Positions 1 through 64,000 of a DNA stretch of 64,000 nucleotides are shown piece by piece. Numbering within the stretch: position 1 is the stretch's first letter; every line of letters begins with the position of its first letter. A model generated the notes under the pieces. It made no database searches, had not been told where the DNA came from, and saw nothing but the letters and a program-made list of their open reading frames with translations. The translations under genes and the position numbers were made by a program. Origin of the DNA: a virus (taxonomy: Duplodnaviria > Caudoviricetes); the IMG/VR virus record IMGVR_UViG_3300028025_000089. The stretch is one strand, 5' to 3'.

Positions 1-4
1 AAAT

Positions 5-49
5 GTGATGGTGGACTCACCCCCACAACAAGAGAAAAAAGTTCTTTGA
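5..49 (+). promoter_or_regulatory. boxB-like hairpin plus boxA-like antitermination element ahead of the tRNA array
   Basis: Hairpin GGTG-gact-CACC (10-21) followed by AGTTCTTTGA (40-49). The same arrangement precedes the large ncRNA at 6748-6778. Confidence 0.45.
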
Positions 50-160
50 TTTAAGGTATTGTGATTGTAAGAAAAGGGAAACTCGTAAAGTGCATTAACC
101 TGTTGATATAAGATGGTGAAACGAGAGTGTGTATCAACTACTAATTACAAAAAAAAATAT

Positions 161-259
161 AGTCAGGTGGAATTTTGGTCCAGGTGTGGTTCGATCCCAC
201 ACTTTACTGAGAAGTAAGAGCAACTAAGGGCAACACAGGTTCGAATCCTGTCCTGACTA
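161..259 (+). ncRNA. tRNA-like RNA with two T-loop arms
   Basis: Acceptor AGTCAGG/CCTGACT (161-167/252-258); T arm ACAGG-TTCGAAT-CCTGT (235-251); D-like arm TGGA/TCCA (168-182); second arm GTGTGG-TTCGATC-CCACAC (184-202); GNRA hairpin TTACT-GAGA-AGTAA (204-217). Confidence 0.65.
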
Positions 260-263
260 CAAA

Positions 264-351
264 GTGTTGTTCCCTTGAGAAAGGAAAATAGAGTGGCTAC
301 AAGGTTGTTGCAACAACTAGTAAAGACTAACACAGAGGACTTCTCAACCTC
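264..351 (+). ncRNA. candidate kissing-loop structured RNA in the tRNA array
   Basis: P1 264-269/328-333; hairpin 270-273/283-286; hairpin 335-338/348-351; their loops are complementary over 7 nt (TTGAGAA 275-281 / TTCTCAA 341-347); perfect palindrome GTTGTTGCAACAAC at 304-317. Confidence 0.45.
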
Positions 352-357
352 ATATTT

Positions 358-432
358 GGTGTGGTAGCTCAGTAGGTAGAGCAAGGAGCCGGAAAACTCC
401 TGTGCCGATGGTTCGATTCCATTCCCATACCA
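358..432 (+). tRNA. tRNA-Phe-like gene with an 8-nt anticodon loop (CCGGAAAA)
   Basis: Acceptor GGTGTGG/CCATACC; D arm GCTC/GAGC; anticodon stem AGGAG/CTCCT around the 8-nt loop 389-396; T loop TTCGATT. Confidence 0.75.
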
Positions 433-438
433 CAAACA

Positions 439-518
439 TTGTGACGCAGGTGCAACGTCGGTCTCATGAGCCGAATTGGGTCGCCCCCCGTCGGAGGTTC
501 GAGTCCTTCAGTCACAAC
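439..518 (+). tRNA. aberrant tRNA(CAT) with truncated D arm and long variable arm
   Basis: Acceptor TTGTGAC/GTCACAA; only 12 nt precede the anticodon arm TCGGT-CTCATGA-GCCGA (458-474); 18-nt variable region containing GGG-tcgc-CCC; T arm 493-509. Confidence 0.6.
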
Positions 519-523
519 AACAT

Positions 524-596
524 CGCGGGATGTGGAAGTTGGTTATCCGCTCGGTCTCATAAGCCGAGATCGCAGGTTCGAGTCCTGCTCCCGCAA
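524..596 (+). tRNA. tRNA-fMet (CAT), initiator type
   Basis: Full cloverleaf; C1:A72 mismatch (524/595); anticodon CAT at 558-560; anticodon stem TCGGT/GCCGA. Confidence 0.9.
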
Positions 597-604
597 CTAA
601 AAAG

Positions 605-677
605 GCTGATATAGCTCAATGGTCAGAGCAGGACGCTTATATCGTCAAGGCTATGGGTTCGAGTCCCGTTATCAGCA
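605..677 (+). tRNA. tRNA-Ile (TAT)
   Basis: Acceptor GCTGATA/TATCAGC; D arm GCTC/GAGC; loop CTTATAT with anticodon TAT at 638-640; T arm ATGGG-TTCGAGT-CCCGT. Confidence 0.85.
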
Positions 678-899
678 CTGGGAGTGTTAGCAGTAGAGTT
701 CAGCTTAAGAATGGAAGTGGAGAGCACTTAAAAATGAGTCCACAAGGCATTAAGCCGTTTATTCAGTTTGAGGGCGATAAAAACTGACGTTTTTAGGAGA
801 AAATTTTACGATAATAAAATGAACCCATGGTGTTAGTAGGATTGATCCCCTCTTCCATGTAAAAAAATGTGACGGATGATCCCAAGTTCGTCACGACTT

Positions 900-972
900 G
901 CGGAAGTAGCTCAATTGGTAGAGCTCCAGCCTTCCAAGCTGGTTGTTGAGAGTTCGAGTCTCTTCTTCCGCT
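900..972 (+). tRNA. tRNA-Gly (TCC)
   Basis: Acceptor GCGGAAG/CTTCCGC; anticodon arm CCAGC-CTTCCAA-GCTGG; U73. Confidence 0.95.
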
Positions 973-979
973 CTAATTT

Positions 980-1051
980 GGTCCCATCGTCTATCGGTTA
1001 GGACGCCAGGTTTTCATCCTGGAAAGCGGGGTTCGATTCCCCGTGGGACTA
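980..1051 (+). tRNA. tRNA-Glu (TTC)
   Basis: Acceptor GGTCCCA/TGGGACT; anticodon arm CCAGG-TTTTCAT-CCTGG. Confidence 0.95.
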
Positions 1052-1066
1052 CAAAAATTGTAAGTT

Positions 1067-1336
1067 ATGAAAAAGTTTGAAGATTTAGAATTTGATAAAA
1101 TATCAGATGAACCATATATGTCAGGTGTTCGTTCTCGAATGGTCTTTGAAAATGGGTATGGTGTTAGTGTTATCTCTCATACATATTCATATGGTGGAAA
1201 AGATGGTTTGTTTGAAATTGCAGTTTTAGATAAAAAAGGTGAAATAACTTACAAGACACCTGTAACAAATGATGTGATTGGTTATTTAAATCCTGAAGAA
1301 GTTACAGAAATTATGGATCATGTGCAGAAATTGTAA
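1067..1336 (+). CDS. conserved small phage protein
   Basis: 89-aa ORF with an FENGYGVSV...SYGG..GLFE.AVL pattern that I recall from phage hypothetical proteins. Confidence 0.7.
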   Translation: MKKFEDLEFDKISDEPYMSGVRSRMVFENGYGVSVISHTYSYGGKDGLFEIAVLDKKGEITYKTPVTNDVIGYLNPEEVTEIMDHVQKL

Positions 1337-1347
1337 AAAATTATTCT

Positions 1348-1355
1348 TATATTTG
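1348..1355 (+). promoter_or_regulatory. Bacteroidota-type -7 promoter element (TAtaTTTG)
   Basis: Matches TAnnTTTG immediately upstream of the ORF at 1360. Confidence 0.55.
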
Positions 1356-1359
1356 TATT

Positions 1360-1638
1360 ATGACAGAGGAACAAAGAAAGGCGATAGATAATATAATGGA
1401 TTGGTTTGACTTTGAAAAAGTTCATAAAACCATGAAAGCTCTTCGATGGGAATGGTTAAGTGCTGAAGAAAAGATTCCTTGTCAAGGTGAAATTAGAGAA
1501 GAAGCAAGACGGTTATTAACTCAAGCAATAGAAACCGAAATGAGTATTGGATCAGGAGGACTTCAAGTTACCTACATTCCAACTGAAGGATTTTTAAAAC
1601 TTGAGTTTATAGTGTCTGAATGGGACGCTTTGATATAA
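1360..1638 (+). CDS. hypothetical protein
   Basis: 92-aa ORF, normal composition, tightly packed with neighbours. Confidence 0.7.
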   Translation: MTEEQRKAIDNIMDWFDFEKVHKTMKALRWEWLSAEEKIPCQGEIREEARRLLTQAIETEMSIGSGGLQVTYIPTEGFLKLEFIVSEWDALI

Positions 1639-1643
1639 AAATA

Positions 1644-1715
1644 GGTCCATTGGTGTAGTGGCTAACATTCATCCCTGTCACGGATGAGCCGCGAGTTCGA
1701 TTCTCGCATGGACCG
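1644..1715 (+). tRNA. tRNA-Asp (GTC)
   Basis: Acceptor GGTCCAT/ATGGACC; anticodon arm CATCC-CTGTCAC-GGATG; G73. Confidence 0.95.
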
Positions 1716-1746
1716 CTAAAATTGTTTAACTAAAAAAAAAGAAAAA

Positions 1747-1968
1747 ATGAGTAAAGGACAAACTAAGGGACGTTACATTTGTAAAGTGGGTTTTTATGAT
1801 ATCTATGCAAAAGATACAATGAGAACAAGTAAAGAACGAAATTCTAAACCACAAGTTGCAAGCACGGATTACGTTATTTATCACGCAAAAAGTCTAAAAG
1901 AAAAAGGGTTTAAAACCAAAGATCTGGCGGTTGCAAGAATCAATGAATTATTAATGTCTAAAAAGTAA
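1747..1968 (+). CDS. small basic hypothetical protein
   Basis: 73-aa ORF, coupled to the next ORF. Confidence 0.65.
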   Translation: MSKGQTKGRYICKVGFYDIYAKDTMRTSKERNSKPQVASTDYVIYHAKSLKEKGFKTKDLAVARINELLMSKK

Positions 1969-1970
1969 AT

Positions 1971-2174
1971 ATGAATAAAATATTAGGTTTATTTATCGGC
2001 ACAATTGCCACAGTTATAGTTATGTTGGGTGGTTATTTTTTAACCATGTATACACAAAAAGAGATTTCTCTTGTAACAATCGGTTTGGGTATTTTAGGGT
2101 TTTTGATTGTATATCCAGCAATTGAACGTTGGGAGATTCGAATCATGAGTTTGTTAAAAAAAGATAAGAAATAG
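1971..2174 (+). CDS. small membrane protein (2 TM)
   Basis: 67 aa with two hydrophobic segments and a basic C-terminus. Confidence 0.65.
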   Translation: MNKILGLFIGTIATVIVMLGGYFLTMYTQKEISLVTIGLGILGFLIVYPAIERWEIRIMSLLKKDKK

Positions 2175-2258
2175 TTTTTGCTCTTATTTGACCATCAAAT
2201 AATAATTTATAACATTTTTTTTAATAATATTTCGTCATATAACAAACACCAATAAATC

Positions 2259-2360
2259 ATGATCACAACCATCATAACCGGCTTTTTAATGCCAGCAGTC
2301 ATACTTTCTGTAATTATCTATTCATTCATGACCGACAAGGAGAAATCAAAGTCCCAATAG
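2259..2360 (+). CDS. 33-aa single-TM peptide (not in ORF track)
   Basis: ATG 2259 to TAG 2360: MITTIITGFLMPAVILSVIIYSFMTDKEKSKSQ. Confidence 0.45.
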   Translation: MITTIITGFLMPAVILSVIIYSFMTDKEKSKSQ

Positions 2361-2424
2361 TTTTTTTCATAAAAGTTGGTAAATCCTATTTTCAATTTTT
2401 TAACTATTTATATATTAAAACAAT

Positions 2425-3963
2425 ATGAGTTGTTGTAATAGGAAATTACTGATTACCGAAGAAGAGAAGTTAAACATAATGAAATTGTATGGTCTTCTTC
2501 TTGAAGGGGAAACCGATGGAGGTGGATACGAAATTGATTTTTCGAATACATTTAAATCTGGATACCATAGTGTTAATTATATTAACAAATCTCTTTTAGC
2601 CACTGAATTAAACAATGCAAAAACTTGGTTAACAAATAAATTAAAAGAACCTGGAAATAAAGGAAAATTGGTTTACGTTGAAATTGACGCAAGTGAATCT
2701 AAAGTGCCAAATGCCGATGCGGAAAAAGGGGGTGCTATTTTACCACCTTATCAACTGTCAAATAAAAGAGCGGTATCCATCAATAATTATTTGAGTGGAA
2801 TTTTTGATGGATGGGTTACGGCAAAATTAATTCCAGAAAAACCAATTTTTTCTTTTCCTCCTCCAAAAATTGGTGGTCCTAATTGGTGTCCTAATTATAG
2901 TAAAGATCCTGAATGTGAAGGCACACCAAAAAATGATAAAAATACAGATCAAAAATTTACAGAACACCAATATGTGAGAGTTAAATTTTTATTAGATGAT
3001 GGAACTATTTCTGCAAAATGTTTGGAGGGATTATCTATAACCGTTGCATATAATCAAACCGCATCGTCTGCTTTTCCATGTAGAGGAAATCACAGATGTG
3101 ATGAAGCAGATTTTAACGTATTATTAAACAAAGTTCCAGTTGGTTCTGTAAGTTTAAATAACGCTAATGACGGAGGTAGTAGAACAGGAACTGTAACTGT
3201 TACCCCACAACAGGCAACCTCTATTGCAAAGGCATCGAAAGATAGAAGAAAGATAGACATTTATTTACAATGTAAATTTGCCAAATGCCACTCATCAACG
3301 CCTGAAATAACAATTTCAAAAGGAGGTTTTATTTTCCCTAATTTTCCAAGATGTGTCCCATCAATTACTGATAGAGATGATTTTACATTAAAACATATTT
3401 TATCAATTGATGTTTGTGGAAATGTTACTCAAGAAAATAAAGATCAAAAAGCGGTATTACCAGATGAACAATTTATTAAAAAACCTACTGATCTTAAAGA
3501 AGGTTATTTATATTATAATGAGGACACCAAACAATTTGAATTTAGTGAAACTTCTCTTTCATCACAAGGTGATCCCGAAGATCCTAACAGCTTACACTCA
3601 TGGACTGTAAGACATCCTCTATACGGTGTTAATAATGAACAAACCACAGATGCGGGTGAACATCCTGCAAAAATTTATAAAGAAGGGTGTGTTGCGACAG
3701 ACAAAGCGAATTACGGAGGTTATTGTATTTGGTCAGGACCAAAGGTTGTTTATAAAACCGTAAATAGGACGGTCTATCCACCATATGGCGAAATTTCAAA
3801 AATTGAAAAATGGATGTTAGGTAAAAATTCTGGAATAGTTATGAATTTGAATTTTGATACCTATAGTAAATATAGATTAGGTTTTAGTGGTTTAGGAAAA
3901 TCATCTTCATGGTATAAAGAAGACGGAACAGAACTAAAACCAAGATCAACATTTGGACAATAA
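2425..3963 (+). CDS. virion-associated protein with a divergent OmpA-like (peptidoglycan-binding) domain
   Basis: F.SG...VEIDASES..PN...LSNKRAVSINNYL resembles the OmpA C-terminal pattern; TATTTATA motif at 2405-2412. Confidence 0.5.
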   Translation: MSCCNRKLLITEEEKLNIMKLYGLLLEGETDGGGYEIDFSNTFKSGYHSVNYINKSLLATELNNAKTWLTNKLKEPGNKGKLVYVEIDASESKVPNADAEKGGAILPPYQLSNKRAVSINNYLSGIFDGWVTAKLIPEKPIFSFPPPKIGGPNWCPNYSKDPECEGTPKNDKNTDQKFTEHQYVRVKFLLDDGTISAKCLEGLSITVAYNQTASSAFPCRGNHRCDEADFNVLLNKVPVGSVSLNNANDGGSRTGTVTVTPQQATSIAKASKDRRKIDIYLQCKFAKCHSSTPEITISKGGFIFPNFPRCVPSITDRDDFTLKHILSIDVCGNVTQENKDQKAVLPDEQFIKKPTDLKEGYLYYNEDTKQFEFSETSLSSQGDPEDPNSLHSWTVRHPLYGVNNEQTTDAGEHPAKIYKEGCVATDKANYGGYCIWSGPKVVYKTVNRTVYPPYGEISKIEKWMLGKNSGIVMNLNFDTYSKYRLGFSGLGKSSSWYKEDGTELKPRSTFGQ

Positions 3964-4176
3964 TTAATTACTGTTTGTTGTATCAACAACTATCATCATA
4001 ACATTTTCTTTATCGGTTTTAGATAACTTTCTAAATTCTTGTCTTATTATTCGTTTTGAAATACGATCTGCCTTTCTTTTAGTGATAAAAGTACCGTCAC
4101 TTAACTCATACATTTCTGCAGTTTTACAAGAAAATAAAATCACTGATAGAGACACTAAGAAGAATATTTTTTTCAT
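3964..4176 (-). CDS. small lipoprotein
   Basis: Signal peptide with lipobox ILFS-C; preceded by a host-type promoter (4199-4230). Confidence 0.65.
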   Translation of the reverse strand: MKKIFFLVSLSVILFSCKTAEMYELSDGTFITKRKADRISKRIIRQEFRKLSKTDKENVMMIVVDTTNSN

Positions 4177-4198
4177 TTTATTTAAAGTTTATTGACTA

Positions 4199-4230
4199 CA
4201 AATATATACAATTTTTTTAAATGAAACAAA
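4199..4230 (-). promoter_or_regulatory. Bacteroidota sigma-A type promoter (TTTG-N20-TAtaTTTG)
   Basis: CAAATATA at 4199-4206 and CAAA at 4227-4230 on the + strand; spacing 20 nt. Confidence 0.65.
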
Positions 4231-4283
4231 AATTAGATCAATTTTAAACTATTTATAGTAAAATAAACATAAAATATTTTATT

Positions 4284-4457
4284 ATGAAATTATCTAAAGA
4301 ACAATTAATGGGTATTGTTAGACATACCTTAACCTTTGTAGGTGGTATTTTAATTACAAAGGGATTAATTGACGAAACAATTCTTACCGAGATCATCGGA
4401 GGTGCTACGGCATTATCAGGGGCGATTTGGTCAATAATTGTAAAAAATAAAGCATAA
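4284..4457 (+). CDS. putative holin, Pam3-gp28-like (not in ORF track)
   Basis: 57 aa, MKLSKEQLMGIVRHTLTFVGGILITKGLIDE...GAIWSIIVKNKA; two hydrophobic helices; TATTTATA at 4250-4257. Confidence 0.7.
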   Translation: MKLSKEQLMGIVRHTLTFVGGILITKGLIDETILTEIIGGATALSGAIWSIIVKNKA

Positions 4458-4465
4458 TTTTTTTT

Positions 4466-4489
4466 AGCCCATCTTTGGTGGGCTTTTTT
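4466..4489 (+). terminator. intrinsic terminator
   Basis: AGCCCA-loop-TGGGCT followed by a T tract. Confidence 0.7.
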
Positions 4490-4511
4490 CATTTTAGAAT
4501 ATTTATTGGAT

Positions 4512-5126
4512 ATGGATAATTTCTCAACAGTTTTGGTGGCCTTTATAAGTGGTGTTTTAGGTCCCATCAGTATCATGATAATTAAATATTATTTAGATCA
4601 AAGAAAGAAAAATAAACCTGATATGGTGATGGATACATTGAGGGTTAGTGAATTGATAAATTCAAAAATCGAACACATTAAAGAAGAATTTGATGCCGAT
4701 AGAGTTTGGGTTTCTCAATTTCATAATGGAGGTAATTTCTACCCTACAGGAAAATCAATGGCAAAGTTTTCGATCATGTATGAAACCGTAGGTCAATACG
4801 GAACATCGGTCCAATCTAATTTTAAAAACATTCCTGTTAATTTATTTTCTAAATCTATTAATGAACTTTTAAATAACGAATCAATTGAAATATCGGATTT
4901 CACAGATGAAAAAATACCAACTTTTGGGTTGAAATATATTGCCGAAGAAACAGGATGTAAGTCTTCATACTTATTCGCAATTAAAACAATTGAAGAAAAA
5001 TTCATTGGTGTTTTATCTGTAGATTACGTTAAAGAACCAAGAGAGTTAGATATCGAGGAAATCACACATTTACAAGTTCATGCATCCTCTATTGGTGGTG
5101 TTTTAATGAGTTATTTGAATAAGTAA
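4512..5126 (+). CDS. N-terminal TM plus GAF-like domain protein (possible lysis regulator)
   Basis: TM helix near aa 5-27, then a DRVWV..FHNG...KS..LFAI...FIGVL.VDY GAF-like pattern. The ATG at 4512 is preferred over the TTG at 4506. Confidence 0.55.
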   Translation: MDNFSTVLVAFISGVLGPISIMIIKYYLDQRKKNKPDMVMDTLRVSELINSKIEHIKEEFDADRVWVSQFHNGGNFYPTGKSMAKFSIMYETVGQYGTSVQSNFKNIPVNLFSKSINELLNNESIEISDFTDEKIPTFGLKYIAEETGCKSSYLFAIKTIEEKFIGVLSVDYVKEPRELDIEEITHLQVHASSIGGVLMSYLNK

Positions 5127-5149
5127 ATAATATTTCATATCTTTACGGT

Positions 5150-5632
5150 ATGAATATTTTCTTTTTAGATTTTGATACGAACAAATGTGCTGAGTATCAT
5201 TGTGATAAGCACGTAGTAAAAATGATCCTTGAAACGGCACAACTTCTGTGTGGAGTTCACCATATGGCCCCCCAAGTTACCCCCCAAGTTACCCCCCAAG
5301 TTCCCTATAAGTTATCACATAAAAATCATCCTTGTGCCATATGGGTTCGTGAGTCATTATCTAATTATCTTTATTTATGTGATCTTGGTTTGGAGTTGTG
5401 TAAAGAATATACGTATCGTTATGGAAAACGTCATAAATCTCAAGATGTTATTGAGTGGTGTATCACAAATTTACCGAATATCTGTGACAAAGACTTCACC
5501 ACACCTCCTAAGGCGATGCCTGACGAATATAAAGTCAATGATGTTATAGAATCTTATAGAAATTATTATCGTGGAGCAAAGAAAGATTTTGCTAAATGGA
5601 AAAATAGAGAGATCCCCGAATGGTTTTTATAA
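5150..5632 (+). CDS. pyrimidine-dimer DNA glycosylase (DenV/endonuclease V-like family)
   Basis: MNIFFLD...CAEYHCDKHVVKMILETAQLL...HKNHPCAIWVRES...YTYRYGKRH motifs. Confidence 0.8.
   Translation: MNIFFLDFDTNKCAEYHCDKHVVKMILETAQLLCGVHHMAPQVTPQVTPQVPYKLSHKNHPCAIWVRESLSNYLYLCDLGLELCKEYTYRYGKRHKSQDVIEWCITNLPNICDKDFTTPPKAMPDEYKVNDVIESYRNYYRGAKKDFAKWKNREIPEWFL
5268..5303 (+). repeat. in-frame 12-bp tandem repeat x3 (PQVT)
   Basis: CCCCAAGTTACC unit repeated inside the glycosylase gene. Confidence 0.9.
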
Positions 5633-5651
5633 AACAGAAGTATTTATTAAT

Positions 5652-6410
5652 ATGAAAGTTTCAAAATCTGCTTGTAGTTCATCAAACCCTTGTTCTGGAT
5701 ATGGTAGTGATGTTAGTGGTTGTTTAGGTAGTTCAAATTTAAAATCAATAGGTATTGGTAATAATGTGTTGGCTAAAGAAGCTGCCGATGCATTCATTAA
5801 AATGACTGATGACATGCCAAGTAATTTAAAAAGTAAGATCTCAATGGGAGGTGCATACAGACCTCTTAATATCCAATGTAATATTTTTGATTGGGGTAAA
5901 TATGAATCAACAGGAAAAAGAGTTAAAAAAGGAACTTCATCGACACCTGCGGCATATCCAGGAACATCTAATCATGGATGGGGTAGAGCAATCGACATAT
6001 CACCGTCAGATGTTCAAAATTGGATTAGAGAAAATGGAACAAAATACGGTTGGTGTTGGGGTGAAGCAAAATCAGAACCTTGGCATTTTACATTTTGTGG
6101 ACCAGGATCAAATAGAGATAAAAATTGTGATAGTTTTTGTAAAGGAAAAATGACCGTAGATACTTCTTCCGACAAAAAAGAAACATCTACAGAGAAAGAA
6201 GAAAAATCTACAGATAAAAAAGATACGTCTACTGATGGTAAAGATAAAAAAAAGAAATTCGATCCATTTTTTTCTTCTTTGGATGCAATTGTTGCTCTTG
6301 GTAAAGGAGATGTAAAAGGGTTGGAAGATTATGTTAGTAGTAGTGCTGATATGATTGGTTTATCCGAAGACGTAGATAGAATAAAAGATATTATGAAAAA
6401 AATACTTTAA
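5652..6410 (+). CDS. M15B (VanY-like) D,D-carboxypeptidase / cell-wall peptidase
   Basis: AYR...Q, AAYPGTSNHGWGRAIDI, YGW, EPWHF motifs. The true start is probably the ATG at 5652, after TATTTATT at 5641-5648. Confidence 0.85.
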   Translation: MKVSKSACSSSNPCSGYGSDVSGCLGSSNLKSIGIGNNVLAKEAADAFIKMTDDMPSNLKSKISMGGAYRPLNIQCNIFDWGKYESTGKRVKKGTSSTPAAYPGTSNHGWGRAIDISPSDVQNWIRENGTKYGWCWGEAKSEPWHFTFCGPGSNRDKNCDSFCKGKMTVDTSSDKKETSTEKEEKSTDKKDTSTDGKDKKKKFDPFFSSLDAIVALGKGDVKGLEDYVSSSADMIGLSEDVDRIKDIMKKIL

Positions 6411-6467
6411 ATATTTGACTAATATTTATATTTAACTTATCATTTCACTTGTAATTAATTAAATAAT

Positions 6468-6644
6468 ATGAGTGAAGAATTAACCCAAGAAAATGAACCG
6501 AAAGTAATTGAGATGTATTCTTACATTGCAAACGGAAAACAACTATGGACATCTAATCTATCATTTGCACAAATCAGAGCTGATTTTTATGGAACAAATG
6601 ATGTTTATGTTGAAAAAGTTGAAGTGAAAAACTTGACAAATTAA
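6468..6644 (+). CDS. 58-aa hypothetical protein (not in ORF track)
   Basis: ATG 6468 to TAA 6644, open frame; TATTTATA at 6423-6430. Confidence 0.6.
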   Translation: MSEELTQENEPKVIEMYSYIANGKQLWTSNLSFAQIRADFYGTNDVYVEKVEVKNLTN

Positions 6645-6663
6645 AATTAAGTTTTTATATTTG
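6633..6663 (+). promoter_or_regulatory. Bacteroidota sigma-A type promoter P1 of the large ncRNA
   Basis: TTG (6633-6635), N20, TAtaTTTG (6656-6663). Confidence 0.7.
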
Positions 6664-6706
6664 TAAAACAATTGAGGGAAACCTTAAAAAAAAAGTAAAA
6701 GAAAAA

Positions 6707-6738
6707 TTTGACTAATTAAAAAATTCTTCTTAACTTTG
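6707..6738 (+). promoter_or_regulatory. Bacteroidota sigma-A type promoter P2 of the large ncRNA
   Basis: TTTG (6707-6710), N20, TAacTTTG (6731-6738). Both promoters are followed by TAAAACAA. Confidence 0.75.
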
Positions 6739-6747
6739 TAAAACAAA

Positions 6748-6778
6748 TCAGGAAACGTCCTGAATCGTTCTTTGAAAA
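6748..6778 (+). promoter_or_regulatory. boxB-like hairpin plus boxA (GTTCTTTGAAAA)
   Basis: TCAGGA-aacg-TCCTGA (6748-6763), then GTTCTTTGAAAA (6767-6778), like an rrn leader. Confidence 0.55.
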
Positions 6779-6779
6779 A

Positions 6780-7670
6780 ATAGATTATCCAATCAGGAAA
6801 AGTTTTGTCAGATTAATTGACGTGTAATTGAAACGAATGTTTCATCTTGGAATGATAAAGATATTGGGCAGTATATGGTCCATTAAAATAAACCATGAAA
6901 GTGGGATAAAGTGAATTATTTGTGTTAGATAGTTTGCGGCTTCTTCGGGAGCTCGAGTATACAAGCGGGATACCGTTTAACCTTTAGTATCGAGGGCAAC
7001 GCTGTAGAGAAAGTGGTTAGATGATTTGGCGATGTGGGTCGTCAAATTGAGGTGGGAACACCAATAGGAATAACTCGTAGGAATTTTGCAAAACAAAGTG
7101 TTCCAACACTTTCATTGCGAGTTCCAATATTAGAGGATACTTAAAACCGAAAGGTATGATAACAAACGGGTGGTGCCGACATTATCCTTGATGAACTCCT
7201 ACCAAGGGGTTAATCTCGAAGTAGTCTTAAAGTATGGAAATGGGGACATTTCAGAGAGTAGTTGAGTATTTCGTTGTTCAAAAGATAACGAAGCCCGTGA
7301 CGGACCACTACTTTCACAATCCACGACACAAAACTTATGGAAGTTGTTATTTTCCAAAAAATAATTATTACATTAAGGAAAAGTGTCCGTCAGGTTTGAA
7401 TGAAAGGTGACTACATAGTAATGAGCAGTTCATTGCACACAAAGATCCCAAGTCGATGTGTAATTTTTCGAAAAACCTTTAATCCCGCAAGGACGAACTG
7501 GGGAGGCATCCTCGGAAAGAGTTAAAGTAGAATGAGAGTAGTTCAGACCTCAAGGAGTGGTATACCTAAAAGACCGTCACTGAGAAATACTTCTCAAAAG
7601 GAAGTGGATAGGAGTAGAAACAATAATGACTCTAAAGGTTCTCACAAATAGGTGTAATCTCAACCTTTTA
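6780..7670 (+). ncRNA. giant structured ncRNA, probably GOLLD family (boundaries approximate)
   Basis: About 890 nt with no ORF in the track, GC-richer than the flanks. C(UUCG)G hairpin 6939-6952; GNRA hairpins 7147-7156 and 7237-7252; long-range helices 7219-7225/7307-7313 and TGACGGAC (~7298-7305)/GTCCGTCA (~7385-7392); terminal helix AAAGGTT (~7635)/AACCTTT (7662-7668); tandem promoters upstream and a terminator downstream. Confidence 0.7.
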
Positions 7671-7707
7671 TTTCTTTTATAGAATGGAGCTAAAACCGGT
7701 AAAAATA

Positions 7708-8268
7708 TTAGGGACGATGTGAATCGATCCCTTTTTTTGTTTTTACTGATTGGTAAATAAGATCAATAAAGTTTAACATTTCATCATGTGTCATTGAATT
7801 TTTTGCATGGTTACATGCGGTGCTTATAAATTGTATGTTTCCTTTCACATACCCTAAATTACTATTGATCCTATCTAAAGAGGCGGTATTGATGTTATTA
7901 CCATTTTCATTTGGTTGAACTAATTTAACACCACTATAAACACAAATGCCACTTTGTATTTCCCATTGATCTAAAAGATCTTGTAAATCAATGTTATACT
8001 CATGATGTCTTTTTTTTAGTCTTCTGAAATGCTCTCTAAGTCCTGTAAATTGATCTCTACGGTTGTTTCTTTGTGGTTCTAAGTATTTAATATTTTCATT
8101 AACATATTGTTTTAAGTGGTTGTGATTATCAATACCACAACATTTTCTTGAGCAATAGTTTTTTCTACCAATTTTTTCGTTTCTAACTATTTCAGACTTA
8201 TCTTTCAAAAACTCAATACCACAAGATGGGTTAGAACATATTGTTAATTCTTTTTTTCTTTGTCTCAT
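7708..8268 (-). CDS. free-standing His-Me finger (HNH / endonuclease VII-like) homing endonuclease
   Basis: N-terminal Cys motif C..PSC...YCSRKC; C-terminal C.YSG...SLDRINSNLGYVKGNIQFIS.ACN.AKN. Confidence 0.8.
   Translation of the reverse strand: MRQRKKELTICSNPSCGIEFLKDKSEIVRNEKIGRKNYCSRKCCGIDNHNHLKQYVNENIKYLEPQRNNRRDQFTGLREHFRRLKKRHHEYNIDLQDLLDQWEIQSGICVYSGVKLVQPNENGNNINTASLDRINSNLGYVKGNIQFISTACNHAKNSMTHDEMLNFIDLIYQSVKTKKGIDSHRP
7710..7738 (+). terminator. intrinsic terminator downstream of the large ncRNA
   Basis: AGGGACGAT-gtga-ATCGATCCCT followed by a T run. Confidence 0.6.
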
Positions 8269-8291
8269 ATTCTTTTATTTATAAATAGTCC

Positions 8292-8326
8292 GTATCCACA
8301 AAAAAAACCAAGTATCCACAAAAAAA
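8292..8326. repeat. 15-bp direct repeat GTATCCACAAAAAAA x2
   Basis: Copies at 8292-8306 and 8312-8326, a 20-nt period. Confidence 0.85.
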
Positions 8327-8331
8327 TAAAC

Positions 8332-8364
8332 AAAAAAAATCCCACCATAATTAAATAGTGGGAT
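8332..8364 (-). terminator. tmRNA terminator
   Basis: ATCCCAC...GTGGGAT inverted repeat (8339-8364); the A run at 8332-8339 gives a U tract on the minus strand. Confidence 0.65.
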
Positions 8365-8368
8365 CAAT

Positions 8369-8786
8369 TGGTGGACCTAGAGGGCTCCGACTCCCTCGTC
8401 CGGCTCGTCTTGTCTAAAAGACAACTACATGTTTAGATCAAGGTTTTTCATACCTTCCGAAATATTTGGTTCCTATTTTTACATTGTTACCAAAAACTGT
8501 GTCGAGTTCACTTTGTTACGGTAGCCCTCTGAACGAGACCGTTGTTTCCTTTTAGAGTGAAAACCAACTCATCTACGACTTCTGTTGCTAGGTTATCTGT
8601 CTGACCGACCCCCCGTTTCCGTATCTAATTAAGCTACAGTAACTTCAGAACCTCTTACTAATCCAAGAGTTTCCATTTTGTTTAGCACATTGCCAGTTGT
8701 GTTTTGAATCAGTTTTTAACGAGATTAATTCAGTCCCGACATGCTTCTTTTATTCAACCAACGCCCGTCAAATCCAATATAGGCCC
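8369..8786 (-). ncRNA. ssrA: tmRNA (SsrA)
   Basis: 5' GGGCCTA-TATTGGATTTGAC; 3' T arm GAGGG-AGTCGGAG-CCCTC, then TAGGTCC-A-CCA. Acceptor stem has the G3:U70 alanine determinant. Internal tag frame at 8694-8629. Confidence 0.93.
8629..8694 (-). other. tmRNA tag reading frame (A)GNVLNKMETLGLVRGSEVTVA*
   Basis: Resume codon inferred as GGC after AACT; open for 21 codons to TAA. Confidence 0.75.
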
Positions 8787-8823
8787 ATATATCTTAAATG
8801 ACTATTTTCAAAGAACTATAATA

Positions 8824-8854
8824 CAAATATAATACAAAGATTTCACTTTGACAA
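8824..8854 (-). promoter_or_regulatory. Bacteroidota sigma-A type promoter for ssrA
   Basis: On the minus strand: TTG (8854-8852), N20, TAtaTTTG (8831-8824). Confidence 0.65.
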
Positions 8855-8869
8855 TATATTTATAAATAT

Positions 8870-10006
8870 ATGAAAAAAAGACTTCTTATAGAAAATGATG
8901 TTTCAGAAATGACGGATTTTCAAAAAATCCTTCTTTTAAATAAAAGAAAGTTGTCTTCTGATGATGTTGAATTTGAAAGTGATAATTACGAAGACTTGAA
9001 ACTAAATCATGTTCAGATTAAACCTGATGGTCTATTATTTGATTTTGATGATTTAGAACAGTTTTTAAAGTTTTTTCATTATCCTACATTTGAAGAAGGA
9101 ACTGACGGTGAGTGGGATGCGACTAATTATGATCGTATGTATTATGGTCAATATGATTTTTATAGTGAGTGTCAAGATCGAGCATACGACGATTGGAGTG
9201 AAGGATATACTTTAGGATATCTTTGTAGTGAAGCAAAAATCAGATTAAGAGAATTACTTAAAATAATTGCACCTAACCTTGTTGATAATATTAAAGAAGA
9301 CGGTAGTAGAATTGATGATGAAAGTCAAATAACTTCAGTATTGGACAAATACTTTCAACATATTGGAGATGAAATGGATGATATTATATGTTCTGCTAAA
9401 TCGAATGGAACTGAAGCGGGAGTTAAAGAAGCGATTGAAAAAGAATATTGTAATACACTTAGTGAATATGGTGTTGAAAAATGGGGTAAGTGGTGTTTTG
9501 GATTATACTTTATAAGTTGGGGTAATCTGGTTCAGTTATTTGTTGAAGATGGTGAATTTGATGTAAACGCTCTTGATGTATTAATTCAAAAAATCGATAA
9601 AAAATTTAGACACGGTCTTCCTGAATATTACGAAATGGAATACTATGTTATGGACAATGAAGTATTTGAATCTGAGTCTTGTGAAAAATTGGTTAATTTA
9701 ATTGATGAGTATATAGAAAGAGCCCAAGAAGAATTTTCTTCTGAATATATTAAAATTATTAATAAACTCTCATCTTTGGATTTATTATATAGAAGAGAAA
9801 TTCCAGGTCAAAAAAATTTATTTATAAAAGTGGATTCAGTTGATCCTGAAACATTAAAGGTAAAGTATCTTATTGGGTCAGGAGGTTATTTTGGTGATCG
9901 TAAATATGGTTTGGCAACTGCTGATGAGGTAATTGCAATGGCAACTCAGCCAGGTTTATTCAACCCAACTGAGTTTAGAATCGATCCAGGTCAATTAAGA
10001 CGATAA
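8870..10006 (+). CDS. acidic hypothetical protein (late-motif gene)
   Basis: 378-aa ORF; TATTTATA at 8857-8864. Confidence 0.75.
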   Translation: MKKRLLIENDVSEMTDFQKILLLNKRKLSSDDVEFESDNYEDLKLNHVQIKPDGLLFDFDDLEQFLKFFHYPTFEEGTDGEWDATNYDRMYYGQYDFYSECQDRAYDDWSEGYTLGYLCSEAKIRLRELLKIIAPNLVDNIKEDGSRIDDESQITSVLDKYFQHIGDEMDDIICSAKSNGTEAGVKEAIEKEYCNTLSEYGVEKWGKWCFGLYFISWGNLVQLFVEDGEFDVNALDVLIQKIDKKFRHGLPEYYEMEYYVMDNEVFESESCEKLVNLIDEYIERAQEEFSSEYIKIINKLSSLDLLYRREIPGQKNLFIKVDSVDPETLKVKYLIGSGGYFGDRKYGLATADEVIAMATQPGLFNPTEFRIDPGQLRR

Positions 10007-11022
10007 CGCTCTTTTAGAATCTTGTATAATTTTAAACCATCTTCATCATCAATATAAAAGTGGTTTTCATCGTATATGTCGGCGATTATGAACCCATCTT
10101 TTTCTTCAATCACATCAATAGATGTTAGTTGGTGAACCTCATCGTAAAATGGGCTTTCATCAACATCATCAAAATTATATAAAGATTTAACAGGTTTTGG
10201 TTCATCGTATTTGAATTCGTATTTTTTCAAACCAAGATCTTTAACCATGTTTTTTCCAGCTTCGATTGCTCTTTTAACATCATCTATACATACAAATTCA
10301 TTTGCTGTGTGCATATTATAATAACCACATGACATATTGATACAAGATAGGTCAGATAGTTGTTTAATCATCATAATATCGGTATATGGGTGAGACTGAA
10401 CCAACATCTCGTTATTAAACCCTTTTGTGATTGATCGAATTGCGGTATTGAAGAACTCTCCTTCTTTATCAAATAAAGTGGTTCCCATGCAAGCCTGTGA
10501 AATTAAATGATCACCAGGTGCGTCATATTGGACGCAATAACCAACATCTTTTAAAAACTCTTTATCTACCAATTTTGATCCGTGGCAACCTGTTTCTTCT
10601 GAAACGAAAAACGCAACTTTAACTTTATCTAATTGAGAAAGAAGTTCCAAACAAATATAAATTCCACATTTGTCATCACCACCAATTCCTGTTGGGTTAT
10701 CGTCTTTATCATATGCCTTTAAACATAATACTTGATCTCTTCCAAAATCTTTTCCAAATGTAAATGGACGAATAAGATATTCTTCTTTAACAATTATTTC
10801 ATCAACCAGTTCGTGAACCGTGTCGGTGTGAGAAATAAACATTGGGTAAAATTCACCTTCATCCAACGTTCCTTTAGTTGCATATATGTTAAGGTTTCCG
10901 TCACAGATTAAAGTAACTCCTTCCATATCACCAATGGTAGAAATTAAATACTCCACCATTTTAATTTCCTCATAAGTCTTGGTTGGGACAGATAAGAGTT
11001 CTTTAAATTTATTTAGATTCAT
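9991..11022 (-). CDS. M28/M20-family zinc peptidase
   Basis: SHTDTVH, GGDDKCG, SEETG and QYD...H metal-binding motifs. Confidence 0.8.
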   Translation of the reverse strand: MNLNKFKELLSVPTKTYEEIKMVEYLISTIGDMEGVTLICDGNLNIYATKGTLDEGEFYPMFISHTDTVHELVDEIIVKEEYLIRPFTFGKDFGRDQVLCLKAYDKDDNPTGIGGDDKCGIYICLELLSQLDKVKVAFFVSEETGCHGSKLVDKEFLKDVGYCVQYDAPGDHLISQACMGTTLFDKEGEFFNTAIRSITKGFNNEMLVQSHPYTDIMMIKQLSDLSCINMSCGYYNMHTANEFVCIDDVKRAIEAGKNMVKDLGLKKYEFKYDEPKPVKSLYNFDDVDESPFYDEVHQLTSIDVIEEKDGFIIADIYDENHFYIDDEDGLKLYKILKERYRLN

Positions 11023-11037
11023 TTTGAATTGTTTTTA

Positions 11038-11068
11038 CAAATATAGATTTATTTTTTAACAATACAAA
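11038..11068 (-). promoter_or_regulatory. Bacteroidota sigma-A type promoter
   Basis: On the minus strand: TTTG (11068-11065), N19, TAtaTTTG (11045-11038). Confidence 0.65.
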
Positions 11069-11094
11069 GTATTTATTATGTAAAATATAAAGAC

Positions 11095-11622
11095 ATGAAT
11101 AGAAGTTATAGTAAAATTAGACACATCCAAGAAGCAAACTTGATGTTAGAAAGTAGAAGAATGGGAGAAAAATCAAAACATTTGTTGATGGAAGACTCTA
11201 TGAGAAACCTATTACCTTTAACAATTTATTTACCAACAAAAAAAGATCCGAAAACAGGTAAAGTTACGATGTTAAGTGTTGGAACGGCAAAATATCTTGT
11301 AACCGCCACTAAATCTCCTGACGACACCACAGGTAAAAGTTTTACAACTGATGATTATACAGGAATAAACAAAATTTTTATCAATAGTATTTCCGCAACT
11401 CAAGTTAGAAGTAAAAAAGACACATCAACAGGAAATATTTCAGGCACATTTACCGTGACCGAACCTATCTATACGTATTTAAAAGATTTTGTAGGAAAAG
11501 GAGTTCAAAATAGTCAAGACGTATATGGTAGTGTTACCTTAACTTCAGGAGGTAGTGAAGTTAAATACGCCACTTGGTCTGTTACCACATATGATGCAAC
11601 ACCAACTCAAAATCCAAAATAG
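11095..11622 (+). CDS. hypothetical virion/internal protein
   Basis: 175 aa; N-terminus MNRSYSKIRHIQEANLMLESR; TATTTATT at 11070-11077. Confidence 0.7.
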   Translation: MNRSYSKIRHIQEANLMLESRRMGEKSKHLLMEDSMRNLLPLTIYLPTKKDPKTGKVTMLSVGTAKYLVTATKSPDDTTGKSFTTDDYTGINKIFINSISATQVRSKKDTSTGNISGTFTVTEPIYTYLKDFVGKGVQNSQDVYGSVTLTSGGSEVKYATWSVTTYDATPTQNPK

Positions 11623-11630
11623 TTAAATTA

Positions 11631-11658
11631 AAAACCCCACCTGAAAAGATGGGGTTTT
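11631..11658. terminator. bidirectional intrinsic terminator
   Basis: AAAACCCCA...TGGGGTTTT between convergent genes. Confidence 0.75.
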
Positions 11659-11661
11659 GTT

Positions 11662-12084
11662 TTATAAAGATTTGAGAATATTAAACTTTGTCATTTTTTT
11701 AACGGTGGTCATTTGTTCTGTATTCCAATACCACAAAACATTATCACCATCATTTCCAATATTAACAATTAAACCGTAATCAAATCCTTCTTCTAATATT
11801 TTTACTACAAAAAGTCCATCACCAGCACGAACTACGTCAACAGGTAAAACACTTAAAAATTCTCCATCAACAAAGTAAGAAGATGTGTTTTCATTTAAAT
11901 CAATGACATATGTTGTTTTTGTGACCTCAAGATCATTAACCACATCAGGATTCATAATTACAGAATCCAAAGTTGTGTTTCTATAAGAAACAAGTTCCTG
12001 TCTTTCAAAAATTTCAATTACTATTTTTTGACTAAAACTCAAAAAACTTAAAAAAAGAACCAAAGATAAAAGAAGTGTTTTCAT
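11662..12084 (-). CDS. secreted/periplasmic hypothetical protein
   Basis: Signal peptide MKTLLLSLVLFLSFLSFSQ; TAtaTTTG on the minus strand at 12116-12109. Confidence 0.7.
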   Translation of the reverse strand: MKTLLLSLVLFLSFLSFSQKIVIEIFERQELVSYRNTTLDSVIMNPDVVNDLEVTKTTYVIDLNENTSSYFVDGEFLSVLPVDVVRAGDGLFVVKILEEGFDYGLIVNIGNDGDNVLWYWNTEQMTTVKKMTKFNILKSL

Positions 12085-12141
12085 TACTTGTATGTTTATT
12101 TATTTCTACAAATATACACGACAAAATTTAATTTATCAAAT

Positions 12142-14181
12142 TTATTCTTTCTTTTTTCTTGTTCTTTTAACTTTTTCTTCTTTATTAGAAATTATAACAT
12201 CATCATTTTCGACTTTCAAAATATATTCTTTGTTTTCTTCAATTTCCATCATTAAGATTTTTTCGGAAATTAAATCTTCAATTTTATTTTGAATTGCTCT
12301 TTTGATAGGTCTTGCACCAAAAGTTTCGTCAAAACCAACTTTAGATAGATAATCAACCAAATCTTGTTCATAAGAAAAATAGTATTTTTTCTCTGAAACT
12401 CTTTTTAATAATTTGTCAATCTCTAACTTGGTAATAACGTCAATGTGTGGTTTTTCTAAAGAGTTAAAAATTACAACATCATCAATTCTATTTAAAAACT
12501 CAGGTGAGAAAAACTTTTTCATTTCTTTCTTCAATACATCTTGTTTTTCTTCTTCTTTAACAACATCACTTTTTTGAGGTTGGAATCCCATACCAGTTCC
12601 AAAGTCTTGTAATTTTTTAACTCCAATGTTGGAAGTCATAATAATCAAACAATTTTTGAAGTTAATTTTACGACCTAATGAATCTGTAATGTGGCCATCA
12701 TCTAACAACTGAAGAAGTGTTGAGAAAATGTCTTTGTGAGCTTTCTCGATCTCATCAAACAATACAACAGAATAAGGTTTGTTTTTAACTTGTTCAGTTA
12801 ATTGACCACCTTCATCATGACCAACATATCCTGGAGGTGATCCAATCAAACGAGAAATGGTATGTTTCTCTTGATATTCACTCATATCTACACGAATCAT
12901 ATTGTCTTCACTACCAAAGATTTCTTTCGCCAATTGTTTTGCCAAATACGTTTTACCAACACCCGTAGATCCCAAGAAAATAAATGAACCGATTGGTTTA
13001 TTTGGATCTTTGATTCCAATTCTATTTCTTCTAATTGCTTTTGAAATTTTATTCACCGCTTCTTCTTGACCAATAACCTTTGAATTTAAACTTTCATTTA
13101 AATTAATTAATGAATTTCTTTCGTCCAAATTAATATTGGAAATTGGAATTTTGGTCATGTTGGAAACCACCTCATAAATTAAATCTTCAGGAATACTTCT
13201 TTTACTATTCAATAAACTTTCTTCGAATTTCTTTTTTTCTAAATCCAACTTTGATAAAACATTACGTTCTCTATCTCTTAACTCGGCAGCCAACTCATAT
13301 TTTTGTTGTTTAATAACATTCATTTTTTCTTGTTTGATGGCGTTTGCTTCGTCCTTTAATTTTTCGATTTCTTCAGGTAATTTGATGTCAATTTGCATTC
13401 TTGATCCAACCTCATCCAAAATATCAAATGCTTTATCAGGAAACTCACGATCTGTAATATATCGATCAGCCAACTCAACAAATGTCCAAAGAGTTTTATC
13501 ATCATAAGTCACTTTGTGGTGATCTTCATATTTTGATTTACTCATCTTTAAAATTTCAAATGTTTCTTCTTTTGAAGATGGATCAACAATAACCTTTTGA
13601 AATCTTCGATCTAACGCACCGTCTTTTTCAAAGTGTTTTCTATATTCATCCAAAGTTGTTGCTCCAACACATTGAATATCTCCTCTTGATAAAGCTGGTT
13701 TTAAAATGTTTGACGCATCTAAAGAACCTGAACTATTTCCTGCACCAACCATAGTGTGAATTTCATCAATAAATAAAATGATGTTTGGGGTTGCTTGTAA
13801 CTCTTCGATAATAACTTTCATTCGTTCTTCGAATTGACCTCTATATTTTGTTCCTGCGACTAATGAATTTAAATCTAAAGATACAATTCTTTTATCCATT
13901 AAATTTTTTGGACATTCACCGTTGTGAATCATCATTGCAAGACCCTCCACAATTGCTGTCTTTCCTGCACCTGGTTCACCAATAATAATTGGGTTATTTT
14001 TCTTTCTTCGAGATAAAATCTGAGCGATTCTAAAAATTTCTTTTTGTCTTCCAATTACAGGATCTAATTTCCCGTCTTGTGCTAACTTATTTAAGTCTTT
14101 ACTAAAATTATCTAATACAGGAGTCCCGCTATCAGATTTCTTTTTTGATTTGTCATTTCCTTCGTCCATAAATTCTAACAT
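12142..14181 (-). CDS. clpC: ClpC-type AAA+ unfoldase lacking the N-terminal Clp domain
   Basis: LDPVIGR; Walker A GEPGAGKT and GSTGVGKT; Walker B FIDEIH and FDEIEK; UVR-like M domain (AIKQEKM..IKQQKYELAAELRD); MGF ClpP-docking loop. Confidence 0.92.
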   Translation of the reverse strand: MLEFMDEGNDKSKKKSDSGTPVLDNFSKDLNKLAQDGKLDPVIGRQKEIFRIAQILSRRKKNNPIIIGEPGAGKTAIVEGLAMMIHNGECPKNLMDKRIVSLDLNSLVAGTKYRGQFEERMKVIIEELQATPNIILFIDEIHTMVGAGNSSGSLDASNILKPALSRGDIQCVGATTLDEYRKHFEKDGALDRRFQKVIVDPSSKEETFEILKMSKSKYEDHHKVTYDDKTLWTFVELADRYITDREFPDKAFDILDEVGSRMQIDIKLPEEIEKLKDEANAIKQEKMNVIKQQKYELAAELRDRERNVLSKLDLEKKKFEESLLNSKRSIPEDLIYEVVSNMTKIPISNINLDERNSLINLNESLNSKVIGQEEAVNKISKAIRRNRIGIKDPNKPIGSFIFLGSTGVGKTYLAKQLAKEIFGSEDNMIRVDMSEYQEKHTISRLIGSPPGYVGHDEGGQLTEQVKNKPYSVVLFDEIEKAHKDIFSTLLQLLDDGHITDSLGRKINFKNCLIIMTSNIGVKKLQDFGTGMGFQPQKSDVVKEEEKQDVLKKEMKKFFSPEFLNRIDDVVIFNSLEKPHIDVITKLEIDKLLKRVSEKKYYFSYEQDLVDYLSKVGFDETFGARPIKRAIQNKIEDLISEKILMMEIEENKEYILKVENDDVIISNKEEKVKRTRKKKE

Positions 14182-14237
14182 AACTTTTTTTGATAAATAA
14201 TAATATTAATAAAATAAAAAGTCCAATATTGTCTTTA

Positions 14238-14284
14238 TGTCAGTTTGATTTATAAAAAATTTGTGTTTTACTGACAATTTGTCA
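14238..14284. promoter_or_regulatory. inverted-repeat operator-like sites in the clpC divergent intergenic region
   Basis: TGTCAGT (14238-14244) / ACTGACA (14270-14276), plus the palindrome TGACAA-T-TTGTCA (14272-14284). Confidence 0.45.
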
Positions 14285-14350
14285 TATAATATTAATTGGT
14301 ATAATTTTTCATATAAGAAAAACCAAAATAAACCTATAAAATAATAAAAA

Positions 14351-14713
14351 ATGTTTAATTGGAACGAATTTGATAAATTATTTAATGAATTTTTTTCTTC
14401 ATCATTTGATGATAAAAACTGGACTAAAAATACTTATAGGTCACCAGATGGTTTGTATTCTATGTCTTATATGACAAGAAATTTTAATAACTCAAATCCG
14501 TCAGATGAATTATATGTATTGAAAGAAAAATTAAACTTGGCAATTAAAGAAGAAAATTTTGAGGAAGCTGTAAATTTAAGAGATGAAATTAAAAAGTTAG
14601 AAAAGAACAAAGAAGAGTTATCAAAGTTAAAAATTAAGTTGGACGAATGTATTCGAAACCAAGACTTTGAAAAGGCGATAGAATATCGAGACAAAATAAA
14701 ATCTCTTAAATAA
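14351..14713 (+). CDS. double UVR-domain protein (McsA/MecA-like adaptor candidate)
   Basis: Two UVR motifs, LKEKLNLAIKEENFEEAVNLRDEIK and LKIKLDECIRNQDFEKAIEYRDKIK; aromatic N-terminus FDKLFNEFF. Confidence 0.75.
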   Translation: MFNWNEFDKLFNEFFSSSFDDKNWTKNTYRSPDGLYSMSYMTRNFNNSNPSDELYVLKEKLNLAIKEENFEEAVNLRDEIKKLEKNKEELSKLKIKLDECIRNQDFEKAIEYRDKIKSLK

Positions 14714-14714
14714 C

Positions 14715-14744
14715 AAAATCCACCTTTATGGTGGATTTTTTTTT
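14715..14744 (+). terminator. intrinsic terminator
   Basis: AAAATCCACC-tttat-GGTGGATTTT plus a T run. Confidence 0.8.
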
Positions 14745-14774
14745 AACCATATTTATTTTTAAATAAAAAAGATT

Positions 14775-15017
14775 ATGGCAATAACAAGTGAAATAATTAG
14801 CGGAACTACAATTTTAAACGAAGTTCAATCATCAAATATTGTGAGAACACAATACGATACATTAACCAAAAAAATGATCGCAGAGTTTAAGAATGGGGTA
14901 AAATATGAATATAGTGATGTCCCACATCAAATTTACACTCAATTTAGAATGGCGGAATCACAAGGGAATTTTTTCAACAAAAACATTTCTAAAGCCCACA
15001 CATATAAGAAACTATAA
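14775..15017 (+). CDS. KTSC-domain protein
   Basis: SSNI...YD...EFKNGVKYEYSDVP..Y..F..AES.G.FFNKNI pattern. Confidence 0.85.
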   Translation: MAITSEIISGTTILNEVQSSNIVRTQYDTLTKKMIAEFKNGVKYEYSDVPHQIYTQFRMAESQGNFFNKNISKAHTYKKL

Positions 15018-15036
15018 TTAGAAAGTATTTATCTAT

Positions 15037-15801
15037 ATGGATACTTCAGATATTTTAAAAAGTTTCGAATCTCAAGATGAACTAAACCCAAAGATTTGGT
15101 ATCTACCAAATGAAAAATACATGGGTGATCCTGAAGGTCAAAAAATGAAAATGAGACCTGAAGTTAGAGAAAAACTTTTGGAAACAGCAAATATCTTCAT
15201 TGACTTTTTAGGTGTTGACGTAATAGTCACAGATATTATTATGATCGGTTCTTTAGTTAATTATAACTGGTCAAAATTTTCTGATATTGATTTACACATC
15301 GTGGTTAACTTTAATCAATTCCCTGAAAATAGTAGGGATTTATACCTTGAATTTTTTGATTTGAAAAAAGTAATCTTTAATCAAAGACACAATATTAAAA
15401 TGTTTGGGTATGATGTTGAATGTTTTGTCCAAAGAGAAGACGAGACAACTTTTAGTAGTGGTATTTATTCTATTCTTTATGATATGTGGATGAATGAACC
15501 TAAAAAAACAAGTAAAGAAACTCTTGATAAAGAACTAATAAAAGAAAGGGCTAAACAATGGATGAGAATTATTGATGGTGTTGTTGATAACATCGAAGAT
15601 GAGGATCCTGAAGAAATTAAAAGTATTGTAAAAAAATACAAAGAAAAATTAAAAAACTTCAGAAACTGTGGTTTAGAGAAAGGTGGTGAAATGTCGATAG
15701 AAAATTTGGTATTCAAATTACTAAGAAGAAACGGATATGTTGAAAAATTGTATGAATTACCGACCGAAATTATCGATAAAAAACTATCCATGAAACAATA
15801 A
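15037..15801 (+). CDS. Pol-beta-superfamily nucleotidyltransferase
   Basis: GSLVNYNWSKFSDIDLHI (GS...DxD) plus a downstream YDVE acidic residue. Confidence 0.75.
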   Translation: MDTSDILKSFESQDELNPKIWYLPNEKYMGDPEGQKMKMRPEVREKLLETANIFIDFLGVDVIVTDIIMIGSLVNYNWSKFSDIDLHIVVNFNQFPENSRDLYLEFFDLKKVIFNQRHNIKMFGYDVECFVQREDETTFSSGIYSILYDMWMNEPKKTSKETLDKELIKERAKQWMRIIDGVVDNIEDEDPEEIKSIVKKYKEKLKNFRNCGLEKGGEMSIENLVFKLLRRNGYVEKLYELPTEIIDKKLSMKQ

Positions 15802-15877
15802 AAAAACATTAATTGAAATAATTATATTTATCGGTATATTTATTAAGAAAAAATAACTCACATTAAATAAATAAAAT

Positions 15878-17326
15878 ATGGCAGGATTTAGACCTATCGG
15901 AAGTGAGAAACTTCAAGGAATGGATAAAATTAGACGAATAATGGAAATTGCTCGTTATAATGAAAATATTCCACAAAACGTTAATGAAACACAATCAAGC
16001 GAATATAAAATTGGTTTGGCCGATGGTAATACCTATGAAATCGTTAAAGAAAGACAAGGTTATATTGTTAAAAAAACACTTAACGAATCTGAAACGGAGT
16101 ATATCGAGCCGATGAAACAAAGAAAATATTATTCTTCATATTCTCAGGCATTAAAAAGATTGAATTTGATGACAAAAGAAATCAACACTCTTTTTGAAAA
16201 TGAGGAAGGAACTCCACTTTTAGGGGAGCAAAAAAAAAAGTTCATACTAAAAAGTAAGAAACCTAAAACTGAAGAACCTGCGGCGGCAACACCTGAACCG
16301 GCACCAGCACCCGCACCTGAACCAGCACCCGCACCTGAACCAGCACCCGCAGAAGCACCTATGCCTGATATGGGTGAAACACCGGCTCCTGATATGGGAG
16401 GTGCTCCTATAGAAGAACCACCAATGCCAGAAATGGGTGGTGGTGCTATGGAAGAACCACCAATGCCGGATATGGGGGGTGAAGAAGAAATGCCACCAAT
16501 GCCAGAAATGGGATCTGAAGAGGAAGAAGTTGACATTGATGTAGAAAAAAAACCAAAAGAAAAGAAAGTTTCGGATTTAAAAAGAATTCAAATTCTTACT
16601 GGAAAATTAGCTCAAAAAATTAGATCTTACGAAGAAGAAAAAGAATTAGATCCAAAAGATATTAAATACATTATTAACTCTATTTTATCGGCAATTGATG
16701 TTGATGTTTTAGATGAAGATGATATCGAACAAATTATCAATAAATTAGAAGGTGTTGAAGACGAAGAAGGTGGTAGTGAAGAAGAGGAAGTGTCTTTTGA
16801 AGAAAAATCTGACGAAGATGAAGTTGCTCCTGAACCACCACAAGAACCTGAAATGGCCGAAGGATATGATGATTTTAGCACCGCATTCAAAGACTATATG
16901 GGAGGTGCTTTGGCATCAGGTATGTCAAAAAAATTAAGACATGAAGAAGAAGATTTTGATATGGATGATGAATACCATAGAGAAAGAAGAAAAGGTAGAA
17001 AACACTATCCTAATGTTGATAGATTTGAACATGGAACTTTTAGTGAATCGGCGGTAGATAGAGTATTATCAAAATATTTTATAAACGAAGAAACTCAAAT
17101 TAACAGATACGAAGAATCTAAAACAAAAAAAACCAACTTAAATTACAATCAAAATAAACAAAATGTTATTAGATTGTCTGAATCATCAAATCAATTGGAT
17201 GTGGCTTTAGAATATATTAAAGAAAACCCAAGAACAAAATTAATGGGTTTATCAACAAGAGGAAATTTAATTTTTAAAGAAGGTATTAACGAAACTAAAA
17301 TTACTAAAAGTGGTGAGATCATATGA
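15878..17326 (+). CDS. Pro/Glu-rich low-complexity head-associated protein
   Basis: 482 aa; PEPAPA and PPMPEMG repeats; lies just upstream of the head module. Confidence 0.7.
   Translation: MAGFRPIGSEKLQGMDKIRRIMEIARYNENIPQNVNETQSSEYKIGLADGNTYEIVKERQGYIVKKTLNESETEYIEPMKQRKYYSSYSQALKRLNLMTKEINTLFENEEGTPLLGEQKKKFILKSKKPKTEEPAAATPEPAPAPAPEPAPAPEPAPAEAPMPDMGETPAPDMGGAPIEEPPMPEMGGGAMEEPPMPDMGGEEEMPPMPEMGSEEEEVDIDVEKKPKEKKVSDLKRIQILTGKLAQKIRSYEEEKELDPKDIKYIINSILSAIDVDVLDEDDIEQIINKLEGVEDEEGGSEEEEVSFEEKSDEDEVAPEPPQEPEMAEGYDDFSTAFKDYMGGALASGMSKKLRHEEEDFDMDDEYHRERRKGRKHYPNVDRFEHGTFSESAVDRVLSKYFINEETQINRYEESKTKKTNLNYNQNKQNVIRLSESSNQLDVALEYIKENPRTKLMGLSTRGNLIFKEGINETKITKSGEII
16292..16351 (+). repeat. 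in-frame 18-bp tandem repeat (PEPAPA)
   Basis: CCTGAACCAGCACCCGCA-type units, about 3 copies. Confidence 0.85.
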
Positions 17327-17730
17327 ATCGATTGATTTATATTAACGGATTGGGACCTAACTATAAAGGTGATAACATTTATGAATTTATTTTTTCAGAT
17401 ACTTTAGAAGTATTTGGTGAAAATTGGGAATCAAAACCAGCCAATGGTTATCCATCGCCACCTGATTTAGAATATATTAAAAAGGTGGGAACATTAATTA
17501 ACGAAGAGGTGAGTTTTGACTTGGTTCAAAATTCAGATGTGTTTTCTTTAATTGATTCTATGGATGGAGTTATTGCGATGGGTTGGGAGGTTGAAACCGA
17601 TAACATTGATTTCTCGTTAGTAAAACGTTTAGTTTTTCATTTTGGGGAATCTGAAGAAGAAGTAAAAAACAAACTATATGAAAGAGATATAGTATTAGAA
17701 TTTGAAAAAAAAGTAGTTTATGAAAACTAA
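17323..17730 (+). CDS. conserved hypothetical protein
   Basis: 135 aa, ATGA-coupled to the upstream gene. Confidence 0.7.
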   Translation: MNRLIYINGLGPNYKGDNIYEFIFSDTLEVFGENWESKPANGYPSPPDLEYIKKVGTLINEEVSFDLVQNSDVFSLIDSMDGVIAMGWEVETDNIDFSLVKRLVFHFGESEEEVKNKLYERDIVLEFEKKVVYEN

Positions 17731-18574
17731 AAAAAATATTTTATTTTTAATTGAGAATGGTTTGTCTTCAAATACAATTAGTTCATTGTCCAACAATCAA
17801 TTTAGACTATTAGTCGAAAAATTTAAAAAATATAAAAAAGAAGAATCAAAGGAGGAGTGGCAAAAAAATGTAAGCCAAGAAGTTACATACACCGCACCAG
17901 TTTCAGATGCTGCAAAAGGTTTGGCGGTTCCTCCCTCAACAGATCCTAAAAAAAGAACTATGGTTTCTATTGAAGGTGGTAATTTAAAAGTGACACAGGC
18001 AGAAAGTGAAATGACTGAAGATGCTGATGTTGACACTTTGTTAAACCCTGATGAATTTGGTGGTAATGAACCTGTGAATTATAAAAACCCTGAAGATTAT
18101 GGAACCGATAATAGTGTTGATCCGGATGGGTCTTTAGATGGTATGCCACAAACGGAAGGTGAAATTAAAGAAAAATTCGAATCTAAAGCACAACAAGGTT
18201 TATTTTGGGCTCGTTGTAATAAGTGTTCTTCTAAAAACTGTAAATGGTGTAAAATGGCAAAAGAGTTTTCAGACTCTACATCAGAAAAACAATACAAAAA
18301 AATGCCAGAAAAAAAACACCCCGAAAAAACTGTGAAATACAAAAAAAAGGAAACTAAAGAAAATTTACAAAAATTTTTAGAAGAAAAAATTTCCCAAATT
18401 GTAGATGAAAACATAGACGCAAAAATGTCAAAAAAAGATTTAATCGAAACATTAAAGAAAAAATCTAAGTCTATGATAATTCGTAGACCAAAAAAAATGA
18501 CTATGTTTTCAGATGAGGCTCCTATGGAATTACCAATCGGAAAATTATATTCAATAGGGAAAACATCAAAATAA
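17720..18574 (+). CDS. hypothetical head-associated protein
   Basis: 284 aa; FESKAQQGLFWA motif and a CxxC-like Cys cluster. Confidence 0.7.
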   Translation: MKTKKNILFLIENGLSSNTISSLSNNQFRLLVEKFKKYKKEESKEEWQKNVSQEVTYTAPVSDAAKGLAVPPSTDPKKRTMVSIEGGNLKVTQAESEMTEDADVDTLLNPDEFGGNEPVNYKNPEDYGTDNSVDPDGSLDGMPQTEGEIKEKFESKAQQGLFWARCNKCSSKNCKWCKMAKEFSDSTSEKQYKKMPEKKHPEKTVKYKKKETKENLQKFLEEKISQIVDENIDAKMSKKDLIETLKKKSKSMIIRRPKKMTMFSDEAPMELPIGKLYSIGKTSK

Positions 18575-18594
18575 TAATAAAAAACCCAAATTGA

Positions 18595-18602
18595 TATTTA
18601 TA
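18595..18602 (+). promoter_or_regulatory. putative late-promoter motif TATTTAT(A/T)
   Basis: The same octamer lies shortly upstream of start codons at 2405, 4250, 4500, 5641, 6423, 8857, 11070, 14750, 15837, 20784, 22624, 23082, 24556, 25625, 29408, 55529, 61739, 62029 (+ strand) and 8280, 24026, 32467, 33962, 38072, 55508 (- strand). Confidence 0.7.
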
Positions 18603-18606
18603 ATAA

Positions 18607-20385
18607 ATGGGTTTATCTAAAGAACAAGTTTTAATTGAATATGCTAAGTGTATGAGTGATACTCCATACGCACTTAGAACGTATTTACAAACATACGATA
18701 ATACGGTGTCTAAATACGTGCCGTTAGAATTGTTTCCTGATCAAATTTCTCTTTTAAAAGATTATGAAGATTACGAAGAAAATATCGCATTAAAATATAG
18801 ACAGGCTGGAGTTTCTACCGTAACAGCGGCTTGGATTTCAAAAAGATTAGTTTTTGCTAAAAAAACTCAACCTGAAAAAATTCTAATAATTGCCAACAAA
18901 CTTGATACATCAATGGAGATGGCAAATAAGATTAGAGCCTTTGTTGATCAATGGCCTGGTTGGGTTGGTGCTGGATTTGCAGCAGAAAAAAACTCACAGA
19001 GACACTACAAATTAAATAATGGATCTGAGGTTAAGGCGGTTGCAACATCAAAAGATGCACTTCGTGGATTTACCCCCACGATTCTTGTATTTGATGAGGC
19101 GGCGTTTATCGAGGCCGATAGTGATTTCTGGGCTGCTTGTATGGCGTCCTTATCCACAGGGGGTAAGGTAATTGTAGTTTCTACACCAAACGGATACGAT
19201 CCAATTTATTATGAAATATACGATCAGTCATTAAAAGGGATGAATAACTTTAAAATCTCTGAAATGTATTGGTATAGAGATCCAAGATACGCAAAAGATC
19301 TTTATTTAGTCCCAACTGACGATTTAATTCATTATTTACTTAATATTGATGATTTTGACACTTCAAAAAATATATCTTTCGCACATGTAGATCCATATAG
19401 TAGAGATTATCAAGAGTTACAACATTTCTTTAATCAGGGATACAAACCATGCTCATCTTGGTATGAAAAAATGGTTAAAAAACTTAAATATGATAAAAGA
19501 AAAATTAACCAAGAGTTAAATTGTGAATTTTTAGGTTCAGGTGACAACGTATTTGATAATAAACAATTAGAAGATATTAAAAATAATTCATTACAAGATC
19601 CTCCATCTAAATTAATGGGTAACTCTCTTTGGATATGGAAAGAACCTATTGAGGGTCATAAATACATTATGGGTGTCGATGTATCAAGAGGAGATAGTGA
19701 AGACTTTTCATCGATTCAGATTATCGATTTTGATGAAAGAGAACAAGTGTTAGAATATGTTGGAAAAATACCACCCGATACTTTGGCGGAAGTTGCTTAT
19801 AAGTGGGGAATGATGTATAATGCATTTGTTGTTGTCGATATCACCGGTGGTATGGGAATTACTACGGTTAGAAAAATGCAAGAACTTGGTTATAAAAGTT
19901 TATATGTTGATGGTGTTGACGCATTTAATCCGTGGTCAACAAACAAAGGATCGGTTGAAAAAATACCAGGATTAAACTTTAATAATAAAAGAGTTCAAAT
20001 TATTGCGGCATTTGAGGAGGCCGTTAGACATAAATTTAAATTAAAAAGTGTTCGTTTATATAACGAAATGAATACTTTTGTATATATTAATGGAAGACCT
20101 GATCATCAAAAAGGACAACATGACGATTTGATTATGGGAATTTCTATGGCAATCTATATTGCCGAAGCATCTTTTTCAAAGTTGGAAAAAGCAACCGAAC
20201 AAGCGAAATCTATGATTGACTCTTGGGCTGTAGTTAATAACGAATCTGTGGGAAAAGAAGCACACTTTAATCCTACAATCCCTAATGATAATATGTTAAG
20301 GGAAAGGGCAGGATTACAAAATAACGGTCCAACCAGAAATGATTATCAAACATATGGTTGGTTATTTGGAGGATTAATCAAATAA
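18607..20385 (+). CDS. terminase large subunit (T4 gp17-like)
   Basis: KYRQAGVST Walker A; ILVFDEAAF Walker B; STPNG; nuclease motifs MGVDVSRG and HDDL. Confidence 0.95.
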   Translation: MGLSKEQVLIEYAKCMSDTPYALRTYLQTYDNTVSKYVPLELFPDQISLLKDYEDYEENIALKYRQAGVSTVTAAWISKRLVFAKKTQPEKILIIANKLDTSMEMANKIRAFVDQWPGWVGAGFAAEKNSQRHYKLNNGSEVKAVATSKDALRGFTPTILVFDEAAFIEADSDFWAACMASLSTGGKVIVVSTPNGYDPIYYEIYDQSLKGMNNFKISEMYWYRDPRYAKDLYLVPTDDLIHYLLNIDDFDTSKNISFAHVDPYSRDYQELQHFFNQGYKPCSSWYEKMVKKLKYDKRKINQELNCEFLGSGDNVFDNKQLEDIKNNSLQDPPSKLMGNSLWIWKEPIEGHKYIMGVDVSRGDSEDFSSIQIIDFDEREQVLEYVGKIPPDTLAEVAYKWGMMYNAFVVVDITGGMGITTVRKMQELGYKSLYVDGVDAFNPWSTNKGSVEKIPGLNFNNKRVQIIAAFEEAVRHKFKLKSVRLYNEMNTFVYINGRPDHQKGQHDDLIMGISMAIYIAEASFSKLEKATEQAKSMIDSWAVVNNESVGKEAHFNPTIPNDNMLRERAGLQNNGPTRNDYQTYGWLFGGLIK

Positions 20386-20387
20386 CG

Positions 20388-20759
20388 ATGGGTTTAGATT
20401 TTAGAAAAAGGTCAGGAAGAATTGCAAATGGTTCGAGATTAATTGTCGAAGGTCAACAAACTATTGGTCAAAAAGTTTTTCCAAATACCTTTTCTATGAA
20501 AAGTAGACCTGCAGAGCCTACTATTGATTCAATTCCCGCATCACCAACCCCAACTCCAAGTGTAACCCCAACAATAACACCATCAGTAACACCAACAGTA
20601 ACACCAACAATAACACCAACAATAACACCAACCAATACTGGAACCCCAACTCCTACACCTACACCAAGTTCTACATCTACACCGGAGTTATTAGATGCAA
20701 TTATTGTAGGTGTCAATACCTACATATCTGTTAATACAAATGAATACTTAATGTATTAG
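20388..20759 (+). CDS. small protein with a Pro/Thr-rich (TP)n tract
   Basis: Likely start is the ATG at 20388; TPTPSVTPTITP repeats. Confidence 0.7.
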   Translation: MGLDFRKRSGRIANGSRLIVEGQQTIGQKVFPNTFSMKSRPAEPTIDSIPASPTPTPSVTPTITPSVTPTVTPTITPTITPTNTGTPTPTPTPSSTSTPELLDAIIVGVNTYISVNTNEYLMY

Positions 20760-20811
20760 TTGTGCCATAATTAACTATTGAAATATTTATTTCTATAGTT
20801 AAATTATTAAT

Positions 20812-22623
20812 ATGGAAAATAATAATCAAAATCTGACGGTTTGGCAAAGGTTATCCAAGACATTTGGGCCCGATTCAACATTAGGTCAAGGACAACCAGA
20901 TTACAAGTTAGATAAAAAAGAACTTTTAAAAACTCAAGACAAGGCCGAATACGAAAGAGCCAAGTTACAAAATCAACAATCGTTATATCTTAGCACCAAT
21001 TGGGCTAAAGTTGAGAATAATCTATATACACAGGCGGTTTATTATGAACCAACAAGATTGGCCGCGTTTTATGATTATGAATCTATGGAATATACTCCTG
21101 AGATCTCAACGGCTTTGGACATCTACGCTGAGGAATCAACAACTCCTGATGCCAATGGTTATATATTACAGGTTTATTCAGAGTCAAAAAGAATTAAAAG
21201 TATATTAGTTGATTTATTTGTTAATGTATTAGATATTAATACCAACTTACCAATGTGGATTAGAAACATGTGTAAGTATGGTGATAATTTTGTTTATTTA
21301 AAATTAGACCACGAAAAAGGAGTTACTGGTTGTTTACAACTACCAAATATTGAAATTGAAAGACTTGAAAGGGGTGTTGATTCTAAAACTTATAGTGCGA
21401 CTATCAACATCAATAGAAAAGCTTTAAAGTTTGCATGGAAAGCAAGAGATGCAGAATTCAACACTTGGGAGGTTGCACACTTTAGATTATTGGGTGATGA
21501 TAGAAAACTTCCTTATGGAACCTCAATGTTAGAAAAAGCTCGTCGTATTTGGAAACAATTAGTTTTGGCTGAAGATGCGATGTTAATCTATAGAACATCA
21601 AGAGCCCCTGAAAGAAGGGTATTTAAAGTATTTGTTGGAAACATGGATGACAAAGATGTTGAAGCTTACGTTCAAAGGGTTGCCAACAAATTCAAAAGAG
21701 ATCAAGTTGTTGATAGAAAAACAGGAAATGTTGATTTAAGATTTAATCAAATGGCCGTGGATCAAGATTACTTTATTCCTGTTCGTGATGCCACACAGGG
21801 TAGTCCTATTGATACTTTACCTGGTGGAACAAATTTATCTGAAATTGCGGATATTGAATATATCCAAAAGAAACTTGTTACAGCACTTCGTATTCCTAAA
21901 GCATATTTAGGATTTGAAGAACCTGTAGGTGATGGTAAAAACTTGTCATTATTAGATATTCGTTTTGCAAGAACAATCAATAGAATTCAAAAATCAGCAT
22001 TGGCTGAGTTAAATAAAATTGCAATTATTCACTTATTTTTGATGGGGTTTGAAGACGAGTTGTCAAACTTTACTTTACAACTTACAAATCCTTCTAAACA
22101 AGCAGATCTTTTAATGATTGATGTTTGGAAAGAAAAAGTTACTCTGTATAAAGATATGGTTGGTGAAATTGCCAAATCAATTCAACCAACATCTGCAACA
22201 TGGGCTAAAAAACATATCTTTGGGTTCTCTGATGATGAAATCAAATTGGAACTTCAACAAATTAGAATGGAAAGAGCGGTTTCTGCTGAGTTAGATAATA
22301 CTGCAACAATCATTACAAGCACAGGAATATTTAACACCGTAGATAAGTTATATAAACCTGTTACAGGATCTACCGCAGGTGCAGGGGCACCTCCAGCAGA
22401 AGGAGGATCACCGGCAGAAGGAGGAGCACCACCTCCACCTCCAGGACCTGAAGCGGGTGGAGCACCACCAATTCCTGAATCTTCAGATAGAAAAGAAAAA
22501 AATAAATTAATATTAGAATCATTAAATGATGATTTTGACGAAGATGAATTTTTGGACTTTCAAAAAGTTAATGGATCTTTAGGGTTAATGGAAGATGAGT
22601 TAAATAAACTTCTTGGTGACTAA
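20812..22623 (+). CDS. portal protein (T4 gp20-like)
   Basis: YGTSMLEKARRIWKQL.L.EDAM.IYR..RAPERRVFKV.VGN and EDYF-like DQDYFIP motifs. Confidence 0.95.
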   Translation: MENNNQNLTVWQRLSKTFGPDSTLGQGQPDYKLDKKELLKTQDKAEYERAKLQNQQSLYLSTNWAKVENNLYTQAVYYEPTRLAAFYDYESMEYTPEISTALDIYAEESTTPDANGYILQVYSESKRIKSILVDLFVNVLDINTNLPMWIRNMCKYGDNFVYLKLDHEKGVTGCLQLPNIEIERLERGVDSKTYSATININRKALKFAWKARDAEFNTWEVAHFRLLGDDRKLPYGTSMLEKARRIWKQLVLAEDAMLIYRTSRAPERRVFKVFVGNMDDKDVEAYVQRVANKFKRDQVVDRKTGNVDLRFNQMAVDQDYFIPVRDATQGSPIDTLPGGTNLSEIADIEYIQKKLVTALRIPKAYLGFEEPVGDGKNLSLLDIRFARTINRIQKSALAELNKIAIIHLFLMGFEDELSNFTLQLTNPSKQADLLMIDVWKEKVTLYKDMVGEIAKSIQPTSATWAKKHIFGFSDDEIKLELQQIRMERAVSAELDNTATIITSTGIFNTVDKLYKPVTGSTAGAGAPPAEGGSPAEGGAPPPPPGPEAGGAPPIPESSDRKEKNKLILESLNDDFDEDEFLDFQKVNGSLGLMEDELNKLLGD

Positions 22624-22634
22624 TATTTATTAAC

Positions 22635-23081
22635 ATGAGTAAATTAGAAAAACTACCACAAAAAAATTTAAAGTTTATTCTAAAAAGAATGAATGAAAGT
22701 CTCGATAAGACAAGTTTGATTTCACATCATAACCAAAAAGTTATAAAAGAAATTTTTGATGATATTGGAATGGTGGTTAGAGGTCAAGATATTGATTTTA
22801 TTTTCGCTCTTTATAGAGAAAATCCAAATTTTTTAATAGAAGAACTTAAATTACCAACATTACACGAATACGAAATTATCACAAAAAGATATGCTACTAT
22901 TAGTATTAGAGAATATTGGAAAAATACTCATGAAACTTATTTAGATGACGAGGATGATGTTGATGATTTTATCTCTTGGTTTGGTGGTGGCGATTGGTGG
23001 GATGGTGAAATGATTGACCGAGAAGAATTTGATGAAGAAACTGCTGAAACGGAAATAGATGAAATAAACAAACTTAGTTGA
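22635..23081 (+). CDS. acidic hypothetical protein
   Basis: 148 aa; late motif at 22624. Confidence 0.7.
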   Translation: MSKLEKLPQKNLKFILKRMNESLDKTSLISHHNQKVIKEIFDDIGMVVRGQDIDFIFALYRENPNFLIEELKLPTLHEYEIITKRYATISIREYWKNTHETYLDDEDDVDDFISWFGGGDWWDGEMIDREEFDEETAETEIDEINKLS

Positions 23082-23103
23082 TATTTATTATAAAACAAAA
23101 AAA

Positions 23104-23820
23104 ATGAAAGTCGGAGAATTAAAATCAAAAATAGAAAATCAACTAGTTGAGTCATACAAAAAAAATTCATTTAAAGAAAATATTTTTATTTTTGAAGAAT
23201 TGGTTTTGAAAAATAAAAACATTGCAAAACTTTTTTTCTTATATGATGAGTTGTCAAATAAAAAAGGACTTTCAGAAAATGTTGCAAACGAATTCATAAA
23301 TGAGTCAATCGTGGCTTATGAAAATTTGATCAACAAAGTTAACCCACTACACTTAAGAGAATTAAATGCTTGGGCTGGTCATCAGAAATGTGAAAATAAT
23401 TATGAAAAAATTGATAATTTATTTTCCACAAGTGTTTTGACTCTTGAAAATAAAATTAAAAGTAAAAAAATGATTTTAGAGGAATTAACTCAAAAAGAAA
23501 ATAAAACTAATGAGGTAATAAAAGTTCCATTAAAATCTATGGTTTCTGTGGCAAACAAAACCATATCTAAATTTATTTCTTCTCTAACAGAATCTGAAAG
23601 AAAAGAATTAAAAGTAATTTTAAATACCCCAAAAGAAACTTTGGTTGAAAACTATAACTCTCAAAAAGAAAACGTTATTTCAAAATTGGAAGATCAAAAA
23701 AATAACGAAACCGATTCTGAAACAATTTCAACTATAAATCAAGTGTTAACAAGATTGCAAACAGAATCATTTTCAGAACTGAATTACTATAAGTTAAAAC
23801 AACTTAACGAAGGACTTTAA
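23104..23820 (+). CDS. conserved head-module hypothetical protein
   Basis: 238-aa helical protein between portal and protease; late motif at 23082. Confidence 0.7.
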   Translation: MKVGELKSKIENQLVESYKKNSFKENIFIFEELVLKNKNIAKLFFLYDELSNKKGLSENVANEFINESIVAYENLINKVNPLHLRELNAWAGHQKCENNYEKIDNLFSTSVLTLENKIKSKKMILEELTQKENKTNEVIKVPLKSMVSVANKTISKFISSLTESERKELKVILNTPKETLVENYNSQKENVISKLEDQKNNETDSETISTINQVLTRLQTESFSELNYYKLKQLNEGL

Positions 23821-24005
23821 TTCTTTTTGGATTTTACTTTTTGAATATAGGCGGCCTTTTTGTTTTCCTCCCTTTTTATTACTGAAGGTTTAACAAATTC
23901 TTTTCTCTGAAACAAAACACTATTTTGCTTTGTTTTAATAACTTTTCCTTTAAGGTCTTTTAAAGCCTTTTCAATATTACCTTTTTTTACTTCTACAATT
24001 AACAT
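23817..24005 (-). CDS. rpsU: ribosomal protein bS21
   Basis: MLIVEVKKGNIEKALK.LK.K...RKEFVKPSVIKREE.KKAAYIQK matches the Bacteroidota bS21 pattern. Confidence 0.85.
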   Translation of the reverse strand: MLIVEVKKGNIEKALKDLKGKVIKTKQNSVLFQRKEFVKPSVIKREENKKAAYIQKVKSKKN

Positions 24006-24087
24006 AAGTTTTTTTAGTTTGTTGATATAAATATAATAATTTATTACAATTGTTTAAAAATAAACATTTCGAGTATGAAAAAAATCT

Positions 24088-24555
24088 ATGAAAAAAGGAA
24101 AAACTATCAAATTAAGTGGTTACAGAACGTTCAAATCACACTATGGAACAATTGATTCCACTAATCTAAAATCAATTTTTATAAACATCCAAAGTTGGGT
24201 TGAGCCAAAAGAAGAAGTTGAAAATTGGAATCGAGTTGTTTTAAATATGACAAGATCAATAAAACACACAATTTTAGAAAACATAAACAAAGAAGTTTTT
24301 GACACAAAATTTATCGTAGATTTAGACTTAAGAACAAGTGGAATACAACTTCAAAAAAAATCTTTCATGAATTTAGAAATAAATTTATTTGTTTTAGAAC
24401 CGATGGATTTTAAATCACCAAAATTAAAAAAATACGTCAAGTCCCTAATTAAAGAAGTATATGGTGACGTAATGAATAAAAACAAATACTTCAAATTCTA
24501 CCTTACAAAAAAAGGAAATATCAAACCCATCAAAAAAGAAATCGAAACTAATTAG
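24088..24555 (+). CDS. conserved hypothetical protein
   Basis: 155 aa, divergent from rpsU. Confidence 0.7.
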   Translation: MKKGKTIKLSGYRTFKSHYGTIDSTNLKSIFINIQSWVEPKEEVENWNRVVLNMTRSIKHTILENINKEVFDTKFIVDLDLRTSGIQLQKKSFMNLEINLFVLEPMDFKSPKLKKYVKSLIKEVYGDVMNKNKYFKFYLTKKGNIKPIKKEIETN

Positions 24556-24576
24556 TATTTATAAAGAAAATATTAA

Positions 24577-25305
24577 ATGGACAATTTAAAAATATTAGGA
24601 CCAAGAGATTCAGGTCGTGGAATTCTTGTTGAGTATGATGCGGGTTATATCGATCCGAATGAAAGAAGAAACTTATCTATGATAAGGGAGAATCGTGATA
24701 TGTTAGATCACTCAAAACCTTTTGAGTTTTATGCCGTATTACAAAAATATAACACCCCAAATAGAAACGGAAGAATCTACCCTGAAAAGATTTTAAAAAG
24801 AGAAGCCGAGAATTATAAAAAGATGATTCAAAAAGGAACTGCTCTTTCAGAACTAAACCACCCTGAGTCTTCTCTAATAGACTTAGATCGAGTTTCCCAT
24901 ATGATTACTGATATATGGTGGGAAGGTCCTGTATTGTTAGGTAAATTGAAATTACTAACAAGTCCTGGGTTTCATGAAAGGGGTGTTGTTTCTACTAAAG
25001 GTGATTTAGCTGCAAACTATCTTCGTCAGGGAGTTACTTTAGGTATTTCTTCTCGTGGTGTAGGATCTCTTAAAAAAGTTGGTGAGCAAAACGAAGTTCA
25101 AGATGATTTTGAATTAATTTGTTTTGACCTTGTATCTTCACCATCTACACCAGGAGCATATCTTTTTAAAGAACCAAATGAAAGATTAAACTTTGAAGAA
25201 AATCTTGATGAGGAGAAAAAAATGAATGCTGAACGACATGTTGGTGAATCTGGTTCTAAATCACTTGACTTAATGAAAAGATTATCCGATTATTTGGATA
25301 AATAA
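24577..25305 (+). CDS. prohead core protein protease (T4 gp21-like)
   Basis: NRNGRIYP, SELNHP, VSH, GISSRGVGSL and FDLVSSPSTPGAY motifs. Confidence 0.93.
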   Translation: MDNLKILGPRDSGRGILVEYDAGYIDPNERRNLSMIRENRDMLDHSKPFEFYAVLQKYNTPNRNGRIYPEKILKREAENYKKMIQKGTALSELNHPESSLIDLDRVSHMITDIWWEGPVLLGKLKLLTSPGFHERGVVSTKGDLAANYLRQGVTLGISSRGVGSLKKVGEQNEVQDDFELICFDLVSSPSTPGAYLFKEPNERLNFEENLDEEKKMNAERHVGESGSKSLDLMKRLSDYLDK

Positions 25306-25312
25306 CAAAATT

Positions 25313-25525
25313 ATGGATGAGAAGTATTTTATAGCAAGAATCACAACTGATATGGTTGATGAGAACACAGGAAAAGTGAAAAAAATGAAAGAAGAGAAAT
25401 TGGTTAAAGGTTATTCACCTACCGATGTTGAGGCGAAAGTAACAAAAGTTTACGAAAATTATTCTATGGATTGGAGAATTACAGCAATCGTTGAATCTAA
25501 AATCGATGAAGTAATCGAAGGATAA
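25313..25525 (+). CDS. small conserved hypothetical protein
   Basis: 70 aa, between protease and scaffold genes. Confidence 0.7.
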   Translation: MDEKYFIARITTDMVDENTGKVKKMKEEKLVKGYSPTDVEAKVTKVYENYSMDWRITAIVESKIDEVIEG

Positions 25526-25546
25526 AACTTCTAAGAATAAAATTTT

Positions 25547-25580
25547 AAAAGGGGAAAGACAATAGTTTTTCCCTTTTTTT
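25547..25580 (+). terminator. intrinsic terminator
   Basis: AAAAGGGGAAA...TTTTCCCTTTT plus a T run. Confidence 0.65.
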
Positions 25581-25654
25581 TGTGCCATAATATCTAAAAA
25601 ATGAATTTTTTTGATTTGTTGTGATATTTATTAGAAAAATATTTTATAAAAAGT

Positions 25655-27202
25655 ATGGCAAATAACAAAAATGTAGTAGAAGATGCTCTTTTTCAAATTA
25701 GAAATTTGGAAGAAACTCTACAAGAAAATGCAAAAGGAATACTTCAGTCTACAATGACAGAAGAAATCAGACAATTAGTAAAAGAATCTCTGAAAGAACA
25801 AGAAGATGAGGTTGAGAATGATGAAGTCGATGTTGACGATCAAGACATGATGGATGATGATGAAGTGGCTATGGATGATGATGAAATGGCTATGGATGAT
25901 GATGAAATGATGGACGATGATGAAGTGGCTATGGATGATGACGAAATGGCTATGGATGATGACGAAACAATCGACATGACTGGTGCTTCAGATGAAGAAG
26001 TTTTAAAAGTATTTAAAGCGATGGGTGATGAAGATGGAATTATCGTTAAAAAAGAGGGAGGAAATATCCACCTTCAAGACGGTGATAATGACTACATGAT
26101 CCAATTAGGTGAATCTGAAGAACAATACGAAAATATGTATGAAGTCGAAATGGACGAAGAAGAAGATGAATTCGTTGGTTTAGAAGATGAAATTTCTGAA
26201 TTCAATTGGGGTGGTGCCGCAATGGGTGCTATCAAAGGTGGTTTTGGTCTTGACGAAGAAGAAACTGTCTACGAAATTGAATTAGATGACATGGGTGACA
26301 TGATGGGAATGGAATCTAAAAAAGGTGATTTTTATGAAGAATTTGATTCTATGGAAGAAGGTATGGACATGTATACTGATTCTATGGAAGAAGGTATGGA
26401 CATGTATACTGATTCTATGGAAGAAGGTATGGACATGTATACTGATTCTTTAGAAGAAGACCTTTATGAATCAATTAAAAAATCAAAGAAAGCAAAAGGT
26501 GTTGGAATGGGTAAAGGTCCTAAATTTAGTTACGATAAAAAACCTAACATGAGTGGAGGATTCAATGAAAAAAGAAAAGAAGCTTTTGGAAAAGGAACTA
26601 AAGCAATGGGAACAGGTAAAGCTAAATTCGAATACAAAGAAGGTGAAAACATGAAAGGAGATATGACTAAAGTTAAGAAAGCTGAAACAAAAGAAGCTTC
26701 AAGAACTTTAGGTAATGGATCTAAAGATGGAAGTAGAGGTCTAAGAAAGGCGAGAACAAACAATAGAAATATGAGTTTTAACCCTTTCAAACTTCACGAA
26801 ACTGAATCTAATGGAGAAATAAACTTATTAAGAGAAAAAAATGAAGAATACAGAAAGGCTCTTGATGTGTTTAGAACAAAATTAAATGAAGTAGCAGTTT
26901 TTAATTCCAATTTAGCATACGCAACTCGTTTATTCACTGAACATTCGACAACAAAACAAGAAAAAATAAATATTCTTAAAAGATTTGATAATGTTGAGTC
27001 TTTAAAAGAATCAAAAAATCTATACAGAACAATTAAAAGTGAATTGAATTCAGGTTCTGCATCAGAAACTAAACTTAATGAGTCAATTGAAAGAACTGTA
27101 AATAGAACTGTTGAAACAGGTTCATCAGTTAATTTGATTGAATCAAAAACTTATGAAAATCCTCAATTCTTAAGAATGAAGGATTTGATGAGTAAAATAT
27201 AA
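25655..27202 (+). CDS. prohead scaffold/core protein (T4 gp22-like)
   Basis: Highly acidic coiled-coil protein directly upstream of the major capsid gene; C-terminus ENPQFLRMKDLMSKI. Confidence 0.8.
   Translation: MANNKNVVEDALFQIRNLEETLQENAKGILQSTMTEEIRQLVKESLKEQEDEVENDEVDVDDQDMMDDDEVAMDDDEMAMDDDEMMDDDEVAMDDDEMAMDDDETIDMTGASDEEVLKVFKAMGDEDGIIVKKEGGNIHLQDGDNDYMIQLGESEEQYENMYEVEMDEEEDEFVGLEDEISEFNWGGAAMGAIKGGFGLDEEETVYEIELDDMGDMMGMESKKGDFYEEFDSMEEGMDMYTDSMEEGMDMYTDSMEEGMDMYTDSLEEDLYESIKKSKKAKGVGMGKGPKFSYDKKPNMSGGFNEKRKEAFGKGTKAMGTGKAKFEYKEGENMKGDMTKVKKAETKEASRTLGNGSKDGSRGLRKARTNNRNMSFNPFKLHETESNGEINLLREKNEEYRKALDVFRTKLNEVAVFNSNLAYATRLFTEHSTTKQEKINILKRFDNVESLKESKNLYRTIKSELNSGSASETKLNESIERTVNRTVETGSSVNLIESKTYENPQFLRMKDLMSKI
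25850..25966 (+). repeat. in-frame ~21-bp repeats (MDDDEVA/MDDDEMA)
   Basis: About six degenerate units in the scaffold gene. Confidence 0.85.
26345..26458 (+). repeat. perfect 33-bp tandem repeat x3 (DSMEEGMDMYT) plus a partial copy
   Basis: GATTCTATGGAAGAAGGTATGGACATGTATACT at 26345, 26378 and 26411. Confidence 0.95.
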
Positions 27203-27238
27203 ATAAACAATAAACATAAATAATAAAAACCAAAAAAA

Positions 27239-29140
27239 ATGGGAGCATTATTAGAATCAGGTCTTGTTGGTAACATCGGGTTAAAACACCTTAAAGTTAT
27301 TAAAGAAGACACAATTAACAAATGGGACAAATTAGGCTTTTTGGATGGTCTAAAAGGTCACTTAAAAGAAAACGTAGCACAGTTATATGAAAACCAAGCT
27401 TCTTTCTTGATCAACGAAGCAACTGCTGATGGAAGTTCTAACGGAGCATTCGAAACAGTTGTTTTTCCAATCGTAAGAAGAGTTTTCTCTAAATTGTTGG
27501 CTAACGACATCGTATCAGTACAAGCTATGAACTTACCAATCGGTAAATTGTTCTACTTTGTACCAAGAATCCAAGGTTATTCAAACGCAGGATCAATTGC
27601 GGATTTCCCGAATAACCCAACAGGTGGTGATCATTACGCACCTATCGGTTCTCCTGAAGCTGTTAATTCAGGAAATGATAATCCTAACCAAGGTTATCCA
27701 GGTGGACCAGGTTATCCTTACAGAAAAGATCTTTACGATTTATTCTATGAAGGAAATGAGGCAAGTTTAGATCCTCCAGGATTATTTGACTACTCTAAAG
27801 GTAGATGGACTGCAGTTACTGCAACTGCCGCAACACAATTATGGTCTGCAGGAACTTTAGTTGACGCTCAAATTCCAGCTGGTAACACAAGAAAAGTTAT
27901 TATCAAACTTTGTGGTTTTGCTAACGCAGGTAGTGGTAAACTTATTGGTCCTGATGGTAATGAAATGGATACTGAATCTTTCCTTTCAGATCTTAAAATC
28001 TACGGTGGAGCTGGATTATCGGCATCTACAACACCATGTGACGTTATTAAAAACGGAAATAATCAATACTTACCATTGTTATTTAGAGTTGTGACTCAAA
28101 TCTACGGTAAAGGTATCGTTCAACCTACAAGTTCAAACGCACAAACACAATTTACTAATAACGGAAACAACTATAACAGCCCTTCAAATCCTCCAACAGG
28201 AAATGGTGGTAGTTACAATGATATCTGTGATAATAATGGTTGTATCTATTTAGAAGTTGATTTATCTTGTCCTGTATGTGCTGATTGTGACTCAACATCA
28301 TTAGATGGTTACACAGGAACAACTATTTTCTCTGCATCTACAGGTGGTTCATTCACAGCATGGTATAGAAGATATGCTAACCTTGAGTTTGAAGATCAAA
28401 TTGGTGAGGTTTCTTTCGACTTAGAATCTGTAACAGTTTCTGTAACTGAAAGAAAACTAAGAGCACAATGGTCTCCTGAATTAGCTCAAGACGTTGCTGC
28501 ATTCCACAACATCGACGCTGAAGCTGAATTGACAGCATTGTTGTCAGAGCAAGTAGCGGCTGAGATCGACCGTGAAATTTTACGTGACTTACGTAAAGGT
28601 GCGGCTTGGAACTTACGTTGGGACTACAACGGATGGAGAAGAATTAACGCTACTACATCTTACACTCAAAAAGACTGGAACCAAACTTTGATTACAGCAA
28701 TCAACCAATTGTCAGCACAAATCCACAAATCTACATTGAGAGGTGGTGCTAACTGGATCGTTGTATCTTCTGAGGTTTCTGCAATCTTTGATGACTTAGA
28801 ATACTTCCACGTATCTAACGCGGCTCCTGAGCAAGATCAATACAACATGGGTATTGAAAGAGTTGGAACATTATCAGGTCGTTACCAAGTTTACCGTGAT
28901 CCTTACTTCCCACCAAACCAAGTTTTGATCGGACACAAAGGAACTTCATTGTTAGACACAGGTTACATTTACGCACCGTATGTTCCTCTACAATTAACAC
29001 CTACAATGTATAACCCATTCAACTTCACACCTATCAAAGGTATTATGACAAGATACGCTAAGAAAATGGTTAACAACCGTTTCTACGGACGTATCACAGT
29101 TGATGGAGTTAGAACATTCGACTTAAGAGAATTGAGATAA
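27239..29140 (+). CDS. major capsid protein (T4 gp23-like)
   Basis: PIVRRV, VQAM..P.GKLFY, RKLRAQWSPELAQD, AEAELTALLSEQVAAEIDREI, YAPYVPL, GIMTRYA; C-ending codon bias. Confidence 0.96.
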   Translation: MGALLESGLVGNIGLKHLKVIKEDTINKWDKLGFLDGLKGHLKENVAQLYENQASFLINEATADGSSNGAFETVVFPIVRRVFSKLLANDIVSVQAMNLPIGKLFYFVPRIQGYSNAGSIADFPNNPTGGDHYAPIGSPEAVNSGNDNPNQGYPGGPGYPYRKDLYDLFYEGNEASLDPPGLFDYSKGRWTAVTATAATQLWSAGTLVDAQIPAGNTRKVIIKLCGFANAGSGKLIGPDGNEMDTESFLSDLKIYGGAGLSASTTPCDVIKNGNNQYLPLLFRVVTQIYGKGIVQPTSSNAQTQFTNNGNNYNSPSNPPTGNGGSYNDICDNNGCIYLEVDLSCPVCADCDSTSLDGYTGTTIFSASTGGSFTAWYRRYANLEFEDQIGEVSFDLESVTVSVTERKLRAQWSPELAQDVAAFHNIDAEAELTALLSEQVAAEIDREILRDLRKGAAWNLRWDYNGWRRINATTSYTQKDWNQTLITAINQLSAQIHKSTLRGGANWIVVSSEVSAIFDDLEYFHVSNAAPEQDQYNMGIERVGTLSGRYQVYRDPYFPPNQVLIGHKGTSLLDTGYIYAPYVPLQLTPTMYNPFNFTPIKGIMTRYAKKMVNNRFYGRITVDGVRTFDLRELR

Positions 29141-29162
29141 TCAATATCTTAAAAATAACATT

Positions 29163-29190
29163 AAAGGGACAAGAAATTGTCCCTTTTTTT
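29163..29190 (+). terminator. major capsid gene terminator
   Basis: AAAGGGACAA-gaaa-TTGTCCCTTT plus a T run. Confidence 0.85.
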
Positions 29191-29392
29191 ATTTTAATAA
29201 AGTTCTAATTGCTTTTGAGATAACTTCTGATTCACCGATTGTAAAAGATCCTTTTCTATGGGCAGACTTCACAGATTCAACTAAATAATAGAGTGCGTGT
29301 TCATTATCCATAGTGGATAATATAAGTTCTAAATGTTCTTCAGATAATAAATCTATCGTCCCAAAAAGATTTCCGTATTTTTCTTGTTCCAT
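29189..29392 (-). CDS. small hypothetical protein
   Basis: 67-aa ORF, convergent on the capsid terminator. Confidence 0.6.
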   Translation of the reverse strand: MEQEKYGNLFGTIDLLSEEHLELILSTMDNEHALYYLVESVKSAHRKGSFTIGESEVISKAIRTLLK

Positions 29393-29426
29393 AACTCAAA
29401 TATAAGATATTTATAATTATAATCAA

Positions 29427-30371
29427 ATGAATAAGTTAGATCAAATAATTAAAAAGGTCATTAAAGAGGCTACTGGTGATAGTAGTGGTAGTAGAGGAAG
29501 TTACGCACCACCGATGCAACCTGGTCTTAGATATTGGGAAGATTCATCTTTAGGTCCTTTTACTGATGCGGTGTCAGACTTTAAAAGTCCTTTAGTTCAG
29601 TATGATAGTTATGATGAAAAATTCGATCTTAGAAGAAACCAAATTATTAAATTAGAAAAAAAAGCGGCCAAAATACAAGATTTTATCAAACATCACCCAT
29701 ATTCAACATTTTCAGATGATGATGGTAATCCTGTAAATCCATACATGCAAGACGGGTTTAATCCAAATGTAAAAGAAAAATTGTCACCATTTACGGAAAA
29801 AGTTCCTTTTAATGAATGGATAGAGTTGTCCGATGATAATTTATTAAATGAGACTAGCACTACAGTTACCGCAGGTCCATACAATGCACCTTTAGAAATT
29901 GGTATTTATAAATGGAAAAATGAGTTAGACCCTTTTACCGATTCTGTCGATTCATTTTATAATAGAACAATTAAAAAAAACACTCTTAAAAATAATATAA
30001 AAAGAACGGTTGGTGTTTGGGAAAAAGATAATAATGGATCATATAAAAGAGATATAGATTATCCTGACACAATTAATGAAGATTTAGCCGTGTGGTTTGG
30101 GACAAAGAAGAAACCTAAAGGATCTTCTCAACCAAAAGGACCGTGGGTAAACATTTGTCGTAAAGTCGACGGAAAACACCCCCCTTGTGGTAGAACGGAT
30201 ACAAGTAAAGGGGCTTACCCAAAATGTCGAGCGGCTGGTGTGGCATCTAAAATGAGTGATTCTCAAAAAAGATCTGCTTGTCAACAAAAAAGAAGAGCTG
30301 AAAAGAGAGATACTCAAACAGGTAAAGGTCAAAAACCTGTCATGACAAGTTATAAACCAAGAAAAAAATAA
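29427..30371 (+). CDS. hypothetical head-associated protein with a C-terminal Cys/basic domain
   Basis: 314 aa; GPWVNIC...PCGR...YPKCR...C.QKRR. Confidence 0.7.
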   Translation: MNKLDQIIKKVIKEATGDSSGSRGSYAPPMQPGLRYWEDSSLGPFTDAVSDFKSPLVQYDSYDEKFDLRRNQIIKLEKKAAKIQDFIKHHPYSTFSDDDGNPVNPYMQDGFNPNVKEKLSPFTEKVPFNEWIELSDDNLLNETSTTVTAGPYNAPLEIGIYKWKNELDPFTDSVDSFYNRTIKKNTLKNNIKRTVGVWEKDNNGSYKRDIDYPDTINEDLAVWFGTKKKPKGSSQPKGPWVNICRKVDGKHPPCGRTDTSKGAYPKCRAAGVASKMSDSQKRSACQQKRRAEKRDTQTGKGQKPVMTSYKPRKK

Positions 30372-30376
30372 TTATT

Positions 30377-30841
30377 ATGAATATAAATAGATTTAAACAA
30401 CTTTTAGAATCAAATATGGGTAGTGTAAAACCACTATTAGTTGAACAAGTAAAAACAGGTAGTGCTTTAGGACCTATTAATTGCTATAAATTAGTTGACA
30501 TTAGAAAAATGAGTGAAGGAACTCCATCAATTGAAATAGGGTCCTCAGTTGTGAATAACATTACACAAGAAGAACCTGGACTTTGGAGTGTTGTGGTTGA
30601 AGTTCAAAATCCATCTATGATTCCTGACAGTCCTGTAGGTGAAGTTCAAACAGAATATGAATTAGATATTGTTCCTTTATCAAGATTTTTTAAAAGTCAA
30701 TTAAACGCTGAAAATCCTGTAGATTCTAAACAAATGATTGTGTTAACTTATGATTCTACAGGACAAAAACATTTTTGTAAGGCTAAAGACCCAAACGATC
30801 AAGCAAATATAGTTGCCGTAAATCCTGCTAGTGGAGGATAG
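30377..30841 (+). CDS. hypothetical protein
   Basis: 154 aa; N-terminus MNINRFKQLLES...PLLVEQ. Confidence 0.65.
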   Translation: MNINRFKQLLESNMGSVKPLLVEQVKTGSALGPINCYKLVDIRKMSEGTPSIEIGSSVVNNITQEEPGLWSVVVEVQNPSMIPDSPVGEVQTEYELDIVPLSRFFKSQLNAENPVDSKQMIVLTYDSTGQKHFCKAKDPNDQANIVAVNPASGG

Positions 30842-31105
30842 TTATTTTAATTTTAGACCTATTTTTTGATCTAATTCTTCATAAGAAAAAACAAAATTTT
30901 GGTAAAAATAATTTCTTTCTTCTTGAGTCCAAGTTGAGATTATCAATGCATCTTCATCCAAACTTTTTTGTATTTTTTGAAGTTTAGTTAGAGTATCTGA
31001 ATTAGTAATTGAATTTACAGAATAAGCGTCACAACCTGCGTTTTTAGAAGTTTTACAACTAAGTAATGTTAATGATAAAATAGTTACAAATAATAGACTT
31101 TTCAT
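30842..31105 (-). CDS. small lipoprotein
   Basis: Signal peptide with lipobox TLLS-C. Confidence 0.65.
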   Translation of the reverse strand: MKSLLFVTILSLTLLSCKTSKNAGCDAYSVNSITNSDTLTKLQKIQKSLDEDALIISTWTQEERNYFYQNFVFSYEELDQKIGLKLK

Positions 31106-31107
31106 TT

Positions 31108-31539
31108 TTATTGATCTTTTTCGGTTTCTTTAATTATTGCTTCATATACTTTATCTAACGTATTTTTTACATTAGACTTAATTGTTAATTCAGTGTTTGA
31201 TCTTCTTTTTTCAGTTTCTGTATCATATAAATATGTAACCCTTTCAAAATCTCTATTCGAAAGTCTAACATCATAATGAAAAACGTGATTTGTTATTTCG
31301 ACTCTTCCATAGTCAATTATAATAAAAAGATTTAACTTTTCATTAATTATAAATCTTTTTTGAGACATGGGTGCGATCATAAAATCTGAATCTTTATCAG
31401 AAATTAATTTTACACAAATTTTAAATGCAGTTTTTTCATGTAACTCGACTTCTTCATAAGTCCTCATTGACGAAGTTCTGCCAATTTTACTTAATCTTAC
31501 TTTAAATCGTTTGTAGAACCTGTTGAATAATTTTTTCAT
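31108..31539 (-). CDS. hypothetical protein
   Basis: 143 aa; TAtaTTTG on the minus strand at 31567-31560. Confidence 0.7.
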   Translation of the reverse strand: MKKLFNRFYKRFKVRLSKIGRTSSMRTYEEVELHEKTAFKICVKLISDKDSDFMIAPMSQKRFIINEKLNLFIIIDYGRVEITNHVFHYDVRLSNRDFERVTYLYDTETEKRRSNTELTIKSNVKNTLDKVYEAIIKETEKDQ

Positions 31540-31632
31540 ACGTTTGTTTTATTGTTCTACAAATATATGAATTAATTAGATTAAAAAAAAATTTTTAGAA
31601 AAAAATTTCTCAAAAAAGTGGTTTTAATTTTT

Positions 31633-32076
31633 TTAACAATAAGGGGGGGAACATTTTTTCTTTCCGTCTAATCCTTTGATTTTACCTTTACATACTTGAA
31701 TGGCGTGGCCATTAGCGTAAGCTGAGGGATATACGTCATATTTTGACTTAGCAGATGCCTTACCTCTAGCACAAAGTTTTGTTCCTGTTTTTTTTCGACC
31801 TTCCATCATCATGTCATCAGAATGATCTTCACCCTCCACTTCATTCATTATAAAATCAAAAACTTGATCCATATTGTTTTTTGCTTCAGCGATATGATCT
31901 TGAGCCCAATCATGTCCATGTTCTAATATTTCTTCAATCATTGATTGATCCATATCTAACAATAAATCACATTGTCTTCTCATTTGTTCTAAATTTGAAA
32001 AGAACATATATCTTGAAGATTTTTCTTCGTGAGTTTCTCTAATAACTTTTCTAATGATTGAGTTTAAATTTTTCAT
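31633..32076 (-). CDS. hypothetical protein with a C-terminal YPSAYA motif (DUF5872-like)
   Basis: LCARGKASAKSKYDVYPSAYANG. Confidence 0.6.
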   Translation of the reverse strand: MKNLNSIIRKVIRETHEEKSSRYMFFSNLEQMRRQCDLLLDMDQSMIEEILEHGHDWAQDHIAEAKNNMDQVFDFIMNEVEGEDHSDDMMMEGRKKTGTKLCARGKASAKSKYDVYPSAYANGHAIQVCKGKIKGLDGKKKCSPPYC

Positions 32077-32079
32077 ATA

Positions 32080-32454
32080 TTAGTTGTTTAAACCATTTGG
32101 TCCTCCTAACTGAACCGCATTTAATTGTGTAACGGCATTTCCATTATTGTTTGTCCAAACAGGGTGTGGAAATTCTAAAGTGACCGTATTACCACTACAA
32201 TCTAATGTGCAAAGAGTGTATGCGGTATTTGCAGACAACGGAATAAACTCATTACAGTCATAACAAGAATCAAATAAAGATCCAATATTATATACGGGAC
32301 CAGGACCTGTTGATCCACTAACAAATGTTGCACATAGTGTAGTTCCTGTTAAACTTACAGAATAAGTTTCACCTGTCGTTGGTGTTAACCCTGCAGTATC
32401 CACCTTAATGTAAACTCCAGGTTGAAAACACACTTCAAATCTTTCTATTGCCAT
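32080..32454 (-). CDS. putative virion structural protein
   Basis: 124 aa, Thr/Gly/Cys-rich; late motif at 32467. Confidence 0.6.
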   Translation of the reverse strand: MAIERFEVCFQPGVYIKVDTAGLTPTTGETYSVSLTGTTLCATFVSGSTGPGPVYNIGSLFDSCYDCNEFIPLSANTAYTLCTLDCSGNTVTLEFPHPVWTNNNGNAVTQLNAVQLGGPNGLNN

Positions 32455-32479
32455 AATATTTTATTTAATAAATATCTCT

Positions 32480-33949
32480 TTATTCTGATTTAACATTTAC
32501 AATAAAGAAATTAATTTGTTGTTTGTAAACATTAATCTGACCTGAAGTGGTCACTTTAATATCCACAAAGTATTCATTTGGTATTTTGTCTCTTGTGTCA
32601 AACATGAAATAATACTCATTTGGAGTTCTATTCAAAGTTGTCCAATCTTGAACGACAACCTCAGTTGTTCCCTCTTTTACATACACTCTATACTGACCAT
32701 CCACATTCGGAAGTTGTTTATTAGTGGTATATGCTTGTTTAATAATAACCCCAACTTTTCTAATGTCTGTATTTAATATTCTCTCATCTTGTTTTAACCC
32801 ATAATAAGAAAATCCGTATTGTGATGGATCGTTTGTGTTTGTTCCAATTTGAATTGATTTTTTAAATGGATATAATACAAATTCATTAACTTGGTTAGGT
32901 AAATTGAATCCATTTAATTCAATGTTGGACCAAGTATCTGTAAATGTGCAAGGTGTTTGATAACCAATTAATGGGGGTAATGTAACCTCATAAACCCCTC
33001 TTGTTCTTAAACATGTTGGAAGATTTTGAAGTCCTTGAATTGGGTTTCCTTGTGAGTCAGAAATTGAAACTAAAGGATTTTGATCCAAATTAATAAAATT
33101 ACCATCTTCATAAATGTATAGATATAATTTATTTGATTTTCCCATAGAAAAATTATTTCTATCATCTTCGATCAAATCATTGTATGTTGTTAGAAGGTAT
33201 GGTTCATAGAATGTTTGAGTATGTCTAGTGAAAAACCCAACTGAATATGTTCCTGTGGTCCCTGATAAATTTTCAACTTGAGGTAAATAAGCAATACCCC
33301 AACCTCTTGGGTTTTGAATAGCTCCACTTAAAACATTATTTATTTCTGAAGTCATATCAAACTCAATATCTTCATTACCAAATTCAAAGTGTTGTATATC
33401 AACAATTGTAATAGATGAAAATGGAACTAAACCTTGATTTCTATTATCATATATTCCTGCTTGCTGCCAATCATTAATAGTTGTTCTTTCAAACCAATTT
33501 GATGGTCTAACAGAATATGATCTATTTGGACCTAATGGTTCAGGTATATCATAAAAATCATACCCAACACCTTCGTCCCAAGTTTGAGGAAGTGCTGGAT
33601 CAAAATTAACAGGAGGTATTCTAAAAAGTATTAAATCAAATGAAGTTGCTCTCATACTACCATCAGGCATTGAGGTATTTAATAGTTCATTATTAAATGA
33701 TGAGGTATTTGTCATCTTTAATGTATGAGTCATTTCACTATTTAAACAATTTGTGGAAATTATACCTTGAGCGATTTTTTCTCTTAATGAAGTTAAATCT
33801 ATATCAAAGATAAAACGTGAATAACCAACAGGGTTTGCTAAACCACCGTCCCCATAGTAAAGTTGCATAACAGGATTTCTTCCTGTGTTAACATAACTAT
33901 TATATACTATCGTGTTGTTTCTACTAAAGTAGGAGTTATGAATTGACAT
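32480..33949 (-). CDS. putative tail/baseplate structural protein
   Basis: 489 aa, beta-rich composition; late motif at 33962. Confidence 0.6.
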   Translation of the reverse strand: MSIHNSYFSRNNTIVYNSYVNTGRNPVMQLYYGDGGLANPVGYSRFIFDIDLTSLREKIAQGIISTNCLNSEMTHTLKMTNTSSFNNELLNTSMPDGSMRATSFDLILFRIPPVNFDPALPQTWDEGVGYDFYDIPEPLGPNRSYSVRPSNWFERTTINDWQQAGIYDNRNQGLVPFSSITIVDIQHFEFGNEDIEFDMTSEINNVLSGAIQNPRGWGIAYLPQVENLSGTTGTYSVGFFTRHTQTFYEPYLLTTYNDLIEDDRNNFSMGKSNKLYLYIYEDGNFINLDQNPLVSISDSQGNPIQGLQNLPTCLRTRGVYEVTLPPLIGYQTPCTFTDTWSNIELNGFNLPNQVNEFVLYPFKKSIQIGTNTNDPSQYGFSYYGLKQDERILNTDIRKVGVIIKQAYTTNKQLPNVDGQYRVYVKEGTTEVVVQDWTTLNRTPNEYYFMFDTRDKIPNEYFVDIKVTTSGQINVYKQQINFFIVNVKSE

Positions 33950-33969
33950 TTAGTTTTTCTTTATAAATA

Positions 33970-35547
33970 TCAATTAATTCGAATATTTTGATTTAATATT
34001 GAATTATCTGCGTCTTGTAAAATTTTGTTAATTTCATCTAACTTGGTTCCATCAGTTCCTATTGGAATTGGGGCTTCGTTTATATTGTGAACATGTGATC
34101 CTAAAAATTTAACAATTAACGTAAGAAGTTTCATTAATTCATTTCCTCTTACCATTGGATCTGTATTTGGTAAAATTTGTTCTGTAAAATATTCTTGTGG
34201 AATACCGTATAGAGTTTCTTTTGGTTGTAGGTTGATTTTACTTTTGGATGGTATATCTGTTTTATGAGATAAAAAATAAATAAAATCTGACGCCAATGTT
34301 CCGTAAGAAACAGGATTTGGTGTGTAAACGTTTTGTCTTAAAGTTTCGGTTTGTAATGTTAATTGTGGACCAACAACGTTTTTTGACCAAACTAATGCAC
34401 TACCAAATTCTCTATCTGATGGTAATAGTTTTATTTTTCTAAAAAAATTATTAATCATATTAAAATCTGTAGTTCCCGTCGACGATAATCTATCAACACT
34501 ATCTTTTGATGGTCTAAAATAAAAAGGAAATTGTTTTTCTAATCTTGTATTGTTTTCTAATGGAAATTGTGTATACCCATCAACATTAATTTTCCCTTGA
34601 TTAACACCATTTATAAATTGATTAATAATCTTAACCCCTTCATCCAAAGTTTTTCCTGTAAATTCCAAAGTATATTCAGGACCACTTTTATATTGATCTA
34701 ATGGTGTTGTCATATCAATTTCGGTAGTTTTGGTTTGGTCTTTTGGAAGTAACGAATATAATTTAATATTACCATTATATGTCGTTGTCCCTGTAACTCC
34801 ACCACCGCTGGTAAAACCCGTCAACGTAAATTCATCCGTAATGTCCCACTCAATTAATTTTTTAACTAACTGAGGAAGGTTAGAAAAAAATCTTTTTTTA
34901 ATTGGGTCTGTTTCTTTTTTTTCTTGATCGTAAATTGATATTTGTAAAAAACTTCTATTTTGTCTTGGTGTTGGTAAATTAAATTCTGCGGTTTGTGTTG
35001 TGATGTTTTTTCCTGCTCTAATTAAAACTTCATTTTGTTTAACAATAACATCAGAAGTCCCTCGACCTAAAATTGCATTATCACCTGGCTCAGGATATAT
35101 ACCTTTTGAGTTTCCTTTATTTTCAAAAGTTAAAGGATCTTTTATATTGTTGGCTTGTTTTAAAAACTCACCACTTGCCAACATTGATTCTGAGTTATGC
35201 CAATTTTCAAAAAAGTTGTTTTGAGGTCTTGTAATTGGCCCTTGAATATAAAATTTTGAGTTGTCAATTGTTTGATTTGTGTTATAGAAAAATATATGAA
35301 TATATTCATCAACTTTTGGAACTTGACTTATATAGTAAGGTAATAGTGGTAAATAAATTAATGGGTCTCTTAAAGTCCATATATCTTTTTCAGGGTCCCA
35401 ATCTTCAGGTAAAACGTCTGATTCAACCTCATCAACAGGAAGTGCACGAATTCTACCAAGCATCAAAGGATCTTGATTGTTAATTACAAAACCTTGAAAA
35501 ATTATTTTGTCGTGTAATGCTTCAGTTATTTTACCTTTTAAACTCAT
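33970..35547 (-). CDS. baseplate hub/spike protein (gp5/gpV OB-fold-like)
   Basis: V.NNQDP.MLGRIRA N-terminus, PK.DE.V, H.HN near the C-terminus. Confidence 0.65.
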   Translation of the reverse strand: MSLKGKITEALHDKIIFQGFVINNQDPLMLGRIRALPVDEVESDVLPEDWDPEKDIWTLRDPLIYLPLLPYYISQVPKVDEYIHIFFYNTNQTIDNSKFYIQGPITRPQNNFFENWHNSESMLASGEFLKQANNIKDPLTFENKGNSKGIYPEPGDNAILGRGTSDVIVKQNEVLIRAGKNITTQTAEFNLPTPRQNRSFLQISIYDQEKKETDPIKKRFFSNLPQLVKKLIEWDITDEFTLTGFTSGGGVTGTTTYNGNIKLYSLLPKDQTKTTEIDMTTPLDQYKSGPEYTLEFTGKTLDEGVKIINQFINGVNQGKINVDGYTQFPLENNTRLEKQFPFYFRPSKDSVDRLSSTGTTDFNMINNFFRKIKLLPSDREFGSALVWSKNVVGPQLTLQTETLRQNVYTPNPVSYGTLASDFIYFLSHKTDIPSKSKINLQPKETLYGIPQEYFTEQILPNTDPMVRGNELMKLLTLIVKFLGSHVHNINEAPIPIGTDGTKLDEINKILQDADNSILNQNIRIN

Positions 35548-35786
35548 TTTGATTTTGTTCGTTCAGAATATTCTTTATATAACAAATTATAAGTGTTTTC
35601 TAATTTATCTAAATGGTGTGTTAATTTAACTAAAGATTCTTTTGTTAAATTAAAATCTTCTTGGATAAAATCCATTGCTAGTTGTAAATCTTTGTTAGAT
35701 CTATCTTTATGTTCTCTAATTATGTCAAGAATTTCTTGAGACTTAATTTTTTTTTCGTTGATATTAAATGAATTTTCCATATGCAT
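35544..35786 (-). CDS. small coiled-coil protein
   Basis: ORF overlaps both neighbours in the operon. Confidence 0.6.
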   Translation of the reverse strand: MHMENSFNINEKKIKSQEILDIIREHKDRSNKDLQLAMDFIQEDFNLTKESLVKLTHHLDKLENTYNLLYKEYSERTKSK

Positions 35787-37689
35787 CTGTTGGTATTGTT
35801 ATTCCTGCTGGAGTTATGGTTATTGGACCAATTCCAATCGCAACTTTTCCATTTTCATCCATTTCTTTGGCGTTACCATCAATCATCGCTTTTATTGATG
35901 CCAAAAATTTATTTGGACTACCGTCTGGCATTGGTCCTGTTGGGATACCTAATTCTTCTAAATTTTGAATTGTGTTTAAAAAAGATCTGGTTGGTGAATA
36001 TCCATCTAAAAGTCTTGCGGATAATAAAAGTGGAAGTGGTAATTCACCGCCCGCCGCTGATAATGCATCCAATCGTTTTCTAACGCCAATATTTAATAGT
36101 TGTAATAATTCATCCAACACACTTTTACATTCTCTAAAATCTTTAACAATTTGTGTCAAAGCCGGAATTATAGCAACTATCGATAAAATTATTCTGTATT
36201 TCTTTTTTGTTTTTTCATCTGCAATATCCTTTAGAAGTAATGCGACTAAAACTTTAATTTCTTTTTTTAATTCATTAAATACTGCTTTAGTGAACATCGC
36301 CGCAATTTTAGTTAAAAGTTCGTTGAAAAAGTTTTTAAATCTTTTTAAAAAATCTTCTAAATTAGATATTTGATCAAATATTGGTTGATTTACCATACCA
36401 GCAACAATCATTATAGGTAATACTGTTTTAGGTGATAAAACCGTATTTATAATTGCCTTAATAAATTGTTGGAAAAACCCTGCATCAACAGATAACTTAA
36501 AAGTTGGGTCTTCATCAATGACAGGATATATAATACCTAAAGCGTCATTTATTTCATTAACATCAGAAGTATCTTCATTAAATTGTAAATTGTCTAAAGC
36601 GGTTAAAACAGCATCTAAATTCATTGGGACTTTTACATTATCACAATCTTCAAATTCTAAAACACCTAATTTTATGTCTGAAGTAATTTGATCAATTATT
36701 CTTAAATCAACATCGTTAAATTCATAAAACGATTCATCAACATTATCAACTTCAGAAACTTTTGATGTCCCTCCGACATTTATTTCTTTATTAGAATCCG
36801 AACATAGACCTAATATTCTTTGCATTATTATTAAAGATTTTTGAATTGATGATAATTTTAATTTACCATCTCCTCTACCAAATGAAATTGATCCGGTGAC
36901 ATAATCAACCAAGTTGGTAAAAAATGTCTTATAATTTAATATATCAATAGTTCCATAATAATCATTTAAAAATTCATCAACTAATGCAATATTTTGTCTT
37001 GGTTTTAAATCTACTTTAAAAAAATTACCCTGTATTGTTTGAGCATTTTGGTCAACATAACTTTCAACATAAGTTATATCAAAAAGATTTTGTTGGGACA
37101 CCCCAATATAATCGTTCCCCGCCACCGACAAATAACTTTGATTTAAATTTTGTGTTCGATCATAAAGTTCTCTATTCATTGAGAAAGGAAAGGTTCCGTA
37201 TAATACGGGTTCTTGTTCAAAAAATAACTTCCCAATTTTATCTGTAGGTGACGATTCAAAAATCCCAAAAAGATCCACAGATTTTACAGGAATATAATAA
37301 GTTGTATTAAATTGATAATCTTGTAAATTACTACACGCAAGAGATTTTTGAACCTCTTCTATTATAAGATTTTTTATTTCAGGTTTAGTTTTTTTTAAAG
37401 AATTAACAAAAATTCTTTTTATTAACGTATCAGTTTCTAAACCAGAACCCTTCAATTCTTTGAGTTGTGTAATTAACTCATCTAAAAAAGTTTTAGGATT
37501 TGTGGTGTGTTTTTTTCTGTATTTAACAAAATCACTTAATTGATTTGATAAAAATTTGTTTGCAGTTTCTTGCGAATCACCGGCCTTTTTCTTAAGTTCA
37601 TCATAGTCCTGCTTATATTGTTTATATTTTTTATAAACATTTGTTTTATTAGCCGCTTTTTTTAAATCTTCATTAATATCAACTGCCAT
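35764..37689 (-). CDS. large hypothetical structural protein
   Basis: 641-aa ORF in the baseplate operon. Confidence 0.65.
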   Translation of the reverse strand: MAVDINEDLKKAANKTNVYKKYKQYKQDYDELKKKAGDSQETANKFLSNQLSDFVKYRKKHTTNPKTFLDELITQLKELKGSGLETDTLIKRIFVNSLKKTKPEIKNLIIEEVQKSLACSNLQDYQFNTTYYIPVKSVDLFGIFESSPTDKIGKLFFEQEPVLYGTFPFSMNRELYDRTQNLNQSYLSVAGNDYIGVSQQNLFDITYVESYVDQNAQTIQGNFFKVDLKPRQNIALVDEFLNDYYGTIDILNYKTFFTNLVDYVTGSISFGRGDGKLKLSSIQKSLIIMQRILGLCSDSNKEINVGGTSKVSEVDNVDESFYEFNDVDLRIIDQITSDIKLGVLEFEDCDNVKVPMNLDAVLTALDNLQFNEDTSDVNEINDALGIIYPVIDEDPTFKLSVDAGFFQQFIKAIINTVLSPKTVLPIMIVAGMVNQPIFDQISNLEDFLKRFKNFFNELLTKIAAMFTKAVFNELKKEIKVLVALLLKDIADEKTKKKYRIILSIVAIIPALTQIVKDFRECKSVLDELLQLLNIGVRKRLDALSAAGGELPLPLLLSARLLDGYSPTRSFLNTIQNLEELGIPTGPMPDGSPNKFLASIKAMIDGNAKEMDENGKVAIGIGPITITPAGITIPTDAYGKFI

Positions 37690-37695
37690 AATAAA

Positions 37696-38067
37696 TTATT
37701 TTTTCATTTTATATGAACCATCACTACTAATGTCTTTTTTTAATAAATTTTGAAATGTTTCGTCATCTAAATCTAAGTCTGAAAGAGTGAAATCTTCTTC
37801 TTTTTCTGTATTTTTTTGCCACATAGTAGATTGTAGTTTAGATAATGTTAATTTTTTCTCAACACAATCGTTAATAATTTTTTGTTGTTTTTCAATAACA
37901 GGACCAATAAGAGTCATATCTTCAGGTTCTTTCATCATTGTCAACATTTTATTTTGGATTCTAATTGCTGTATTTCTTTGTTCAACAAGTTCGTTATAGA
38001 TTTCTTGCATCAAAGACAACATGGATTCTTTGGATAAGTTAATTTCTTTTTTTGGTGGTCTTGGCAT
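37696..38067 (-). CDS. conserved hypothetical protein
   Basis: 123 aa, coiled coil; late motif at 38072. Confidence 0.65.
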   Translation of the reverse strand: MPRPPKKEINLSKESMLSLMQEIYNELVEQRNTAIRIQNKMLTMMKEPEDMTLIGPVIEKQQKIINDCVEKKLTLSKLQSTMWQKNTEKEEDFTLSDLDLDDETFQNLLKKDISSDGSYKMKK

Positions 38068-38079
38068 AATATATAAATA

Positions 38080-38823
38080 TTAGTTTTTAAGTAATTCTTG
38101 AACTAACTCAAAATACAACTTTTTATATTTTTTAATTGAATTTCTAATTTCTTTAGTGGATAGATTAGTCATCTCCCTAAGTTCAAATAAAATAATATTT
38201 TTGTTAAATTTGTTATTATTTGTGTCAGGAAATATAGTTCCATAATTCTCAAACAAATCACAAATTGCAGATCCTAATTTATGTTCTTGTTCATTACATT
38301 CACTATCATCAAGATCTTGTTTTAGTTTTTCTAAAAACTTTTTGATTACATATTCAGAACTCAAATCGTCATTATCAATTACGTATGACATTTCAGTTCT
38401 ATTAGTAAGATCTGAAGAAATATCTTCATAAGAAATCTTTCGGTTCATTTCCTTTTGGTCTTTCATAATCTGACCCATAAGGTAATTTTTACAAATAGTC
38501 CCTAAGTATGAATACGCTTTCTTTTCTTTTGAAGGTTTAAATTTTTCAATCTTCGTCATCAAAAACGAATGAGTGTCGATATGTATTTCTTCATAATCCA
38601 TATCTTTTCTATATAATTTATATCTTCTAATGATAGAAGATATCATCTTATCTAAAGGATCTTTTAAAAACTCATTATATATTTTGTTACGTTCTTCAAA
38701 AGTTTCGGCCGTAAGAAAGTTTCTCACGGCCTCTTCTTCTCTTACATCAAAATAATTGTTAGTTGTTGGTTTACGTCCTTTCTTTTTCTTTTCTACCGAT
38801 ATTTCTTCACCACTCCCTAACAT
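38080..38823 (-). CDS. phage RNA polymerase sigma-like factor (candidate late sigma)
   Basis: Region-2-like segment ..FLMTKIEKFKPSKEKKAYSYLGTICKNYL and a C-terminal HTH-like segment LREMTNLSTKEIR. Confidence 0.65.
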   Translation of the reverse strand: MLGSGEEISVEKKKKGRKPTTNNYFDVREEEAVRNFLTAETFEERNKIYNEFLKDPLDKMISSIIRRYKLYRKDMDYEEIHIDTHSFLMTKIEKFKPSKEKKAYSYLGTICKNYLMGQIMKDQKEMNRKISYEDISSDLTNRTEMSYVIDNDDLSSEYVIKKFLEKLKQDLDDSECNEQEHKLGSAICDLFENYGTIFPDTNNNKFNKNIILFELREMTNLSTKEIRNSIKKYKKLYFELVQELLKN

Positions 38824-39629
38824 TAAATTTCTTGGGGTTCGTAATTTATATCCCTCTCATTTGTGAAGAAATATTCTTTTTTTGCAGTGTCGATCCAAAA
38901 TTTTGCTTCATCTTGCGTGATTCTATTGTCACCATTTTTGTAATTCCAAAAAATAGATCCTTCTCTTAAATTCATATGTTTGTATCCAATTCTTGGAATT
39001 GTCATAATTTTTGCTGAATTATGGGTCAAACGTAAGAATAATTCATAACCAAAAGTAAGTCTCAAATTAGATTTAAATCCACCCACTTCTAAAAATTTTT
39101 CTTTTCTGAAAACCATACCTGATGTTTGGAAATTTTGGAAGGTTTGTAAAGTTTCATTTGTTAGAATACCCATTTCAGTTGAAATGTTTTGTGCAAATGT
39201 TGCTTCATTTGTAAATCCTGCAAATACCATTTTACTATCAATGTCAACAACAATCGGAAGGAATGCGTCAACATTTTTGTAAATATCCATATAGTTAATG
39301 GCATTTTTAAACCAAATATTTGAATATTCATCGTCAAATTCTAAAATTGAACACCAATTAGAATTTGCAATTGACACTCCGTGATTAACTTGTTTTCCAA
39401 AATTTGGTTCTTCAGACCAACTTTCTAAAACTACATTTAAATCACCAAAATCGTATGAAGTTAAATGTGATGTTAAATAATCTTCTGAACCATGAACAAT
39501 GATTAATTCATTAACATAGTCTTTTTGATTTTTAACTGATTGAATAGCCTTGTCAAAAAAATCAACAAAACTGATCGCTTTTCCTGATTTGATTGGTAAT
39601 ATAACCGATACTTTATTTTCTGTGTTCAT
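38823..39629 (-). CDS. GT2-like glycosyltransferase
   Basis: VSVILP N-terminus; ILEFDDEY acidic motif. Confidence 0.75.
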   Translation of the reverse strand: MNTENKVSVILPIKSGKAISFVDFFDKAIQSVKNQKDYVNELIIVHGSEDYLTSHLTSYDFGDLNVVLESWSEEPNFGKQVNHGVSIANSNWCSILEFDDEYSNIWFKNAINYMDIYKNVDAFLPIVVDIDSKMVFAGFTNEATFAQNISTEMGILTNETLQTFQNFQTSGMVFRKEKFLEVGGFKSNLRLTFGYELFLRLTHNSAKIMTIPRIGYKHMNLREGSIFWNYKNGDNRITQDEAKFWIDTAKKEYFFTNERDINYEPQEI

Positions 39630-39631
39630 AA

Positions 39632-40690
39632 TTAAATAGTTTCAAATTTTGATAGTTGATCTTCAAATGAAGTGATTCTTTTTTCAAAAATGTCACCAAA
39701 TAAACTTAAAGTTTCATTTTCAAATTTTTCTTTATTACTAATTGTTTCGAGTGTTAGATTCATTCTATCAAACAATTCAGGATTTAAATTGTCTTCTAAC
39801 CAATTTTGAATGAAATCAGATAAAACATCTACAATAATTGTTTTGTTGTTCACCCAAAGTCCATTATCTTCATTCATCCAAGAAGGAACAACATCAGGAA
39901 CTAAACCTAATACAGGGATTCCCATTTTCATTGATTCTAATGGGAAAGTCCCAAATGAACTTGTTTGGTCAATCCAAATTGAAATAAAACTATCTTTCAT
40001 TGCTTCGGCAAACTCGTTTTCACTTAAACCTCTAAGGTCTCTAAACGTAATCCATCTATATTGTGGAAACTTTACGTAAAAACTTTTGATAAGATTTGAG
40101 GTGTCTCTTTGATCTCTTGTATGGATATTAATAATTGTTTTTGGTGGGTATTCATTCTTTTGAAAAACATCAGAAATATAAGGAGCCACAACATCTACTG
40201 TAACATTTCTCATTACAGATTGGATTAGTTCTTTTTGTTTTTCTGAAGTTGTAATACATTTGTAAAACCCTAATTGTGTCCAAGATTGGCCAGGTTGTAA
40301 AGTTTCAAATATATGATCAAAGGCTTGACTTAAAACAATTTTACCACATGGTAATTTAGTGATTTGATCCATAACAAATCCGTAAATTTCAGGGATAATA
40401 ATTAAATCATCAGGTGAAATTTCTAAACTTGTTCCTTCGATTGCGCGATGTTCTAACTCAGTCATATATTCTTCACTCAACCATGACGATACTCCAAAGT
40501 ATTCAGGTTTTTCATGTAAAATAATTGCGTTATATCCATTTCTTTTTAATGTTAATGCCATTTGGTAAATGTATCTAACAGATGCCTTGGCGTTTCCTTT
40601 TGTGTCTTGAACCATAAAATAAATTCTTGAAAGTTTTTCTTTCATTCTATTTATGGACAGTTCTAATTTTTCGTGATTGTCGTTGTTCAT
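39632..40690 (-). CDS. GT-B (GT4-like) glycosyltransferase
   Basis: SFGTFPLESMKMGIPV matches the E-x7 GT4 signature. Confidence 0.7.
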   Translation of the reverse strand: MNNDNHEKLELSINRMKEKLSRIYFMVQDTKGNAKASVRYIYQMALTLKRNGYNAIILHEKPEYFGVSSWLSEEYMTELEHRAIEGTSLEISPDDLIIIPEIYGFVMDQITKLPCGKIVLSQAFDHIFETLQPGQSWTQLGFYKCITTSEKQKELIQSVMRNVTVDVVAPYISDVFQKNEYPPKTIINIHTRDQRDTSNLIKSFYVKFPQYRWITFRDLRGLSENEFAEAMKDSFISIWIDQTSSFGTFPLESMKMGIPVLGLVPDVVPSWMNEDNGLWVNNKTIIVDVLSDFIQNWLEDNLNPELFDRMNLTLETISNKEKFENETLSLFGDIFEKRITSFEDQLSKFETI

Positions 40691-40696
40691 ATCCTA

Positions 40697-40954
40697 TTAT
40701 ATTTTGTTTATTATGTTTTTTACTCTTAAACTATTAAAAGAAATTTTAAATGGTATTGTTAGTTCACTATTATTAGGACCTAACTTTTCATCAACAGGTT
40801 CAATTTCCGTTAAAATGGTGTCAACCATCATTTTAACCATTTCATACTTAACTAAATGGATTTGAGACTCTCCCGAAGAACTTGTCATTTCCACTTCTTT
40901 TTCAACTTTATCCAAATCGATGTAGTAGTTTTCACCAAAAAGACTAAACAGCAT
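40697..40954 (-). CDS. small hypothetical protein
   Basis: 85 aa, in operon. Confidence 0.6.
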   Translation of the reverse strand: MLFSLFGENYYIDLDKVEKEVEMTSSSGESQIHLVKYEMVKMMVDTILTEIEPVDEKLGPNNSELTIPFKISFNSLRVKNIINKI

Positions 40955-41606
40955 TATGTTTTAAATTTTTAATTATTTCTTGAAACTCAGAAAGTGAAGA
41001 TATTTCGAGTTCTGAAGAAATGTGTTTATTGTATGTGGTATTATATTTTACAACAATTTTATCCACAGGTTTATTTAATAATAAGTCAGGGTTCGCTGTA
41101 AGTAAAATGTCTATTTGATCCCACATGTTATTTTTGGTAATTTCACTAAAAAAAACAACCTTTTCTAAAAGACAACCAAATTTTGATAAAAAGAAAAGTG
41201 ATGAAGGCTTGGATTTCCCAATTTCATTGGAAACAATGATAAGTTCGTTTTTTTCTCTTAATTCAAAATATAGATCGTTTAAAATGTTAAAAGTTGTCAT
41301 TTCTGTTGATGGTGCATGACCAAATAATTCCATGGCATATTCTTCATACATAAAACTAAAAAGTTCTTCATTAGTTTTAAATGAAAAATGTTTTATTAGA
41401 TCAAGACTGGATACATCAGATATTTTTTTATATTCAAACGTTTCTTCAATAGATTCTATCATTTCGGTATTTCCTGACATATCAAGTTCATATGTCTGAC
41501 CTAAAAAATCGTCTTCACTTTTTTCAATTAAATGTTTTTCATAAAGTTGTTCAAATTTTCCAATAGTGTCTCTTAACACACCATTAATATCAAGCCCTAT
41601 TCTCAT
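40944..41606 (-). CDS. HAD-like 5'(3')-nucleotidase family protein
   Basis: MRIGLDINGVLRD, a variant of HAD motif I. The start is probably the ATG at 41609 or 41606 rather than 41669. Confidence 0.6.
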   Translation of the reverse strand: MRIGLDINGVLRDTIGKFEQLYEKHLIEKSEDDFLGQTYELDMSGNTEMIESIEETFEYKKISDVSSLDLIKHFSFKTNEELFSFMYEEYAMELFGHAPSTEMTTFNILNDLYFELREKNELIIVSNEIGKSKPSSLFFLSKFGCLLEKVVFFSEITKNNMWDQIDILLTANPDLLLNKPVDKIVVKYNTTYNKHISSELEISSLSEFQEIIKNLKHNAV

Positions 41607-42324
41607 CATATTTTTGTAAAATTTTAGAAATAAGTGGATTTCTAACCACGTCTTTATCATTGAACTCAAAAGTCCCTATGTCATTTATAAAGTTAAACCT
41701 TGTTATTGCATCGTAAAGACCTGATTGTTTTTTATCCTTATACCTATCGGTTTGTTCTAAATCTCCTGATATGAAAAATTTTGAGTTAGATCCGATTCTT
41801 GTTAAAAGAAGTTTCATTTGATTTGGAGTGGAATTCTGAGCTTCCTCAAAAATTAATATCGAATTGTCGATGTTCATTCCTCTCATATAAGCCAAAGCAA
41901 AAACTTCAATAATTTCGGCGTCTTTTAATTTTTCTTTTGCGTCTTTACCAATCAATTTGTTCAGTAAGTAATAAGATGGGAAAATATACGGATCTAATTT
42001 TTCTTCTAAATTTCCTGGTAATGATCCTAATTTTTCTTCTGCCTCAACTGCCGGTCTAACAATGATAATTTTTTCATAACCATTTCCAGGTTCCATTAAA
42101 AGATCTACAGCCGCTTTCATTGCTATATAACTTTTACCAACACCAGCGGGTCCTGAACATATTGTAATTTGGTTTGATACTAAAATGTTGTAATATTCTT
42201 TTTGATTTTCGGTTAAAAACTTACTTCTTTGTTTTTTCTTTATTACTGTGTTTATGAAATCTTTTTTTGATTGTGGGTTGTTGAAGGATTCTTCGTTTTG
42301 GATTGGTGTTTTTTTTCTTACCAT
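41590..42324 (-). CDS. phoH: PhoH-family ATPase
   Basis: GPAGVGKS, RPAVEA.EKLG.LPG, RG.NI, EAQN, SGD motifs. Confidence 0.93.
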   Translation of the reverse strand: MVRKKTPIQNEESFNNPQSKKDFINTVIKKKQRSKFLTENQKEYYNILVSNQITICSGPAGVGKSYIAMKAAVDLLMEPGNGYEKIIIVRPAVEAEEKLGSLPGNLEEKLDPYIFPSYYLLNKLIGKDAKEKLKDAEIIEVFALAYMRGMNIDNSILIFEEAQNSTPNQMKLLLTRIGSNSKFFISGDLEQTDRYKDKKQSGLYDAITRFNFINDIGTFEFNDKDVVRNPLISKILQKYDENRA

Positions 42325-42325
42325 T

Positions 42326-42769
42326 TTAGTTTTTTAAAAATCTTTTATTTGATTCTTGAGTATAAATTTTTTCTCTCAAGTTTGTTGTTGAAAAATCATG
42401 ATCCCGTTTATTATAAACAAGTTTGATTCCTCTTTTAAGACATAAATCTTTTGCCGTAAAATTTTTGTCTTTATATTCTTCACCTAAAATTCGCACATTT
42501 AAGTCCAATGAAGAAAATATCATTAGTAATTCATCTTCGGTTGTGTAAGGTATTATTTTATCAACGTATTGGACTGCATCTAATTGGATATACCTTTCAA
42601 CTAAAGATTGAATTGGTTTGTTTTTTTCAGTTCTATCTATCGATGGGTCGACTTGAAGTGCACAAATTAAATAATCACAATATTTTTTACATTCCTCCAA
42701 CATTAGAATGTGGCCCGCATGTAGTAGATCAAATGTTGAGCAAGTAATTCCTATAGTTTTTTTATCCAT
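42326..42769 (-). CDS. cytidylyltransferase (TagD/RfaE-like, HIGH family)
   Basis: FDLLHAGH, ER..QL.AV.YVD, STT motifs. Confidence 0.88.
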   Translation of the reverse strand: MDKKTIGITCSTFDLLHAGHILMLEECKKYCDYLICALQVDPSIDRTEKNKPIQSLVERYIQLDAVQYVDKIIPYTTEDELLMIFSSLDLNVRILGEEYKDKNFTAKDLCLKRGIKLVYNKRDHDFSTTNLREKIYTQESNKRFLKN

Positions 42770-42772
42770 AAT

Positions 42773-43747
42773 TTATTTTTTAAAGTGATTAATCCAAAAT
42801 TCAATCATTTCATCTAACATCATTTCAAAAGTATATTCAGGTTCCCAACCTAATTGAGTTCTTATTTTTGTTGAGTCACCTTTTAAATAATCAAGTTCTT
42901 CCGGTCTTGTAAATTTGTGGTGTTGAGTCACATATTTTGTATAATCTAAATCTAATTTTTTAAAAACATACTCAACCATATCTCTAACTGAATGAGTAAC
43001 CATTGTGGACACAACAAAATCATCAGGGGCATCATTGTTAATGATTAAGTGCATTGCTTTTATATAATCTTTTGAATGACCCCAATCTCGATAAGAATCC
43101 AAATTACCTAATACTAATTCATTCTTTAGACCTAATTTAATTTCAACTGCGGTTTTTACCACTTTATTTGTAACAAAATTAGATCCTCTTCTTGGTGATT
43201 CGTGATTAAATAAAATACCATTAGATGCGTGTAATTTATATGCATTTCTGTAATTTCTTACAATGTTATATCCAAACACTTTTGAACACCCATAAGGTGA
43301 CACTGGATTCATTATGGTAGTTTCTCTTTGAAATCCGTCCTCATCTACCGAACTACCAAACATTTCGGAAGAGCTTGCTTGATAAAATCTTGCCTTTGGA
43401 CAACATCTTCGATATGCCTCTAAAATATTAATAACACCAATTGCGTTAGTCTGAACTGTAAATTGAGGAATGTCGTAACTTATTCTAACATGACTTTGAG
43501 CCGCTAAATTGTATATTTCGTCTGGTTGAATGTCGTTTAATAATCTTTCCAAACTACCTTGATCTAAAAGATCTCCATAATAAATGTTTAAATTATTTCT
43601 AATTTCGTCAGTTATTCTACTTTGTTGATTTTCAGGAACTGAATTTCTACGGATAATACCATGCACTTCATAACCCAATTCTAACAGGTATTCTGCCAAA
43701 TAAGATCCGTCCTGTCCGTTTATACCTGTAATAAATGCTTTTTTCAT
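42773..43747 (-). CDS. gmd: GDP-mannose 4,6-dehydratase
   Basis: ITGINGQDGSYLAE, YNLAAQSHV, YQASSSEMFG, SPYGCSK, FNHESPRRG, RDWGH. Confidence 0.97.
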   Translation of the reverse strand: MKKAFITGINGQDGSYLAEYLLELGYEVHGIIRRNSVPENQQSRITDEIRNNLNIYYGDLLDQGSLERLLNDIQPDEIYNLAAQSHVRISYDIPQFTVQTNAIGVINILEAYRRCCPKARFYQASSSEMFGSSVDEDGFQRETTIMNPVSPYGCSKVFGYNIVRNYRNAYKLHASNGILFNHESPRRGSNFVTNKVVKTAVEIKLGLKNELVLGNLDSYRDWGHSKDYIKAMHLIINNDAPDDFVVSTMVTHSVRDMVEYVFKKLDLDYTKYVTQHHKFTRPEELDYLKGDSTKIRTQLGWEPEYTFEMMLDEMIEFWINHFKK

Positions 43748-43760
43748 TGTTTTTTATTTG

Positions 43761-44360
43761 TTATTTATTAAAAATTTTCATTTCTGTTAAGTCTGGCCAA
43801 TCTGTTACGGACCATTTTTTTGGTGGTGTATTGATAGCGTTTTCTAATTTATCTAACCCTAATTGTGCAGTTTCAGGAGTCATATAATAATGAAAACCAA
43901 TCGTATCAATATTTTGGTCTCTCCATGGCACATTAGGTAGTCTACCATCATAAGACATTTTTTTTAAGTTTAAATAATCTTCTTCATTATCAAGTAAAAT
44001 TACACCCCCTCTACCTAAAGATAGGTGTTTTTGATACTGAAAACTGATACACATGAATGTATTGGGAATGTAACTATCTTTTCTCCATAAAACAGCGGCG
44101 TCAATAATTCTTCTTTCACCATAATTTAATGTATAATAGTCTTCCCAATTCTCATCTCTCCACTCTCGTTCTAAACCCATTTTTTCGGCTAAAAAAGGAA
44201 CGGATAAATAAGTCCTTTTTGGGACGTTTATTTTTGTTTCTTTGGTGTATCTTAAACACAACTCAATTCCGTGAGTGCAACTATCTACCGCAATTGCATA
44301 TTTAGATCCAAAAAATTTAGAAATTTGATCTTCAAAGTCAGATATTATTTCGAATGACAT
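43761..44360 (-). CDS. short DegT/DnrJ/EryC1/StrS-family PLP enzyme
   Basis: AVDSCTHG, IDAA, SFQYQKHL..GRGG; only 199 aa. Confidence 0.8.
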   Translation of the reverse strand: MSFEIISDFEDQISKFFGSKYAIAVDSCTHGIELCLRYTKETKINVPKRTYLSVPFLAEKMGLEREWRDENWEDYYTLNYGERRIIDAAVLWRKDSYIPNTFMCISFQYQKHLSLGRGGVILLDNEEDYLNLKKMSYDGRLPNVPWRDQNIDTIGFHYYMTPETAQLGLDKLENAINTPPKKWSVTDWPDLTEMKIFNK

Positions 44361-44435
44361 AATAAACTATTTTAATTTTTATTTACTATCAGTAGATGTT
44401 TTAAAAAATGTAACCCACCACAAACGGAAAGTCAA

Positions 44436-44969
44436 TTATTCATTATCGCGCTTCAATAGAAGCTCGTAATTTTCTAATATTTTTTTAGGATTAATTTTTT
44501 TTACAAGTTTTGCAGGATTCCCTTTGTAGACACCCCATTCTTCCGTGTCTCCCATTAATAAACTACCTGCGGTTAATAAAACACCTTTTCTTAAAATAGA
44601 ACCTGGTAATACAATCGCATTAGTCCCTATATTAGAAAACTCTTCCATAATAACGGGCTCAATTATTTGTTTACCTTTAAATTTTTTTGGGATCATTGCC
44701 CCAAATAAACCACTATCATCAAATCTATCACTACCACATATTATTCGTGATCCTGACATTATATTATTAAACCCTTTTGCTTCGAAATAAGCGGTATTAC
44801 CTCCTATTATAGTGACATAAGGGCTTATATGAACATAGTCCCCAATACTTATTTCAGTGGTGCAATACACTCCTTTATCTATTGACACATGATTACCAAT
44901 ATGTTTTGGTTTGTTTTTAAAAAAAACATCTTGATTGACAACCAAGTCTTTTTTCTTGTTAGATTTCAT
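44436..44969 (-). CDS. hexapeptide-repeat (LbH) acyltransferase
   Basis: IGNHVSI, IGDYVHI, IGTNAIVLPG, GNPAK. Confidence 0.85.
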   Translation of the reverse strand: MKSNKKKDLVVNQDVFFKNKPKHIGNHVSIDKGVYCTTEISIGDYVHISPYVTIIGGNTAYFEAKGFNNIMSGSRIICGSDRFDDSGLFGAMIPKKFKGKQIIEPVIMEEFSNIGTNAIVLPGSILRKGVLLTAGSLLMGDTEEWGVYKGNPAKLVKKINPKKILENYELLLKRDNE

Positions 44970-44978
44970 AAAATTTAA

Positions 44979-45659
44979 TTATGATTTAATTAGAATTCCT
45001 TGTCCTGTTGGGGAAGTGTATATTAAACAATTTTTTTCTTTGGCAAACTTGTCATGAGATTCTTTTTGATTTTGATGTCCAGGAAACCCATAATCATCAA
45101 ATATAATTATCCCGCCATTGACAACTTTGTCCCATATAAATTCTAAAGCTTCTTTTTCAGGTTTAACACAATTAAAATCAATAGACACAAAGGAAACTTT
45201 GTCTGTTTTAATTTCTTCTAATGTATCGGGAATATAACCTGGTATTATTACCATATTTTCAAACTTTTGGAATTTTTCTTTTACTTCTTCATACCAATTT
45301 CCATATTGTTGGTAGTTTCTTAATGCCGATAACTCTACGTCCAATAAATTTTCATTTTTTAAACCTTCAAAACTATCCAATAAGTAATATTTTTTATTTA
45401 TTTTTTCAAACTCCAAATATTCGTATATGGCGGATGAAAACAATCCAAAACCACCCCCAAATTCAACAAAGTCACCTTCTAATTTTGACGCATATTTTGC
45501 CGCCCAAATTAAAGTATGTATTCTCCATCTAATTGTGTATGCGTCTGAAATTAACCTATTATTTGCCGCCATAACACATTTTTGATATGCATTTATGAAT
45601 TTTGGATCATTCATAAATTCGGTACTTGCTAGAGTTGAAATTATATCTTCTTTATACAT
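44979..45659 (-). CDS. TylF/MycF-family O-methyltransferase
   Basis: GDFVEFG, DSFEGL, G...DTL, SID, GGIIIFDDY. Confidence 0.85.
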   Translation of the reverse strand: MYKEDIISTLASTEFMNDPKFINAYQKCVMAANNRLISDAYTIRWRIHTLIWAAKYASKLEGDFVEFGGGFGLFSSAIYEYLEFEKINKKYYLLDSFEGLKNENLLDVELSALRNYQQYGNWYEEVKEKFQKFENMVIIPGYIPDTLEEIKTDKVSFVSIDFNCVKPEKEALEFIWDKVVNGGIIIFDDYGFPGHQNQKESHDKFAKEKNCLIYTSPTGQGILIKS

Positions 45660-45662
45660 TTT

Positions 45663-46289
45663 TTATATTTTTTTTGTTTCGCAAATTATGAAATGTTTGA
45701 CATTTCCTTCTTGATTTAAATCGTGAGTTTGATAATCCTGATACCAAATGTTTTCAATATCAAAATATTTGTTAATTAAATTTTTTATTTTATCTTCTGT
45801 TATGTAAAAAGTCTTATGCCATTTCATTGATGCTCGACTTTTTTCTTGATCGTATGGTGTTGAAAATAACAACTTACCCCCATCTTTAAGAGATTTATGA
45901 AAGTTATACATTAATTTATCAATATCGGATTCCTCAAAATGCTCCACAGTTTCAAACGAAACTATCATGTCAAATTTATTTTCAAAATCTATATCCAATA
46001 AATTTTTATTATAAAAAAACACTTTATTTTCATTACCATATCTTTCTTTAATCTCATTAATTGTAATTTCATCAATATCGACACCGTGAACTTCTCTACA
46101 ATTTTCAGACAACATCATACTACCATATCCCGATCCACAAGCCATATCGGCAACAATATAATCTTCTTTAATTAATTTTTTTGCCATTTCATACCTTTTA
46201 AAATGTGATTTTTGATACATATTGAAATTATTATAATTCATATCATAATAATTAATATCCATTCTTTCTCCATTATTTTCTAAATTCAT
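45663..46289 (-). CDS. class I SAM-dependent methyltransferase
   Basis: DMACGSGYG, GVDID, FDMIVSFETVEH, GGKLLFSTP. Confidence 0.88.
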   Translation of the reverse strand: MNLENNGERMDINYYDMNYNNFNMYQKSHFKRYEMAKKLIKEDYIVADMACGSGYGSMMLSENCREVHGVDIDEITINEIKERYGNENKVFFYNKNLLDIDFENKFDMIVSFETVEHFEESDIDKLMYNFHKSLKDGGKLLFSTPYDQEKSRASMKWHKTFYITEDKIKNLINKYFDIENIWYQDYQTHDLNQEGNVKHFIICETKKI

Positions 46290-46965
46290 AATTTTTATTT
46301 TTAGTTATGTTTATTTCGTCTTGTAAATTTTTAGTATATGTTTTACTTATTTGATTTGAGTGAGAGGTATTTGCAATTAAACAATCTTGTAAAACACAAG
46401 GAGGACCATATTTTTTATATAATAAAAAATAATAATCACAATCCATTAACATCGTTAAATTTTCGTCAAAAAAATCAATATCATTATTTAACATTGATAA
46501 TACTGATGGAGACCCTATGGTATTTCTACCTTCTATTATATTATCACTCCAAACAGGGGTAATAAAATTGTAAAAATTAACAGAATCGGTAGTATCACAA
46601 GAACCATTTACCAACCATTTTGTTGTTTCACTTGAAAATTGTTCGTCAATTAACTTCAATGAATTATTTTTAACAAAGAAATCATCTTGAAACATAATTT
46701 TTATTATCTCACCTTTGGCATGTTTTAAAGCAAAATTCAAATTAGCCGGACTATTTCCTCTGTTATTTTTATTTTTTAAATAATTTATATTTAAATCTTT
46801 GTGAGAGGATACGAGATCTTTTATAATGTCGTCGACACTATGGTCAGAAATAATAATTTCTAAATCTTTATAATCTTGATCTTTGATTGATAAAAGTAAT
46901 TGATTTAAAAAATAAGAACCTTGACCGTTAATTTCCCATGTGGGAATCACTATTGAAAATCTCAT
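46273..46965 (-). CDS. GT2 glycosyltransferase
   Basis: FSIVIPT, IIISDHS, IMFQDD. Confidence 0.85.
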   Translation of the reverse strand: MRFSIVIPTWEINGQGSYFLNQLLLSIKDQDYKDLEIIISDHSVDDIIKDLVSSHKDLNINYLKNKNNRGNSPANLNFALKHAKGEIIKIMFQDDFFVKNNSLKLIDEQFSSETTKWLVNGSCDTTDSVNFYNFITPVWSDNIIEGRNTIGSPSVLSMLNNDIDFFDENLTMLMDCDYYFLLYKKYGPPCVLQDCLIANTSHSNQISKTYTKNLQDEINITKNKNYEFRK

Positions 46966-47384
46966 GGGTTATTTTTTATAAAAACTTTATCTAATGACTG
47001 ACCCTCATATGGACCCGTTTTATATTCATAAACGATAGTATCATCCTCAAGTATTTCATATGTATGTCCACCATATAAAGTAAAACTTGCATCTCCTGAG
47101 TAAAGTATTGGGGTTGCTATAATTTGATCGTCAATGTCATAAAATATACATCTAACACTACCTTTAATAACAATCCAAGATTCTTGAGCTATTTGTTCAG
47201 TATAATGTCTATCTTTAGTTATGTGTTTGTGTGGATTAAAGGTTTTACCATTTGGCATCTTTAAAGTTGCACATTGTATAAAATTATCTTCGGGAACTAC
47301 CTCAGTTCTACCTTCAATTTCATCTAAACGATTGATTATATGTAGTAATTTACTTGGATCGACCTTTGAGTATATTTTTTCCAT
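46962..47384 (-). CDS. cupin-fold sugar isomerase-like protein (WbuC-like)
   Basis: PHKH...QESWIVIKG...GGH.YE..E..GPY. Confidence 0.7.
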   Translation of the reverse strand: MEKIYSKVDPSKLLHIINRLDEIEGRTEVVPEDNFIQCATLKMPNGKTFNPHKHITKDRHYTEQIAQESWIVIKGSVRCIFYDIDDQIIATPILYSGDASFTLYGGHTYEILEDDTIVYEYKTGPYEGQSLDKVFIKNNP

Positions 47385-47387
47385 TTT

Positions 47388-48191
47388 TTATTTATTTAAG
47401 ATTATCCATTCTGACGGACATAAAGTTGATGTGTTTAAGTGTGCGTTACCAGGACCAAACCACCTATTTGTTGTGATTATTTTCTTTTCAATATTTTGGT
47501 TTAAATACGCTCCCCACCAACTAAATGTGCTATTACAAATTATATTATTTTTACATAAACTCATTGTATATAAATCTAACCAATCTTTACCTGAAGTGTA
47601 GAAAATTTTATTAGGTAAATAATCAAACATATTTTTAACCCCATCTAAATCATCACTAAAGATTAAAAAAGTATTATCTCTACCGATAATTTCTGTCGCT
47701 TCTTTATAATATTCTTCGGTTTGTTGAGGATGTTTATTTGGATATTTAAGATAATCCCCCCTTCTTATATGAATAGAAGTGTAATTTCTAATTTCGGGTA
47801 AATTTTTTAATATTTCATTTTTAATTTCATCAGTTGGTTTAAAAATATCTAAGATAGTTTGTTTATTATTGATAAAATATTTTTCGCTTTGGAAGTATCC
47901 GTCTAACAATAAATTAGTTCCTTTGATATAATTGATATTTTGATGATTAAATTGTCTTTCAGTGTAAACTGAAAAACTTTCAGGTAATTTATCAATAAAA
48001 TTAATATTTCTTAAAATATTGTTGGCATAATTTTCATAATTTGGATCTATTGGTCTTATGAATTCTTTTGAAAAAATATAATCTACATTATTATCAATTG
48101 CCATACTAATTGACGCTGCAAGTTTAAATATTACATTTCCTAACCCTCCTCTGTGGTTAGTTGTGATAAAATTTTTCATTTTATTAACCAT
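47388..48191 (-). CDS. alpha-1,2-fucosyltransferase-like protein (GT11)
   Basis: GGLGN.IF, GYFQSEKYF, SIHIRRGDY, IFSDD, NSTFSWWGAYL. Confidence 0.9.
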   Translation of the reverse strand: MVNKMKNFITTNHRGGLGNVIFKLAASISMAIDNNVDYIFSKEFIRPIDPNYENYANNILRNINFIDKLPESFSVYTERQFNHQNINYIKGTNLLLDGYFQSEKYFINNKQTILDIFKPTDEIKNEILKNLPEIRNYTSIHIRRGDYLKYPNKHPQQTEEYYKEATEIIGRDNTFLIFSDDLDGVKNMFDYLPNKIFYTSGKDWLDLYTMSLCKNNIICNSTFSWWGAYLNQNIEKKIITTNRWFGPGNAHLNTSTLCPSEWIILNK

Positions 48192-48805
48192 TTATAATCA
48201 GTTATTTTATTTTCTATATCACTATAACTAACTCGTTGAGTTGCGATCATGGGATAGAACGAATAAACATTTAATTTTTTCTGTAGTTCGGAATAAATTA
48301 CATCAAGAGCGTTATCACACTTTTTTAACCTCTCTAATATTTGTTTAAATGTTTTTTTATTTATTGCAACACAATGAGTGCTGAAAGTGCTATGTAATTT
48401 ACAAACTTTATCATTGATAATGTTTGGTGGTTTTACTCCCATATGAGTATTATGATTTCCACCAAAATATAACATATCCCAATCTTCAGGTAGTAAGTCA
48501 AAGAATGTGTCCATATTTTTAACTTGATCTGTAAATTCAACATCATCTTCTAAGATTAATATTGAATTATAGTTATTTTTAATTGATTCTTCTAGTATTT
48601 TTATATTGGTTAATACTAATGCCAATCTTGATGGTGTAACAAATCCATTTGAGTTTTGCGGTAATTCTTTACCATCAACCGCTTTAAACCTTTCAATTCC
48701 AGTAAGATCGTTTTTATTGAATTCGATAAGACATTCTTCCCATCTATCAAATCTTCTGTCGAGGTTAATGCAAAATGTTTTGTCAAAAAAATCAGTTATC
48801 TTCAT
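48176..48805 (-). CDS. GT25 glycosyltransferase
   Basis: CINLDRR.DR, A.DG, LILEDD, WDMLYFG. Confidence 0.85.
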   Translation of the reverse strand: MKITDFFDKTFCINLDRRFDRWEECLIEFNKNDLTGIERFKAVDGKELPQNSNGFVTPSRLALVLTNIKILEESIKNNYNSILILEDDVEFTDQVKNMDTFFDLLPEDWDMLYFGGNHNTHMGVKPPNIINDKVCKLHSTFSTHCVAINKKTFKQILERLKKCDNALDVIYSELQKKLNVYSFYPMIATQRVSYSDIENKITDYKWLIK

Positions 48806-50183
48806 TTTTAAATATATTATTTTTAGACATTATATAATCATATAATTCTTTTGTATTTTTATTTGCCTCAGTTGATACAGTCCCATCTTTTTCGTGGTGA
48901 AAATATGTAAATAGAGGTTTTGGTATTCTTTTACCAATATATCCTTTATTCATCATTTTAATCCATAGATCATAATCTTCCCATCCTTTCATTTCTTCAT
49001 CATATCCTCCACACATATCAAAAGCTTCCCTACTGAACATAGAGCAATTAACAATAAACGGTCCTTGTATTAACCTATCTTTAGACCATTCAGGTCTTTT
49101 TTCAATTCCGGTCATTTGACCGACATGGTTTGTATCACAATATATTGGACTTAAATTTTTATTCTTTTTGATTAAATTTATACAGGTCTGTATATAATCA
49201 GGTGAAATCATATCGTCCGAATCTAAAGGTAATATATATTCACCTGAAGAATGTTTAATTCCATTGTTTCTTGCTGATGACGGACCAGCATTTTTTTGAT
49301 GTATGATTTTAATATTTGGGTGATTAGATAAACTATTAAGTTTATTAATTACGTATTGATTTTGTGAACCATCATTTACAATTACTAACTCAATATTTTT
49401 ATATGTTGAATTGAATACCGACTCCAATGATTTTTGAAACATATTCCCATAATTGTGGATTGGCATAATTATAGAAACTATTGGTTGTTTTTTGTTGTAA
49501 TCAAAAATAGGTAAATCATTTTCAACTATTTGTGGTAAATTATCTTTAAAAGATTCAACAAATTTAATTCTATTTTGTTCCCATTGTTGGTTGGTTTGAC
49601 CAATTGATAAATGAGTAATAGGAATGTTTGATACAACACCAATCTTAACTCCATCTAAATAATTTTCGAATGTAAAAGTAGTGTCGTAAAAGTGAAACCC
49701 ATTGACAATTTCATTAAAGTTTTTTGATATTTTATTTTTTTGTATCATCATAAAAACACCATCAACAATTATAGATTGTAAAACTTTATTTCCAAAAGGT
49801 TCGTTATATTTTGATAACCATTTTTTACCGTTATGTTGATGGTATACTTGACCAATCATTTCGGATGAAATTTCCCACCACATACCTGATTCAGGATAAT
49901 ATCTTGTACCAGCAACCCCCAAAATACCGTATTCAGGTCTTTTTTGGAAATGTTCCATAACTCTTTTTCCCCAATATTTTTTCTCAAAAAGAATATCATC
50001 ATGACATAAAACAACGATGTTATTACTACTTTCATTTAATATTTCATTATAAACAACTGATAATGATTTTTCTCCATTATTAATTTTTTGAATGATCTCA
50101 ACATCATCAATACCACAAGTATCTTTAACCTGTTTTATAAAATTAGGTTTTGGAGTTTTTGTGCTAAACCCTACTGTAATCAT
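48792..50183 (-). CDS. two-domain GT2 glycosyltransferase
   Basis: N-terminal HDDI...FHFYD domain; C-terminal VSIIMP..N, VNDGS, LDSDD, EDYDLW domain. Confidence 0.88.
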   Translation of the reverse strand: MITVGFSTKTPKPNFIKQVKDTCGIDDVEIIQKINNGEKSLSVVYNEILNESSNNIVVLCHDDILFEKKYWGKRVMEHFQKRPEYGILGVAGTRYYPESGMWWEISSEMIGQVYHQHNGKKWLSKYNEPFGNKVLQSIIVDGVFMMIQKNKISKNFNEIVNGFHFYDTTFTFENYLDGVKIGVVSNIPITHLSIGQTNQQWEQNRIKFVESFKDNLPQIVENDLPIFDYNKKQPIVSIIMPIHNYGNMFQKSLESVFNSTYKNIELVIVNDGSQNQYVINKLNSLSNHPNIKIIHQKNAGPSSARNNGIKHSSGEYILPLDSDDMISPDYIQTCINLIKKNKNLSPIYCDTNHVGQMTGIEKRPEWSKDRLIQGPFIVNCSMFSREAFDMCGGYDEEMKGWEDYDLWIKMMNKGYIGKRIPKPLFTYFHHEKDGTVSTEANKNTKELYDYIMSKNNIFKNEDN

Positions 50184-50206
50184 ACTTTTTTATTTAATTT
50201 TGTTAT

Positions 50207-50809
50207 TTATATCCCTGTCGACCCAAACCCGTTATCGTTTCTATCTTTATTTCCCAAATCATTTTTTTCTATTAATTTGACCCACTTTCCTGAAACTACA
50301 GGACAAAGAACTGCTTGTGCGATTTTTTGACCTTTTTCTATTTTTACTTTTTCTCTTGTGGTGTTAAATAAAATGATTTGTATTTCACCTAAATAACCTT
50401 GATCTACAGTGCCAGGTGAGTTTAATACCATAAGACCTTGTTTTAAGGCCAAACCACTTTTTGATCTTACTTGAATTTCATAACCTTCTGGTATATCAAA
50501 ATGTAATCCTGTTGATACTAATTGTCTATCAAGGGAATGTATCCATACGTCTTCGGTTGAATATAGATCAAACCCTGAATCACTAATATATGCGTATTTT
50601 GGATCTACTGCGTTTTCTTTTGTTTTCTTATATGAAAGATCAATAGTTGGTATATATTCTTGAATCTCTTTTTCTAATTCAGGTATATCTAACCCTAATG
50701 TTTCCATAATGGCATTATAATCAACATCATTATTTTCATCATCTAATGAATCCAAAAATTTTAACATGTCTTGTATTTCTTCTTCAGAAACATTATTAAA
50801 ATTACTCAT
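50207..50809 (-). CDS. dut: trimeric dUTPase with an acidic N-terminal extension
   Basis: DSGFDL, RSKSGLA, GTVDQGYLGEI, AQAV, R..NGFGSTG. Confidence 0.95.
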   Translation of the reverse strand: MSNFNNVSEEEIQDMLKFLDSLDDENNDVDYNAIMETLGLDIPELEKEIQEYIPTIDLSYKKTKENAVDPKYAYISDSGFDLYSTEDVWIHSLDRQLVSTGLHFDIPEGYEIQVRSKSGLALKQGLMVLNSPGTVDQGYLGEIQIILFNTTREKVKIEKGQKIAQAVLCPVVSGKWVKLIEKNDLGNKDRNDNGFGSTGI

Positions 50810-51534
50810 TATTTTAAACTTTTTAATTTCATTATTGCGTCAATCAAAACCTCAACATCTCTTTCACAATAGTCAGATATTTCTTTTAATCTGTTGTGAC
50901 TCCAATACGCTTCGTGAACCATTCCACCATTTACTTCACCATCTTTTGGTGTTGGAATATCCAAACATGCACACATCAAATCTAAAGAACCAATTGCAGT
51001 ATATGCACCGTATTGCCAAATTTCTTTTGTGTCAATTGCTTTAACTTCCCAAGGTTTTGTATCGTATGACGGTAAAAGTTTAGATGGCATAATACCATTA
51101 ATAATCATTCTTTTTGCCAACATCGGAATGTCAAAGTTTTTTAGATTATGACCACACAGATAAAAATCTAATTTGTGACATCTGTTTAAAAGATCTCTAA
51201 CCTCTGTTAGTAATTTGGTTTCATCATCACCCGAGAATGTTTGCATTTTTGTTTGTCCGTTGTCTAAAACAAATGCCATGGATACACAAACAATCTTGGC
51301 AAACTCAGGAACAAGTGCCGCTCTTTTTCTAAACACTATGTCCATATGTTCTTCAGTTGTTCTATCTTCACCAAATTCTTTATCTTCGGGGAATCTTTTT
51401 AAAAACCAATCAAAATATTTGTCAAATTGTTCGGCAACTCTTGGGTTAGTTTTAATACATGATTGATAGTCAGCACACCCCCCAACGGTCTCAATATCTA
51501 AAAATAAAATTTTTGTAAGTGGTATATTAATCAT
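50809..51534 (-). CDS. DEDDy 3'-5' exonuclease (PolB-exo-like)
   Basis: FLDIET, HN.KNFDIP, YCERDV. Confidence 0.85.
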   Translation of the reverse strand: MINIPLTKILFLDIETVGGCADYQSCIKTNPRVAEQFDKYFDWFLKRFPEDKEFGEDRTTEEHMDIVFRKRAALVPEFAKIVCVSMAFVLDNGQTKMQTFSGDDETKLLTEVRDLLNRCHKLDFYLCGHNLKNFDIPMLAKRMIINGIMPSKLLPSYDTKPWEVKAIDTKEIWQYGAYTAIGSLDLMCACLDIPTPKDGEVNGGMVHEAYWSHNRLKEISDYCERDVEVLIDAIMKLKSLK

Positions 51535-51537
51535 TTT

Positions 51538-52749
51538 TTATTTAATTAAAGATTTGTAAAATTCTGCTCTTGTTTTTGTCACGACATTAAGATCATATCT
51601 GTCTTTTACCGTTTCATAAAGTCTTTCACCAAGATCGGTAATCATATTTGGATTGTCAACTAACTTTTTAACGTGTTTTGCCCAATCACTATGATTTTTA
51701 ACCTCATCAACAAGAAGAGCGTTTCCATCTGTAAATTGACCATTTTTAACAGCACTTTTCAAATCTATGGTGTAAGGACCTACGTTTGATGCAATAAGTG
51801 CCTTCTTATAAAATCCTGCCTCAATTACTTTTAATTGAGATTTCATTCTATTAAAAATGTGGTTTTTAATTGGTGCTAATGAAATGTCAAATTTAGAATA
51901 ATTTCTTGCGTAACTATCGACAGGTCTTGTCCATACACGAACATAATTTTCATTTTCAATTGCGGGGTATTCACCTTCCTCAAATTTGTCTAAAAACAAC
52001 TTATATTCAGGTGTGATAATTTTATAATTGTTTGTAAAAATTTCCTCATATCTAACCCAAACCGTTTCTTGTGGTTTAATTGGTCTTTGTGTTTGTTGTC
52101 CTGTTTCTTTATTAATTTCAGTAACAGTTCCACGAGTATCAAACCCACAAACATAGTATTGTAATTTATCTTGAATTGGTGATAATTTAGAAACCATGCC
52201 ATCTAACAATTTCAAATCATATAAATGTGATGATCCTCCTAACCACCCAACTCTAATTTTATCAGAAGGTAATGTTGGTTCATTGAACTGTGGTTCATTA
52301 GGGTCAATTGCGTTTGGTAATACCAAAACATTTTTATTGAACTTTCTAATCTCGTTGGCGAACAATTCGGTTGTTGTTGTTACATAATCCGCAGCCTTAA
52401 GGTTCTCAACAATTTTTGTGTGAATTTTATTTTCAATAATCAACTGATGAATAGGGTGTTCTTTTGTTGGTAACCAATAATCATCAATATCGGCAATTAC
52501 AATAATACCCAAACTTTGAAGACTTTTGATTAACATTGGGCAATTTTCGATTGGTCCTACACTTCTATGAAAATGAACAATTTGATATTTTTTCCAAAAG
52601 TTTAAATCATTAATTCTTGGTTGATATTCAATATCAACATGAAAATCATTTGGATATAGATTTTGGAGTTTGATGTGTGGATCCACACTTCTGAATCTAC
52701 CTACGCCTGACGTATCGCTAGGTAAAACTAAAACATTAATTTTTGACAT
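51538..52749 (-). CDS. GT-B (GT4-like) glycosyltransferase
   Basis: DIDDYW, GW.GGSSH, DISLAP, KSQLKVIEAG..KKALIAS. Confidence 0.8.
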   Translation of the reverse strand: MSKINVLVLPSDTSGVGRFRSVDPHIKLQNLYPNDFHVDIEYQPRINDLNFWKKYQIVHFHRSVGPIENCPMLIKSLQSLGIIVIADIDDYWLPTKEHPIHQLIIENKIHTKIVENLKAADYVTTTTELFANEIRKFNKNVLVLPNAIDPNEPQFNEPTLPSDKIRVGWLGGSSHLYDLKLLDGMVSKLSPIQDKLQYYVCGFDTRGTVTEINKETGQQTQRPIKPQETVWVRYEEIFTNNYKIITPEYKLFLDKFEEGEYPAIENENYVRVWTRPVDSYARNYSKFDISLAPIKNHIFNRMKSQLKVIEAGFYKKALIASNVGPYTIDLKSAVKNGQFTDGNALLVDEVKNHSDWAKHVKKLVDNPNMITDLGERLYETVKDRYDLNVVTKTRAEFYKSLIK

Positions 52750-52800
52750 GTATTTTTATTTTAGATAAAATATAATCAAAAATATAACTATAATCAATAA

Positions 52801-52827
52801 AAAAACCCACCTTAATAGATGGGTTTT
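52801..52827 (-). terminator. intrinsic terminator
   Basis: AAAACCCA...TGGGTTTT inverted repeat after the ORF ending at 52848. Confidence 0.7.
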
Positions 52828-52847
52828 AAAAATTCATAAGCTAAAAA

Positions 52848-53462
52848 TTATTTGGCGATTTTTTTAATCTTAACAACTTTACCCTCAAATAAATGTTGTC
52901 CTACTCTAAATTTGAACATTTCGTTACTTTTTGATTCTGACTCAACTAACAATCCATTTTCGTGTAAAACTTCTTCCATAGTTTCTCTAACTATACTTCT
53001 TATATCATCAGCACTTAAAGAACTTTGTGTTTGTTGTGTTGGTATTTGTTGTCTTTTATTTTCACTAATTGGTTGTTGATTAGATTTTTTGTTCATCAAT
53101 CTTGACGCCTTCTCAACTAATTCATCACTTAATACCGCTCCTGAAGCCATACCCATAGTTGGTTGTTGAATTGGGTGCTCCATCATTAATCTTTTAATTT
53201 CATCAGGAAGTTTTGAATTAGCAATTCTATCTCCAATTGGTGCGTTTGAGTTAGATTGAGTAACAGGTCTTTGGGTTTCTTGCAAAAATTCTTGTGGAAT
53301 ATTATATTGTGCCGGAATTGCTTCGTAATTTTCCACCATAGGTGAAGAATAACCATCGTTAGATGATACGTTTCTTGCGTTACCTCGACCAATGTCGTTA
53401 TGTTTATCCATGATCTTTTTTGAGACCATCAACTTTTGCATTAAATCTTGTTCTGAATTCAT
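52848..53462 (-). CDS. conserved hypothetical protein
   Basis: 204 aa, Gln/Pro-rich linker. Confidence 0.7.
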   Translation of the reverse strand: MNSEQDLMQKLMVSKKIMDKHNDIGRGNARNVSSNDGYSSPMVENYEAIPAQYNIPQEFLQETQRPVTQSNSNAPIGDRIANSKLPDEIKRLMMEHPIQQPTMGMASGAVLSDELVEKASRLMNKKSNQQPISENKRQQIPTQQTQSSLSADDIRSIVRETMEEVLHENGLLVESESKSNEMFKFRVGQHLFEGKVVKIKKIAK

Positions 53463-53475
53463 ATATGTTTAATAT

Positions 53476-53856
53476 TTAAAAAACTGCATTTATAAACATC
53501 CTTTCCATACTTCTATCACCATTAGGGTTATAGTTAGGTCTTGGTGTGTCAAACGTTTCTTGAGTTGGTCTTATAAAGTTAATTTTATCAACTCTAAAAA
53601 ATCTCCAACTTGGCAATGGTTTTTTTCCTAAATAAGCCCTGTGTGAAGCTCCTTCTCTATCCCATGCCCTTAAAACAGCATTACCCTTTTTACTTAAACC
53701 AAAGGCTACGGGTTCAATAACTCTTAATCCTTTACCACCTGGTTCATCACCCTCATAATAGATAACACAAACCCTTCTATCTCTAATAGCATTATAAATT
53801 TGGTCTCTAGATGCTACTTCCAATATAAGTTGATTAAATGTGTTGTAAAGTTTCAT
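53476..53856 (-). CDS. stand-alone WYL-like domain protein
   Basis: I.Y......R.IEP.A.G.....LRAW.........WRFFRVDKI. Confidence 0.7.
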   Translation of the reverse strand: MKLYNTFNQLILEVASRDQIYNAIRDRRVCVIYYEGDEPGGKGLRVIEPVAFGLSKKGNAVLRAWDREGASHRAYLGKKPLPSWRFFRVDKINFIRPTQETFDTPRPNYNPNGDRSMERMFINAVF

Positions 53857-54140
53857 TATGCTGAAGGTGTTGTATAAGGTTTGTCAGGTTGATATTCGTT
53901 AATTTTAATTTCATTTTTTCTTTCAATAATGTCAATTGAAGATCCTCCGTTTACCGTATCTAAAAATACACCAGTCCCTTTACCAAATTCATCACCATCG
54001 GCAATCGCATCAGGATTTGTTGCTGAATACGGATTTACAGTTTTATAGTCATTTTTAACTATCAAACTTTTTCTTTGTAAGTCTGCAATTGCTGTCAACT
54101 CATTATTTGGTTGACTAAAATCTAATCTTTCTGTTTGCAT
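53856..54140 (-). CDS. small hypothetical protein
   Basis: 94 aa, coupled to neighbours. Confidence 0.65.
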   Translation of the reverse strand: MQTERLDFSQPNNELTAIADLQRKSLIVKNDYKTVNPYSATNPDAIADGDEFGKGTGVFLDTVNGGSSIDIIERKNEIKINEYQPDKPYTTPSA

Positions 54141-54142
54141 GA

Positions 54143-54613
54143 TTAAATTATTTTTTTAATTAAATCGTTTATTCTGTTTAGATCTTCTTTGATTCTAACA
54201 TCTTGTGTAAAGGTGCTATGATCCTCTGAAGGTCTAACCATATCTGCGTATGGACCTAAATCATTAACCAATTTAGAATCAATTGGGTCCGGCATATATT
54301 CATATTCCATCTCTTTAGAGAATGAATCGTTATTTCTTAATTGTTGGATTGTAGTTTCAGCCCAATTTTTCATATAGTCAGCACCATTTAAAATAAAAGG
54401 GGCGTCCGTTCCATCACCTTCATAATTATCAAACCAATTTTTTATTCTACCTAATTGTTGGTATGTAACATATCCACTATTTCTTAACTCCTCATTTCGT
54501 TTGTGACCTTCAATCGAAGAATCTGAATTGGGAATCTCGTCAAAACAAGTTTGAAGATATTCAACCATTTCTTTTGGTAATGGAATTGTTTTATTATATA
54601 AATTACTATTCAC
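54143..54613 (-). CDS. hypothetical protein
   Basis: 156 aa; C-terminus IKEDLNRINDLIKKII. Confidence 0.65.
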   Translation of the reverse strand: MNSNLYNKTIPLPKEMVEYLQTCFDEIPNSDSSIEGHKRNEELRNSGYVTYQQLGRIKNWFDNYEGDGTDAPFILNGADYMKNWAETTIQQLRNNDSFSKEMEYEYMPDPIDSKLVNDLGPYADMVRPSEDHSTFTQDVRIKEDLNRINDLIKKII

Positions 54614-55493
54614 CTTGTTTTAAATGTTTTACTAACTTATCAACGCTTATATTTTCTTTATCTGCCAATCTTTTAATTGCTTCAATATTTCTCATCAATA
54701 TTTTTGACATAACATCATTATCATCTTTTTCTTCTTTTCTTTTTTTAACAACTTCTTTGTCTTTTGATTTTTTTGATAACAATATTTCATCAATCATGTT
54801 TTCCATTTTTTCTTTTTCCAATTCAGAAAGTCTTCTTTTTGTGAAACATTTTTTACATCTACCTCGTTTTTTTTGATTTTTTAAATCTTTATCTAACTTT
54901 CTATCAAAACCAAATCTTTTAAGTCTTTCATTCCTTTCAAATGGATCTTTAACGTCTAACTTATTTTTCAATATTTTATTTGCAACATTATAAGTTGGTG
55001 CAAATTCAATTTCTTCCCAACCAAATGATTCAGATTGATCAACTTCAGATATTGTTTTTTCACTTTCTTCACTTTCACCGTAATAAATACGAATAAATGG
55101 CCATTGTTGTGCTCTACTCATACGAACCGTTTGGTCCATCGTTTTCTTTGCCAAATTCCTTTGGTTCAAAATTGGAATGCTAGATCCCATTAAAGATCCG
55201 TCAGGATTAACCAATTCGCCAATCTCACCATCAGGTTTTTGTTTTGATTTAGATTTTTTATCTAAAAGTTTATGAACATATTCTTTTGATAATTTTTTTC
55301 CAGATTTAATTATGTTTGAAATTATTTTTTGAATATCCTCAAAAACCTCTTTGTCAACAACAATCACCTCGTCATTTTCTCTTGATTCGGTTATTGTGTT
55401 TGATACTGAATAATATATTGCAATTTTATCGCCCTTATCTTTTAAATAAAAATAATAAGGAGAGTTAAAATATTCTGTGTTAAGTTTAATCAT
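54606..55493 (-). CDS. hypothetical protein
   Basis: 295 aa; late motif at 55508 on the minus strand. Confidence 0.7.
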   Translation of the reverse strand: MIKLNTEYFNSPYYFYLKDKGDKIAIYYSVSNTITESRENDEVIVVDKEVFEDIQKIISNIIKSGKKLSKEYVHKLLDKKSKSKQKPDGEIGELVNPDGSLMGSSIPILNQRNLAKKTMDQTVRMSRAQQWPFIRIYYGESEESEKTISEVDQSESFGWEEIEFAPTYNVANKILKNKLDVKDPFERNERLKRFGFDRKLDKDLKNQKKRGRCKKCFTKRRLSELEKEKMENMIDEILLSKKSKDKEVVKKRKEEKDDNDVMSKILMRNIEAIKRLADKENISVDKLVKHLKQGE

Positions 55494-55546
55494 GATTTAA
55501 CTTTCTTAATAAATACTTTGATCTGTGGTATTTATTATAAAAACAA

Positions 55547-57916
55547 ATGGCTTACCAAAATATAAATCAATATAATTATCAAAAGTTAAAAATGCAAGTC
55601 ATTTATGACGGGCAAGATATGTCATTGGCTTCTGATGAGGTTGATTTTAACCAAGAAGTTGTGTTCTCACCCTTTTTAATTGCAATTGATAATGGAAAAA
55701 AACTTCCAATCTCGTTGAATCTTAATAGTCCATTAACAACACAAAACTTGAATTTAACGTATGGAGTTTATAATCCAAACAACGTTATTGTTTCTGAAAA
55801 TTTTTATCAACCCGACGATTTAAACTTAAATTGTTTTAGTGCAAATTCAACATGTGATATTGGATTAACAGGTATTGATAATGGATTGGTCACAAAAATA
55901 AAGGGTGATGACTTGTATTATACCAATGGTTTATTTAACGACATAGAAAAATTTGATAGATTATATTATGACAGACGTATGAAGTTTATTCAAACAACGA
56001 CAAACGTTCCTGATAATAATAAATTTTCGGGCATAACTGATTACACATATTATCAAATGGTTTCAAAAACAAGTCCAATATTTGGTAGATACGTTGAGTT
56101 ATATGGTGGATTTTATCAGGGGTTTTATAAGTTGTTTGGTTATGACTATGATATATTACCCGAAAGAATGAATAAAGGTTGGTCGGTTGAAATGTTGTTA
56201 AAACCTAGATTCATCGACGAATTTGCACCTCCATCGGGTTATACAACTTTAAATCAAATTTACCCTAATAATAAGAATACATTTTTTTATATGGGGGCAA
56301 GAGCCGAAAACAAATTTTATCATTATGCCGATGGTTCCCCAAAATGTGAACCAAGTTATGTTAGAATTACTTCGGGTTTAACAAAAGAAGAAACTTGTGC
56401 TTGTTGTAATTATGAAATTAAAAATAGTAGATGTATATACGTTTATCCACCAAGACCAAAAGGTGGTGTTTATGATCCACATGTAAATTATGGTTGTAAT
56501 TTATGTAAAGGTGATGATAATCAAAAAATTACTTGCGGATGTAAATGTTATGAATCTCCGTGTGAGACTTGTGGTTGGATGTGTTTTGATCATAAATGTA
56601 ATTCCATAATCGTTCCAACACCAACACCCACACCAACCCCATCACCAACGGTTCCTTGTGATACTTATCCTCAAATAATTCAATGCACCGTAACTCCTTC
56701 ATGTTGCACATCTTGTCAATCTTGTGGTTGTGATGTTTGTGGATGTCCTCCGAAATCGGCATCAACAACTTTTTCATCTGTGGAAGATACTTGTGAAAAA
56801 GATCCCAAGTTTGATGCGTTGTCTAATAACATATCTTTTAGATTGTGTGGTGATCCACAAAATCCTGGTATTGGTGTTCGAGCAATTAAAATCACGGGTG
56901 ATTGTATTACAACAGGAGAATGTATTACAGGTCAAACTTATGTGACAGGATACACCATAGTTGATATTTGCACCCCACCAATATATCCATATTGTTTAGA
57001 AGTTAATCCTGATTGGTTAGACGTAGAACATTGGTTTTTACTAAATGTGGTTTGGGAAAGATATACTTATTGGGATTATTGTGATTTAAGATGGTTCGGA
57101 GGTTTAGATGATATTACAAGAGTCGAATACCTTCAAAGTTTAGCAAACAATGCGGTGTCTTTAATTGGTCCACCATATACAAATGGTTATGAAGTTCCAG
57201 GTCAAATAGAAATTGTCCAGTTAAATCAAAGATGGTTAGACGACACCAAGTTTAGAATGGGTCGATTGAAGATTTATATAAATGGTCGAATATTCTATAC
57301 AATAGAAGACTTTGAAGAAGTTATACCTCGAGCGTTAGATACTGACAAAGAAAAACAAGTTGGAGTTCCTTTCAACATGTCATGGGGAGGTGGAACTCAA
57401 GGTCTTCACGAAAATCTAACATTAAACTTTTGTAATATATGGAATTACTCTGCTGGTAGTGTGACCACAAATATTTTATATGTCGATTGTAATGGAAATC
57501 CTGCAAGTTTAACCGGTTTAACAAATACGACTGGAAGTATAATAGTTGATAAAAATAACACACCAACAATAACAGTTCCTGATACTAATAATGCAGTTAG
57601 TTTTAGTGGCAATTACCATTTAAAAAGTGATGACTATAATCAAGATCCTGAATGTTTTCCTGAAAATATTTTAAGTGCGACTACCTTAAACAAACTTAAA
57701 ACACATATACTATTAGAAGAAAACTTTGCAGGAACTTTCGATGGGGCAATTTCACAGTTTAGATTTTATACAGAACCATTATCATCACCTGAAGTAAAAC
57801 ATAATTTCAAATTACTAAGAGACACATTTTATATGTTTGATCCTGATTGTCCAAATTGTGACTTGGCATCTTGTCTTCCAAATGATTTTACATACACTAT
57901 AATTAATAACGAATAA
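55547..57916 (+). CDS. virion structural protein with a LamG/concanavalin-like fold and a Cys-rich insert
   Basis: 789 aa; Cys-rich segment with a short PTPTP tract; C-terminal F.GAISQFRFY. Confidence 0.6.
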   Translation: MAYQNINQYNYQKLKMQVIYDGQDMSLASDEVDFNQEVVFSPFLIAIDNGKKLPISLNLNSPLTTQNLNLTYGVYNPNNVIVSENFYQPDDLNLNCFSANSTCDIGLTGIDNGLVTKIKGDDLYYTNGLFNDIEKFDRLYYDRRMKFIQTTTNVPDNNKFSGITDYTYYQMVSKTSPIFGRYVELYGGFYQGFYKLFGYDYDILPERMNKGWSVEMLLKPRFIDEFAPPSGYTTLNQIYPNNKNTFFYMGARAENKFYHYADGSPKCEPSYVRITSGLTKEETCACCNYEIKNSRCIYVYPPRPKGGVYDPHVNYGCNLCKGDDNQKITCGCKCYESPCETCGWMCFDHKCNSIIVPTPTPTPTPSPTVPCDTYPQIIQCTVTPSCCTSCQSCGCDVCGCPPKSASTTFSSVEDTCEKDPKFDALSNNISFRLCGDPQNPGIGVRAIKITGDCITTGECITGQTYVTGYTIVDICTPPIYPYCLEVNPDWLDVEHWFLLNVVWERYTYWDYCDLRWFGGLDDITRVEYLQSLANNAVSLIGPPYTNGYEVPGQIEIVQLNQRWLDDTKFRMGRLKIYINGRIFYTIEDFEEVIPRALDTDKEKQVGVPFNMSWGGGTQGLHENLTLNFCNIWNYSAGSVTTNILYVDCNGNPASLTGLTNTTGSIIVDKNNTPTITVPDTNNAVSFSGNYHLKSDDYNQDPECFPENILSATTLNKLKTHILLEENFAGTFDGAISQFRFYTEPLSSPEVKHNFKLLRDTFYMFDPDCPNCDLASCLPNDFTYTIINNE

Positions 57917-59446
57917 ATGAGTCAGAGTATTGTAATCCAAAGTGTTTTTTATGATGGTGAATTGGCGGAAGTCTTATTCAAACCGGATAATGATGATGTT
58001 GTATTAAATTTTGGTCAAATAACTTTACCATTTTTATTTGAGCCATATTTACTAATCCCTGTAAGAGAAATTTATGGAACGTATACCATAAAACCAATTG
58101 ATTCATCTTGTCCTTATTTTTTAAATGTTCCTCGACCAACACCAACACCGACACCAACTATAACCCCAACAAAAACACCTACATCGACTCCGACACCTAC
58201 GCCAACACCTACACCAACATTTAACCCATGCTTATCGTCAACACCTTTACCAACACCTACTAAAACACCAACACCTACTATAACTCCGACCAGAACAAAC
58301 ACACCAACACCTACTTTAACACCAACATATACACCAACAACTACTTTAACACCAACAACCACGCCAACTATAACTCCAAGTCCTTCACCATCCGATTTAA
58401 TTGTTACAATTCATGTTAATGTAGTTCCTGGATCAATAGTAATTCAATCATTAGTCAACTATAACATTACTTTAGATTGTGATAGTTGTGTGGAATACAA
58501 TTGTGTTTTAGGAATGAATAATGGAACTAGAATGGTAATACCAAAATCAACTGATGTCTCATCAGGATCAACAACGGGATATAGTGAAACACATATTAGT
58601 GAAGATTATAGTATGTTGGATGGAAATGTATGGATAACTTCAGCTGAAGTTTCGGGTTATACAGGAAGTGTAAGCTATGATGTTGTTATTATAACAGATG
58701 TTACACCTACACCAACACCTACACCAACTCAAACACCTACACCAACGGCAAGTGTGGGTCTCACACCAACTATAACTCCTACATATACGTCTACGCCAAC
58801 TGTAACCCCAACTTATACAATTACACCAACTCAAACGCTAACAAATACTTCTATACCAACGCAAACACCGACAAATACTACTACTCAAACTCCAACGTAT
58901 ACACCAACGCCAACTCAAACTAATACGCCTACAGAAACTAACACACCAACACCGACACCTACAGAAACTAATACTCCAACGCCAACACAAACTAATACAC
59001 CGACACCGACACAAACAGAAACACCTACCAATACACCAACACCTACTAATACACCGACATATACACCAACACCAACTCAAACTAACACACCTACACCTAC
59101 GTCATCAGCATCTAACGCACCTACGTTATACTTTGGTAAATTACAAACACCTGACTTTACCGCAGGTCAAGAAACACAATTAAATAACATTCAGTCATTT
59201 AATTCAACAGATATTCATATTCCAATAGTCACTGGTAGTGGTTATGGATACTTGTTAATTCCATCATATATGAACCAACCATCACTTATGAGAAATAGTT
59301 CTGAAGGATGTGCTGGATTTGTTGTTCCAATTATTTCAAAACCTGACGTAACTATCCCTGACATTTTTGGCAACTCCACTATTTATAAAGTATATAGAAC
59401 CTATGTCTCTACTCACGCTGAGGTTGACTTGTGGTTATGTGTATAA
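57917..59446 (+). CDS. virion protein with two long Pro/Thr (mucin-like) tracts
   Basis: 509 aa; (TP)n tracts at about 58135-58390 and 58702-59100. Confidence 0.75.
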
Positions 59447-59472
59447 TATTTTATGAATTAAAACTAAATTAA

Positions 59473-60969
59473 ATGGCCGATTTTAGTAGTGTCGGTGGGG
59501 TTGGAATCATGGGTTTCATCTCCCCGATGGATACAAGAGATACGTATGCAGTTATTGATCCTTTATACGGGATTGATGGTATTAGAAACGTTGGGAGTGT
59601 AGAAGATCTTAGTGGGATTTCTTACGATCGTAGAAGATCGGGAATGATCGTAGGTATAGAAGGGGGAACACGGTATTTTAAACTAAAAGATGTTATTTGG
59701 TCTTTTGATATTAGTGATTGGGAAGAAATTTTCTTATACACAATTCCTCAATCGGCAATCACAACAAACAATATTACAGGAGGAACTGTAGATTACTCAA
59801 CTCAAACTTTAACTCTTACAACAAGTTCGGGTGATACAATTACGATTACAGGTATCACTGACACCTACATTACAGGAGGAACATATAACCAAGAAGATTC
59901 GACTTTAGAATTAATAAGTAATTACGGAACAAGTGTTGAAATTACTGGATTTTCGCAGTCAGTTAGTGTTTCGGCAAATACAGGGTTAGGTGTTGATTCA
60001 GGTTTTTTATATACAACATATAATACCCTTTTAGACCCTTCATTAGAAATGGCATCCACAATCGGAGGTCTTACGGCAGGAACATCAGTTTCAAATTTAT
60101 CAGGAAAAACAATTGTGTCAATTTTTGACGACATGCTTTTTCCAACTCAACAACCAACATATACAATACCAACAATTTCTATAAGTAATAATAACGCAAC
60201 AATAGAAGTTGGTTCAACATATAATAATACTTTAACGGCAACCGCAACTAAAAATACCGCAGGAAATTTCACATATTTAGAAATAATAAGAAACGGATCA
60301 ACGTCACTAACTTCAACCACTTCACCATTATCGGCAGTAACCACAAGTTTACCAAGTCAATATGGATATAGTGATCCAAATAATCCGAATTATAATTTTA
60401 CATTAACTTATAATGAAAGTTATGTGATACCAACAGGAGTAACAAGTTCATCAACAACATATAAAGCAAGAGGTAACTACAATAGTGGTTTACCAAAAAA
60501 TACAAACAAGGGGGTTAGTGATACAAGACCCGCACAAATTAGATCAACCAACGCACCTCAAGCAAGTTCAACATCTTTTGATTCATCATTAAAAACTATA
60601 ACGGGAATATTTCCTTATTATTATGGTAAAATGAATGTTGAACCAACAATCGAATCAGTTAGAGAATCAATTTTAAATGGAACTGCAAGTAAAGTTTTAT
60701 CAAGTGCTTCAGGAAATCTTCAAATAACTTTTAACGCATCAACCGAATTTTTATGGTTTGCACATTTGGCATCTTATGGGTTAAAAACTCAATGGTATGT
60801 GGCGGCGGATAATAAAGGTCTAATGTCTAATTCAAGTTTGTTTGATACAGGTGCAAATGGTCTTGTTAGTAGTGAATTAGGTTTTTGGTCAAACGCAAAT
60901 TTTTATATTTATTTAGGAAATTACAAAACGACACTAAACACAATAACTTTGGGTAACGGATTATTTTAA
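59473..60969 (+). CDS. putative tail/fibre structural protein
   Basis: 498 aa, Thr/Ser/Gly-rich with ITGGT repeats. Confidence 0.65.
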   Translation: MADFSSVGGVGIMGFISPMDTRDTYAVIDPLYGIDGIRNVGSVEDLSGISYDRRRSGMIVGIEGGTRYFKLKDVIWSFDISDWEEIFLYTIPQSAITTNNITGGTVDYSTQTLTLTTSSGDTITITGITDTYITGGTYNQEDSTLELISNYGTSVEITGFSQSVSVSANTGLGVDSGFLYTTYNTLLDPSLEMASTIGGLTAGTSVSNLSGKTIVSIFDDMLFPTQQPTYTIPTISISNNNATIEVGSTYNNTLTATATKNTAGNFTYLEIIRNGSTSLTSTTSPLSAVTTSLPSQYGYSDPNNPNYNFTLTYNESYVIPTGVTSSSTTYKARGNYNSGLPKNTNKGVSDTRPAQIRSTNAPQASSTSFDSSLKTITGIFPYYYGKMNVEPTIESVRESILNGTASKVLSSASGNLQITFNASTEFLWFAHLASYGLKTQWYVAADNKGLMSNSSLFDTGANGLVSSELGFWSNANFYIYLGNYKTTLNTITLGNGLF

Positions 60970-60972
60970 GAC

Positions 60973-61698
60973 ATGGCAATATTAATTAATGATAATTTAA
61001 ATCCACTAGCACCCAAGATCTTAGATAACAGGTTTGGACCTTATACCTCGACCACTGAGGCGAACCTTTCGATTGATTTAGCGTTTAGAGTAGTTGGTTT
61101 AACTGTCGGTGTATTGTCTGGTAACACAACCTATTCAGGTGGTCGTTATGTTTCAGCATCTGAAGGTATTGTTGAATATTGGTATTACACAGGAATTACC
61201 GATTCTGATTTAGTTTTAAAATCCGATTGCACCGCTCAGTGTGGAGATCCAAATTTCGTTGATAAAGAAGTTTTATATCCTGTTGATGGTGTAAATAAAA
61301 TATTCACATTACGATATACGCCTGAATATAATTCTCAAGACATATATTATAATGGACTTTTACAAAAAGAAGGTCTTGATGCCGATTACACAATTGTTGG
61401 AAGAACAATAGAGTTTAATGTTGCACCATTTGCAAATAGTAGATTATTAGCGTCATATAGAACATACTCTGAAATTAACTTTGTTGATAATGAAACACCT
61501 ATGGGTGTAGTTGATGGAGTGAATACCATATTTGAATTGTCTATTACACCAATTGAGGGTAGTGACCACCTGTATTTAAATGGTTTATTACAAGACGAAG
61601 GTCTTATGTTTGACTACGATCTTACGGGTAGAATAATAACATTTAATATTGCACCACCAATCGGTAGTATAATATTATGTTCATACAGATTTAATTAA
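60973..61698 (+). CDS. fibre-associated protein with two tandem ~70-aa repeats
   Basis: FVD.E....VDGVN.IF.L..TP......Y.NGLLQ.EG...DY...GR.I.FN.AP occurs twice. Confidence 0.7.
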   Translation: MAILINDNLNPLAPKILDNRFGPYTSTTEANLSIDLAFRVVGLTVGVLSGNTTYSGGRYVSASEGIVEYWYYTGITDSDLVLKSDCTAQCGDPNFVDKEVLYPVDGVNKIFTLRYTPEYNSQDIYYNGLLQKEGLDADYTIVGRTIEFNVAPFANSRLLASYRTYSEINFVDNETPMGVVDGVNTIFELSITPIEGSDHLYLNGLLQDEGLMFDYDLTGRIITFNIAPPIGSIILCSYRFN

Positions 61699-61766
61699 AA
61701 AAAAGTAAAGATTACTTAAATAAAGGAAAAAAATAACATATTTATAAAAAGAACAAAAAATTAAAA

Positions 61767-62000
61767 ATGGAACAAGAAGAAAAATATACAACAAGTGACC
61801 TATATTTGGGAGCTTATTTGAAATTGAAGGGGTTTAAAATGATTGTTGAAAAACAAAGAAATAAGGCAATTTTTGTGTTTGAAAAAACAGAAGAATTACA
61901 AAAAGAAGTTAATAACTATTTGAATGAAAGTGGTTCTTGTGAACCTCTTTTATATACAAATTCAATTAAGAATTTAAAAAATTTATTATATAATTTGTAA
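61767..62000 (+). CDS. small putative DNA-binding protein (DUF5659-like)
   Basis: YTTSDLYLGAYLKLKGF pattern. Confidence 0.55.
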   Translation: MEQEEKYTTSDLYLGAYLKLKGFKMIVEKQRNKAIFVFEKTEELQKEVNNYLNESGSCEPLLYTNSIKNLKNLLYNL

Positions 62001-62230
62001 AATTTTTGAATTTTTCAAATTTATGAAATATTTATATGTAGATCAAAGTCTTATCTAGACGATTATTAATATTCTTATTTATCCTTTTATTTAAATTTAT
62101 AAACGTATTAAGTGAACAATCCACTCGAGGTTGTTCAGGTCTAAATTTGTATGCGTCATCAAAACATAAAATTTGAGTTGAATTTTATGGTGTGAAAGAA
62201 CATTTAAAGTATAAAAAATAATTTTTTTTT

Positions 62231-64000
62231 ATGGCTACTACTAAAATAGTTTTAGACTTACAATCGGATTTGTTGTTAACTAATGCACAAATCTATAACC
62301 CAACAGGTATTGAAGCCGCTAACATCGAGTATGGTGTAGGTAACGTTGCCGATGAGTTAATCAATTTATCAACCGCAGACTCAGTTGAAGAGGCTGCAAG
62401 AATCTCTGGTGATAATTCAGTTGCCGCTAACTTATCAACTGAAGTTGTTAACAGATCAACTGCTGTATCTACTGAAGCATCTTTAAGAGTTTCTGGTGAT
62501 TTATCATTGGATAATGCGTTAGATGCTGAAGAATCTGCAAGAATCTCAGGTGACTTATCTTTAACAACAAGAGTATCTAATGAAGAAGTTGTAAGAGCAT
62601 CTGCCGATACATCTATCGTTAATTATGTTGACGCTGAAGTAACTACATTAGAAAATGCTGACGCATCTTTAACAACAAGAGTATCTAATGAAGAAGTTGT
62701 AAGAGCATCTGCTGACGCATCTATCGTTGCGACTATCTCAGCTAACAATTCTGCAGATCAATCATTAGCAACTAGATTATCTCAAGAAGAATCTAACAGA
62801 GCATCTGCCGATACATCTATCGTTAATTATGTTGACGCTGAAGTAACTACATTAGAAAATGCTGACGCATCTTTAACAACAAGAGTATCTAATGAAGAAG
62901 TTGTAAGAGCATCTGCCGATACATCTATCGTTAATTATTTAGATGCTGAAGTTTCTGCTGAAGAGTCTGCAAGAATCGCTGGTGACGCATCTTTAACAAC
63001 AAGAGTATCTACTGAAGAGGCTAACAGAGCATCTGCTGATACATCTATTGTTAACTACGTTGATGGTGAAGTATTATCTATTGATTCTGCTTTATCTTCT
63101 GAAACTTCATCAAGAGTATCAGGTGACGCATCTTTAACAACAAGAGTATCGACTGAAGAATCTACAAGAACTTCTGCTGACACATCTATCGTTACTTATT
63201 TAGACGCTGAAATCGCTGATGAGGCATCTGTAAGAGCATCTGCTGACGCATCTATCGTTGCGACTATCTCAGCTAACAATTCTGCAGATCAATCATTAGC
63301 AACTAGATTATCTCAAGAAGAATCTAACAGAGCATCTGCAGACGCATCTATCGTTACTTACTTAGACGCTGAAGTTTCTGCTGAAGAATCTGCAAGAATC
63401 TCAGGTGATGCATCTTTAACAACAAGAGTATCTACTGAAGAATCTGCAAGAACTTCTGCTGACGCATCTATCGTTACAAGTTTAGATTCTGAAATCACCG
63501 CAAGACAATCTGAGGATTTAGTATTATACAACACTTTTAGTTCAGAAGATTCTATCGAAAAAGCGGCTAGAGAATCTGCAGACGCTTCTATCGTGACTTA
63601 TGTTGACGCTGCTGATGCTAGTCTACAAGACGCGATCAATGCTGAAGCAACTGCGAGATCAAATGCTGACGCCTCTATCAACACAAGAGTATCTACTGAA
63701 GAATCTGCAAGAGCGGCTGCTGACGCATCTATCGTTACTTATTTAGATGCTGAAGTTTCTACTGAAGAATCTGCAAGAATCGCAGGTGATGCATCATTGA
63801 CTACAAGAGTATCAACTGAAGAATCTGTAAGAGCTTCTGCTGACGCATCTATCGTTGCGACTATCTCAGCTAACAATTCTGCAGATCAATCATTGGCAAC
63901 TAGATTATCTCAAGAAGAATCTAATAGAGCATCTGCCGATACATCTATCGTTACTTACTTAGACGCTGAAATCGCTGATGAAGCATCTGTAAGAGCATCT
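62231..64000 (+). CDS. long coiled-coil repeat fibre protein, truncated at the window end (not in ORF track)
   Basis: ATG at 62231, open to 64000 (590 codons): MATTKIVLDLQSDLLL... followed by shuffled SLTTRVSTEESARxxxD repeats; capsid-like C-ending codon bias. Confidence 0.9.
   Translation, partial: MATTKIVLDLQSDLLLTNAQIYNPTGIEAANIEYGVGNVADELINLSTADSVEEAARISGDNSVAANLSTEVVNRSTAVSTEASLRVSGDLSLDNALDAEESARISGDLSLTTRVSNEEVVRASADTSIVNYVDAEVTTLENADASLTTRVSNEEVVRASADASIVATISANNSADQSLATRLSQEESNRASADTSIVNYVDAEVTTLENADASLTTRVSNEEVVRASADTSIVNYLDAEVSAEESARIAGDASLTTRVSTEEANRASADTSIVNYVDGEVLSIDSALSSETSSRVSGDASLTTRVSTEESTRTSADTSIVTYLDAEIADEASVRASADASIVATISANNSADQSLATRLSQEESNRASADASIVTYLDAEVSAEESARISGDASLTTRVSTEESARTSADASIVTSLDSEITARQSEDLVLYNTFSSEDSIEKAARESADASIVTYVDAADASLQDAINAEATARSNADASINTRVSTEESARAAADASIVTYLDAEVSTEESARIAGDASLTTRVSTEESVRASADASIVATISANNSADQSLATRLSQEESNRASADTSIVTYLDAEIADEASVRAS
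62560..64000 (+). repeat. modular in-frame direct repeats within the fibre gene
   Basis: A ~90-bp block GCATCTATCGTTGCGACTATCTCAGCTAACAATTCTGCAGATCAATCATT... at about 62717, 63248 and 63845; many TCTTTAACAACAAGAGTATC units. Confidence 0.9.

Follow-up and report, generated by a model that had tools for sequence, protein, structure and literature searches.

Phage-encoded tmRNAs are known but have been little studied. They have been described in cluster C mycobacteriophages (Bxz1), in Bacillus phage G, in marine myophages (Melnitz, in which the molecule is two-piece) and in huge phages that also carry SmpB, and their presumed role is to sustain translation while the infection proceeds (PMC4131195, PMC9004378, PMC7162821). 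Two of these phage surveys called tmRNAs with ARAGORN (PMC9004378, PMC7162821), a tool that misses the two members of the present family on which we tried it. Among cellular systems there is precedent for tags of some 20 residues or more: the ssrA tags of Mycoplasma and Mesoplasma are of unusual length and are recognized by Lon, an example of a lineage re-aiming its tag at a different AAA+ protease (PMC8403727, PMC9382460). Here we analyzed a tmRNA gene in a 64,000-nt stretch of viral DNA (hereafter the window; IMG/VR record IMGVR_UViG_3300028025_000089), which comes from an uncultured freshwater giant phage belonging to a lineage of ~300-kb T4-type freshwater phages. Like the known phage tmRNAs, it is encoded by an entire ssrA gene within a large genome of the lytic type, but it represents a different lineage, is one-piece and resides in freshwater T4-type phages. 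The RNA carries a 21-residue tag whose peptide is conserved and is unlike that of the likely host, which raises an experimentally tractable question: which protease reads it?

The gene runs on the minus strand from a mature 5' G to an encoded CCA (8369-8786), and all elements of the RNA given below lie on the same strand. It matches the Rfam tmRNA model RF00023 end to end (model positions 1-374; 78.5 bits, E 8.8e-29, for a gathering score of 47 bits) and its structure can be read from the sequence, so the original prediction of a complete phage tmRNA was right, including its coordinates. The 7-bp acceptor stem pairs GGGCCUA (8786-8780) with UAGGUCC (8379-8373), which yields the G3:U70 alanine identity pair, and the 3' strand continues into the discriminator A (8372) and the encoded CCA (8371-8369), the last of which is absent from the tmRNA genes of many relatives. 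Pseudoknot PK1 (~8705-8738 in the Rfam alignment; CGGGA/UCUCG plus UGAAUUA/UGAUUCA) lies downstream of helix 2. The T-arm (8380-8397) has a GAGGG/CCCUC stem and an 8-nt loop, AGUCGGAG (8392-8385), which lacks UUC and departs from the canonical 7-nt UUCRANY. The tRNA-like domain had been described as intact; this holds for G3:U70 and the CCA but not for the T-loop, which we would regard as a variant feature rather than a defining one for the tmRNA family. Upstream, a promoter-like site (8824-8854, minus strand) combines TTGTCA, a 17-nt spacer and TATATT (8854-8826; 10/12 matches) and is overlapped by a TAnnTTTG-type box, TATATTTG; the block at this site is conserved among relatives, and its reach to 8854 accounts for the outer coordinate first assigned to the locus. 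Downstream, a strong intrinsic terminator hairpin with a T-run begins 3 nt past the CCA (8338-8365, minus strand). Bracketed in this way, the tmRNA is predicted to form its own transcription unit. Confirmation with ARAGORN, which had been proposed as a check, was not obtained, since the program called six tRNAs in the window and missed the tmRNA gene; it also missed the tmRNA of a close relative that has a canonical tRNA-like domain.

Comparison with the one-piece tmRNAs of Bacteroidota shows several similarities. The tRNA-like domain with G3:U70, PK1, the resume codon, the tag frame, the stop codon in helix 5, the 3' pseudoknots and an A four bases before the resume codon are common to both. 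A glycine GGC resume codon at about nt 93 (93-96) is also found in Tenacibaculum, in a Sphingobacteriales metagenome-assembled genome (MAG) and in another Bacteroidota genome, and the context of the resume codon in some of the phage relatives, UUUAAAU / GGC, is that of Bacteroidota tmRNAs. It differs from them, besides the tag and the sequence as set out below, in that the molecule described here is phage-encoded, that the window copy has an 8-nt T-loop and that ARAGORN misses it.

This tmRNA belongs to a sizeable viral family. Exact-pattern scans of IMG/VR with the tag start, the PK1 loop and the PK2 region retrieved well over 150 related contigs of up to 304 kb, and nhmmer detected the tmRNA in the window and in 175 fetched IMG/VR loci, all of them relatives of this single gene. 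Five near-complete relatives (97-100% by CheckV, 291-304 kb) each carry one copy (95-118 bits with Rfam). Using 42 representatives with mutual identity below 90%, RNAalifold recovered the acceptor stem, helix 2, PK1, the T-arm and one 3' pseudoknot stem, with compensatory changes in 23 of 47 consensus pairs; acceptor positions 4-7 covary while G3:U70 is fixed, and the PK1 pair at columns 52/71 occurs as CG, GC and AU. The types of tRNA-like domain, tag and PK2-4 are shuffled among members, which points to frequent recombination in the family. In one relative (L085) a large internal deletion leaves the tmRNA without PK2-4 and with a tag frame of only 13 codons, and this copy has probably decayed. 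With the window tmRNA as query, blastn matched none of 50,697 deposited phage records, and the nearest cultured phages Flavobacterium phage immuto and Microcystis phage Mel-JY01 have no tmRNA. When the phage tmRNA was compared by BLAST with 401 Bacteroidota genomes, only ~30 nt of the tRNA-like 3' end matched, and therefore no donor lineage was found. The gene appears to be an old phage lineage rather than a recent capture.

The unusual T-loop is one of several alleles. The canonical UUCGA loop is found in 106 of the relatives, an 8-nt loop (AGUCRRAG) in 40 and a T-loop interrupted by a group I intron in nine; the window copy has no intron. The stem enclosing the 8-nt loop covaries (GAGGG/CCCUC, GUGAG/CUCAC, GUGGG/CCCAC and CGGGG/CCCCG), and this loop is a recurrent and, it would seem, functional allele, although binding of SmpB and EF-Tu to a loop without UUC is putative. 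Seven of the intron-bearing loci were scanned with Rfam and matched RF00028 at 90-99 bits (L014 3940-4164, L135 8352-8575, L091 7035-7258, L072 1490-1712, L147 844-1096, L165 2297-2596 and L175 76-298), and the other two (L141 and L153) were assigned to this class from their sequence pattern alone. Directly downstream of the window tmRNA there is an HNH/EndoVII-type endonuclease gene (7708-8268, minus strand; PHROG endonuclease families, E 4e-21), which is likely to encode a free-standing homing endonuclease. A homologue is carried downstream of the tmRNA by 15 relatives, namely at 7/33 loci with the 8-nt loop, 7/8 with the intron and 1/84 with the canonical loop, an association with the noncanonical alleles that gives a Fisher p of 3e-7 when kinship is ignored. 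On the simplest reading, the enzyme would cut canonical T-loop DNA, in which case its carriers would be protected either by the intron or by the 8-nt allele, and the latter is probably kept through resistance to an endonuclease of this kind. Such a reading explains the "aberrant" T-loop without assuming loss of function, and the link between T-loop allele, intron and endonuclease would represent a case in which pressure from selfish elements has shaped a motif of an essential RNA. A full-length GOLLD RNA (RF02032, 313 bits; 7254-7666, plus strand) is found ~700 nt from the window tmRNA, with the endonuclease gene in between, and GOLLD also lies 1-1.5 kb from the tmRNA in L014, L135 and L091 (288-330 bits).

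The 21-codon tag frame reads from GGC to GCU (8632-8694, minus strand) and encodes GNVLNKMETLGLVRGSEVTVA. The resume codon GGC (8694-8692) is nt 93 of the RNA, ten bases after PK1; the last codon is GCU (8634-8632), and the UAA stop codon (8629-8631) sits at the top of helix 5. In E. coli the frame depends on A86, which lies four bases ahead of the resume codon, and a U85C change can be tolerated (PMC2481249). The phage family matches this U85/A86 rule: the pentamer C-A-A-C-U upstream of GGC (8695-8699) places an A at -4 (8698), this A is present in 72/72 unique family contexts and position -5 is always a pyrimidine (C/U). Aligning the tags across related phage tmRNAs, as had been suggested, shows that 152 of the 153 related viral contigs have a frame of exactly 21 codons (the exception being the 13-codon L085), with TAA as stop codon in 149 relatives, TAG in 3 and TGA in 1. 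We also considered the +1 frame GCA AUG UGC UAA (AMC-stop), which would correspond to the 11-nt spacing after PK1 seen in E. coli, but its stop differs among relatives (codon index 3, 11 or 12) and the invariant A at -4 fits the GGC frame only, for which reasons we discarded it. The first stop shifts about in both alternative frames among relatives. The original reading of the tag thus stands, and the family comparison settles the choice between the two frames.

Variation in the tag follows codon position. There are 23 full-length peptide variants and 42 nucleotide variants among relatives, and the variable sites fall at 16/21, 6/21 and 19/21 of first, second and third codon positions, respectively. 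The pN/pS ratio is 0.53 in the GGC frame, compared to 0.69 and 2.3 in the other two, a value that indicates no more than moderate constraint on the peptide. The family consensus is G-[ND]-V-L-x-[KN]-[ML]-[ES]-x-[LVI]-G-L-[VIL]-x-x-x-[EQD]-V-[TSA]-V-[AS]. Hydrophobic residues stay in place, as does a central T-[LV]-G, and every tag ends in V-[TSA]-V-[AS]. Distant relatives still have 21 codons with very different sequences (GETFAKLQTLGLVRTEGVTVA, GDVFANATVGHFVTEGATVAA), one distant variant, G[DN]VFANATVGHFVTEGATVAA, ends in a more classical VAA, and deeper relatives end in TVAA. Because of the constant length, the codon-position pattern and the invariant A at -4, the 21 residues are seen to be under selection as a peptide, and the fact that the tag is kept in more than 150 related phage contigs argues that the peptide itself matters. 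The last three tag codons pair in helix 5, and therefore RNA structure also constrains the C-terminal residues.

The tag is best judged against that of the host, which is probably a member of the Bacteroidota. The window phage encodes a T4-type portal, a major capsid protein and a large terminase, and its DNA has 31% G+C. Upstream of 47 long window open reading frames (ORFs), the leaders of which are A-rich, a Shine-Dalgarno-like tetramer was found in 0/47 cases, compared to 8.9% at random positions. Initiation independent of a Shine-Dalgarno motif is typical of Bacteroidota. The Bacteroidota -7 box TAnnTTTG was also considered as a host marker and was dropped in favor of the missing Shine-Dalgarno motif, because it is not enriched across the window (101 matches vs. 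107 expected). This assignment, which is indirect, draws on the lack of a Shine-Dalgarno motif and the 31% G+C, on the nearest cultured phages by portal identity (those infecting Microcystis, 41.6%, Rhodothermus, 36.7%, and Flavobacterium, 36.5%), on the glycine resume codon at nt 93 and on the SmpB encoded by one relative, the two best matches of which are from Bacteroidota, Tenacibaculum and a Sphingobacteriales MAG (46% and 40% identity, in a scan that was pattern-biased and weak). All 21 Bacteroidota tmRNAs that we sampled with ARAGORN encode tags of 9-10 residues ending in LAA or MAA, namely GEDNYALAA, GENNYAMAA, GEYNYALAA, ADNYNYALAA, ANYNYALAA and DNNYSYRLAA (the last found 16 times). 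As originally proposed, the 21-residue phage tag ending in VTVA departs sharply from this type.

How the tag might work can be proposed by analogy with bacterial tmRNA. The RNA would be transcribed from its own promoter and end at its own terminator, be trimmed to the tRNA-like end, be charged with alanine via G3:U70 and be delivered to stalled ribosomes by SmpB, that of the host in most family members. The A at -4 would direct translation to resume at GGC, and the stalled product would receive an alanine followed by the 21 residues of the tag. We consider a degron role the likeliest for this extension, with two parts: a nonpolar, Ala-terminal end, and a conserved upstream segment that would confer extra specificity. 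The reader would be an AAA+ protease, which might be host ClpXP or Lon, or the phage ClpC-type unfoldase described below together with ClpP. To a working tmRNA that adds a two-part degron read by some such protease we assign roughly even chances, and we judge it the most likely reading by parallel with the long Mycoplasma tags read by Lon (PMC8403727, PMC9382460). The phage tag is likewise long, with a nonpolar, Ala-terminal end. However, Mycoplasma tags end in YAFA-type sequences, have no sequence similarity to the phage tag and evolved in cells lacking ClpXP, which the phage's host presumably keeps. The window tag ends in V-T-V-A, that is, it is nonpolar and Ala-terminal with VA rather than AA, whereas ClpX reportedly prefers AA, according to work by Flynn and colleagues in 2001. 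Synthetic circuits make use of variant tags to adjust degradation, one of them being the LVA form of the E. coli tag (PMC9382460). It had been suggested that the phage might spare tagged proteins from ClpXP. This seems the weaker option, since the C terminus stays nonpolar and Ala-terminal and deeper relatives end in TVAA. Identifying the reader could provide a natural orthogonal degradation tag, and could reveal how large phages cope with the many broken messages and stalled ribosomes that an infection generates.

The two-part degron has to be weighed against more specific and more skeptical readings, the former prompted by the genes next to the tmRNA. Upstream of it and on the same strand there are genes for an M42/M20-like metallopeptidase (9991-11022, minus strand; weak matches to Pfam PF05343 and PF01546, PHROG peptidase E 2.7e-36) and for a ClpC-type double-AAA+ unfoldase (12142-14181, minus strand). 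The latter has 679 residues comprising two AAA+ modules and a D2-small domain (AAA PF00004, AAA_lid_9 PF17871, AAA_2 PF07724 and ClpB_D2-small PF10431), and its closest solved relatives are the ClpC proteins of S. aureus (6em8, E 3e-214) and B. subtilis (3j3s), with E values of about 1e-212 to 1e-214. It shares with these Firmicutes enzymes a pair of AAA+ modules, a short middle domain of the coiled-coil or UVR-like kind and a GF loop for docking on ClpP; the loop follows sensor 1 of D2, where MGF in the phage protein aligns with AGF in S. aureus. The main difference, besides being phage-encoded, is that it has no ~145-residue N-domain: the alignment begins at about ClpC residue 150, and no Clp_N domain is matched in Pfam. 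In cellular enzymes this N-domain binds adaptors and phospho-arginine. The "phage ClpC" invoked in the original prediction is therefore real, with its ClpP-docking loop kept and, family-wide, a place next to the tmRNA. Of the loci whose flanking DNA was long enough to make them eligible, ClpC is present in 58/62 and the peptidase in 109/113, always on the tmRNA strand, and ClpC is 2-3 kb away on that strand in all five near-complete genomes. One of these five (G002) adds SmpB (PF01668, 143 bits; contig 138238-138636, L179) and ClpP (160 bits; contig 68265-68786, L180). This neighborhood is suggestive of a proteostasis cluster, and it is conceivable, if rather unlikely, that it constitutes a private pathway in which the tag is read by the N-domain-less ClpC on host or phage ClpP, orthogonally to host ClpXP, with the M42-like aminopeptidase yielding amino acids for phage protein synthesis at the end. 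An unfoldase that keeps the ClpP-docking loop and lacks the adaptor-binding domain, and a tag that differs from all 21 sampled Bacteroidota tags, would both be in keeping with this. If true, the 22-residue address would be read poorly by host ClpXP and well by an adaptor-free phage ClpC, stalled translation products would be turned into amino acids for virion synthesis, and a virus would carry a natural orthogonal degron-protease pair. However, all of these loci come from related phages in one family, and therefore synteny alone is no proof of a functional link, since adjacency may be inherited gene order. In a deeper clade (L164, L167, L171 and L175) ClpC is not adjacent to the tmRNA, being elsewhere in one contig and not found in two other, incomplete contigs. 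Moreover, ClpC-type unfoldases usually need adaptors, and we identified no conserved adaptor, the small neighboring ORFs being variable. Neither SmpB nor ClpP was found in the other four near-complete relatives, and most members must therefore use those of the host.

The opposite possibility is that tagging has nothing to do with proteolysis, which we also regard as doubtful. The tmRNA would then serve only to recycle ribosomes, the tag would have drifted from a host degron so that its products escape ClpXP, and its conservation would reflect RNA structure, termination efficiency or a nonproteolytic role of the peptide. [quoted passage not shown] An irrelevant peptide, however, should not hold 21 codons and a hydrophobic pattern across 23 variants and divergent relatives. 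The end also remains nonpolar with Ala or Ser in last position, as it is in known C-terminal degrons. Besides, no long ORF in the window ends in a tag-like motif, and a search of the window ORFs for tag-like C termini or internal tag mimics found none. That the RNA is a decoy, which titrates host SmpB or blocks host trans-translation and whose tag is rarely or never translated, is very improbable in our view. Mycobacteriophage DS6A does encode an RNA with little beyond the tRNA-like domain, and such molecules can inhibit tmRNA (PMC4131195), and the T-loop in the window is noncanonical. But most relatives have canonical T-loops, and a decoy would have no need of the mRNA-like domain, PK1, the A at -4, the 21-codon frame and the helix 5 stop, all of which are maintained. 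Finally, ssrA is a common integration site and ssrA fragments occur in prophages (PMC9004378), so the gene might in principle be a host-derived remnant that serves no function for the phage, such as an attP-type fragment acquired by imprecise excision. We consider the chance of this almost negligible, since the gene is full length, covaries, occurs once in each of the five near-complete T4-type genomes and has its own promoter-like site and terminator, and since the 401 Bacteroidota genomes match little more than its extreme 3' end.

Several other features of these genomes deserve mention. In G002, which is complete, the ClpC-like gene is split (contig 149179-152900, L184 and L186) into two same-strand parts, corresponding to residues 2-72 and 63-678 and separated by ~1.6 kb, between which an intron or another insertion may have come to lie. 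Divergent from the ClpC-like gene in the window, a gene at 14351-14713 (plus strand) encodes a 120-residue protein with two UVR motifs (PF02151, E 2e-18), which is found in 41 tmRNA loci and which we take to recall McsA, a UVR-containing partner of ClpC. Farther along, the 254-residue product of 15037-15801 (plus strand) has weak matches to nucleotidyltransferase domains (NTP_transf_2, Pol-beta type; phrog_36119). A role for it in tRNA or tmRNA 3'-end addition is conceivable, because many relatives have tmRNA genes without an encoded CCA. Last, one of the tRNAs called by ARAGORN in the window (358-433, plus strand) has a four-base anticodon (ggaa), was not assigned an identity and scores only 36 bits with the Rfam tRNA model; it could be a tRNA with an expanded anticodon loop or a degenerate copy.

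Follow-up and report, generated by a model that had tools for sequence, protein, structure and literature searches.

The ClpC unfoldases of Firmicutes (S. aureus and B. subtilis; PDB 6em8 and 3j3s) have two AAA+ rings, a short coiled-coil M-domain with an aromatic tip and a loop that docks ClpP, features that they share with the phage ATPase described here. The current explanation of their control is an interplay of N-domain and M-domain, the former being the target of antibacterial peptides. One small protein of this system, McsA, is the activator of the McsB arginine kinase, the genes being arranged in the operon ctsR-mcsA-mcsB-clpC. The stand-alone disaggregases of the ClpL and ClpB types are without a ClpP-docking loop. 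At the ClpC M-domain tip, F436 is used both for contacts between M-domains and for the binding of MecA (PMC5699869). An engineered ClpC without its N-domain, deltaN-ClpC, binds ClpP and forms ring dimers mediated by the M-domain; it becomes active only once its F436 contacts have been abolished (PMC12583610). In plants, the UVR-domain proteins EXE1/2 and UVR2-4 are found trapped on CLPC1 (PMC8889267). For phages, a Clp ATPase has been described as a core gene of the 'moraphages', some members of which also have DnaK, DnaJ and HSP20 (PMC12619734), and ClpA, ClpX, ClpP and ClpS have been noted in jumbo phages (PMC7824862).

The window, a stretch of 64,000 nucleotides, derives from a freshwater jumbo phage of about 300 kb. 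Its positions 12142..14181 (reverse strand) encode an N-domain-less ClpC-type Hsp100 ATPase of 679 amino acids, assigned with Pfam, phmmer and PHROG 4871. Pfam recognises AAA, AAA_lid_9, AAA_2 and ClpB_D2-small in it, with no match to Clp_N (PF02861). Residues 150-790 of S. aureus ClpC align unbroken to residues 10-651 of the phage protein (phmmer, E 3e-214), an alignment that begins at S. aureus residue 150 and so leaves only about 20 residues ahead of the first AAA module; the initial annotation had noted this early start. In PHROG 4871 the match likewise begins only at profile position 161. A separate N-domain would not fit into the 169 bp between clpC and the next gene, and PF02861 is absent throughout five related phage records, including one that is 93% complete. 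Both AAA+ modules have intact Walker A and B motifs and pore loops (Walker A motifs GEPGAGKT and GSTGVGKT, pore loops KYRG and GYVG, and further motifs FIDEIH and LFDEIEKAH). The best match among solved structures is Firmicutes ClpC (E 3e-214). Membership of the ClpL or ClpB types was rejected, because the protein has a conserved ClpP loop, matches the ClpL structure 6lsy much more weakly (E 8e-144) and aligns with ClpB only in two stretches that are split at the M-domain. Judged by its sequence, the protein is a genuine double-ring unfoldase of the ClpC subfamily of class I Hsp100/Clp ATPases. It has lost the N-domain, the double Clp_N repeat by which adaptors and phospho-arginine are bound, and retained the M-domain and the ClpP-docking loop.

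The M-domain is short and of the ClpC type (residues 262-335; 13177..13398, reverse strand), as seen from the S. aureus ClpC alignment and from UVR matches in relatives, and carries the UVR-like tip motif KYELAAELRDRE. This motif scores 19 bits in a 99%-identical relative (Pfam cut-off 21.5) and 21-29 bits in other relatives, the matches of which coincide with the same M-domain region, in agreement with the UVR-like M-domain of the initial annotation. Tyr295, at the M-domain tip (13297-13299, reverse strand), stands opposite F436 of S. aureus ClpC in the alignment, and all 80 relatives have an aromatic residue at this position, 76 of them Y and 4 F. The MGF tripeptide that had been proposed as the ClpP-docking loop is residues 531-533 (12583..12591, reverse strand), in the context DFGTGMGF, and corresponds to AGF in the loop of S. 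aureus ClpC when the two are aligned.

Loss of the N-domain is a property of the lineage, being observed in all of the 80 closest phage ClpC relatives. In a tree, the phage proteins form a single clade (support 100) apart from the cellular ClpCs, which are full-length and at most 57% identical. All 80 phage members are 650-719 residues long; nearly all cellular relatives, compared for the approximately 70 with a readable reading frame, have 808-900. At least 598 IMG/VR loci belong to this clade of headless phage ClpCs. We put at even chances that the ClpC and its UVR-containing neighbour gene are part of a Clp proteostasis module that a lineage of freshwater jumbo phages, with genomes of ~300 kb, carries and has conserved. 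Such a module is most likely a phage-run kit for protein quality control and breakdown; a role as an anti-defence weapon is unproven.

The divergent gene (14351..14713, forward strand) encodes a phage-specific double-UVR protein of 120 amino acids, a candidate ClpC co-factor, characterised with Pfam, a family alignment and an AF2 model. The two UVR motifs ascribed to it are borne out by two PF02151 stretches, together scoring 65.9 bits. Pfam gives nothing but UVR above cut-off in this protein, with no MecA, ClpS or YccV domain, and no PHROG family matches it. The top NCBIfam match is to the C-terminus of McsA, covering only the C-terminal ~40 positions at 44 bits (cut-off 210). Given this score, a single Cys, no Cys-rich zinc motifs at the N-terminus and the absence of PF00217 from relatives, identity with McsA was rejected.

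Its first 45 residues (14351..14485, forward strand), starting MFNWNEFDKLFNEFF, are sHSP-like by AF2, hhalign and tblastn: an aromatic helix, FDKLFNEFF, is followed by a beta-hairpin with an invariant Asp-Gly centre (AF2 helix 4-17, strands 24-30 and 37-43). Comparison of this N-terminus with sHSPs from the same slot in other phages gives a weak hhalign match (E 8e-5, probability 60%); with larger alignments the values are E 8e-4 and probability 24%, with a score of 26.8 versus 12-13 for reversed controls. When a phage sHSP was searched against the window with tblastn, the sole match, a weak one, fell in the same N-terminal part. The resemblance is confined to the N-terminal arm and first hairpin, and Pfam finds no HSP20 or alpha-crystallin domain in the protein. 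The likeness of the aromatic N-terminus to small heat-shock proteins, suggested before, gains weight from the genuine sHSPs found in exactly the same slot of sister phages.

The remainder consists of two tandem UVR helical hairpins, residues ~52-86 and 87-120 (14504..14710, forward strand), defined by Pfam, the family alignment, AF2 and Foldseek. Residues F70/E71/A73/R77/D78 are invariant in the family and F106/E107/A109/R113/D114 are conserved; the AF2 helices span residues 50-66, 70-102 and 106-119. One hairpin superimposes on a piece of a ClpC M-domain (9goq_g) with an rmsd of 0.6 Å over 44 columns, at 36% identity and a Foldseek probability of 0.99. This local match is the only convincing one, as Foldseek with the whole model gives none at E <= 0.001. 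The hairpins thus resemble the ClpC M-domain tip, and the motif F/Y-E-x-A-A/V-x-L-R-D is common to both proteins. Apart from the hairpins, most of the genomes have a UVR motif only in the ClpC M-domain itself. We rejected duplication of the phage M-domain as the origin of the hairpins: the UVR profile scores 66 bits on the small protein versus 19-29 on the M-domain, and the family profile scores 13-15 on the M-domain.

The pairing of the two genes is conserved in one direction. In UVR loci gathered by a profile scan of IMG/VR, all 76 UVR genes with upstream sequence lie head-to-head with clpC, as did 24/24 in a first, overlapping scan. The spacing is 154-242 bp in all but two loci, and the linkage holds across UVR proteins of 53-98% identity and two ClpC subtypes 58-62% identical to the ClpC of the window. 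Such recurrence in 76/76 loci of the UVR family means that the pairing is not due to chance, and the co-occurrence across phages that had been asked about is that of a conserved unit. The converse fails, as among 80 ClpC loci the slot is taken by a UVR gene in 31, by a true sHSP in 19, by both in none and by DnaK in 5, the rest having another small family or nothing. The naive probability of zero overlap between UVR and sHSP is 1.6e-5. On the ClpC tree, at least 10 state changes are needed for UVR and at least 6 for sHSP, and each of six near-complete UVR- or sHSP-type genomes (93-100% complete) contains exactly one of the two families, always beside clpC. The UVR gene is thus interchangeable with sHSP and DnaK genes at this position.

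In at least 20 of the 80 loci, the headless ClpC has no UVR or sHSP gene within 5 kb, the slot containing DnaK or nothing, and in about 9 more it holds only an unrelated small family. Because of the former, a UVR co-factor is not obligatory, and the proposal that the small protein is a required substitute for the missing N-domain does not hold. No UVR or sHSP gene was found elsewhere in the empty-slot phages, the records of which are just 8-34% complete. The true sHSPs have no UVR motif; if their function is equivalent to that of the UVR protein, what the two have in common cannot be docking on the M-domain.

The 169-bp divergent intergenic region contains the palindrome TGACAATTTGTCA (14272..14284), the only match in the window, where 0.07 are expected. 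It may be either an operator or two back-to-back -35 boxes. The exact TGACA-N3-TGTCA sequence is present in 28/32 intergenic regions of the UVR type and 10/19 of the sHSP type, in 2/15 with empty slots, and in none of the DnaK-type (0/5) or REGW-type (0/9) regions. Five of six near-complete genomes of ~300 kb have 1-6 copies each, always with one at the clpC slot; the sixth, G008, has none. The other copies are located in a conserved 149-aa ORF of the replication region or at the start of an ORF of about 100 aa and not at chaperone genes, so the palindrome was rejected as the mark of a chaperone regulon. Directly after the UVR gene there is, from the sequence, a terminator-like hairpin with a T-run (14715..14739, forward strand), making the UVR gene a single-gene unit.

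The reading we prefer, at a confidence of about one half, is that the UVR protein is an sHSP-derived co-factor that would dock on the M-domains of the headless ClpC and feed clients to ClpP. The protein would be built of two parts, an sHSP-like N-terminal arm that may capture non-native proteins and a pair of UVR hairpins that copy the ClpC M-domain tip. The hairpins would dock head-to-head onto the M-domain tips of ClpC, in competition with the M-domain contacts that are predicted to keep headless ClpC in inactive ring dimers. With the motor thus activated, clients could enter the pore and be cleaved by ClpP, here necessarily that of the host, basal relatives encoding their own, and an adjacent M42-like peptidase may trim the peptides released. 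More tentatively, and with the odds against it, the UVR protein may represent a class of Clp co-factors acting through the M-domain only: a tip decoy that opens ring dimers locked by M-domain contacts, as a natural counterpart of F436A, with an sHSP-derived arm delivering clients. The change from sHSP to UVR domains and the exchange of sHSP, DnaK and UVR cassettes would then mean that phages couple holdases directly to ClpC-ClpP, together with their own tmRNA and aminopeptidase.

The alternative that survives best, itself unlikely in our view, is a stand-alone holdase in the place of the sHSP, which never contacts ClpC and shares with it only promoter region and timing. Such a protein would explain the sHSP-like arm, the mutual exclusion with true sHSPs at one slot and the palindrome common to both types of locus. 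It would also fit the ClpC M-domain, in which no partner-specific residues are found across the UVR, sHSP, DnaK and empty-slot lineages; because the sequence is without partner-specific changes, there is no covariation signal, which counts against the reading that we prefer. However, a holdase of this kind would have neither an alpha-crystallin domain nor an HSP20 match, and its UVR hairpins are protein-protein docking modules for which the ClpC M-domain has the only other UVR motif in most of the genomes. The head-to-head arrangement also persists in 76/76 cases, even where the ClpC subtype has been exchanged.

The initial annotation favoured a specificity adaptor, replacing the N-domain and steering host ClpP, via the phage ClpC, to chosen targets such as defence proteins or tmRNA-tagged products. 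The conserved linkage and ClpP loop agree with this, and SPO1 Gp53 provides a precedent for a phage protein acting on ClpCP (PMC6873191). A phage tmRNA gene (8369..8786, reverse strand; Rfam RF00023, 78.5 bits) lies 3.4 kb from clpC, the distance being 2-6 kb in six near-complete relatives, and engineered headless ClpC with its M-domain contacts broken degrades SsrA-tagged GFP, with no adaptor present (PMC12583610). Products tagged by the tmRNA are plausible ClpC clients; SsrA-type tags, however, are read by the pore, making an adaptor unnecessary. For defence proteins as targets, the proposal finds nothing in its favour, there being no link of the pair to defence systems. In close relatives the slot holds sHSP, DnaK or nothing, which fits broad clients better; the sHSP and DnaK alternatives suggest misfolded or aggregating proteins in general. 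We therefore consider a target-selecting adaptor improbable.

Comparably improbable is that the phage ClpC works independently of ClpP, as a ClpL- or ClpB-like disaggregase or as a chaperone in the assembly of the very large virion, helped by sHSP, DnaK or the UVR protein. These partners do match the classical sHSP-Hsp70-Hsp100 disaggregation system, and ClpL-type ring dimers are likewise formed through M-domain contacts (PMC12583610, PMC11006417). The clade of the window is also without ClpP. Six phage ClpP sequences searched against the window with tblastn match nothing better than E 0.67, as expected from the earlier remark that clpP is missing, and no phage ClpP was found in five records of this clade that are at least 93% complete (G002, G007, G011-G013). 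Against independence, the [IVM]GF loop that defines ClpP-coupled Hsp100s is conserved: at least 75 of the 80 relatives have it, in the pattern G[TSA]G[IVM]GF, and the clade without ClpP is among them. ClpP genes that look active are present in seven related phage records, whose ClpCs branch in the basal clades of the tree. The conservation of the loop and these seven ClpPs suggest, indirectly, that the headless ClpC may form an active protease with ClpP. A further argument is that its constant neighbour is a peptidase, an M42/M20-like metallopeptidase on the 3' side of clpC (9991..11022, reverse strand; Pfam M42 26.6 bits and M20 25.2 bits; PHROG 4191 'peptidase', E 3e-36), found next to clpC in 77 of the 80 loci and in every one of the 56 with sufficient sequence. 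As the whole region is syntenic in the phage group, the adjacency of peptidase and tmRNA may be an inherited layout rather than a functional cluster.

The least probable reading is a brake that caps or bridges M-domains to quieten headless ClpC until needed, or that is itself a ClpC substrate setting the timing: a protein with two hairpins could tie M-domains together, the resting state of S. aureus ClpC is weaker without the N-domain, deregulated ClpC being toxic (PMC12583610, PMC5699869), and MecA is itself degraded by ClpCP (PMC5699869), but a pure inhibitor is not expected to swap with sHSP or DnaK, and many relatives are without the UVR protein.

The moraphages are freshwater phages of 200-307 kb with predicted Bacteroidota hosts, a core ATPase annotated as 'ClpA' and a core peptidase, and are probably the same lineage as the phage of the window or a neighbouring one. 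A term search of PMC12619734 and PMC7824862 finds no N-domain loss, UVR protein, swappable slot or UVR/sHSP exclusivity. That sHSP, DnaK and UVR protein replace one another at a single slot amounts to a clean natural experiment on the helpers that an Hsp100 motor can use, and suggests that jumbo phages control the quality of proteins and recycle them by means of their own while they infect. Should the UVR protein bind the M-domain, ClpC-ClpP would have a compact natural switch independent of the N-domain, of use both for understanding this protease, a drug target, and for manipulating it.

Compared with known systems, Gp53 of SPO1 is also a phage protein that modulates the ClpC-ClpP protease (PMC6873191); it targets the ClpC of the host, whereas here the phage brings its own, and no sequence relation to Gp53 was found. 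The proteins of the sHSP/Hsp70/Hsp100 disaggregation system are represented by a genuine HSP20 or DnaK at the same clpC slot in sister phages, and the N-terminal arm is similar, but the UVR protein has no alpha-crystallin domain or C-terminal IxI-like tail, and the partner ATPase is of the ClpC type with a ClpP loop, not ClpB. Plastid CLPF and UVR-domain proteins associate with a ClpC whose M-domain also has a UVR motif (PMC8889267). Their other domains (YccV, DUF151) are unrelated, however, CLPC1 has an N-domain and the setting is a plant, not a phage. McsA, like the phage protein, is small, has a UVR-like motif at its C-terminus and is encoded next to clpC. The phage protein differs in having a single Cys, without the zinc-finger cysteines, and two UVR motifs instead of one; the phage genomes are without McsB, and the phage ClpC is without the N-domain to read phospho-arginine. 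No partner of the MecA, McsB or ClpS type was identified for the phage ClpC, PF00217 (McsB) being absent from relatives. Its identity to Firmicutes ClpC is about 50%, and this large phage clade has naturally dropped the N-domain and retained the rest, many members pairing ClpC with a small protein of M-domain-like hairpins. The phage ClpC begins at the same point as deltaN-ClpC, the laboratory construct.

The ClpC ATPase of the window (12142-14181, minus strand) is 679 residues long; a Pfam search finds AAA, AAA_lid_9, AAA_2 and ClpB_D2-small domains and no Clp_N. Its best match among solved structures is S. aureus ClpC (E 3e-214), aligned as one stretch in which query residue 10 pairs with ClpC residue 150, so the N-domain is simply absent; in the 764-position PHROG profile of phage Clp ATPases, the match likewise begins only at position 161. 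No separate N-domain gene was found across five related records. ClpB matches are split in two at the M-domain, and ClpL gives a far poorer match than ClpC. Walker A and B motifs, two pore loops and arginine fingers are all found. The M-domain tip carries the motif KYELAAELRDRE, with Tyr295 aligned opposite S. aureus F436, and the MGF loop aligns with the ClpP loop of S. aureus ClpC. Relatives are encoded by at least 598 IMG/VR loci, and in the best 80 of these (66-93% identity) all ORFs encode 650-719 residues; 75 or more of the 80 carry the pattern G[TSA]G[IVM]GF. Even the closest cellular homologues share no more than 57% identity, and nearly all of the approximately 70 with a readable reading frame are 808-900 residues long, showing that they keep the N-domain. 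The phage proteins form one clade on the tree (support 100). In the related loci L278 and L279, clpC (region ~1269-3485) contains an apparent insertion straight after the first Walker A motif, with an intein-like block, VHNTFDLEVLDNE, at its end.

The divergent gene (14351-14713, plus strand), directly followed by a terminator-like hairpin (14715-14739), encodes 120 residues with two UVR motifs (PF02151, 65.9 bits), confirming the headless ClpC and double-UVR partner of the initial annotation. UVR domains are docking modules, as in UvrB-UvrC. The family comprises 202 clusters at 50% identity (E <= 1e-10), is apparently restricted to viruses, judging by the ESM Atlas, and was not found in PHROGs. 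Its alignment has three conserved parts: an aromatic N-terminal helix (MFNWNEFDKxFxExF), a hairpin centred on an invariant Asp-Gly, and two F-E-x-A-V/I-x-L/Y-R-D hairpins. The AF2 model fits this layout (mean pLDDT 74, hairpins 81-86). Foldseek superimposes one UVR hairpin onto a fragment of the ClpC M-domain in 9goq, a MecA-ClpC structure (44 columns with rmsd 0.6 Å and 36% identity, probability 0.99); a second match is the M-domain in 9qqr, a structure of ClpC in its resting state.

Seen from the UVR gene, the linkage is complete. The first of two IMG/VR scans, queried with the UVR protein, gave 27 loci, 24 of them with upstream sequence, and clpC lies head-to-head in all 24. A profile scan added 80 UVR loci (53-98% identity, on contigs partly shared with the first scan); clpC is head-to-head in 76/76 with upstream room, at a distance of 154-242 bp in 74 of them. 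The arrangement also occurs with a second headless ClpC subtype, 58-62% identical to that of the window. In L207 and L208, the UVR gene shares 92% identity with that of the window, but the adjoining ClpC, of this second subtype, shares only 62%, indicating that recombination reshuffled the two genes, yet the arrangement was kept; such mosaicism implies recombination at the intergenic region.

Seen from clpC, the initially proposed pairing is not general. Among the best 80 of the at least 598 ClpC loci, the slot upstream of clpC holds a UVR gene in 31, a genuine small heat-shock protein (sHSP; HSP20, 47-57 bits) in 19, DnaK (HSP70, 861 bits) in five, with DnaK adjoining a UVR gene in one further locus, and an unrelated family of about 100 residues (FQREGW...PPYYP) in about nine. 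In about 15 it is empty and the KTSC gene abuts clpC. Members of the FQREGW family (L046:4635-4922 and L074:4554-4907, both minus strand; also L079, L084 and others) have ~95-117 residues, the motif FQREGW(S/T)..DL..PPYYP and no Pfam match. A UVR gene and an sHSP gene are together in none of the 80 loci (naive probability 1.6e-5). The tree requires at least 10 state changes for UVR and at least six for sHSP, and sister pairs have different occupants (UVR in L086 and sHSP in L090; UVR in L068 and sHSP in L066 and L069). The related genomes G006 and G007 (100% complete) each contain one HSP20 gene, adjoining clpC, and genome-wide no small UVR protein; in G008, G011, G012 and G002 (93-100% complete) a UVR gene adjoins clpC and HSP20 is not found genome-wide. 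The exclusivity thus holds genome-wide in these near-complete genomes. Of the closest relatives of the window ClpC, five have UVR and five DnaK. The right-hand border of the slot is constant in 74-76 of the 80 loci, formed by a KTSC-domain gene (14775-15017, plus strand) and a nucleotidyltransferase-like gene (15037-15801, plus strand; PHROG 36119). Beside this block, 71 of 80 loci keep a 482-residue protein (15878-17326, plus strand) without a family match, its long Pro/Ala/Glu/Met-rich low-complexity centre containing PAPAPEP and PPMPEMGG repeats.

The slot sHSPs start MIYGxxxFNDxFxxFFN ... TKDGAYLFFE, which parallels the aromatic helix and Asp-Gly hairpin of the UVR protein. Profile-profile alignment pairs UVR residues 1-39 with sHSP residues 1-51 (E 8e-5, probability 60%); a comparison of larger alignments scored 26.8 versus 12-13 in reversed controls, at a probability of only 24%. 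When the whole window was searched with phage sHSP by tblastn, the sole match, a weak one, was the UVR gene. An exact TGACA-N3-TGTCA palindrome is present in 28 of 32 UVR-type and 10 of 19 sHSP-type intergenic regions, versus 0/5 for DnaK, 0/9 for the FQREGW family and 2/15 for empty slots; it is frequently doubled, with copies about 31 bp apart (for example among L053, L055, L057 and L066). Its single occurrence in the window (14272-14284; 0.07 expected) is followed on the UVR side by an extended -10 (TGGTATAAT). It is a putative regulatory element common to both cassettes, and may represent either an operator or a pair of TTGTCA -35 boxes set back to back. These similarities are suggestive, not decisive, of a UVR protein made of an sHSP N-terminal arm with two UVR hairpins replacing the alpha-crystallin domain. 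The arm speaks for a stand-alone holdase and the invariable adjacency to clpC against it; this reading is rather unlikely.

The window contains tailed-phage genes (large terminase, portal and major head protein at 18.6-29.1 kb) and six tRNAs (0.3-1.7 kb), and has a G+C content of ~30%. At 358-433 (plus strand), ARAGORN predicts a tRNA whose four-base anticodon (ggaa) cannot be assigned, a weak tRNA in Rfam (36 bits). The nearest related record, a fragment of 60 kb, covers an estimated 20% of its genome and near-complete relatives measure 272-321 kb, indicating a jumbo phage of ~300 kb. It probably belongs to the moraphages or a neighbouring group; this freshwater lineage, described in 2025 (200-307 kb, predicted Bacteroidota hosts), has 26 core genes, including a 'ClpA'-annotated ATPase and a peptidase, and some members have DnaK, DnaJ or HSP20 (PMC12619734).

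Seven related phage records, among them L198 (G006:147522-148049), L199 and L280-L283, contain canonical ClpP genes that score 172-196 bits and have the Ser, His and Asp of the expected motifs in place; judged by their ClpC, these records are basal on the tree; wherever both were located, ClpP is 25-30 kb from clpC. None was found in the window's clade across five records at least 93% complete (G002, G007, G011-G013), so the window phage would have to use host ClpP; its ClpC nevertheless keeps the ClpP loop. Set beside this retained loop, ClpP-independent disaggregation by the phage ClpC is unlikely. An M42/M20-like metallopeptidase (9991-11022, minus strand; PHROG 4191), which may trim ClpP-released peptides, lies 3' of clpC in 56/56 related loci with room. 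Just beyond it are a GOLLD RNA (7254-7666, plus strand; 313 bits) and a tmRNA (8369-8786, minus strand; 78.5 bits), 3.4 kb from clpC and 2-6 kb in six near-complete relatives. ARAGORN made no tmRNA call there; the tag from the Rfam consensus alignment (resume codon tentative), GNVLNKMETLGLVRGSEVTVA, ends in -TVA, unlike -LAA. As the region is syntenic across the phage group, these adjacencies represent one inherited layout, not many independent events.

We propose that the sHSP-like arm would hold non-native clients while the UVR hairpins dock on the ClpC M-domains, so that the motor would be opened and switched on and the clients would go to ClpP and afterwards to the M42/M20-like peptidase. 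Against this proposal count the lack of M-domain covariation with partner type, the dispensability of the co-factor in many relatives and the missing UVR motifs in true sHSPs. Of the initial reading, an adaptor-like partner and a link to ClpP are plausible; specific targeting of defence proteins is unsupported, and a UVR protein acting as such an adaptor is just as unlikely as ClpP-independent disaggregation. This analysis adds a test of linkage from the side of either gene, a swappable slot in which UVR and sHSP genes exclude each other, the distribution of ClpP over the tree and the UVR protein's mimicry of the M-domain.

Several UVR-domain proteins were trapped on plant CLPC1 (PMC8889267). 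In S. aureus ClpC, F436 at the M-domain tip makes head-to-head M-M contacts and binds MecA (PMC5699869), and the N-domain has a stabilising effect on the resting state; hexamers of engineered deltaN-ClpC are planar, pair via their M-domains and bind ClpP with proteolysis still off, but once F436A is added activity is high and SsrA-tagged GFP is degraded without an adaptor (PMC12583610). Since the engineered protein is inactive until F436A is introduced, a natural deltaN-ClpC with an aromatic tip should be locked by M-M contacts. A UVR protein acting as a brake is very unlikely. By analogy with S. aureus ClpC, the UVR protein, with two copies of the tip motif, is an obvious candidate for competing for the M-M contacts.

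What the first reader, a model, noticed from the sequence alone, without database searches (positions are those of the whole stretch)
38823..52749. ~14 kb glycan-synthesis cluster with a near-complete deoxy/amino-sugar pathway
Seen: seven glycosyltransferases (three GT2-like, two GT4-like, GT11, GT25), gmd, a DegT-family enzyme, an LbH acyltransferase, two methyltransferases, a cupin and a cytidylyltransferase. The block 42326-50183 sits between phoH and dut like a swappable cassette. Established: Gmd plus a DegT aminotransferase plus an acetyltransferase gives GDP-N-acetylperosamine-type sugars; Gmd also feeds GDP-fucose or colitose, and GT11 enzymes transfer such sugars. No fcl/colC reductase is in this window. 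Inference: the phage builds a methylated or acylated glycan for its virion, the host surface or DNA.
Basis: partly seen in the sequence, partly recalled or inferred. Interest (0 to 1): 0.7.

Follow-up and report, generated by a model that had tools for sequence, protein, structure and literature searches.

The report
Swappable sugar-coat gene cassette in jumbo phage
A large uncultured freshwater phage carries, between its dUTPase and phoH genes, a block of soluble sugar-building enzymes that close relatives replace wholesale with different sets; such blocks are already known in large aquatic phages, and what the sugar chain is attached to is still unknown.

Summary
No Fcl is in the window.

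The "swappable cassette" idea is strongly supported. Among IMG/VR relatives I found 34 distinct dut-phoH fillings of 3.3-16.6 kb. They hold 391 co-directional ORFs in 162 protein clusters. Relatives 90-98% identical in the flanks lose all DNA homology exactly between about 42,760 and 50,190.

- The DegT-like protein is half-size (199 aa, large domain only) but keeps the PLP lysine. It belongs to a large family of roughly 210-aa proteins.
- Gmd, mini-DegT, LbH, cupin and a separate GT11 clade travel together only in the three cassettes that have Gmd and GT11 but no Fcl. This points to an N-acetylated amino-deoxyhexose made from GDP-mannose.
- No cassette protein has more than one hydrophobic segment. 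Five near-complete relatives lack an initiating transferase, flippase and ligase.

The acceptor is unresolved. Virion proteins are my best guess, then host surface glycan. The kind is already published for cyano- and pelagimyophages, and this scan found it before on other DNA.

The parts
38823..39629 (-). Conserved core GT2 glycosyltransferase (268 aa), outside the swapped block
   Evidence: Pfam Glyco_tranf_2_2 and Glycos_transf_2, E about 5e-8. Homologue present in 91 of the 150 loci held.
39632..40690 (-). Conserved core GT-B glycosyltransferase (352 aa), AmGGT/Agt-like
   Evidence: No Pfam hit. PDB 8XSG (AmGGT), E 2.6e-8 over residues 137-336. AmGGT is a retaining GT-B related to the Actinobacillus Agt enzymes (PMC12159676). 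Homologue present in 94 of the 150 loci held.
41590..42324 (-). PhoH-like ATPase; conserved downstream flank of the cassette
   Evidence: Pfam PhoH, E 2.9e-63. Used as an anchor to fetch 80 related loci.
42326..42769 (-). Cytidylyl/adenylyltransferase-like protein (147 aa); substrate undecided
   Evidence: Pfam CTP_transf_like, E 2e-12. NCBIfam rfaE_dom_II 73.5 bits and TagD 65 bits, both far below cut-off. PDB ECT 63 bits, TagD 60 bits, HldC 29 bits. Present in 10 of 34 cassettes, always next to phoH. Part of the homologous flank in the closest relatives.
42773..43747 (-). GDP-mannose 4,6-dehydratase (Gmd), last gene of the swapped block
   Evidence: Pfam GDP_Man_Dehyd, E 1.7e-115. TIGR01472 383 bits against a 415-bit cut-off. 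67% identical to a 595-kb uncultured phage and 47-49% to cyanophage Gmd.
43761..44360 (-). Half-size DegT-family PLP protein ('mini-DegT', 199 aa): large domain only, catalytic lysine kept
   Evidence: Pfam DegT, E 3e-14, with the best stretch on profile positions 165-236 of 360. K111 aligns with the PLP lysine of perosamine synthase 3BN1. D87, S106 and K111 are invariant in 9 cassette copies. AF2 pLDDT 83. Top Foldseek hit is GDP-perosamine synthase 3DR4, E 8e-8, TMq 0.64. All 8000 scored candidates passed E 0.001, and the 120 listed are 199-226 aa.
44436..44969 (-). LbH (hexapeptide) acyltransferase, NeuD/PglB/VioB-like
   Evidence: Pfam Hexapep, E 2e-7. TIGR03570 47.9 bits against a 160.8-bit cut-off. 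Present in 4 cassettes, including all 3 that have Gmd next to mini-DegT.
44979..46289 (-). Two SAM methyltransferases: TylF-type 44979-45659 and class I 45663-46289
   Evidence: Pfam TylF, E 1e-15; Methyltransf_25, E 6e-17.
46273..46965 (-). GT2 glycosyltransferase (230 aa)
   Evidence: Pfam Glycos_transf_2, E 5e-12.
46962..47384 (-). WbuC-family cupin (140 aa) with an HxH...E...H motif
   Evidence: TIGR04366, E 3.9e-9, 36.5 bits against a 42-bit cut-off. H52, H54, E68 and H107 are invariant. Found only in the 3 cassettes that have Gmd and GT11 but no Fcl. 6292 homologues; the 120 listed are 82-100% identical.
47388..48191 (-). GT11 (fucosyltransferase-family) glycosyltransferase of a distinct clade
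   Evidence: Pfam Glyco_transf_11, E 1e-21. In a tree of 16 cassette GT11s, the three from Fcl-less mini-DegT cassettes form one clade with 99/100 support on a 0.8 branch.
48176..48805 (-). GT25 glycosyltransferase (209 aa)
   Evidence: Pfam Glyco_transf_25, E 3e-9.
48792..50183 (-). Two-domain GT in every cassette, first gene in 26 of the 34 (including here); N-domain semi-conserved, C-domain variable
   Evidence: Pfam Glyco_tranf_2_5 (residues 27-210) plus Glycos_transf_2 (residues 237-343). Present in 34 of 34 cassettes. Mean pairwise identity is 56% for the N-domain and 26% for the C-domain. Only 30-37% identical to the closest relatives' copy but 85% to L023.
50207..51534 (-). dUTPase (50207-50809) and PolB-exo-like protein (50809-51534); conserved upstream flank
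   Evidence: Pfam dUTPase, E 8e-25; DNA_pol_B_exo2, E 9e-14. The dUTPase was the anchor for 69 related loci.
51538..52749 (-). Conserved core GT-B glycosyltransferase (403 aa), first gene after a strong terminator
   Evidence: phrog_7162 glycosyltransferase, E 3e-46. Weak Glyco_trans_1_4 and Glyco_transf_4 in Pfam. Homologue present in 72 of the 150 loci held.
52802..52827 (-). Intrinsic-terminator-like hairpin that closes the upstream unit; the GT403-to-sigma block starts after it
   Evidence: 11-bp stem followed by a T-run. Sequence read directly.

Best explanation
This is a two-layer glycan-assembly locus of a roughly 300-kb freshwater T4-type jumbo phage.

Layer 1 is conserved in nearly all relatives. 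It comprises three glycosyltransferases (38823-39629, 39632-40690, 51538-52749) and the N-terminal domain of the two-domain GT (48792-50183).

Layer 2 is the block 42773-50183. Homologous recombination in the conserved dUTPase and phoH (or cytidylyltransferase) flanks exchanges it as a whole or in sub-modules. As a result, near-identical phages carry unrelated enzyme sets.

In this window, layer 2 encodes a GDP-mannose branch:
1. Gmd makes GDP-4-keto-6-deoxymannose.
2. A WbuC-type cupin may isomerise or epimerise it.
3. The half-size DegT transaminates it.
4. The LbH enzyme N-acetylates it.
5. A divergent GT11 transfers the product.
6. GT25 and the GT2 enzymes extend the chain, and the two methyltransferases O-methylate it.

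All the enzymes are soluble, so the chain is built in the cytoplasm by sequential transfer. The most likely acceptor is the phage's own virion (fibre) proteins.

Shown here: gene content, cassette exchange and its breakpoints, the family assignments, and the absence of lipid-carrier machinery. Inferred: enzyme activities, the identity of the sugar, and the acceptor.
For: **Cassette exchange**
- There are 34 distinct fillings of 3.3-16.6 kb. All 391 ORFs are co-directional and fall into 162 clusters.
- Relatives with 96-98% (L009), 94% (L002) and 90-92% (L003) nucleotide identity in the flanks lose all homology between window positions 42758/42772 and 50180/50198.
- L030 has flanks only about 70-73% identical but shares the cassette at 77-80%.
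- Cassette content against PhoH identity gives Spearman 0.14. The window shares Jaccard 0.05-0.06 with its two nearest relatives and 0.67 with L030.
- GC content inside the cassette is the same as in the flanks.

**Glycan theme of the whole pool**
- Families found include FkbM, MT_24, CmcI and TylF methyltransferases; GT2, GT10, GT11, GT25 and GT92; Fcl; full-length DegT; FdtA; and UDP-GlcNAc 2-epimerase.

**Pathway**
- Gmd is assigned with confidence.
- The mini-DegT keeps the PLP lysine and aspartate and is best matched by GDP-perosamine synthase.
- Cultured Flavobacterium phage immuto has a mini-DegT next to an LbH 'pilin glycosylation protein' and an SDR.
- Fcl is in 16 of 34 cassettes. 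It is missing from exactly the three that carry the cupin, have mini-DegT next to Gmd, and carry LbH.
- Their GT11s form a separate clade with 99/100 support.

**Cytoplasmic assembly and a protein acceptor**
- None of the 391 proteins has two or more hydrophobic segments.
- Five 93-100% complete relatives lack Bac_transf, WecA/MraY, Wzx and Wzy_C/ligase families, with controls positive.
- Three of those five encode a domain above the curated cut-off of the Aah/TibC protein O-heptosyltransferase family.
- The only PDB relative of the core 352-aa GT is AmGGT, whose closest homologues are the Actinobacillus Agt enzymes. From memory, not checked here, A. pleuropneumoniae Agt extends protein-linked glucose in the cytoplasm.
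Against: - No glycan, glycoprotein or expression data exist for this phage.
- The operon context is nucleotide metabolism plus a sigma-like gene, not virion genes. The phage's suspected late motif is absent upstream of the cassette on the coding strand.
- O-antigen glycosyltransferases of bacteria are also soluble or peripheral, so the lack of membrane segments does not exclude work on host lipid-linked intermediates.
- The mini-DegT lacks the C-terminal domain present in all solved sugar aminotransferases, and it occurs in three cassettes without Gmd. Its substrate here is therefore not certain.
- LbH, cupin and nucleotidyltransferase scores are all well below the curated family cut-offs.
- The co-occurrence of the five-gene set rests on three related cassettes, which may reflect one inheritance event.
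Confidence: 0.5

Rival explanations
1. The cassette remodels the host's surface glycan. The soluble phage enzymes act on the host's own undecaprenyl-linked O-chain, capsule or glycoprotein-glycan intermediates during infection. The cell surface changes, which blocks superinfection or stops progeny from sticking to infected cells and debris. The host supplies the initiating transferase, flippase and ligase.
For: - GT2, GT11 and GT25, together with Gmd, Fcl, DegT and LbH, are the classic content of O-antigen and LOS loci.
- The equivalent islands of cyano- and pelagimyophages are read this way in the literature (PMC7029224; PMC12801897).
- The operon sits with nucleotide-metabolism genes, not virion genes. 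It has a Bacteroidota-like TAnnTTTG element after the terminator, which fits pre-late expression.
- Diversifying exchange is what one expects of a receptor-related trait.
Against: - No phage-encoded initiating transferase, flippase, polymerase or ligase exists in five near-complete relatives. Every step beyond sugar addition would have to tolerate 34 or more different foreign structures.
- The lineage carries protein-type glycosyltransferases.
- No experiment in any phage has yet shown this role for such islands.
Confidence: 0.27
2. The amino-sugar branch does not operate. The half-size DegT is a degenerate or non-catalytic protein. Gmd simply boosts GDP-4-keto-6-deoxymannose for the host's Fcl, and the GT11 transfers ordinary L-fucose.
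For: - The DegT lacks about 45% of the canonical enzyme.
- All characterised GT11 enzymes use GDP-fucose (from my own knowledge of CAZy, not checked here).
- Mini-DegT occurs without Gmd in three cassettes.
Against: - Mini-DegT is under clear purifying selection, with the PLP lysine, aspartate and serine invariant across copies 33-83% identical.
- Its family is very large, with about 200-226-aa members.
- It is again adjacent to an LbH and an SDR in a cultured phage.
- Fcl is missing from exactly the three cassettes that pair mini-DegT with Gmd and carry the cupin and LbH, and their GT11 is a separate clade.
Confidence: 0.15
3. The enzymes glycosylate phage DNA, building a complex glycan on a hypermodified base to evade restriction.
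For: - The cassette lies between dUTPase with an exonuclease-like gene on one side and PhoH with an NT5C-like gene on the other.
- Diverse DNA glycans made by phage GTs have been reported (10.1101/2023.12.21.572611, listed).
Against: - No Tet/JBP homologue was found in five near-complete relatives, although the control for this family was silent.
- The thymidylate-synthase-family gene scores 200-303 bits, like a genuine ThyA.
- From my own knowledge, GT11, GT25 and GT10, O-methyltransferases and N-acetylated amino sugars are not known in DNA modification.
- Seven or more GTs per cassette would be unprecedented for DNA.
Confidence: 0.05

Closest known systems
'LPS / cell-wall' gene clusters and hypervariable islands of large T4-like cyanomyophages and pelagimyophages (P-SSM2, S-SCSM1, S-SCSM2R; pelagimyophage HRC islands)
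   Same: - Many soluble GTs (GT2, GT10, GT11, GT25), Gmd and NDP-sugar SDRs, and a TagD-like cytidylyltransferase sit in non-syntenic regions of big aquatic myoviruses.
- S-SCSM2R even has a 53%-identical mini-DegT among its GT genes.
- The function is untested there too.
   Different: - The slot here is a fixed dUTPase-phoH site in a roughly 300-kb freshwater lineage, probably of Bacteroidota, away from the tail-fibre island.
- Exchange is documented at strain level, with exact breakpoints and a constant two-domain GT in every filling.
- The published reading is host O-chain modification. The lineage here also carries protein-type glycosyltransferases.
GDP-N-acetylperosamine pathway (Gmd, Per, PerB) of Caulobacter crescentus and E. 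coli O157
   Same: - Gmd, a DegT-family PLP protein with the catalytic lysine, and an LbH acetyltransferase are adjacent.
- The best structural match of the DegT-like model is Caulobacter GDP-perosamine synthase.
   Different: - The aminotransferase is 199 aa instead of about 370 and lacks the C-terminal domain.
- An obligatory-looking WbuC-type cupin travels with the set.
- The transferase is GT11-like. From memory, the known perosamine transferases are GT4-type.
- The product is unproven.
Glycan cluster of cultured Flavobacterium phage vB_FspM_immuto (MW353175, genes 90-102)
   Same: It holds a run of GTs, a methyltransferase, a full-length DegT, a 214-aa mini-DegT (33% identical to the window's) directly followed by an LbH 'pilin glycosylation protein' and an SDR. 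It is a culturable model of the same module.
   Different: It is a 160-kb phage with a different genomic slot and no Gmd annotated. No glycan work on it turned up in the papers that name it.
Virus-encoded virion glycosylation: mycobacteriophages (Freeman et al. 2023) and chlorovirus PBCV-1 / mimivirus fibril glycans
   Same: Viral soluble GTs, with viral Gmd and methyltransferases in the giant viruses, build glycans on capsid or fibre proteins in the cytoplasm without host lipid-carrier pathways. Clade-specific gene sets give different glycans. These points are from my own knowledge; Freeman et al. is cited.
   Different: Here no glycoprotein has been shown and the genes are not next to capsid genes. 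The hosts and virus lineages are unrelated.
Bacterial O-antigen / capsule loci held between conserved flanking genes (for example galF-gnd in E. coli)
   Same: A fixed chromosomal slot, conserved flanks that drive homologous exchange, a mosaic of nucleotide-sugar genes, GTs and modifying enzymes, and many 'serotypes' within one species.
   Different: There is no Wzx/Wzy, ABC transporter, initiating phosphoglycosyltransferase or ligase, and the locus sits in a lytic-type phage genome.

Membership tests
GDP-N-acetylperosamine pathway (Gmd-Per-PerB) | GDP-mannose 4,6-dehydratase | tested here: met
   PF16363, E 1.7e-115. TIGR01472 scores 383 bits, just under the 415-bit equivalog cut-off.
GDP-N-acetylperosamine pathway (Gmd-Per-PerB) | Full two-domain fold-type-I (DegT) aminotransferase of about 370 aa with the PLP lysine | tested here: not met
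   The lysine (K111), aspartate (D87) and serine (S106) are present. The protein is 199 aa and the C-terminal domain is absent. It aligns to residues about 40-262 of 3BN1 with an internal deletion.
GDP-N-acetylperosamine pathway (Gmd-Per-PerB) | PerB-type LbH N-acetyltransferase | tested here: inconclusive
   Hexapep, E 2e-7. The NeuD/PglB/VioB subfamily scores 47.9 bits against a 160.8-bit cut-off.
GDP-N-acetylperosamine pathway (Gmd-Per-PerB) | Product is GDP-4-acetamido-4,6-dideoxy-D-mannose | not testable with these tools
   This needs enzymology with LC-MS or NMR. The co-travelling cupin leaves a 3-amino or an L-configured isomer open.
GDP-L-fucose supply plus GT11 fucosylation | Fcl (GDP-L-fucose synthase) alongside Gmd | tested here: not met
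   No Fcl in the window by tblastn. Fcl (NF047922, E 3.9e-70) is present in 16 of 34 relatives' cassettes.
GDP-L-fucose supply plus GT11 fucosylation | GT11-family transferase | tested here: met
   PF01531, E 1.2e-21. It falls in a separate clade from the GT11s of Fcl-containing cassettes.
Wzx/Wzy- or ABC-type O-antigen/capsule locus | Initiating polyprenyl-phosphate glycosyl-phosphate transferase (WbaP/WecA type) | tested here: not met
   PF02397 and PF00953 are absent from five 93-100% complete relatives, with controls positive. None is in the window's cassette.
Wzx/Wzy- or ABC-type O-antigen/capsule locus | Flippase, polymerase or ligase (multi-pass membrane proteins) | tested here: not met
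   None of the 391 cassette proteins has two or more hydrophobic segments. PF01943 and PF04932 are absent from the five relatives.
Hypervariable glycan ('LPS') islands of large aquatic myoviruses | Multiple soluble GTs and NDP-sugar enzymes in a region that is non-syntenic between otherwise collinear relatives | tested here: met
   for variability. for content. Published descriptions are PMC7029224 and PMC12801897.
Phage virion protein glycosylation system | A protein-acting glycosyltransferase encoded by the phage | tested here: inconclusive
   An Aah/TibC-family domain (TIGR04414) scores 276-291 bits against a 200-bit cut-off in 3 of 5 near-complete relatives. The window's own genome beyond the window could not be searched. 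The core 352-aa GT resembles AmGGT.
Phage virion protein glycosylation system | Glycan demonstrated on capsid, tail or fibre proteins | not testable with these tools
   This needs purified virions and mass spectrometry.
Phage DNA glycosylation | Enzyme that makes a hydroxymethyl or other acceptor base (dCMP/dUMP hydroxymethylase, TET/JBP) | tested here: inconclusive
   PF12851 was not found, but its control was silent. The PF00303 members score 200-303 bits, like true ThyA.

The most novel reading that the evidence does not exclude
The phages of this lineage have exchangeable 'glycotypes'. A constant set of core transferases starts a glycan on virion fibre proteins, and the dut-phoH cassette decides its outer structure. 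In this variant, the Fcl reductase is replaced by a cupin, a half-size aminotransferase and an acetyltransferase. This would yield a GDP-linked acetamido analogue of a 6-deoxyhexose (PerNAc, a 3-acetamido isomer or an L-fucose-like 4-acetamido sugar), which a dedicated GT11 clade transfers. That would be a new nucleotide-sugar route run by a minimal one-domain DegT enzyme.
Probability: 0.2. Interest if true: 0.7.

Novelty: new member of a known kind. Interest (0 to 1): 0.45.

Why it matters
Large aquatic phages devote 3-17 kb of a fixed genome slot to sugar chemistry that changes between strains as fast as bacterial O-antigens do. Nobody knows what the glycan decorates.

This locus offers a clean natural experiment: the same flanks, at 90-98% identity, with unrelated cassettes. 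It also offers a defined five-gene module, and two cultured phages (Flavobacterium phage immuto and Synechococcus phage S-SCSM2R) carry the same unusual half-size aminotransferase.

Finding the acceptor would show whether phage particles wear variable self-made sugar coats or whether phages re-dress their hosts. Either answer bears on host range, superinfection and phage-grazer or phage-defence interactions in lakes and oceans. The mini-DegT family, which is very large in metagenomes (all 8000 scored candidates matched), would also be a new minimal form of a well-studied enzyme class.

Tried and rejected
- **Megablast of the 14-kb region against GenBank phages:** no match.
- **The window's own assembly:** not held. 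The nearest record, G001, covers only window positions 1-26207, so it says nothing about the cluster.
- **AF2 model of the cupin from a 20-sequence, 87%-identical alignment:** pLDDT 51, unusable, so no fold search was run. A direct PDB sequence search with the cupin gave only chance hits to designed beta-propeller proteins.
- **PDB sequence search with the 403-aa GT:** nothing.
- **GT41/HMW1C-type N-glycosyltransferase, as a partner for the Agt-like GT:** not found in five relatives.
- **Flanking direct or inverted repeats, or att-like sites, at the cassette borders:** only AT-rich chance matches, so site-specific insertion was rejected in favour of homologous recombination in the flanks.
- **Late-motif TATTTATA on the coding strand upstream of the cassette:** none. 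The match at 50204-50211 is on the other strand. The sigma-70 promoter scan was no better than shuffles.
- **Frameshifted full-length DegT gene, as an explanation for the 199-aa ORF:** rejected. The short form is conserved in 9 cassettes and in a very large metagenomic family.
- **A host genomic island:** rejected. The window holds terminase, portal and major head genes, and the relatives are 93-100% complete viral contigs.

Full report
**What is in the sequence**

All ORFs from 35764 to 55493 lie on the minus strand. They overlap or abut each other, and the only sizeable gap inside the cassette is at 44361-44435.

- Glycosyltransferases: a GT2 (38823-39629), a GT-B (39632-40690), a GT2 (46273-46965), a GT11 (47388-48191), a GT25 (48176-48805), a two-domain GT (48792-50183) and a GT-B (51538-52749).
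- Sugar-nucleotide and modifying enzymes: Gmd (42773-43747), a DegT-like protein (43761-44360), an LbH acyltransferase (44436-44969), a TylF-type and a class-I methyltransferase (44979-46289), a WbuC-family cupin (46962-47384) and a cytidylyltransferase-like protein (42326-42769).
- Non-glycan genes interspersed in the span: PhoH, dUTPase, a PolB-exonuclease-like protein and an NT5C-like protein (a weak lead only). A sigma-factor-like protein (also a lead) lies just below the span, at 38080-38823.
- No Fcl is present in the window.

A strong terminator at 52827-52802 precedes the 403-aa GT. The block from that GT down to the sigma-like gene therefore looks like one unit.

**What the genome is**

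The window also holds a terminase, a portal, a T4-type major head protein and a Lon-like protease. The nearest database phages for Gmd and PhoH are uncultured 595-735-kb phages. IMG/VR holds hundreds of relatives, several of them 272-304 kb and rated 93-100% complete. This is an uncultured freshwater jumbo phage. Earlier notes of this scan suggest a Bacteroidota host, which I did not test.

**The cassette**

I fetched 149 loci anchored on PhoH or dUTPase and merged those from the same contig. This gave 44 loci with both anchors and 34 distinct intervals of 3.3-16.6 kb (median 8.6 kb). They hold 391 ORFs, all on the same strand as the flanks. The ORFs fall into 162 protein clusters, 94 of them singletons.

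- The genes outside the interval are found in 56-103 of the 150 loci held. The genes inside it are found in only 5-63.
- Against the closest relatives, DNA homology stops exactly at window 42758-42772 and resumes at 50180-50198. The flanks are 96-98% identical in L009, 94% in L002 and 90-92% in L003. Nothing alignable lies in between.
- L030 has flanks only about 70-73% identical but shares the cassette from Gmd to GT11 at 77-80%. L039 shares only sub-modules, and one of their junctions falls in the single intergenic gap.
- Cassette content is almost uncorrelated with PhoH identity (Spearman 0.14). The window shares Jaccard 0.05-0.06 with its two nearest neighbours and 0.67 with L030.
- GC content does not change across the cassette, and no border repeats exist.

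The simplest mechanism is homologous recombination in the conserved flanks between co-infecting relatives, drawing on a phage-adapted gene pool.

**A constant gene with a variable half**

Every cassette contains the two-domain GT, and in 26 of the 34 it is the first gene after the dUTPase. Its N-terminal Glyco_tranf_2_5 domain averages 56% pairwise identity. Its C-terminal GT2 domain averages 26%, with a median of 15%. The window's copy is only 30-37% identical to those of its nearest relatives but 85% identical to L023. It therefore moves with the cassette. This fits a constant first step followed by variable steps.

**The gene pool**

Representatives of the recurrent clusters are Fcl (NF047922, E 3.9e-70), other SDRs, GT10, GT2, GT92, GT7C-containing and Galactosyl_T-like enzymes, FkbM and MT_24 methyltransferases, and a full-length DegT. 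A tally over 132 further clusters is led by these families:

| Family | Clusters |
|---|---|
| FkbM methyltransferase | 13 |
| GT2 | 10 |
| MT_24 | 8 |
| DegT | 4 |
| CmcI rhamnosyl O-methyltransferase | 4 |
| FdtA | 2 |
| UDP-GlcNAc 2-epimerase | 2 |

The whole pool is glycan chemistry, with unusually many methyltransferases.

**The pathway in this window**

The DegT-like ORF is not a broken gene. Nine cassette copies of 199-241 aa, 33-83% identical to the window's, keep D87, S106 and K111 invariant. K111 aligns with the PLP lysine of perosamine synthase.

The AF2 model (pLDDT 83) matches the large domain of sugar aminotransferases. GDP-perosamine synthase ranks first, at E 8e-8 and TMq 0.64. 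The family is very large. All 8000 scored candidates matched, and the 120 listed are 199-226 aa. It occurs in cultured phages. In Flavobacterium phage immuto it is followed by an LbH protein and an SDR. In Synechococcus phage S-SCSM2R it sits among GT genes, where it was published as an 'antibiotic synthesis' gene.

Across the 34 cassettes, Fcl accompanies Gmd in most cases. The window, L030 and L039 are the only cassettes with Gmd and GT11 but no Fcl. They are also the only ones with the WbuC-type cupin, and all three carry the LbH and have the mini-DegT next to Gmd. Their GT11s form a separate clade with 99/100 support.

I read this as a replacement of the Fcl step by cupin, aminotransferase and acetyltransferase. 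The product would be an N-acetylated amino-dideoxyhexose made from GDP-4-keto-6-deoxymannose. GDP-PerNAc is the simplest candidate. A 3-amino product or an L-configured product would result if the cupin acts as a ketoisomerase or an epimerase. These steps are inference. The three cassettes are related, so the co-occurrence may be a single event.

The cytidylyltransferase-like protein scores similarly against heptose-1-phosphate adenylyltransferase and against TagD/ECT-type enzymes, all far below the cut-offs. Its substrate is open.

**Where the glycan goes**

None of the 391 cassette proteins has two or more hydrophobic segments. Five near-complete relatives lack Bac_transf, WecA/MraY, Wzx and Wzy_C/ligase families, with positive controls. 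The phage therefore cannot start, flip or ligate a lipid-linked glycan by itself.

Three of those five relatives encode a domain above the curated cut-off of the Aah/TibC protein O-heptosyltransferase family, inside 755-1497-aa ORFs. The core 352-aa GT has one PDB relative, AmGGT, whose closest homologues are the Actinobacillus Agt enzymes. From memory, A. pleuropneumoniae Agt extends N-linked glucose on adhesins in the cytoplasm. These points favour cytoplasmic glycosylation of phage proteins.

Against that, the operon sits among nucleotide-metabolism genes, not virion genes, and lacks the suspected late motif. Ordinary O-antigen GTs are also soluble. Published work on the equivalent islands of cyano- and pelagimyophages favours host O-chain modification, without experiments.

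DNA glycosylation seems unlikely. No TET-like gene was found, although the control for that family was silent. The ThyA-family genes score like true ThyA. From my own knowledge, these enzyme families are also not ones known from DNA modification.

My odds are about 0.45-0.5 for virion proteins, 0.27 for host surface and 0.05 for DNA, with the remainder for something else.

**Comparison with what is known, and verdict**

Glycan-gene islands that differ between otherwise collinear large aquatic myoviruses are published (PMC7029224; PMC12801897; the P-SSM2 'LPS' clusters). This scan has already reported similar swappable islands in other freshwater jumbo-phage DNA. The finding is therefore a new member of a known kind.

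This locus adds four things:
- a fixed dut-phoH slot with base-level breakpoints in a 90-98% identical background;
- a constant two-domain GT with a swapped second domain;
- the half-size DegT family;
- an Fcl-replacing five-gene module with its own GT11 clade.

The acceptor and the sugar remain to be measured. Two cultured phages that carry the mini-DegT module make that feasible.

Noticed in passing
window 30365-30440: A roughly 70-nt element here matches four further places (77-82% identity) in the related record G001, at 54245, 54600, 55179 and 59016. It looks like a dispersed intergenic repeat of this phage lineage.
   Followed up: no
window 38080-38823 (-): This 247-aa protein, whose stop codon region overlaps the start of the core GT2 gene, has no Pfam hit. 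It scores 0.99 in the protein atlas with viral clusters named RNA polymerase sigma factor; one lower-ranked cluster (0.98) carries Sigma70_r2 in 21% of its members. A late-type TATTTATA lies just downstream of it, at 38072-38079.
   Followed up: partly
window 40944-41669 (-): This ORF gives an NT5C (deoxyribonucleotidase)-like lead (0.95). The atlas record starts at residue 21, so the real start is probably the internal ATG and the apparent 80-nt overlap with phoH is an artefact of the TTG call.
   Followed up: partly
window 46962-47384 (-): The WbuC-type cupin is 82-100% identical across the 120 best of 6292 database clusters. That is far more conserved than any neighbouring cassette gene, which suggests unusually strong constraint or very recent spread.
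   Followed up: partly
window 44361-44435 (-): The only intergenic gap inside the cassette contains TTGACT-N17-TACATT. It coincides with the junction between sub-modules shared with L030 and L039, so it may be an internal promoter and a recombination joint.
   Followed up: partly
L152 (G004:175587-179597) and L153 (G006:137747-141745): Relatives carry Aah/TibC-type heptosyltransferase domains (276-291 bits against a 200-bit cut-off) inside very long ORFs of 755-1497 aa, that is, multi-domain fusions.
   Followed up: partly
PQ898602.1 (Synechococcus phage S-SCSM2R) 231859-232443: [quoted passage not shown] Its neighbours are glycosyltransferases, so it is more likely a sugar aminotransferase.
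   Followed up: partly
window 27239-29140 (+): The major head protein is 633 aa, but its best match to the head-protein family covers only residues 341-610. About 340 N-terminal residues are unexplained.
   Followed up: no
window 12142-14181 (-): A 679-aa Lon-like ATP-dependent protease (phrog_4871, E 2.6e-239) lies upstream of the head module.
   Followed up: no
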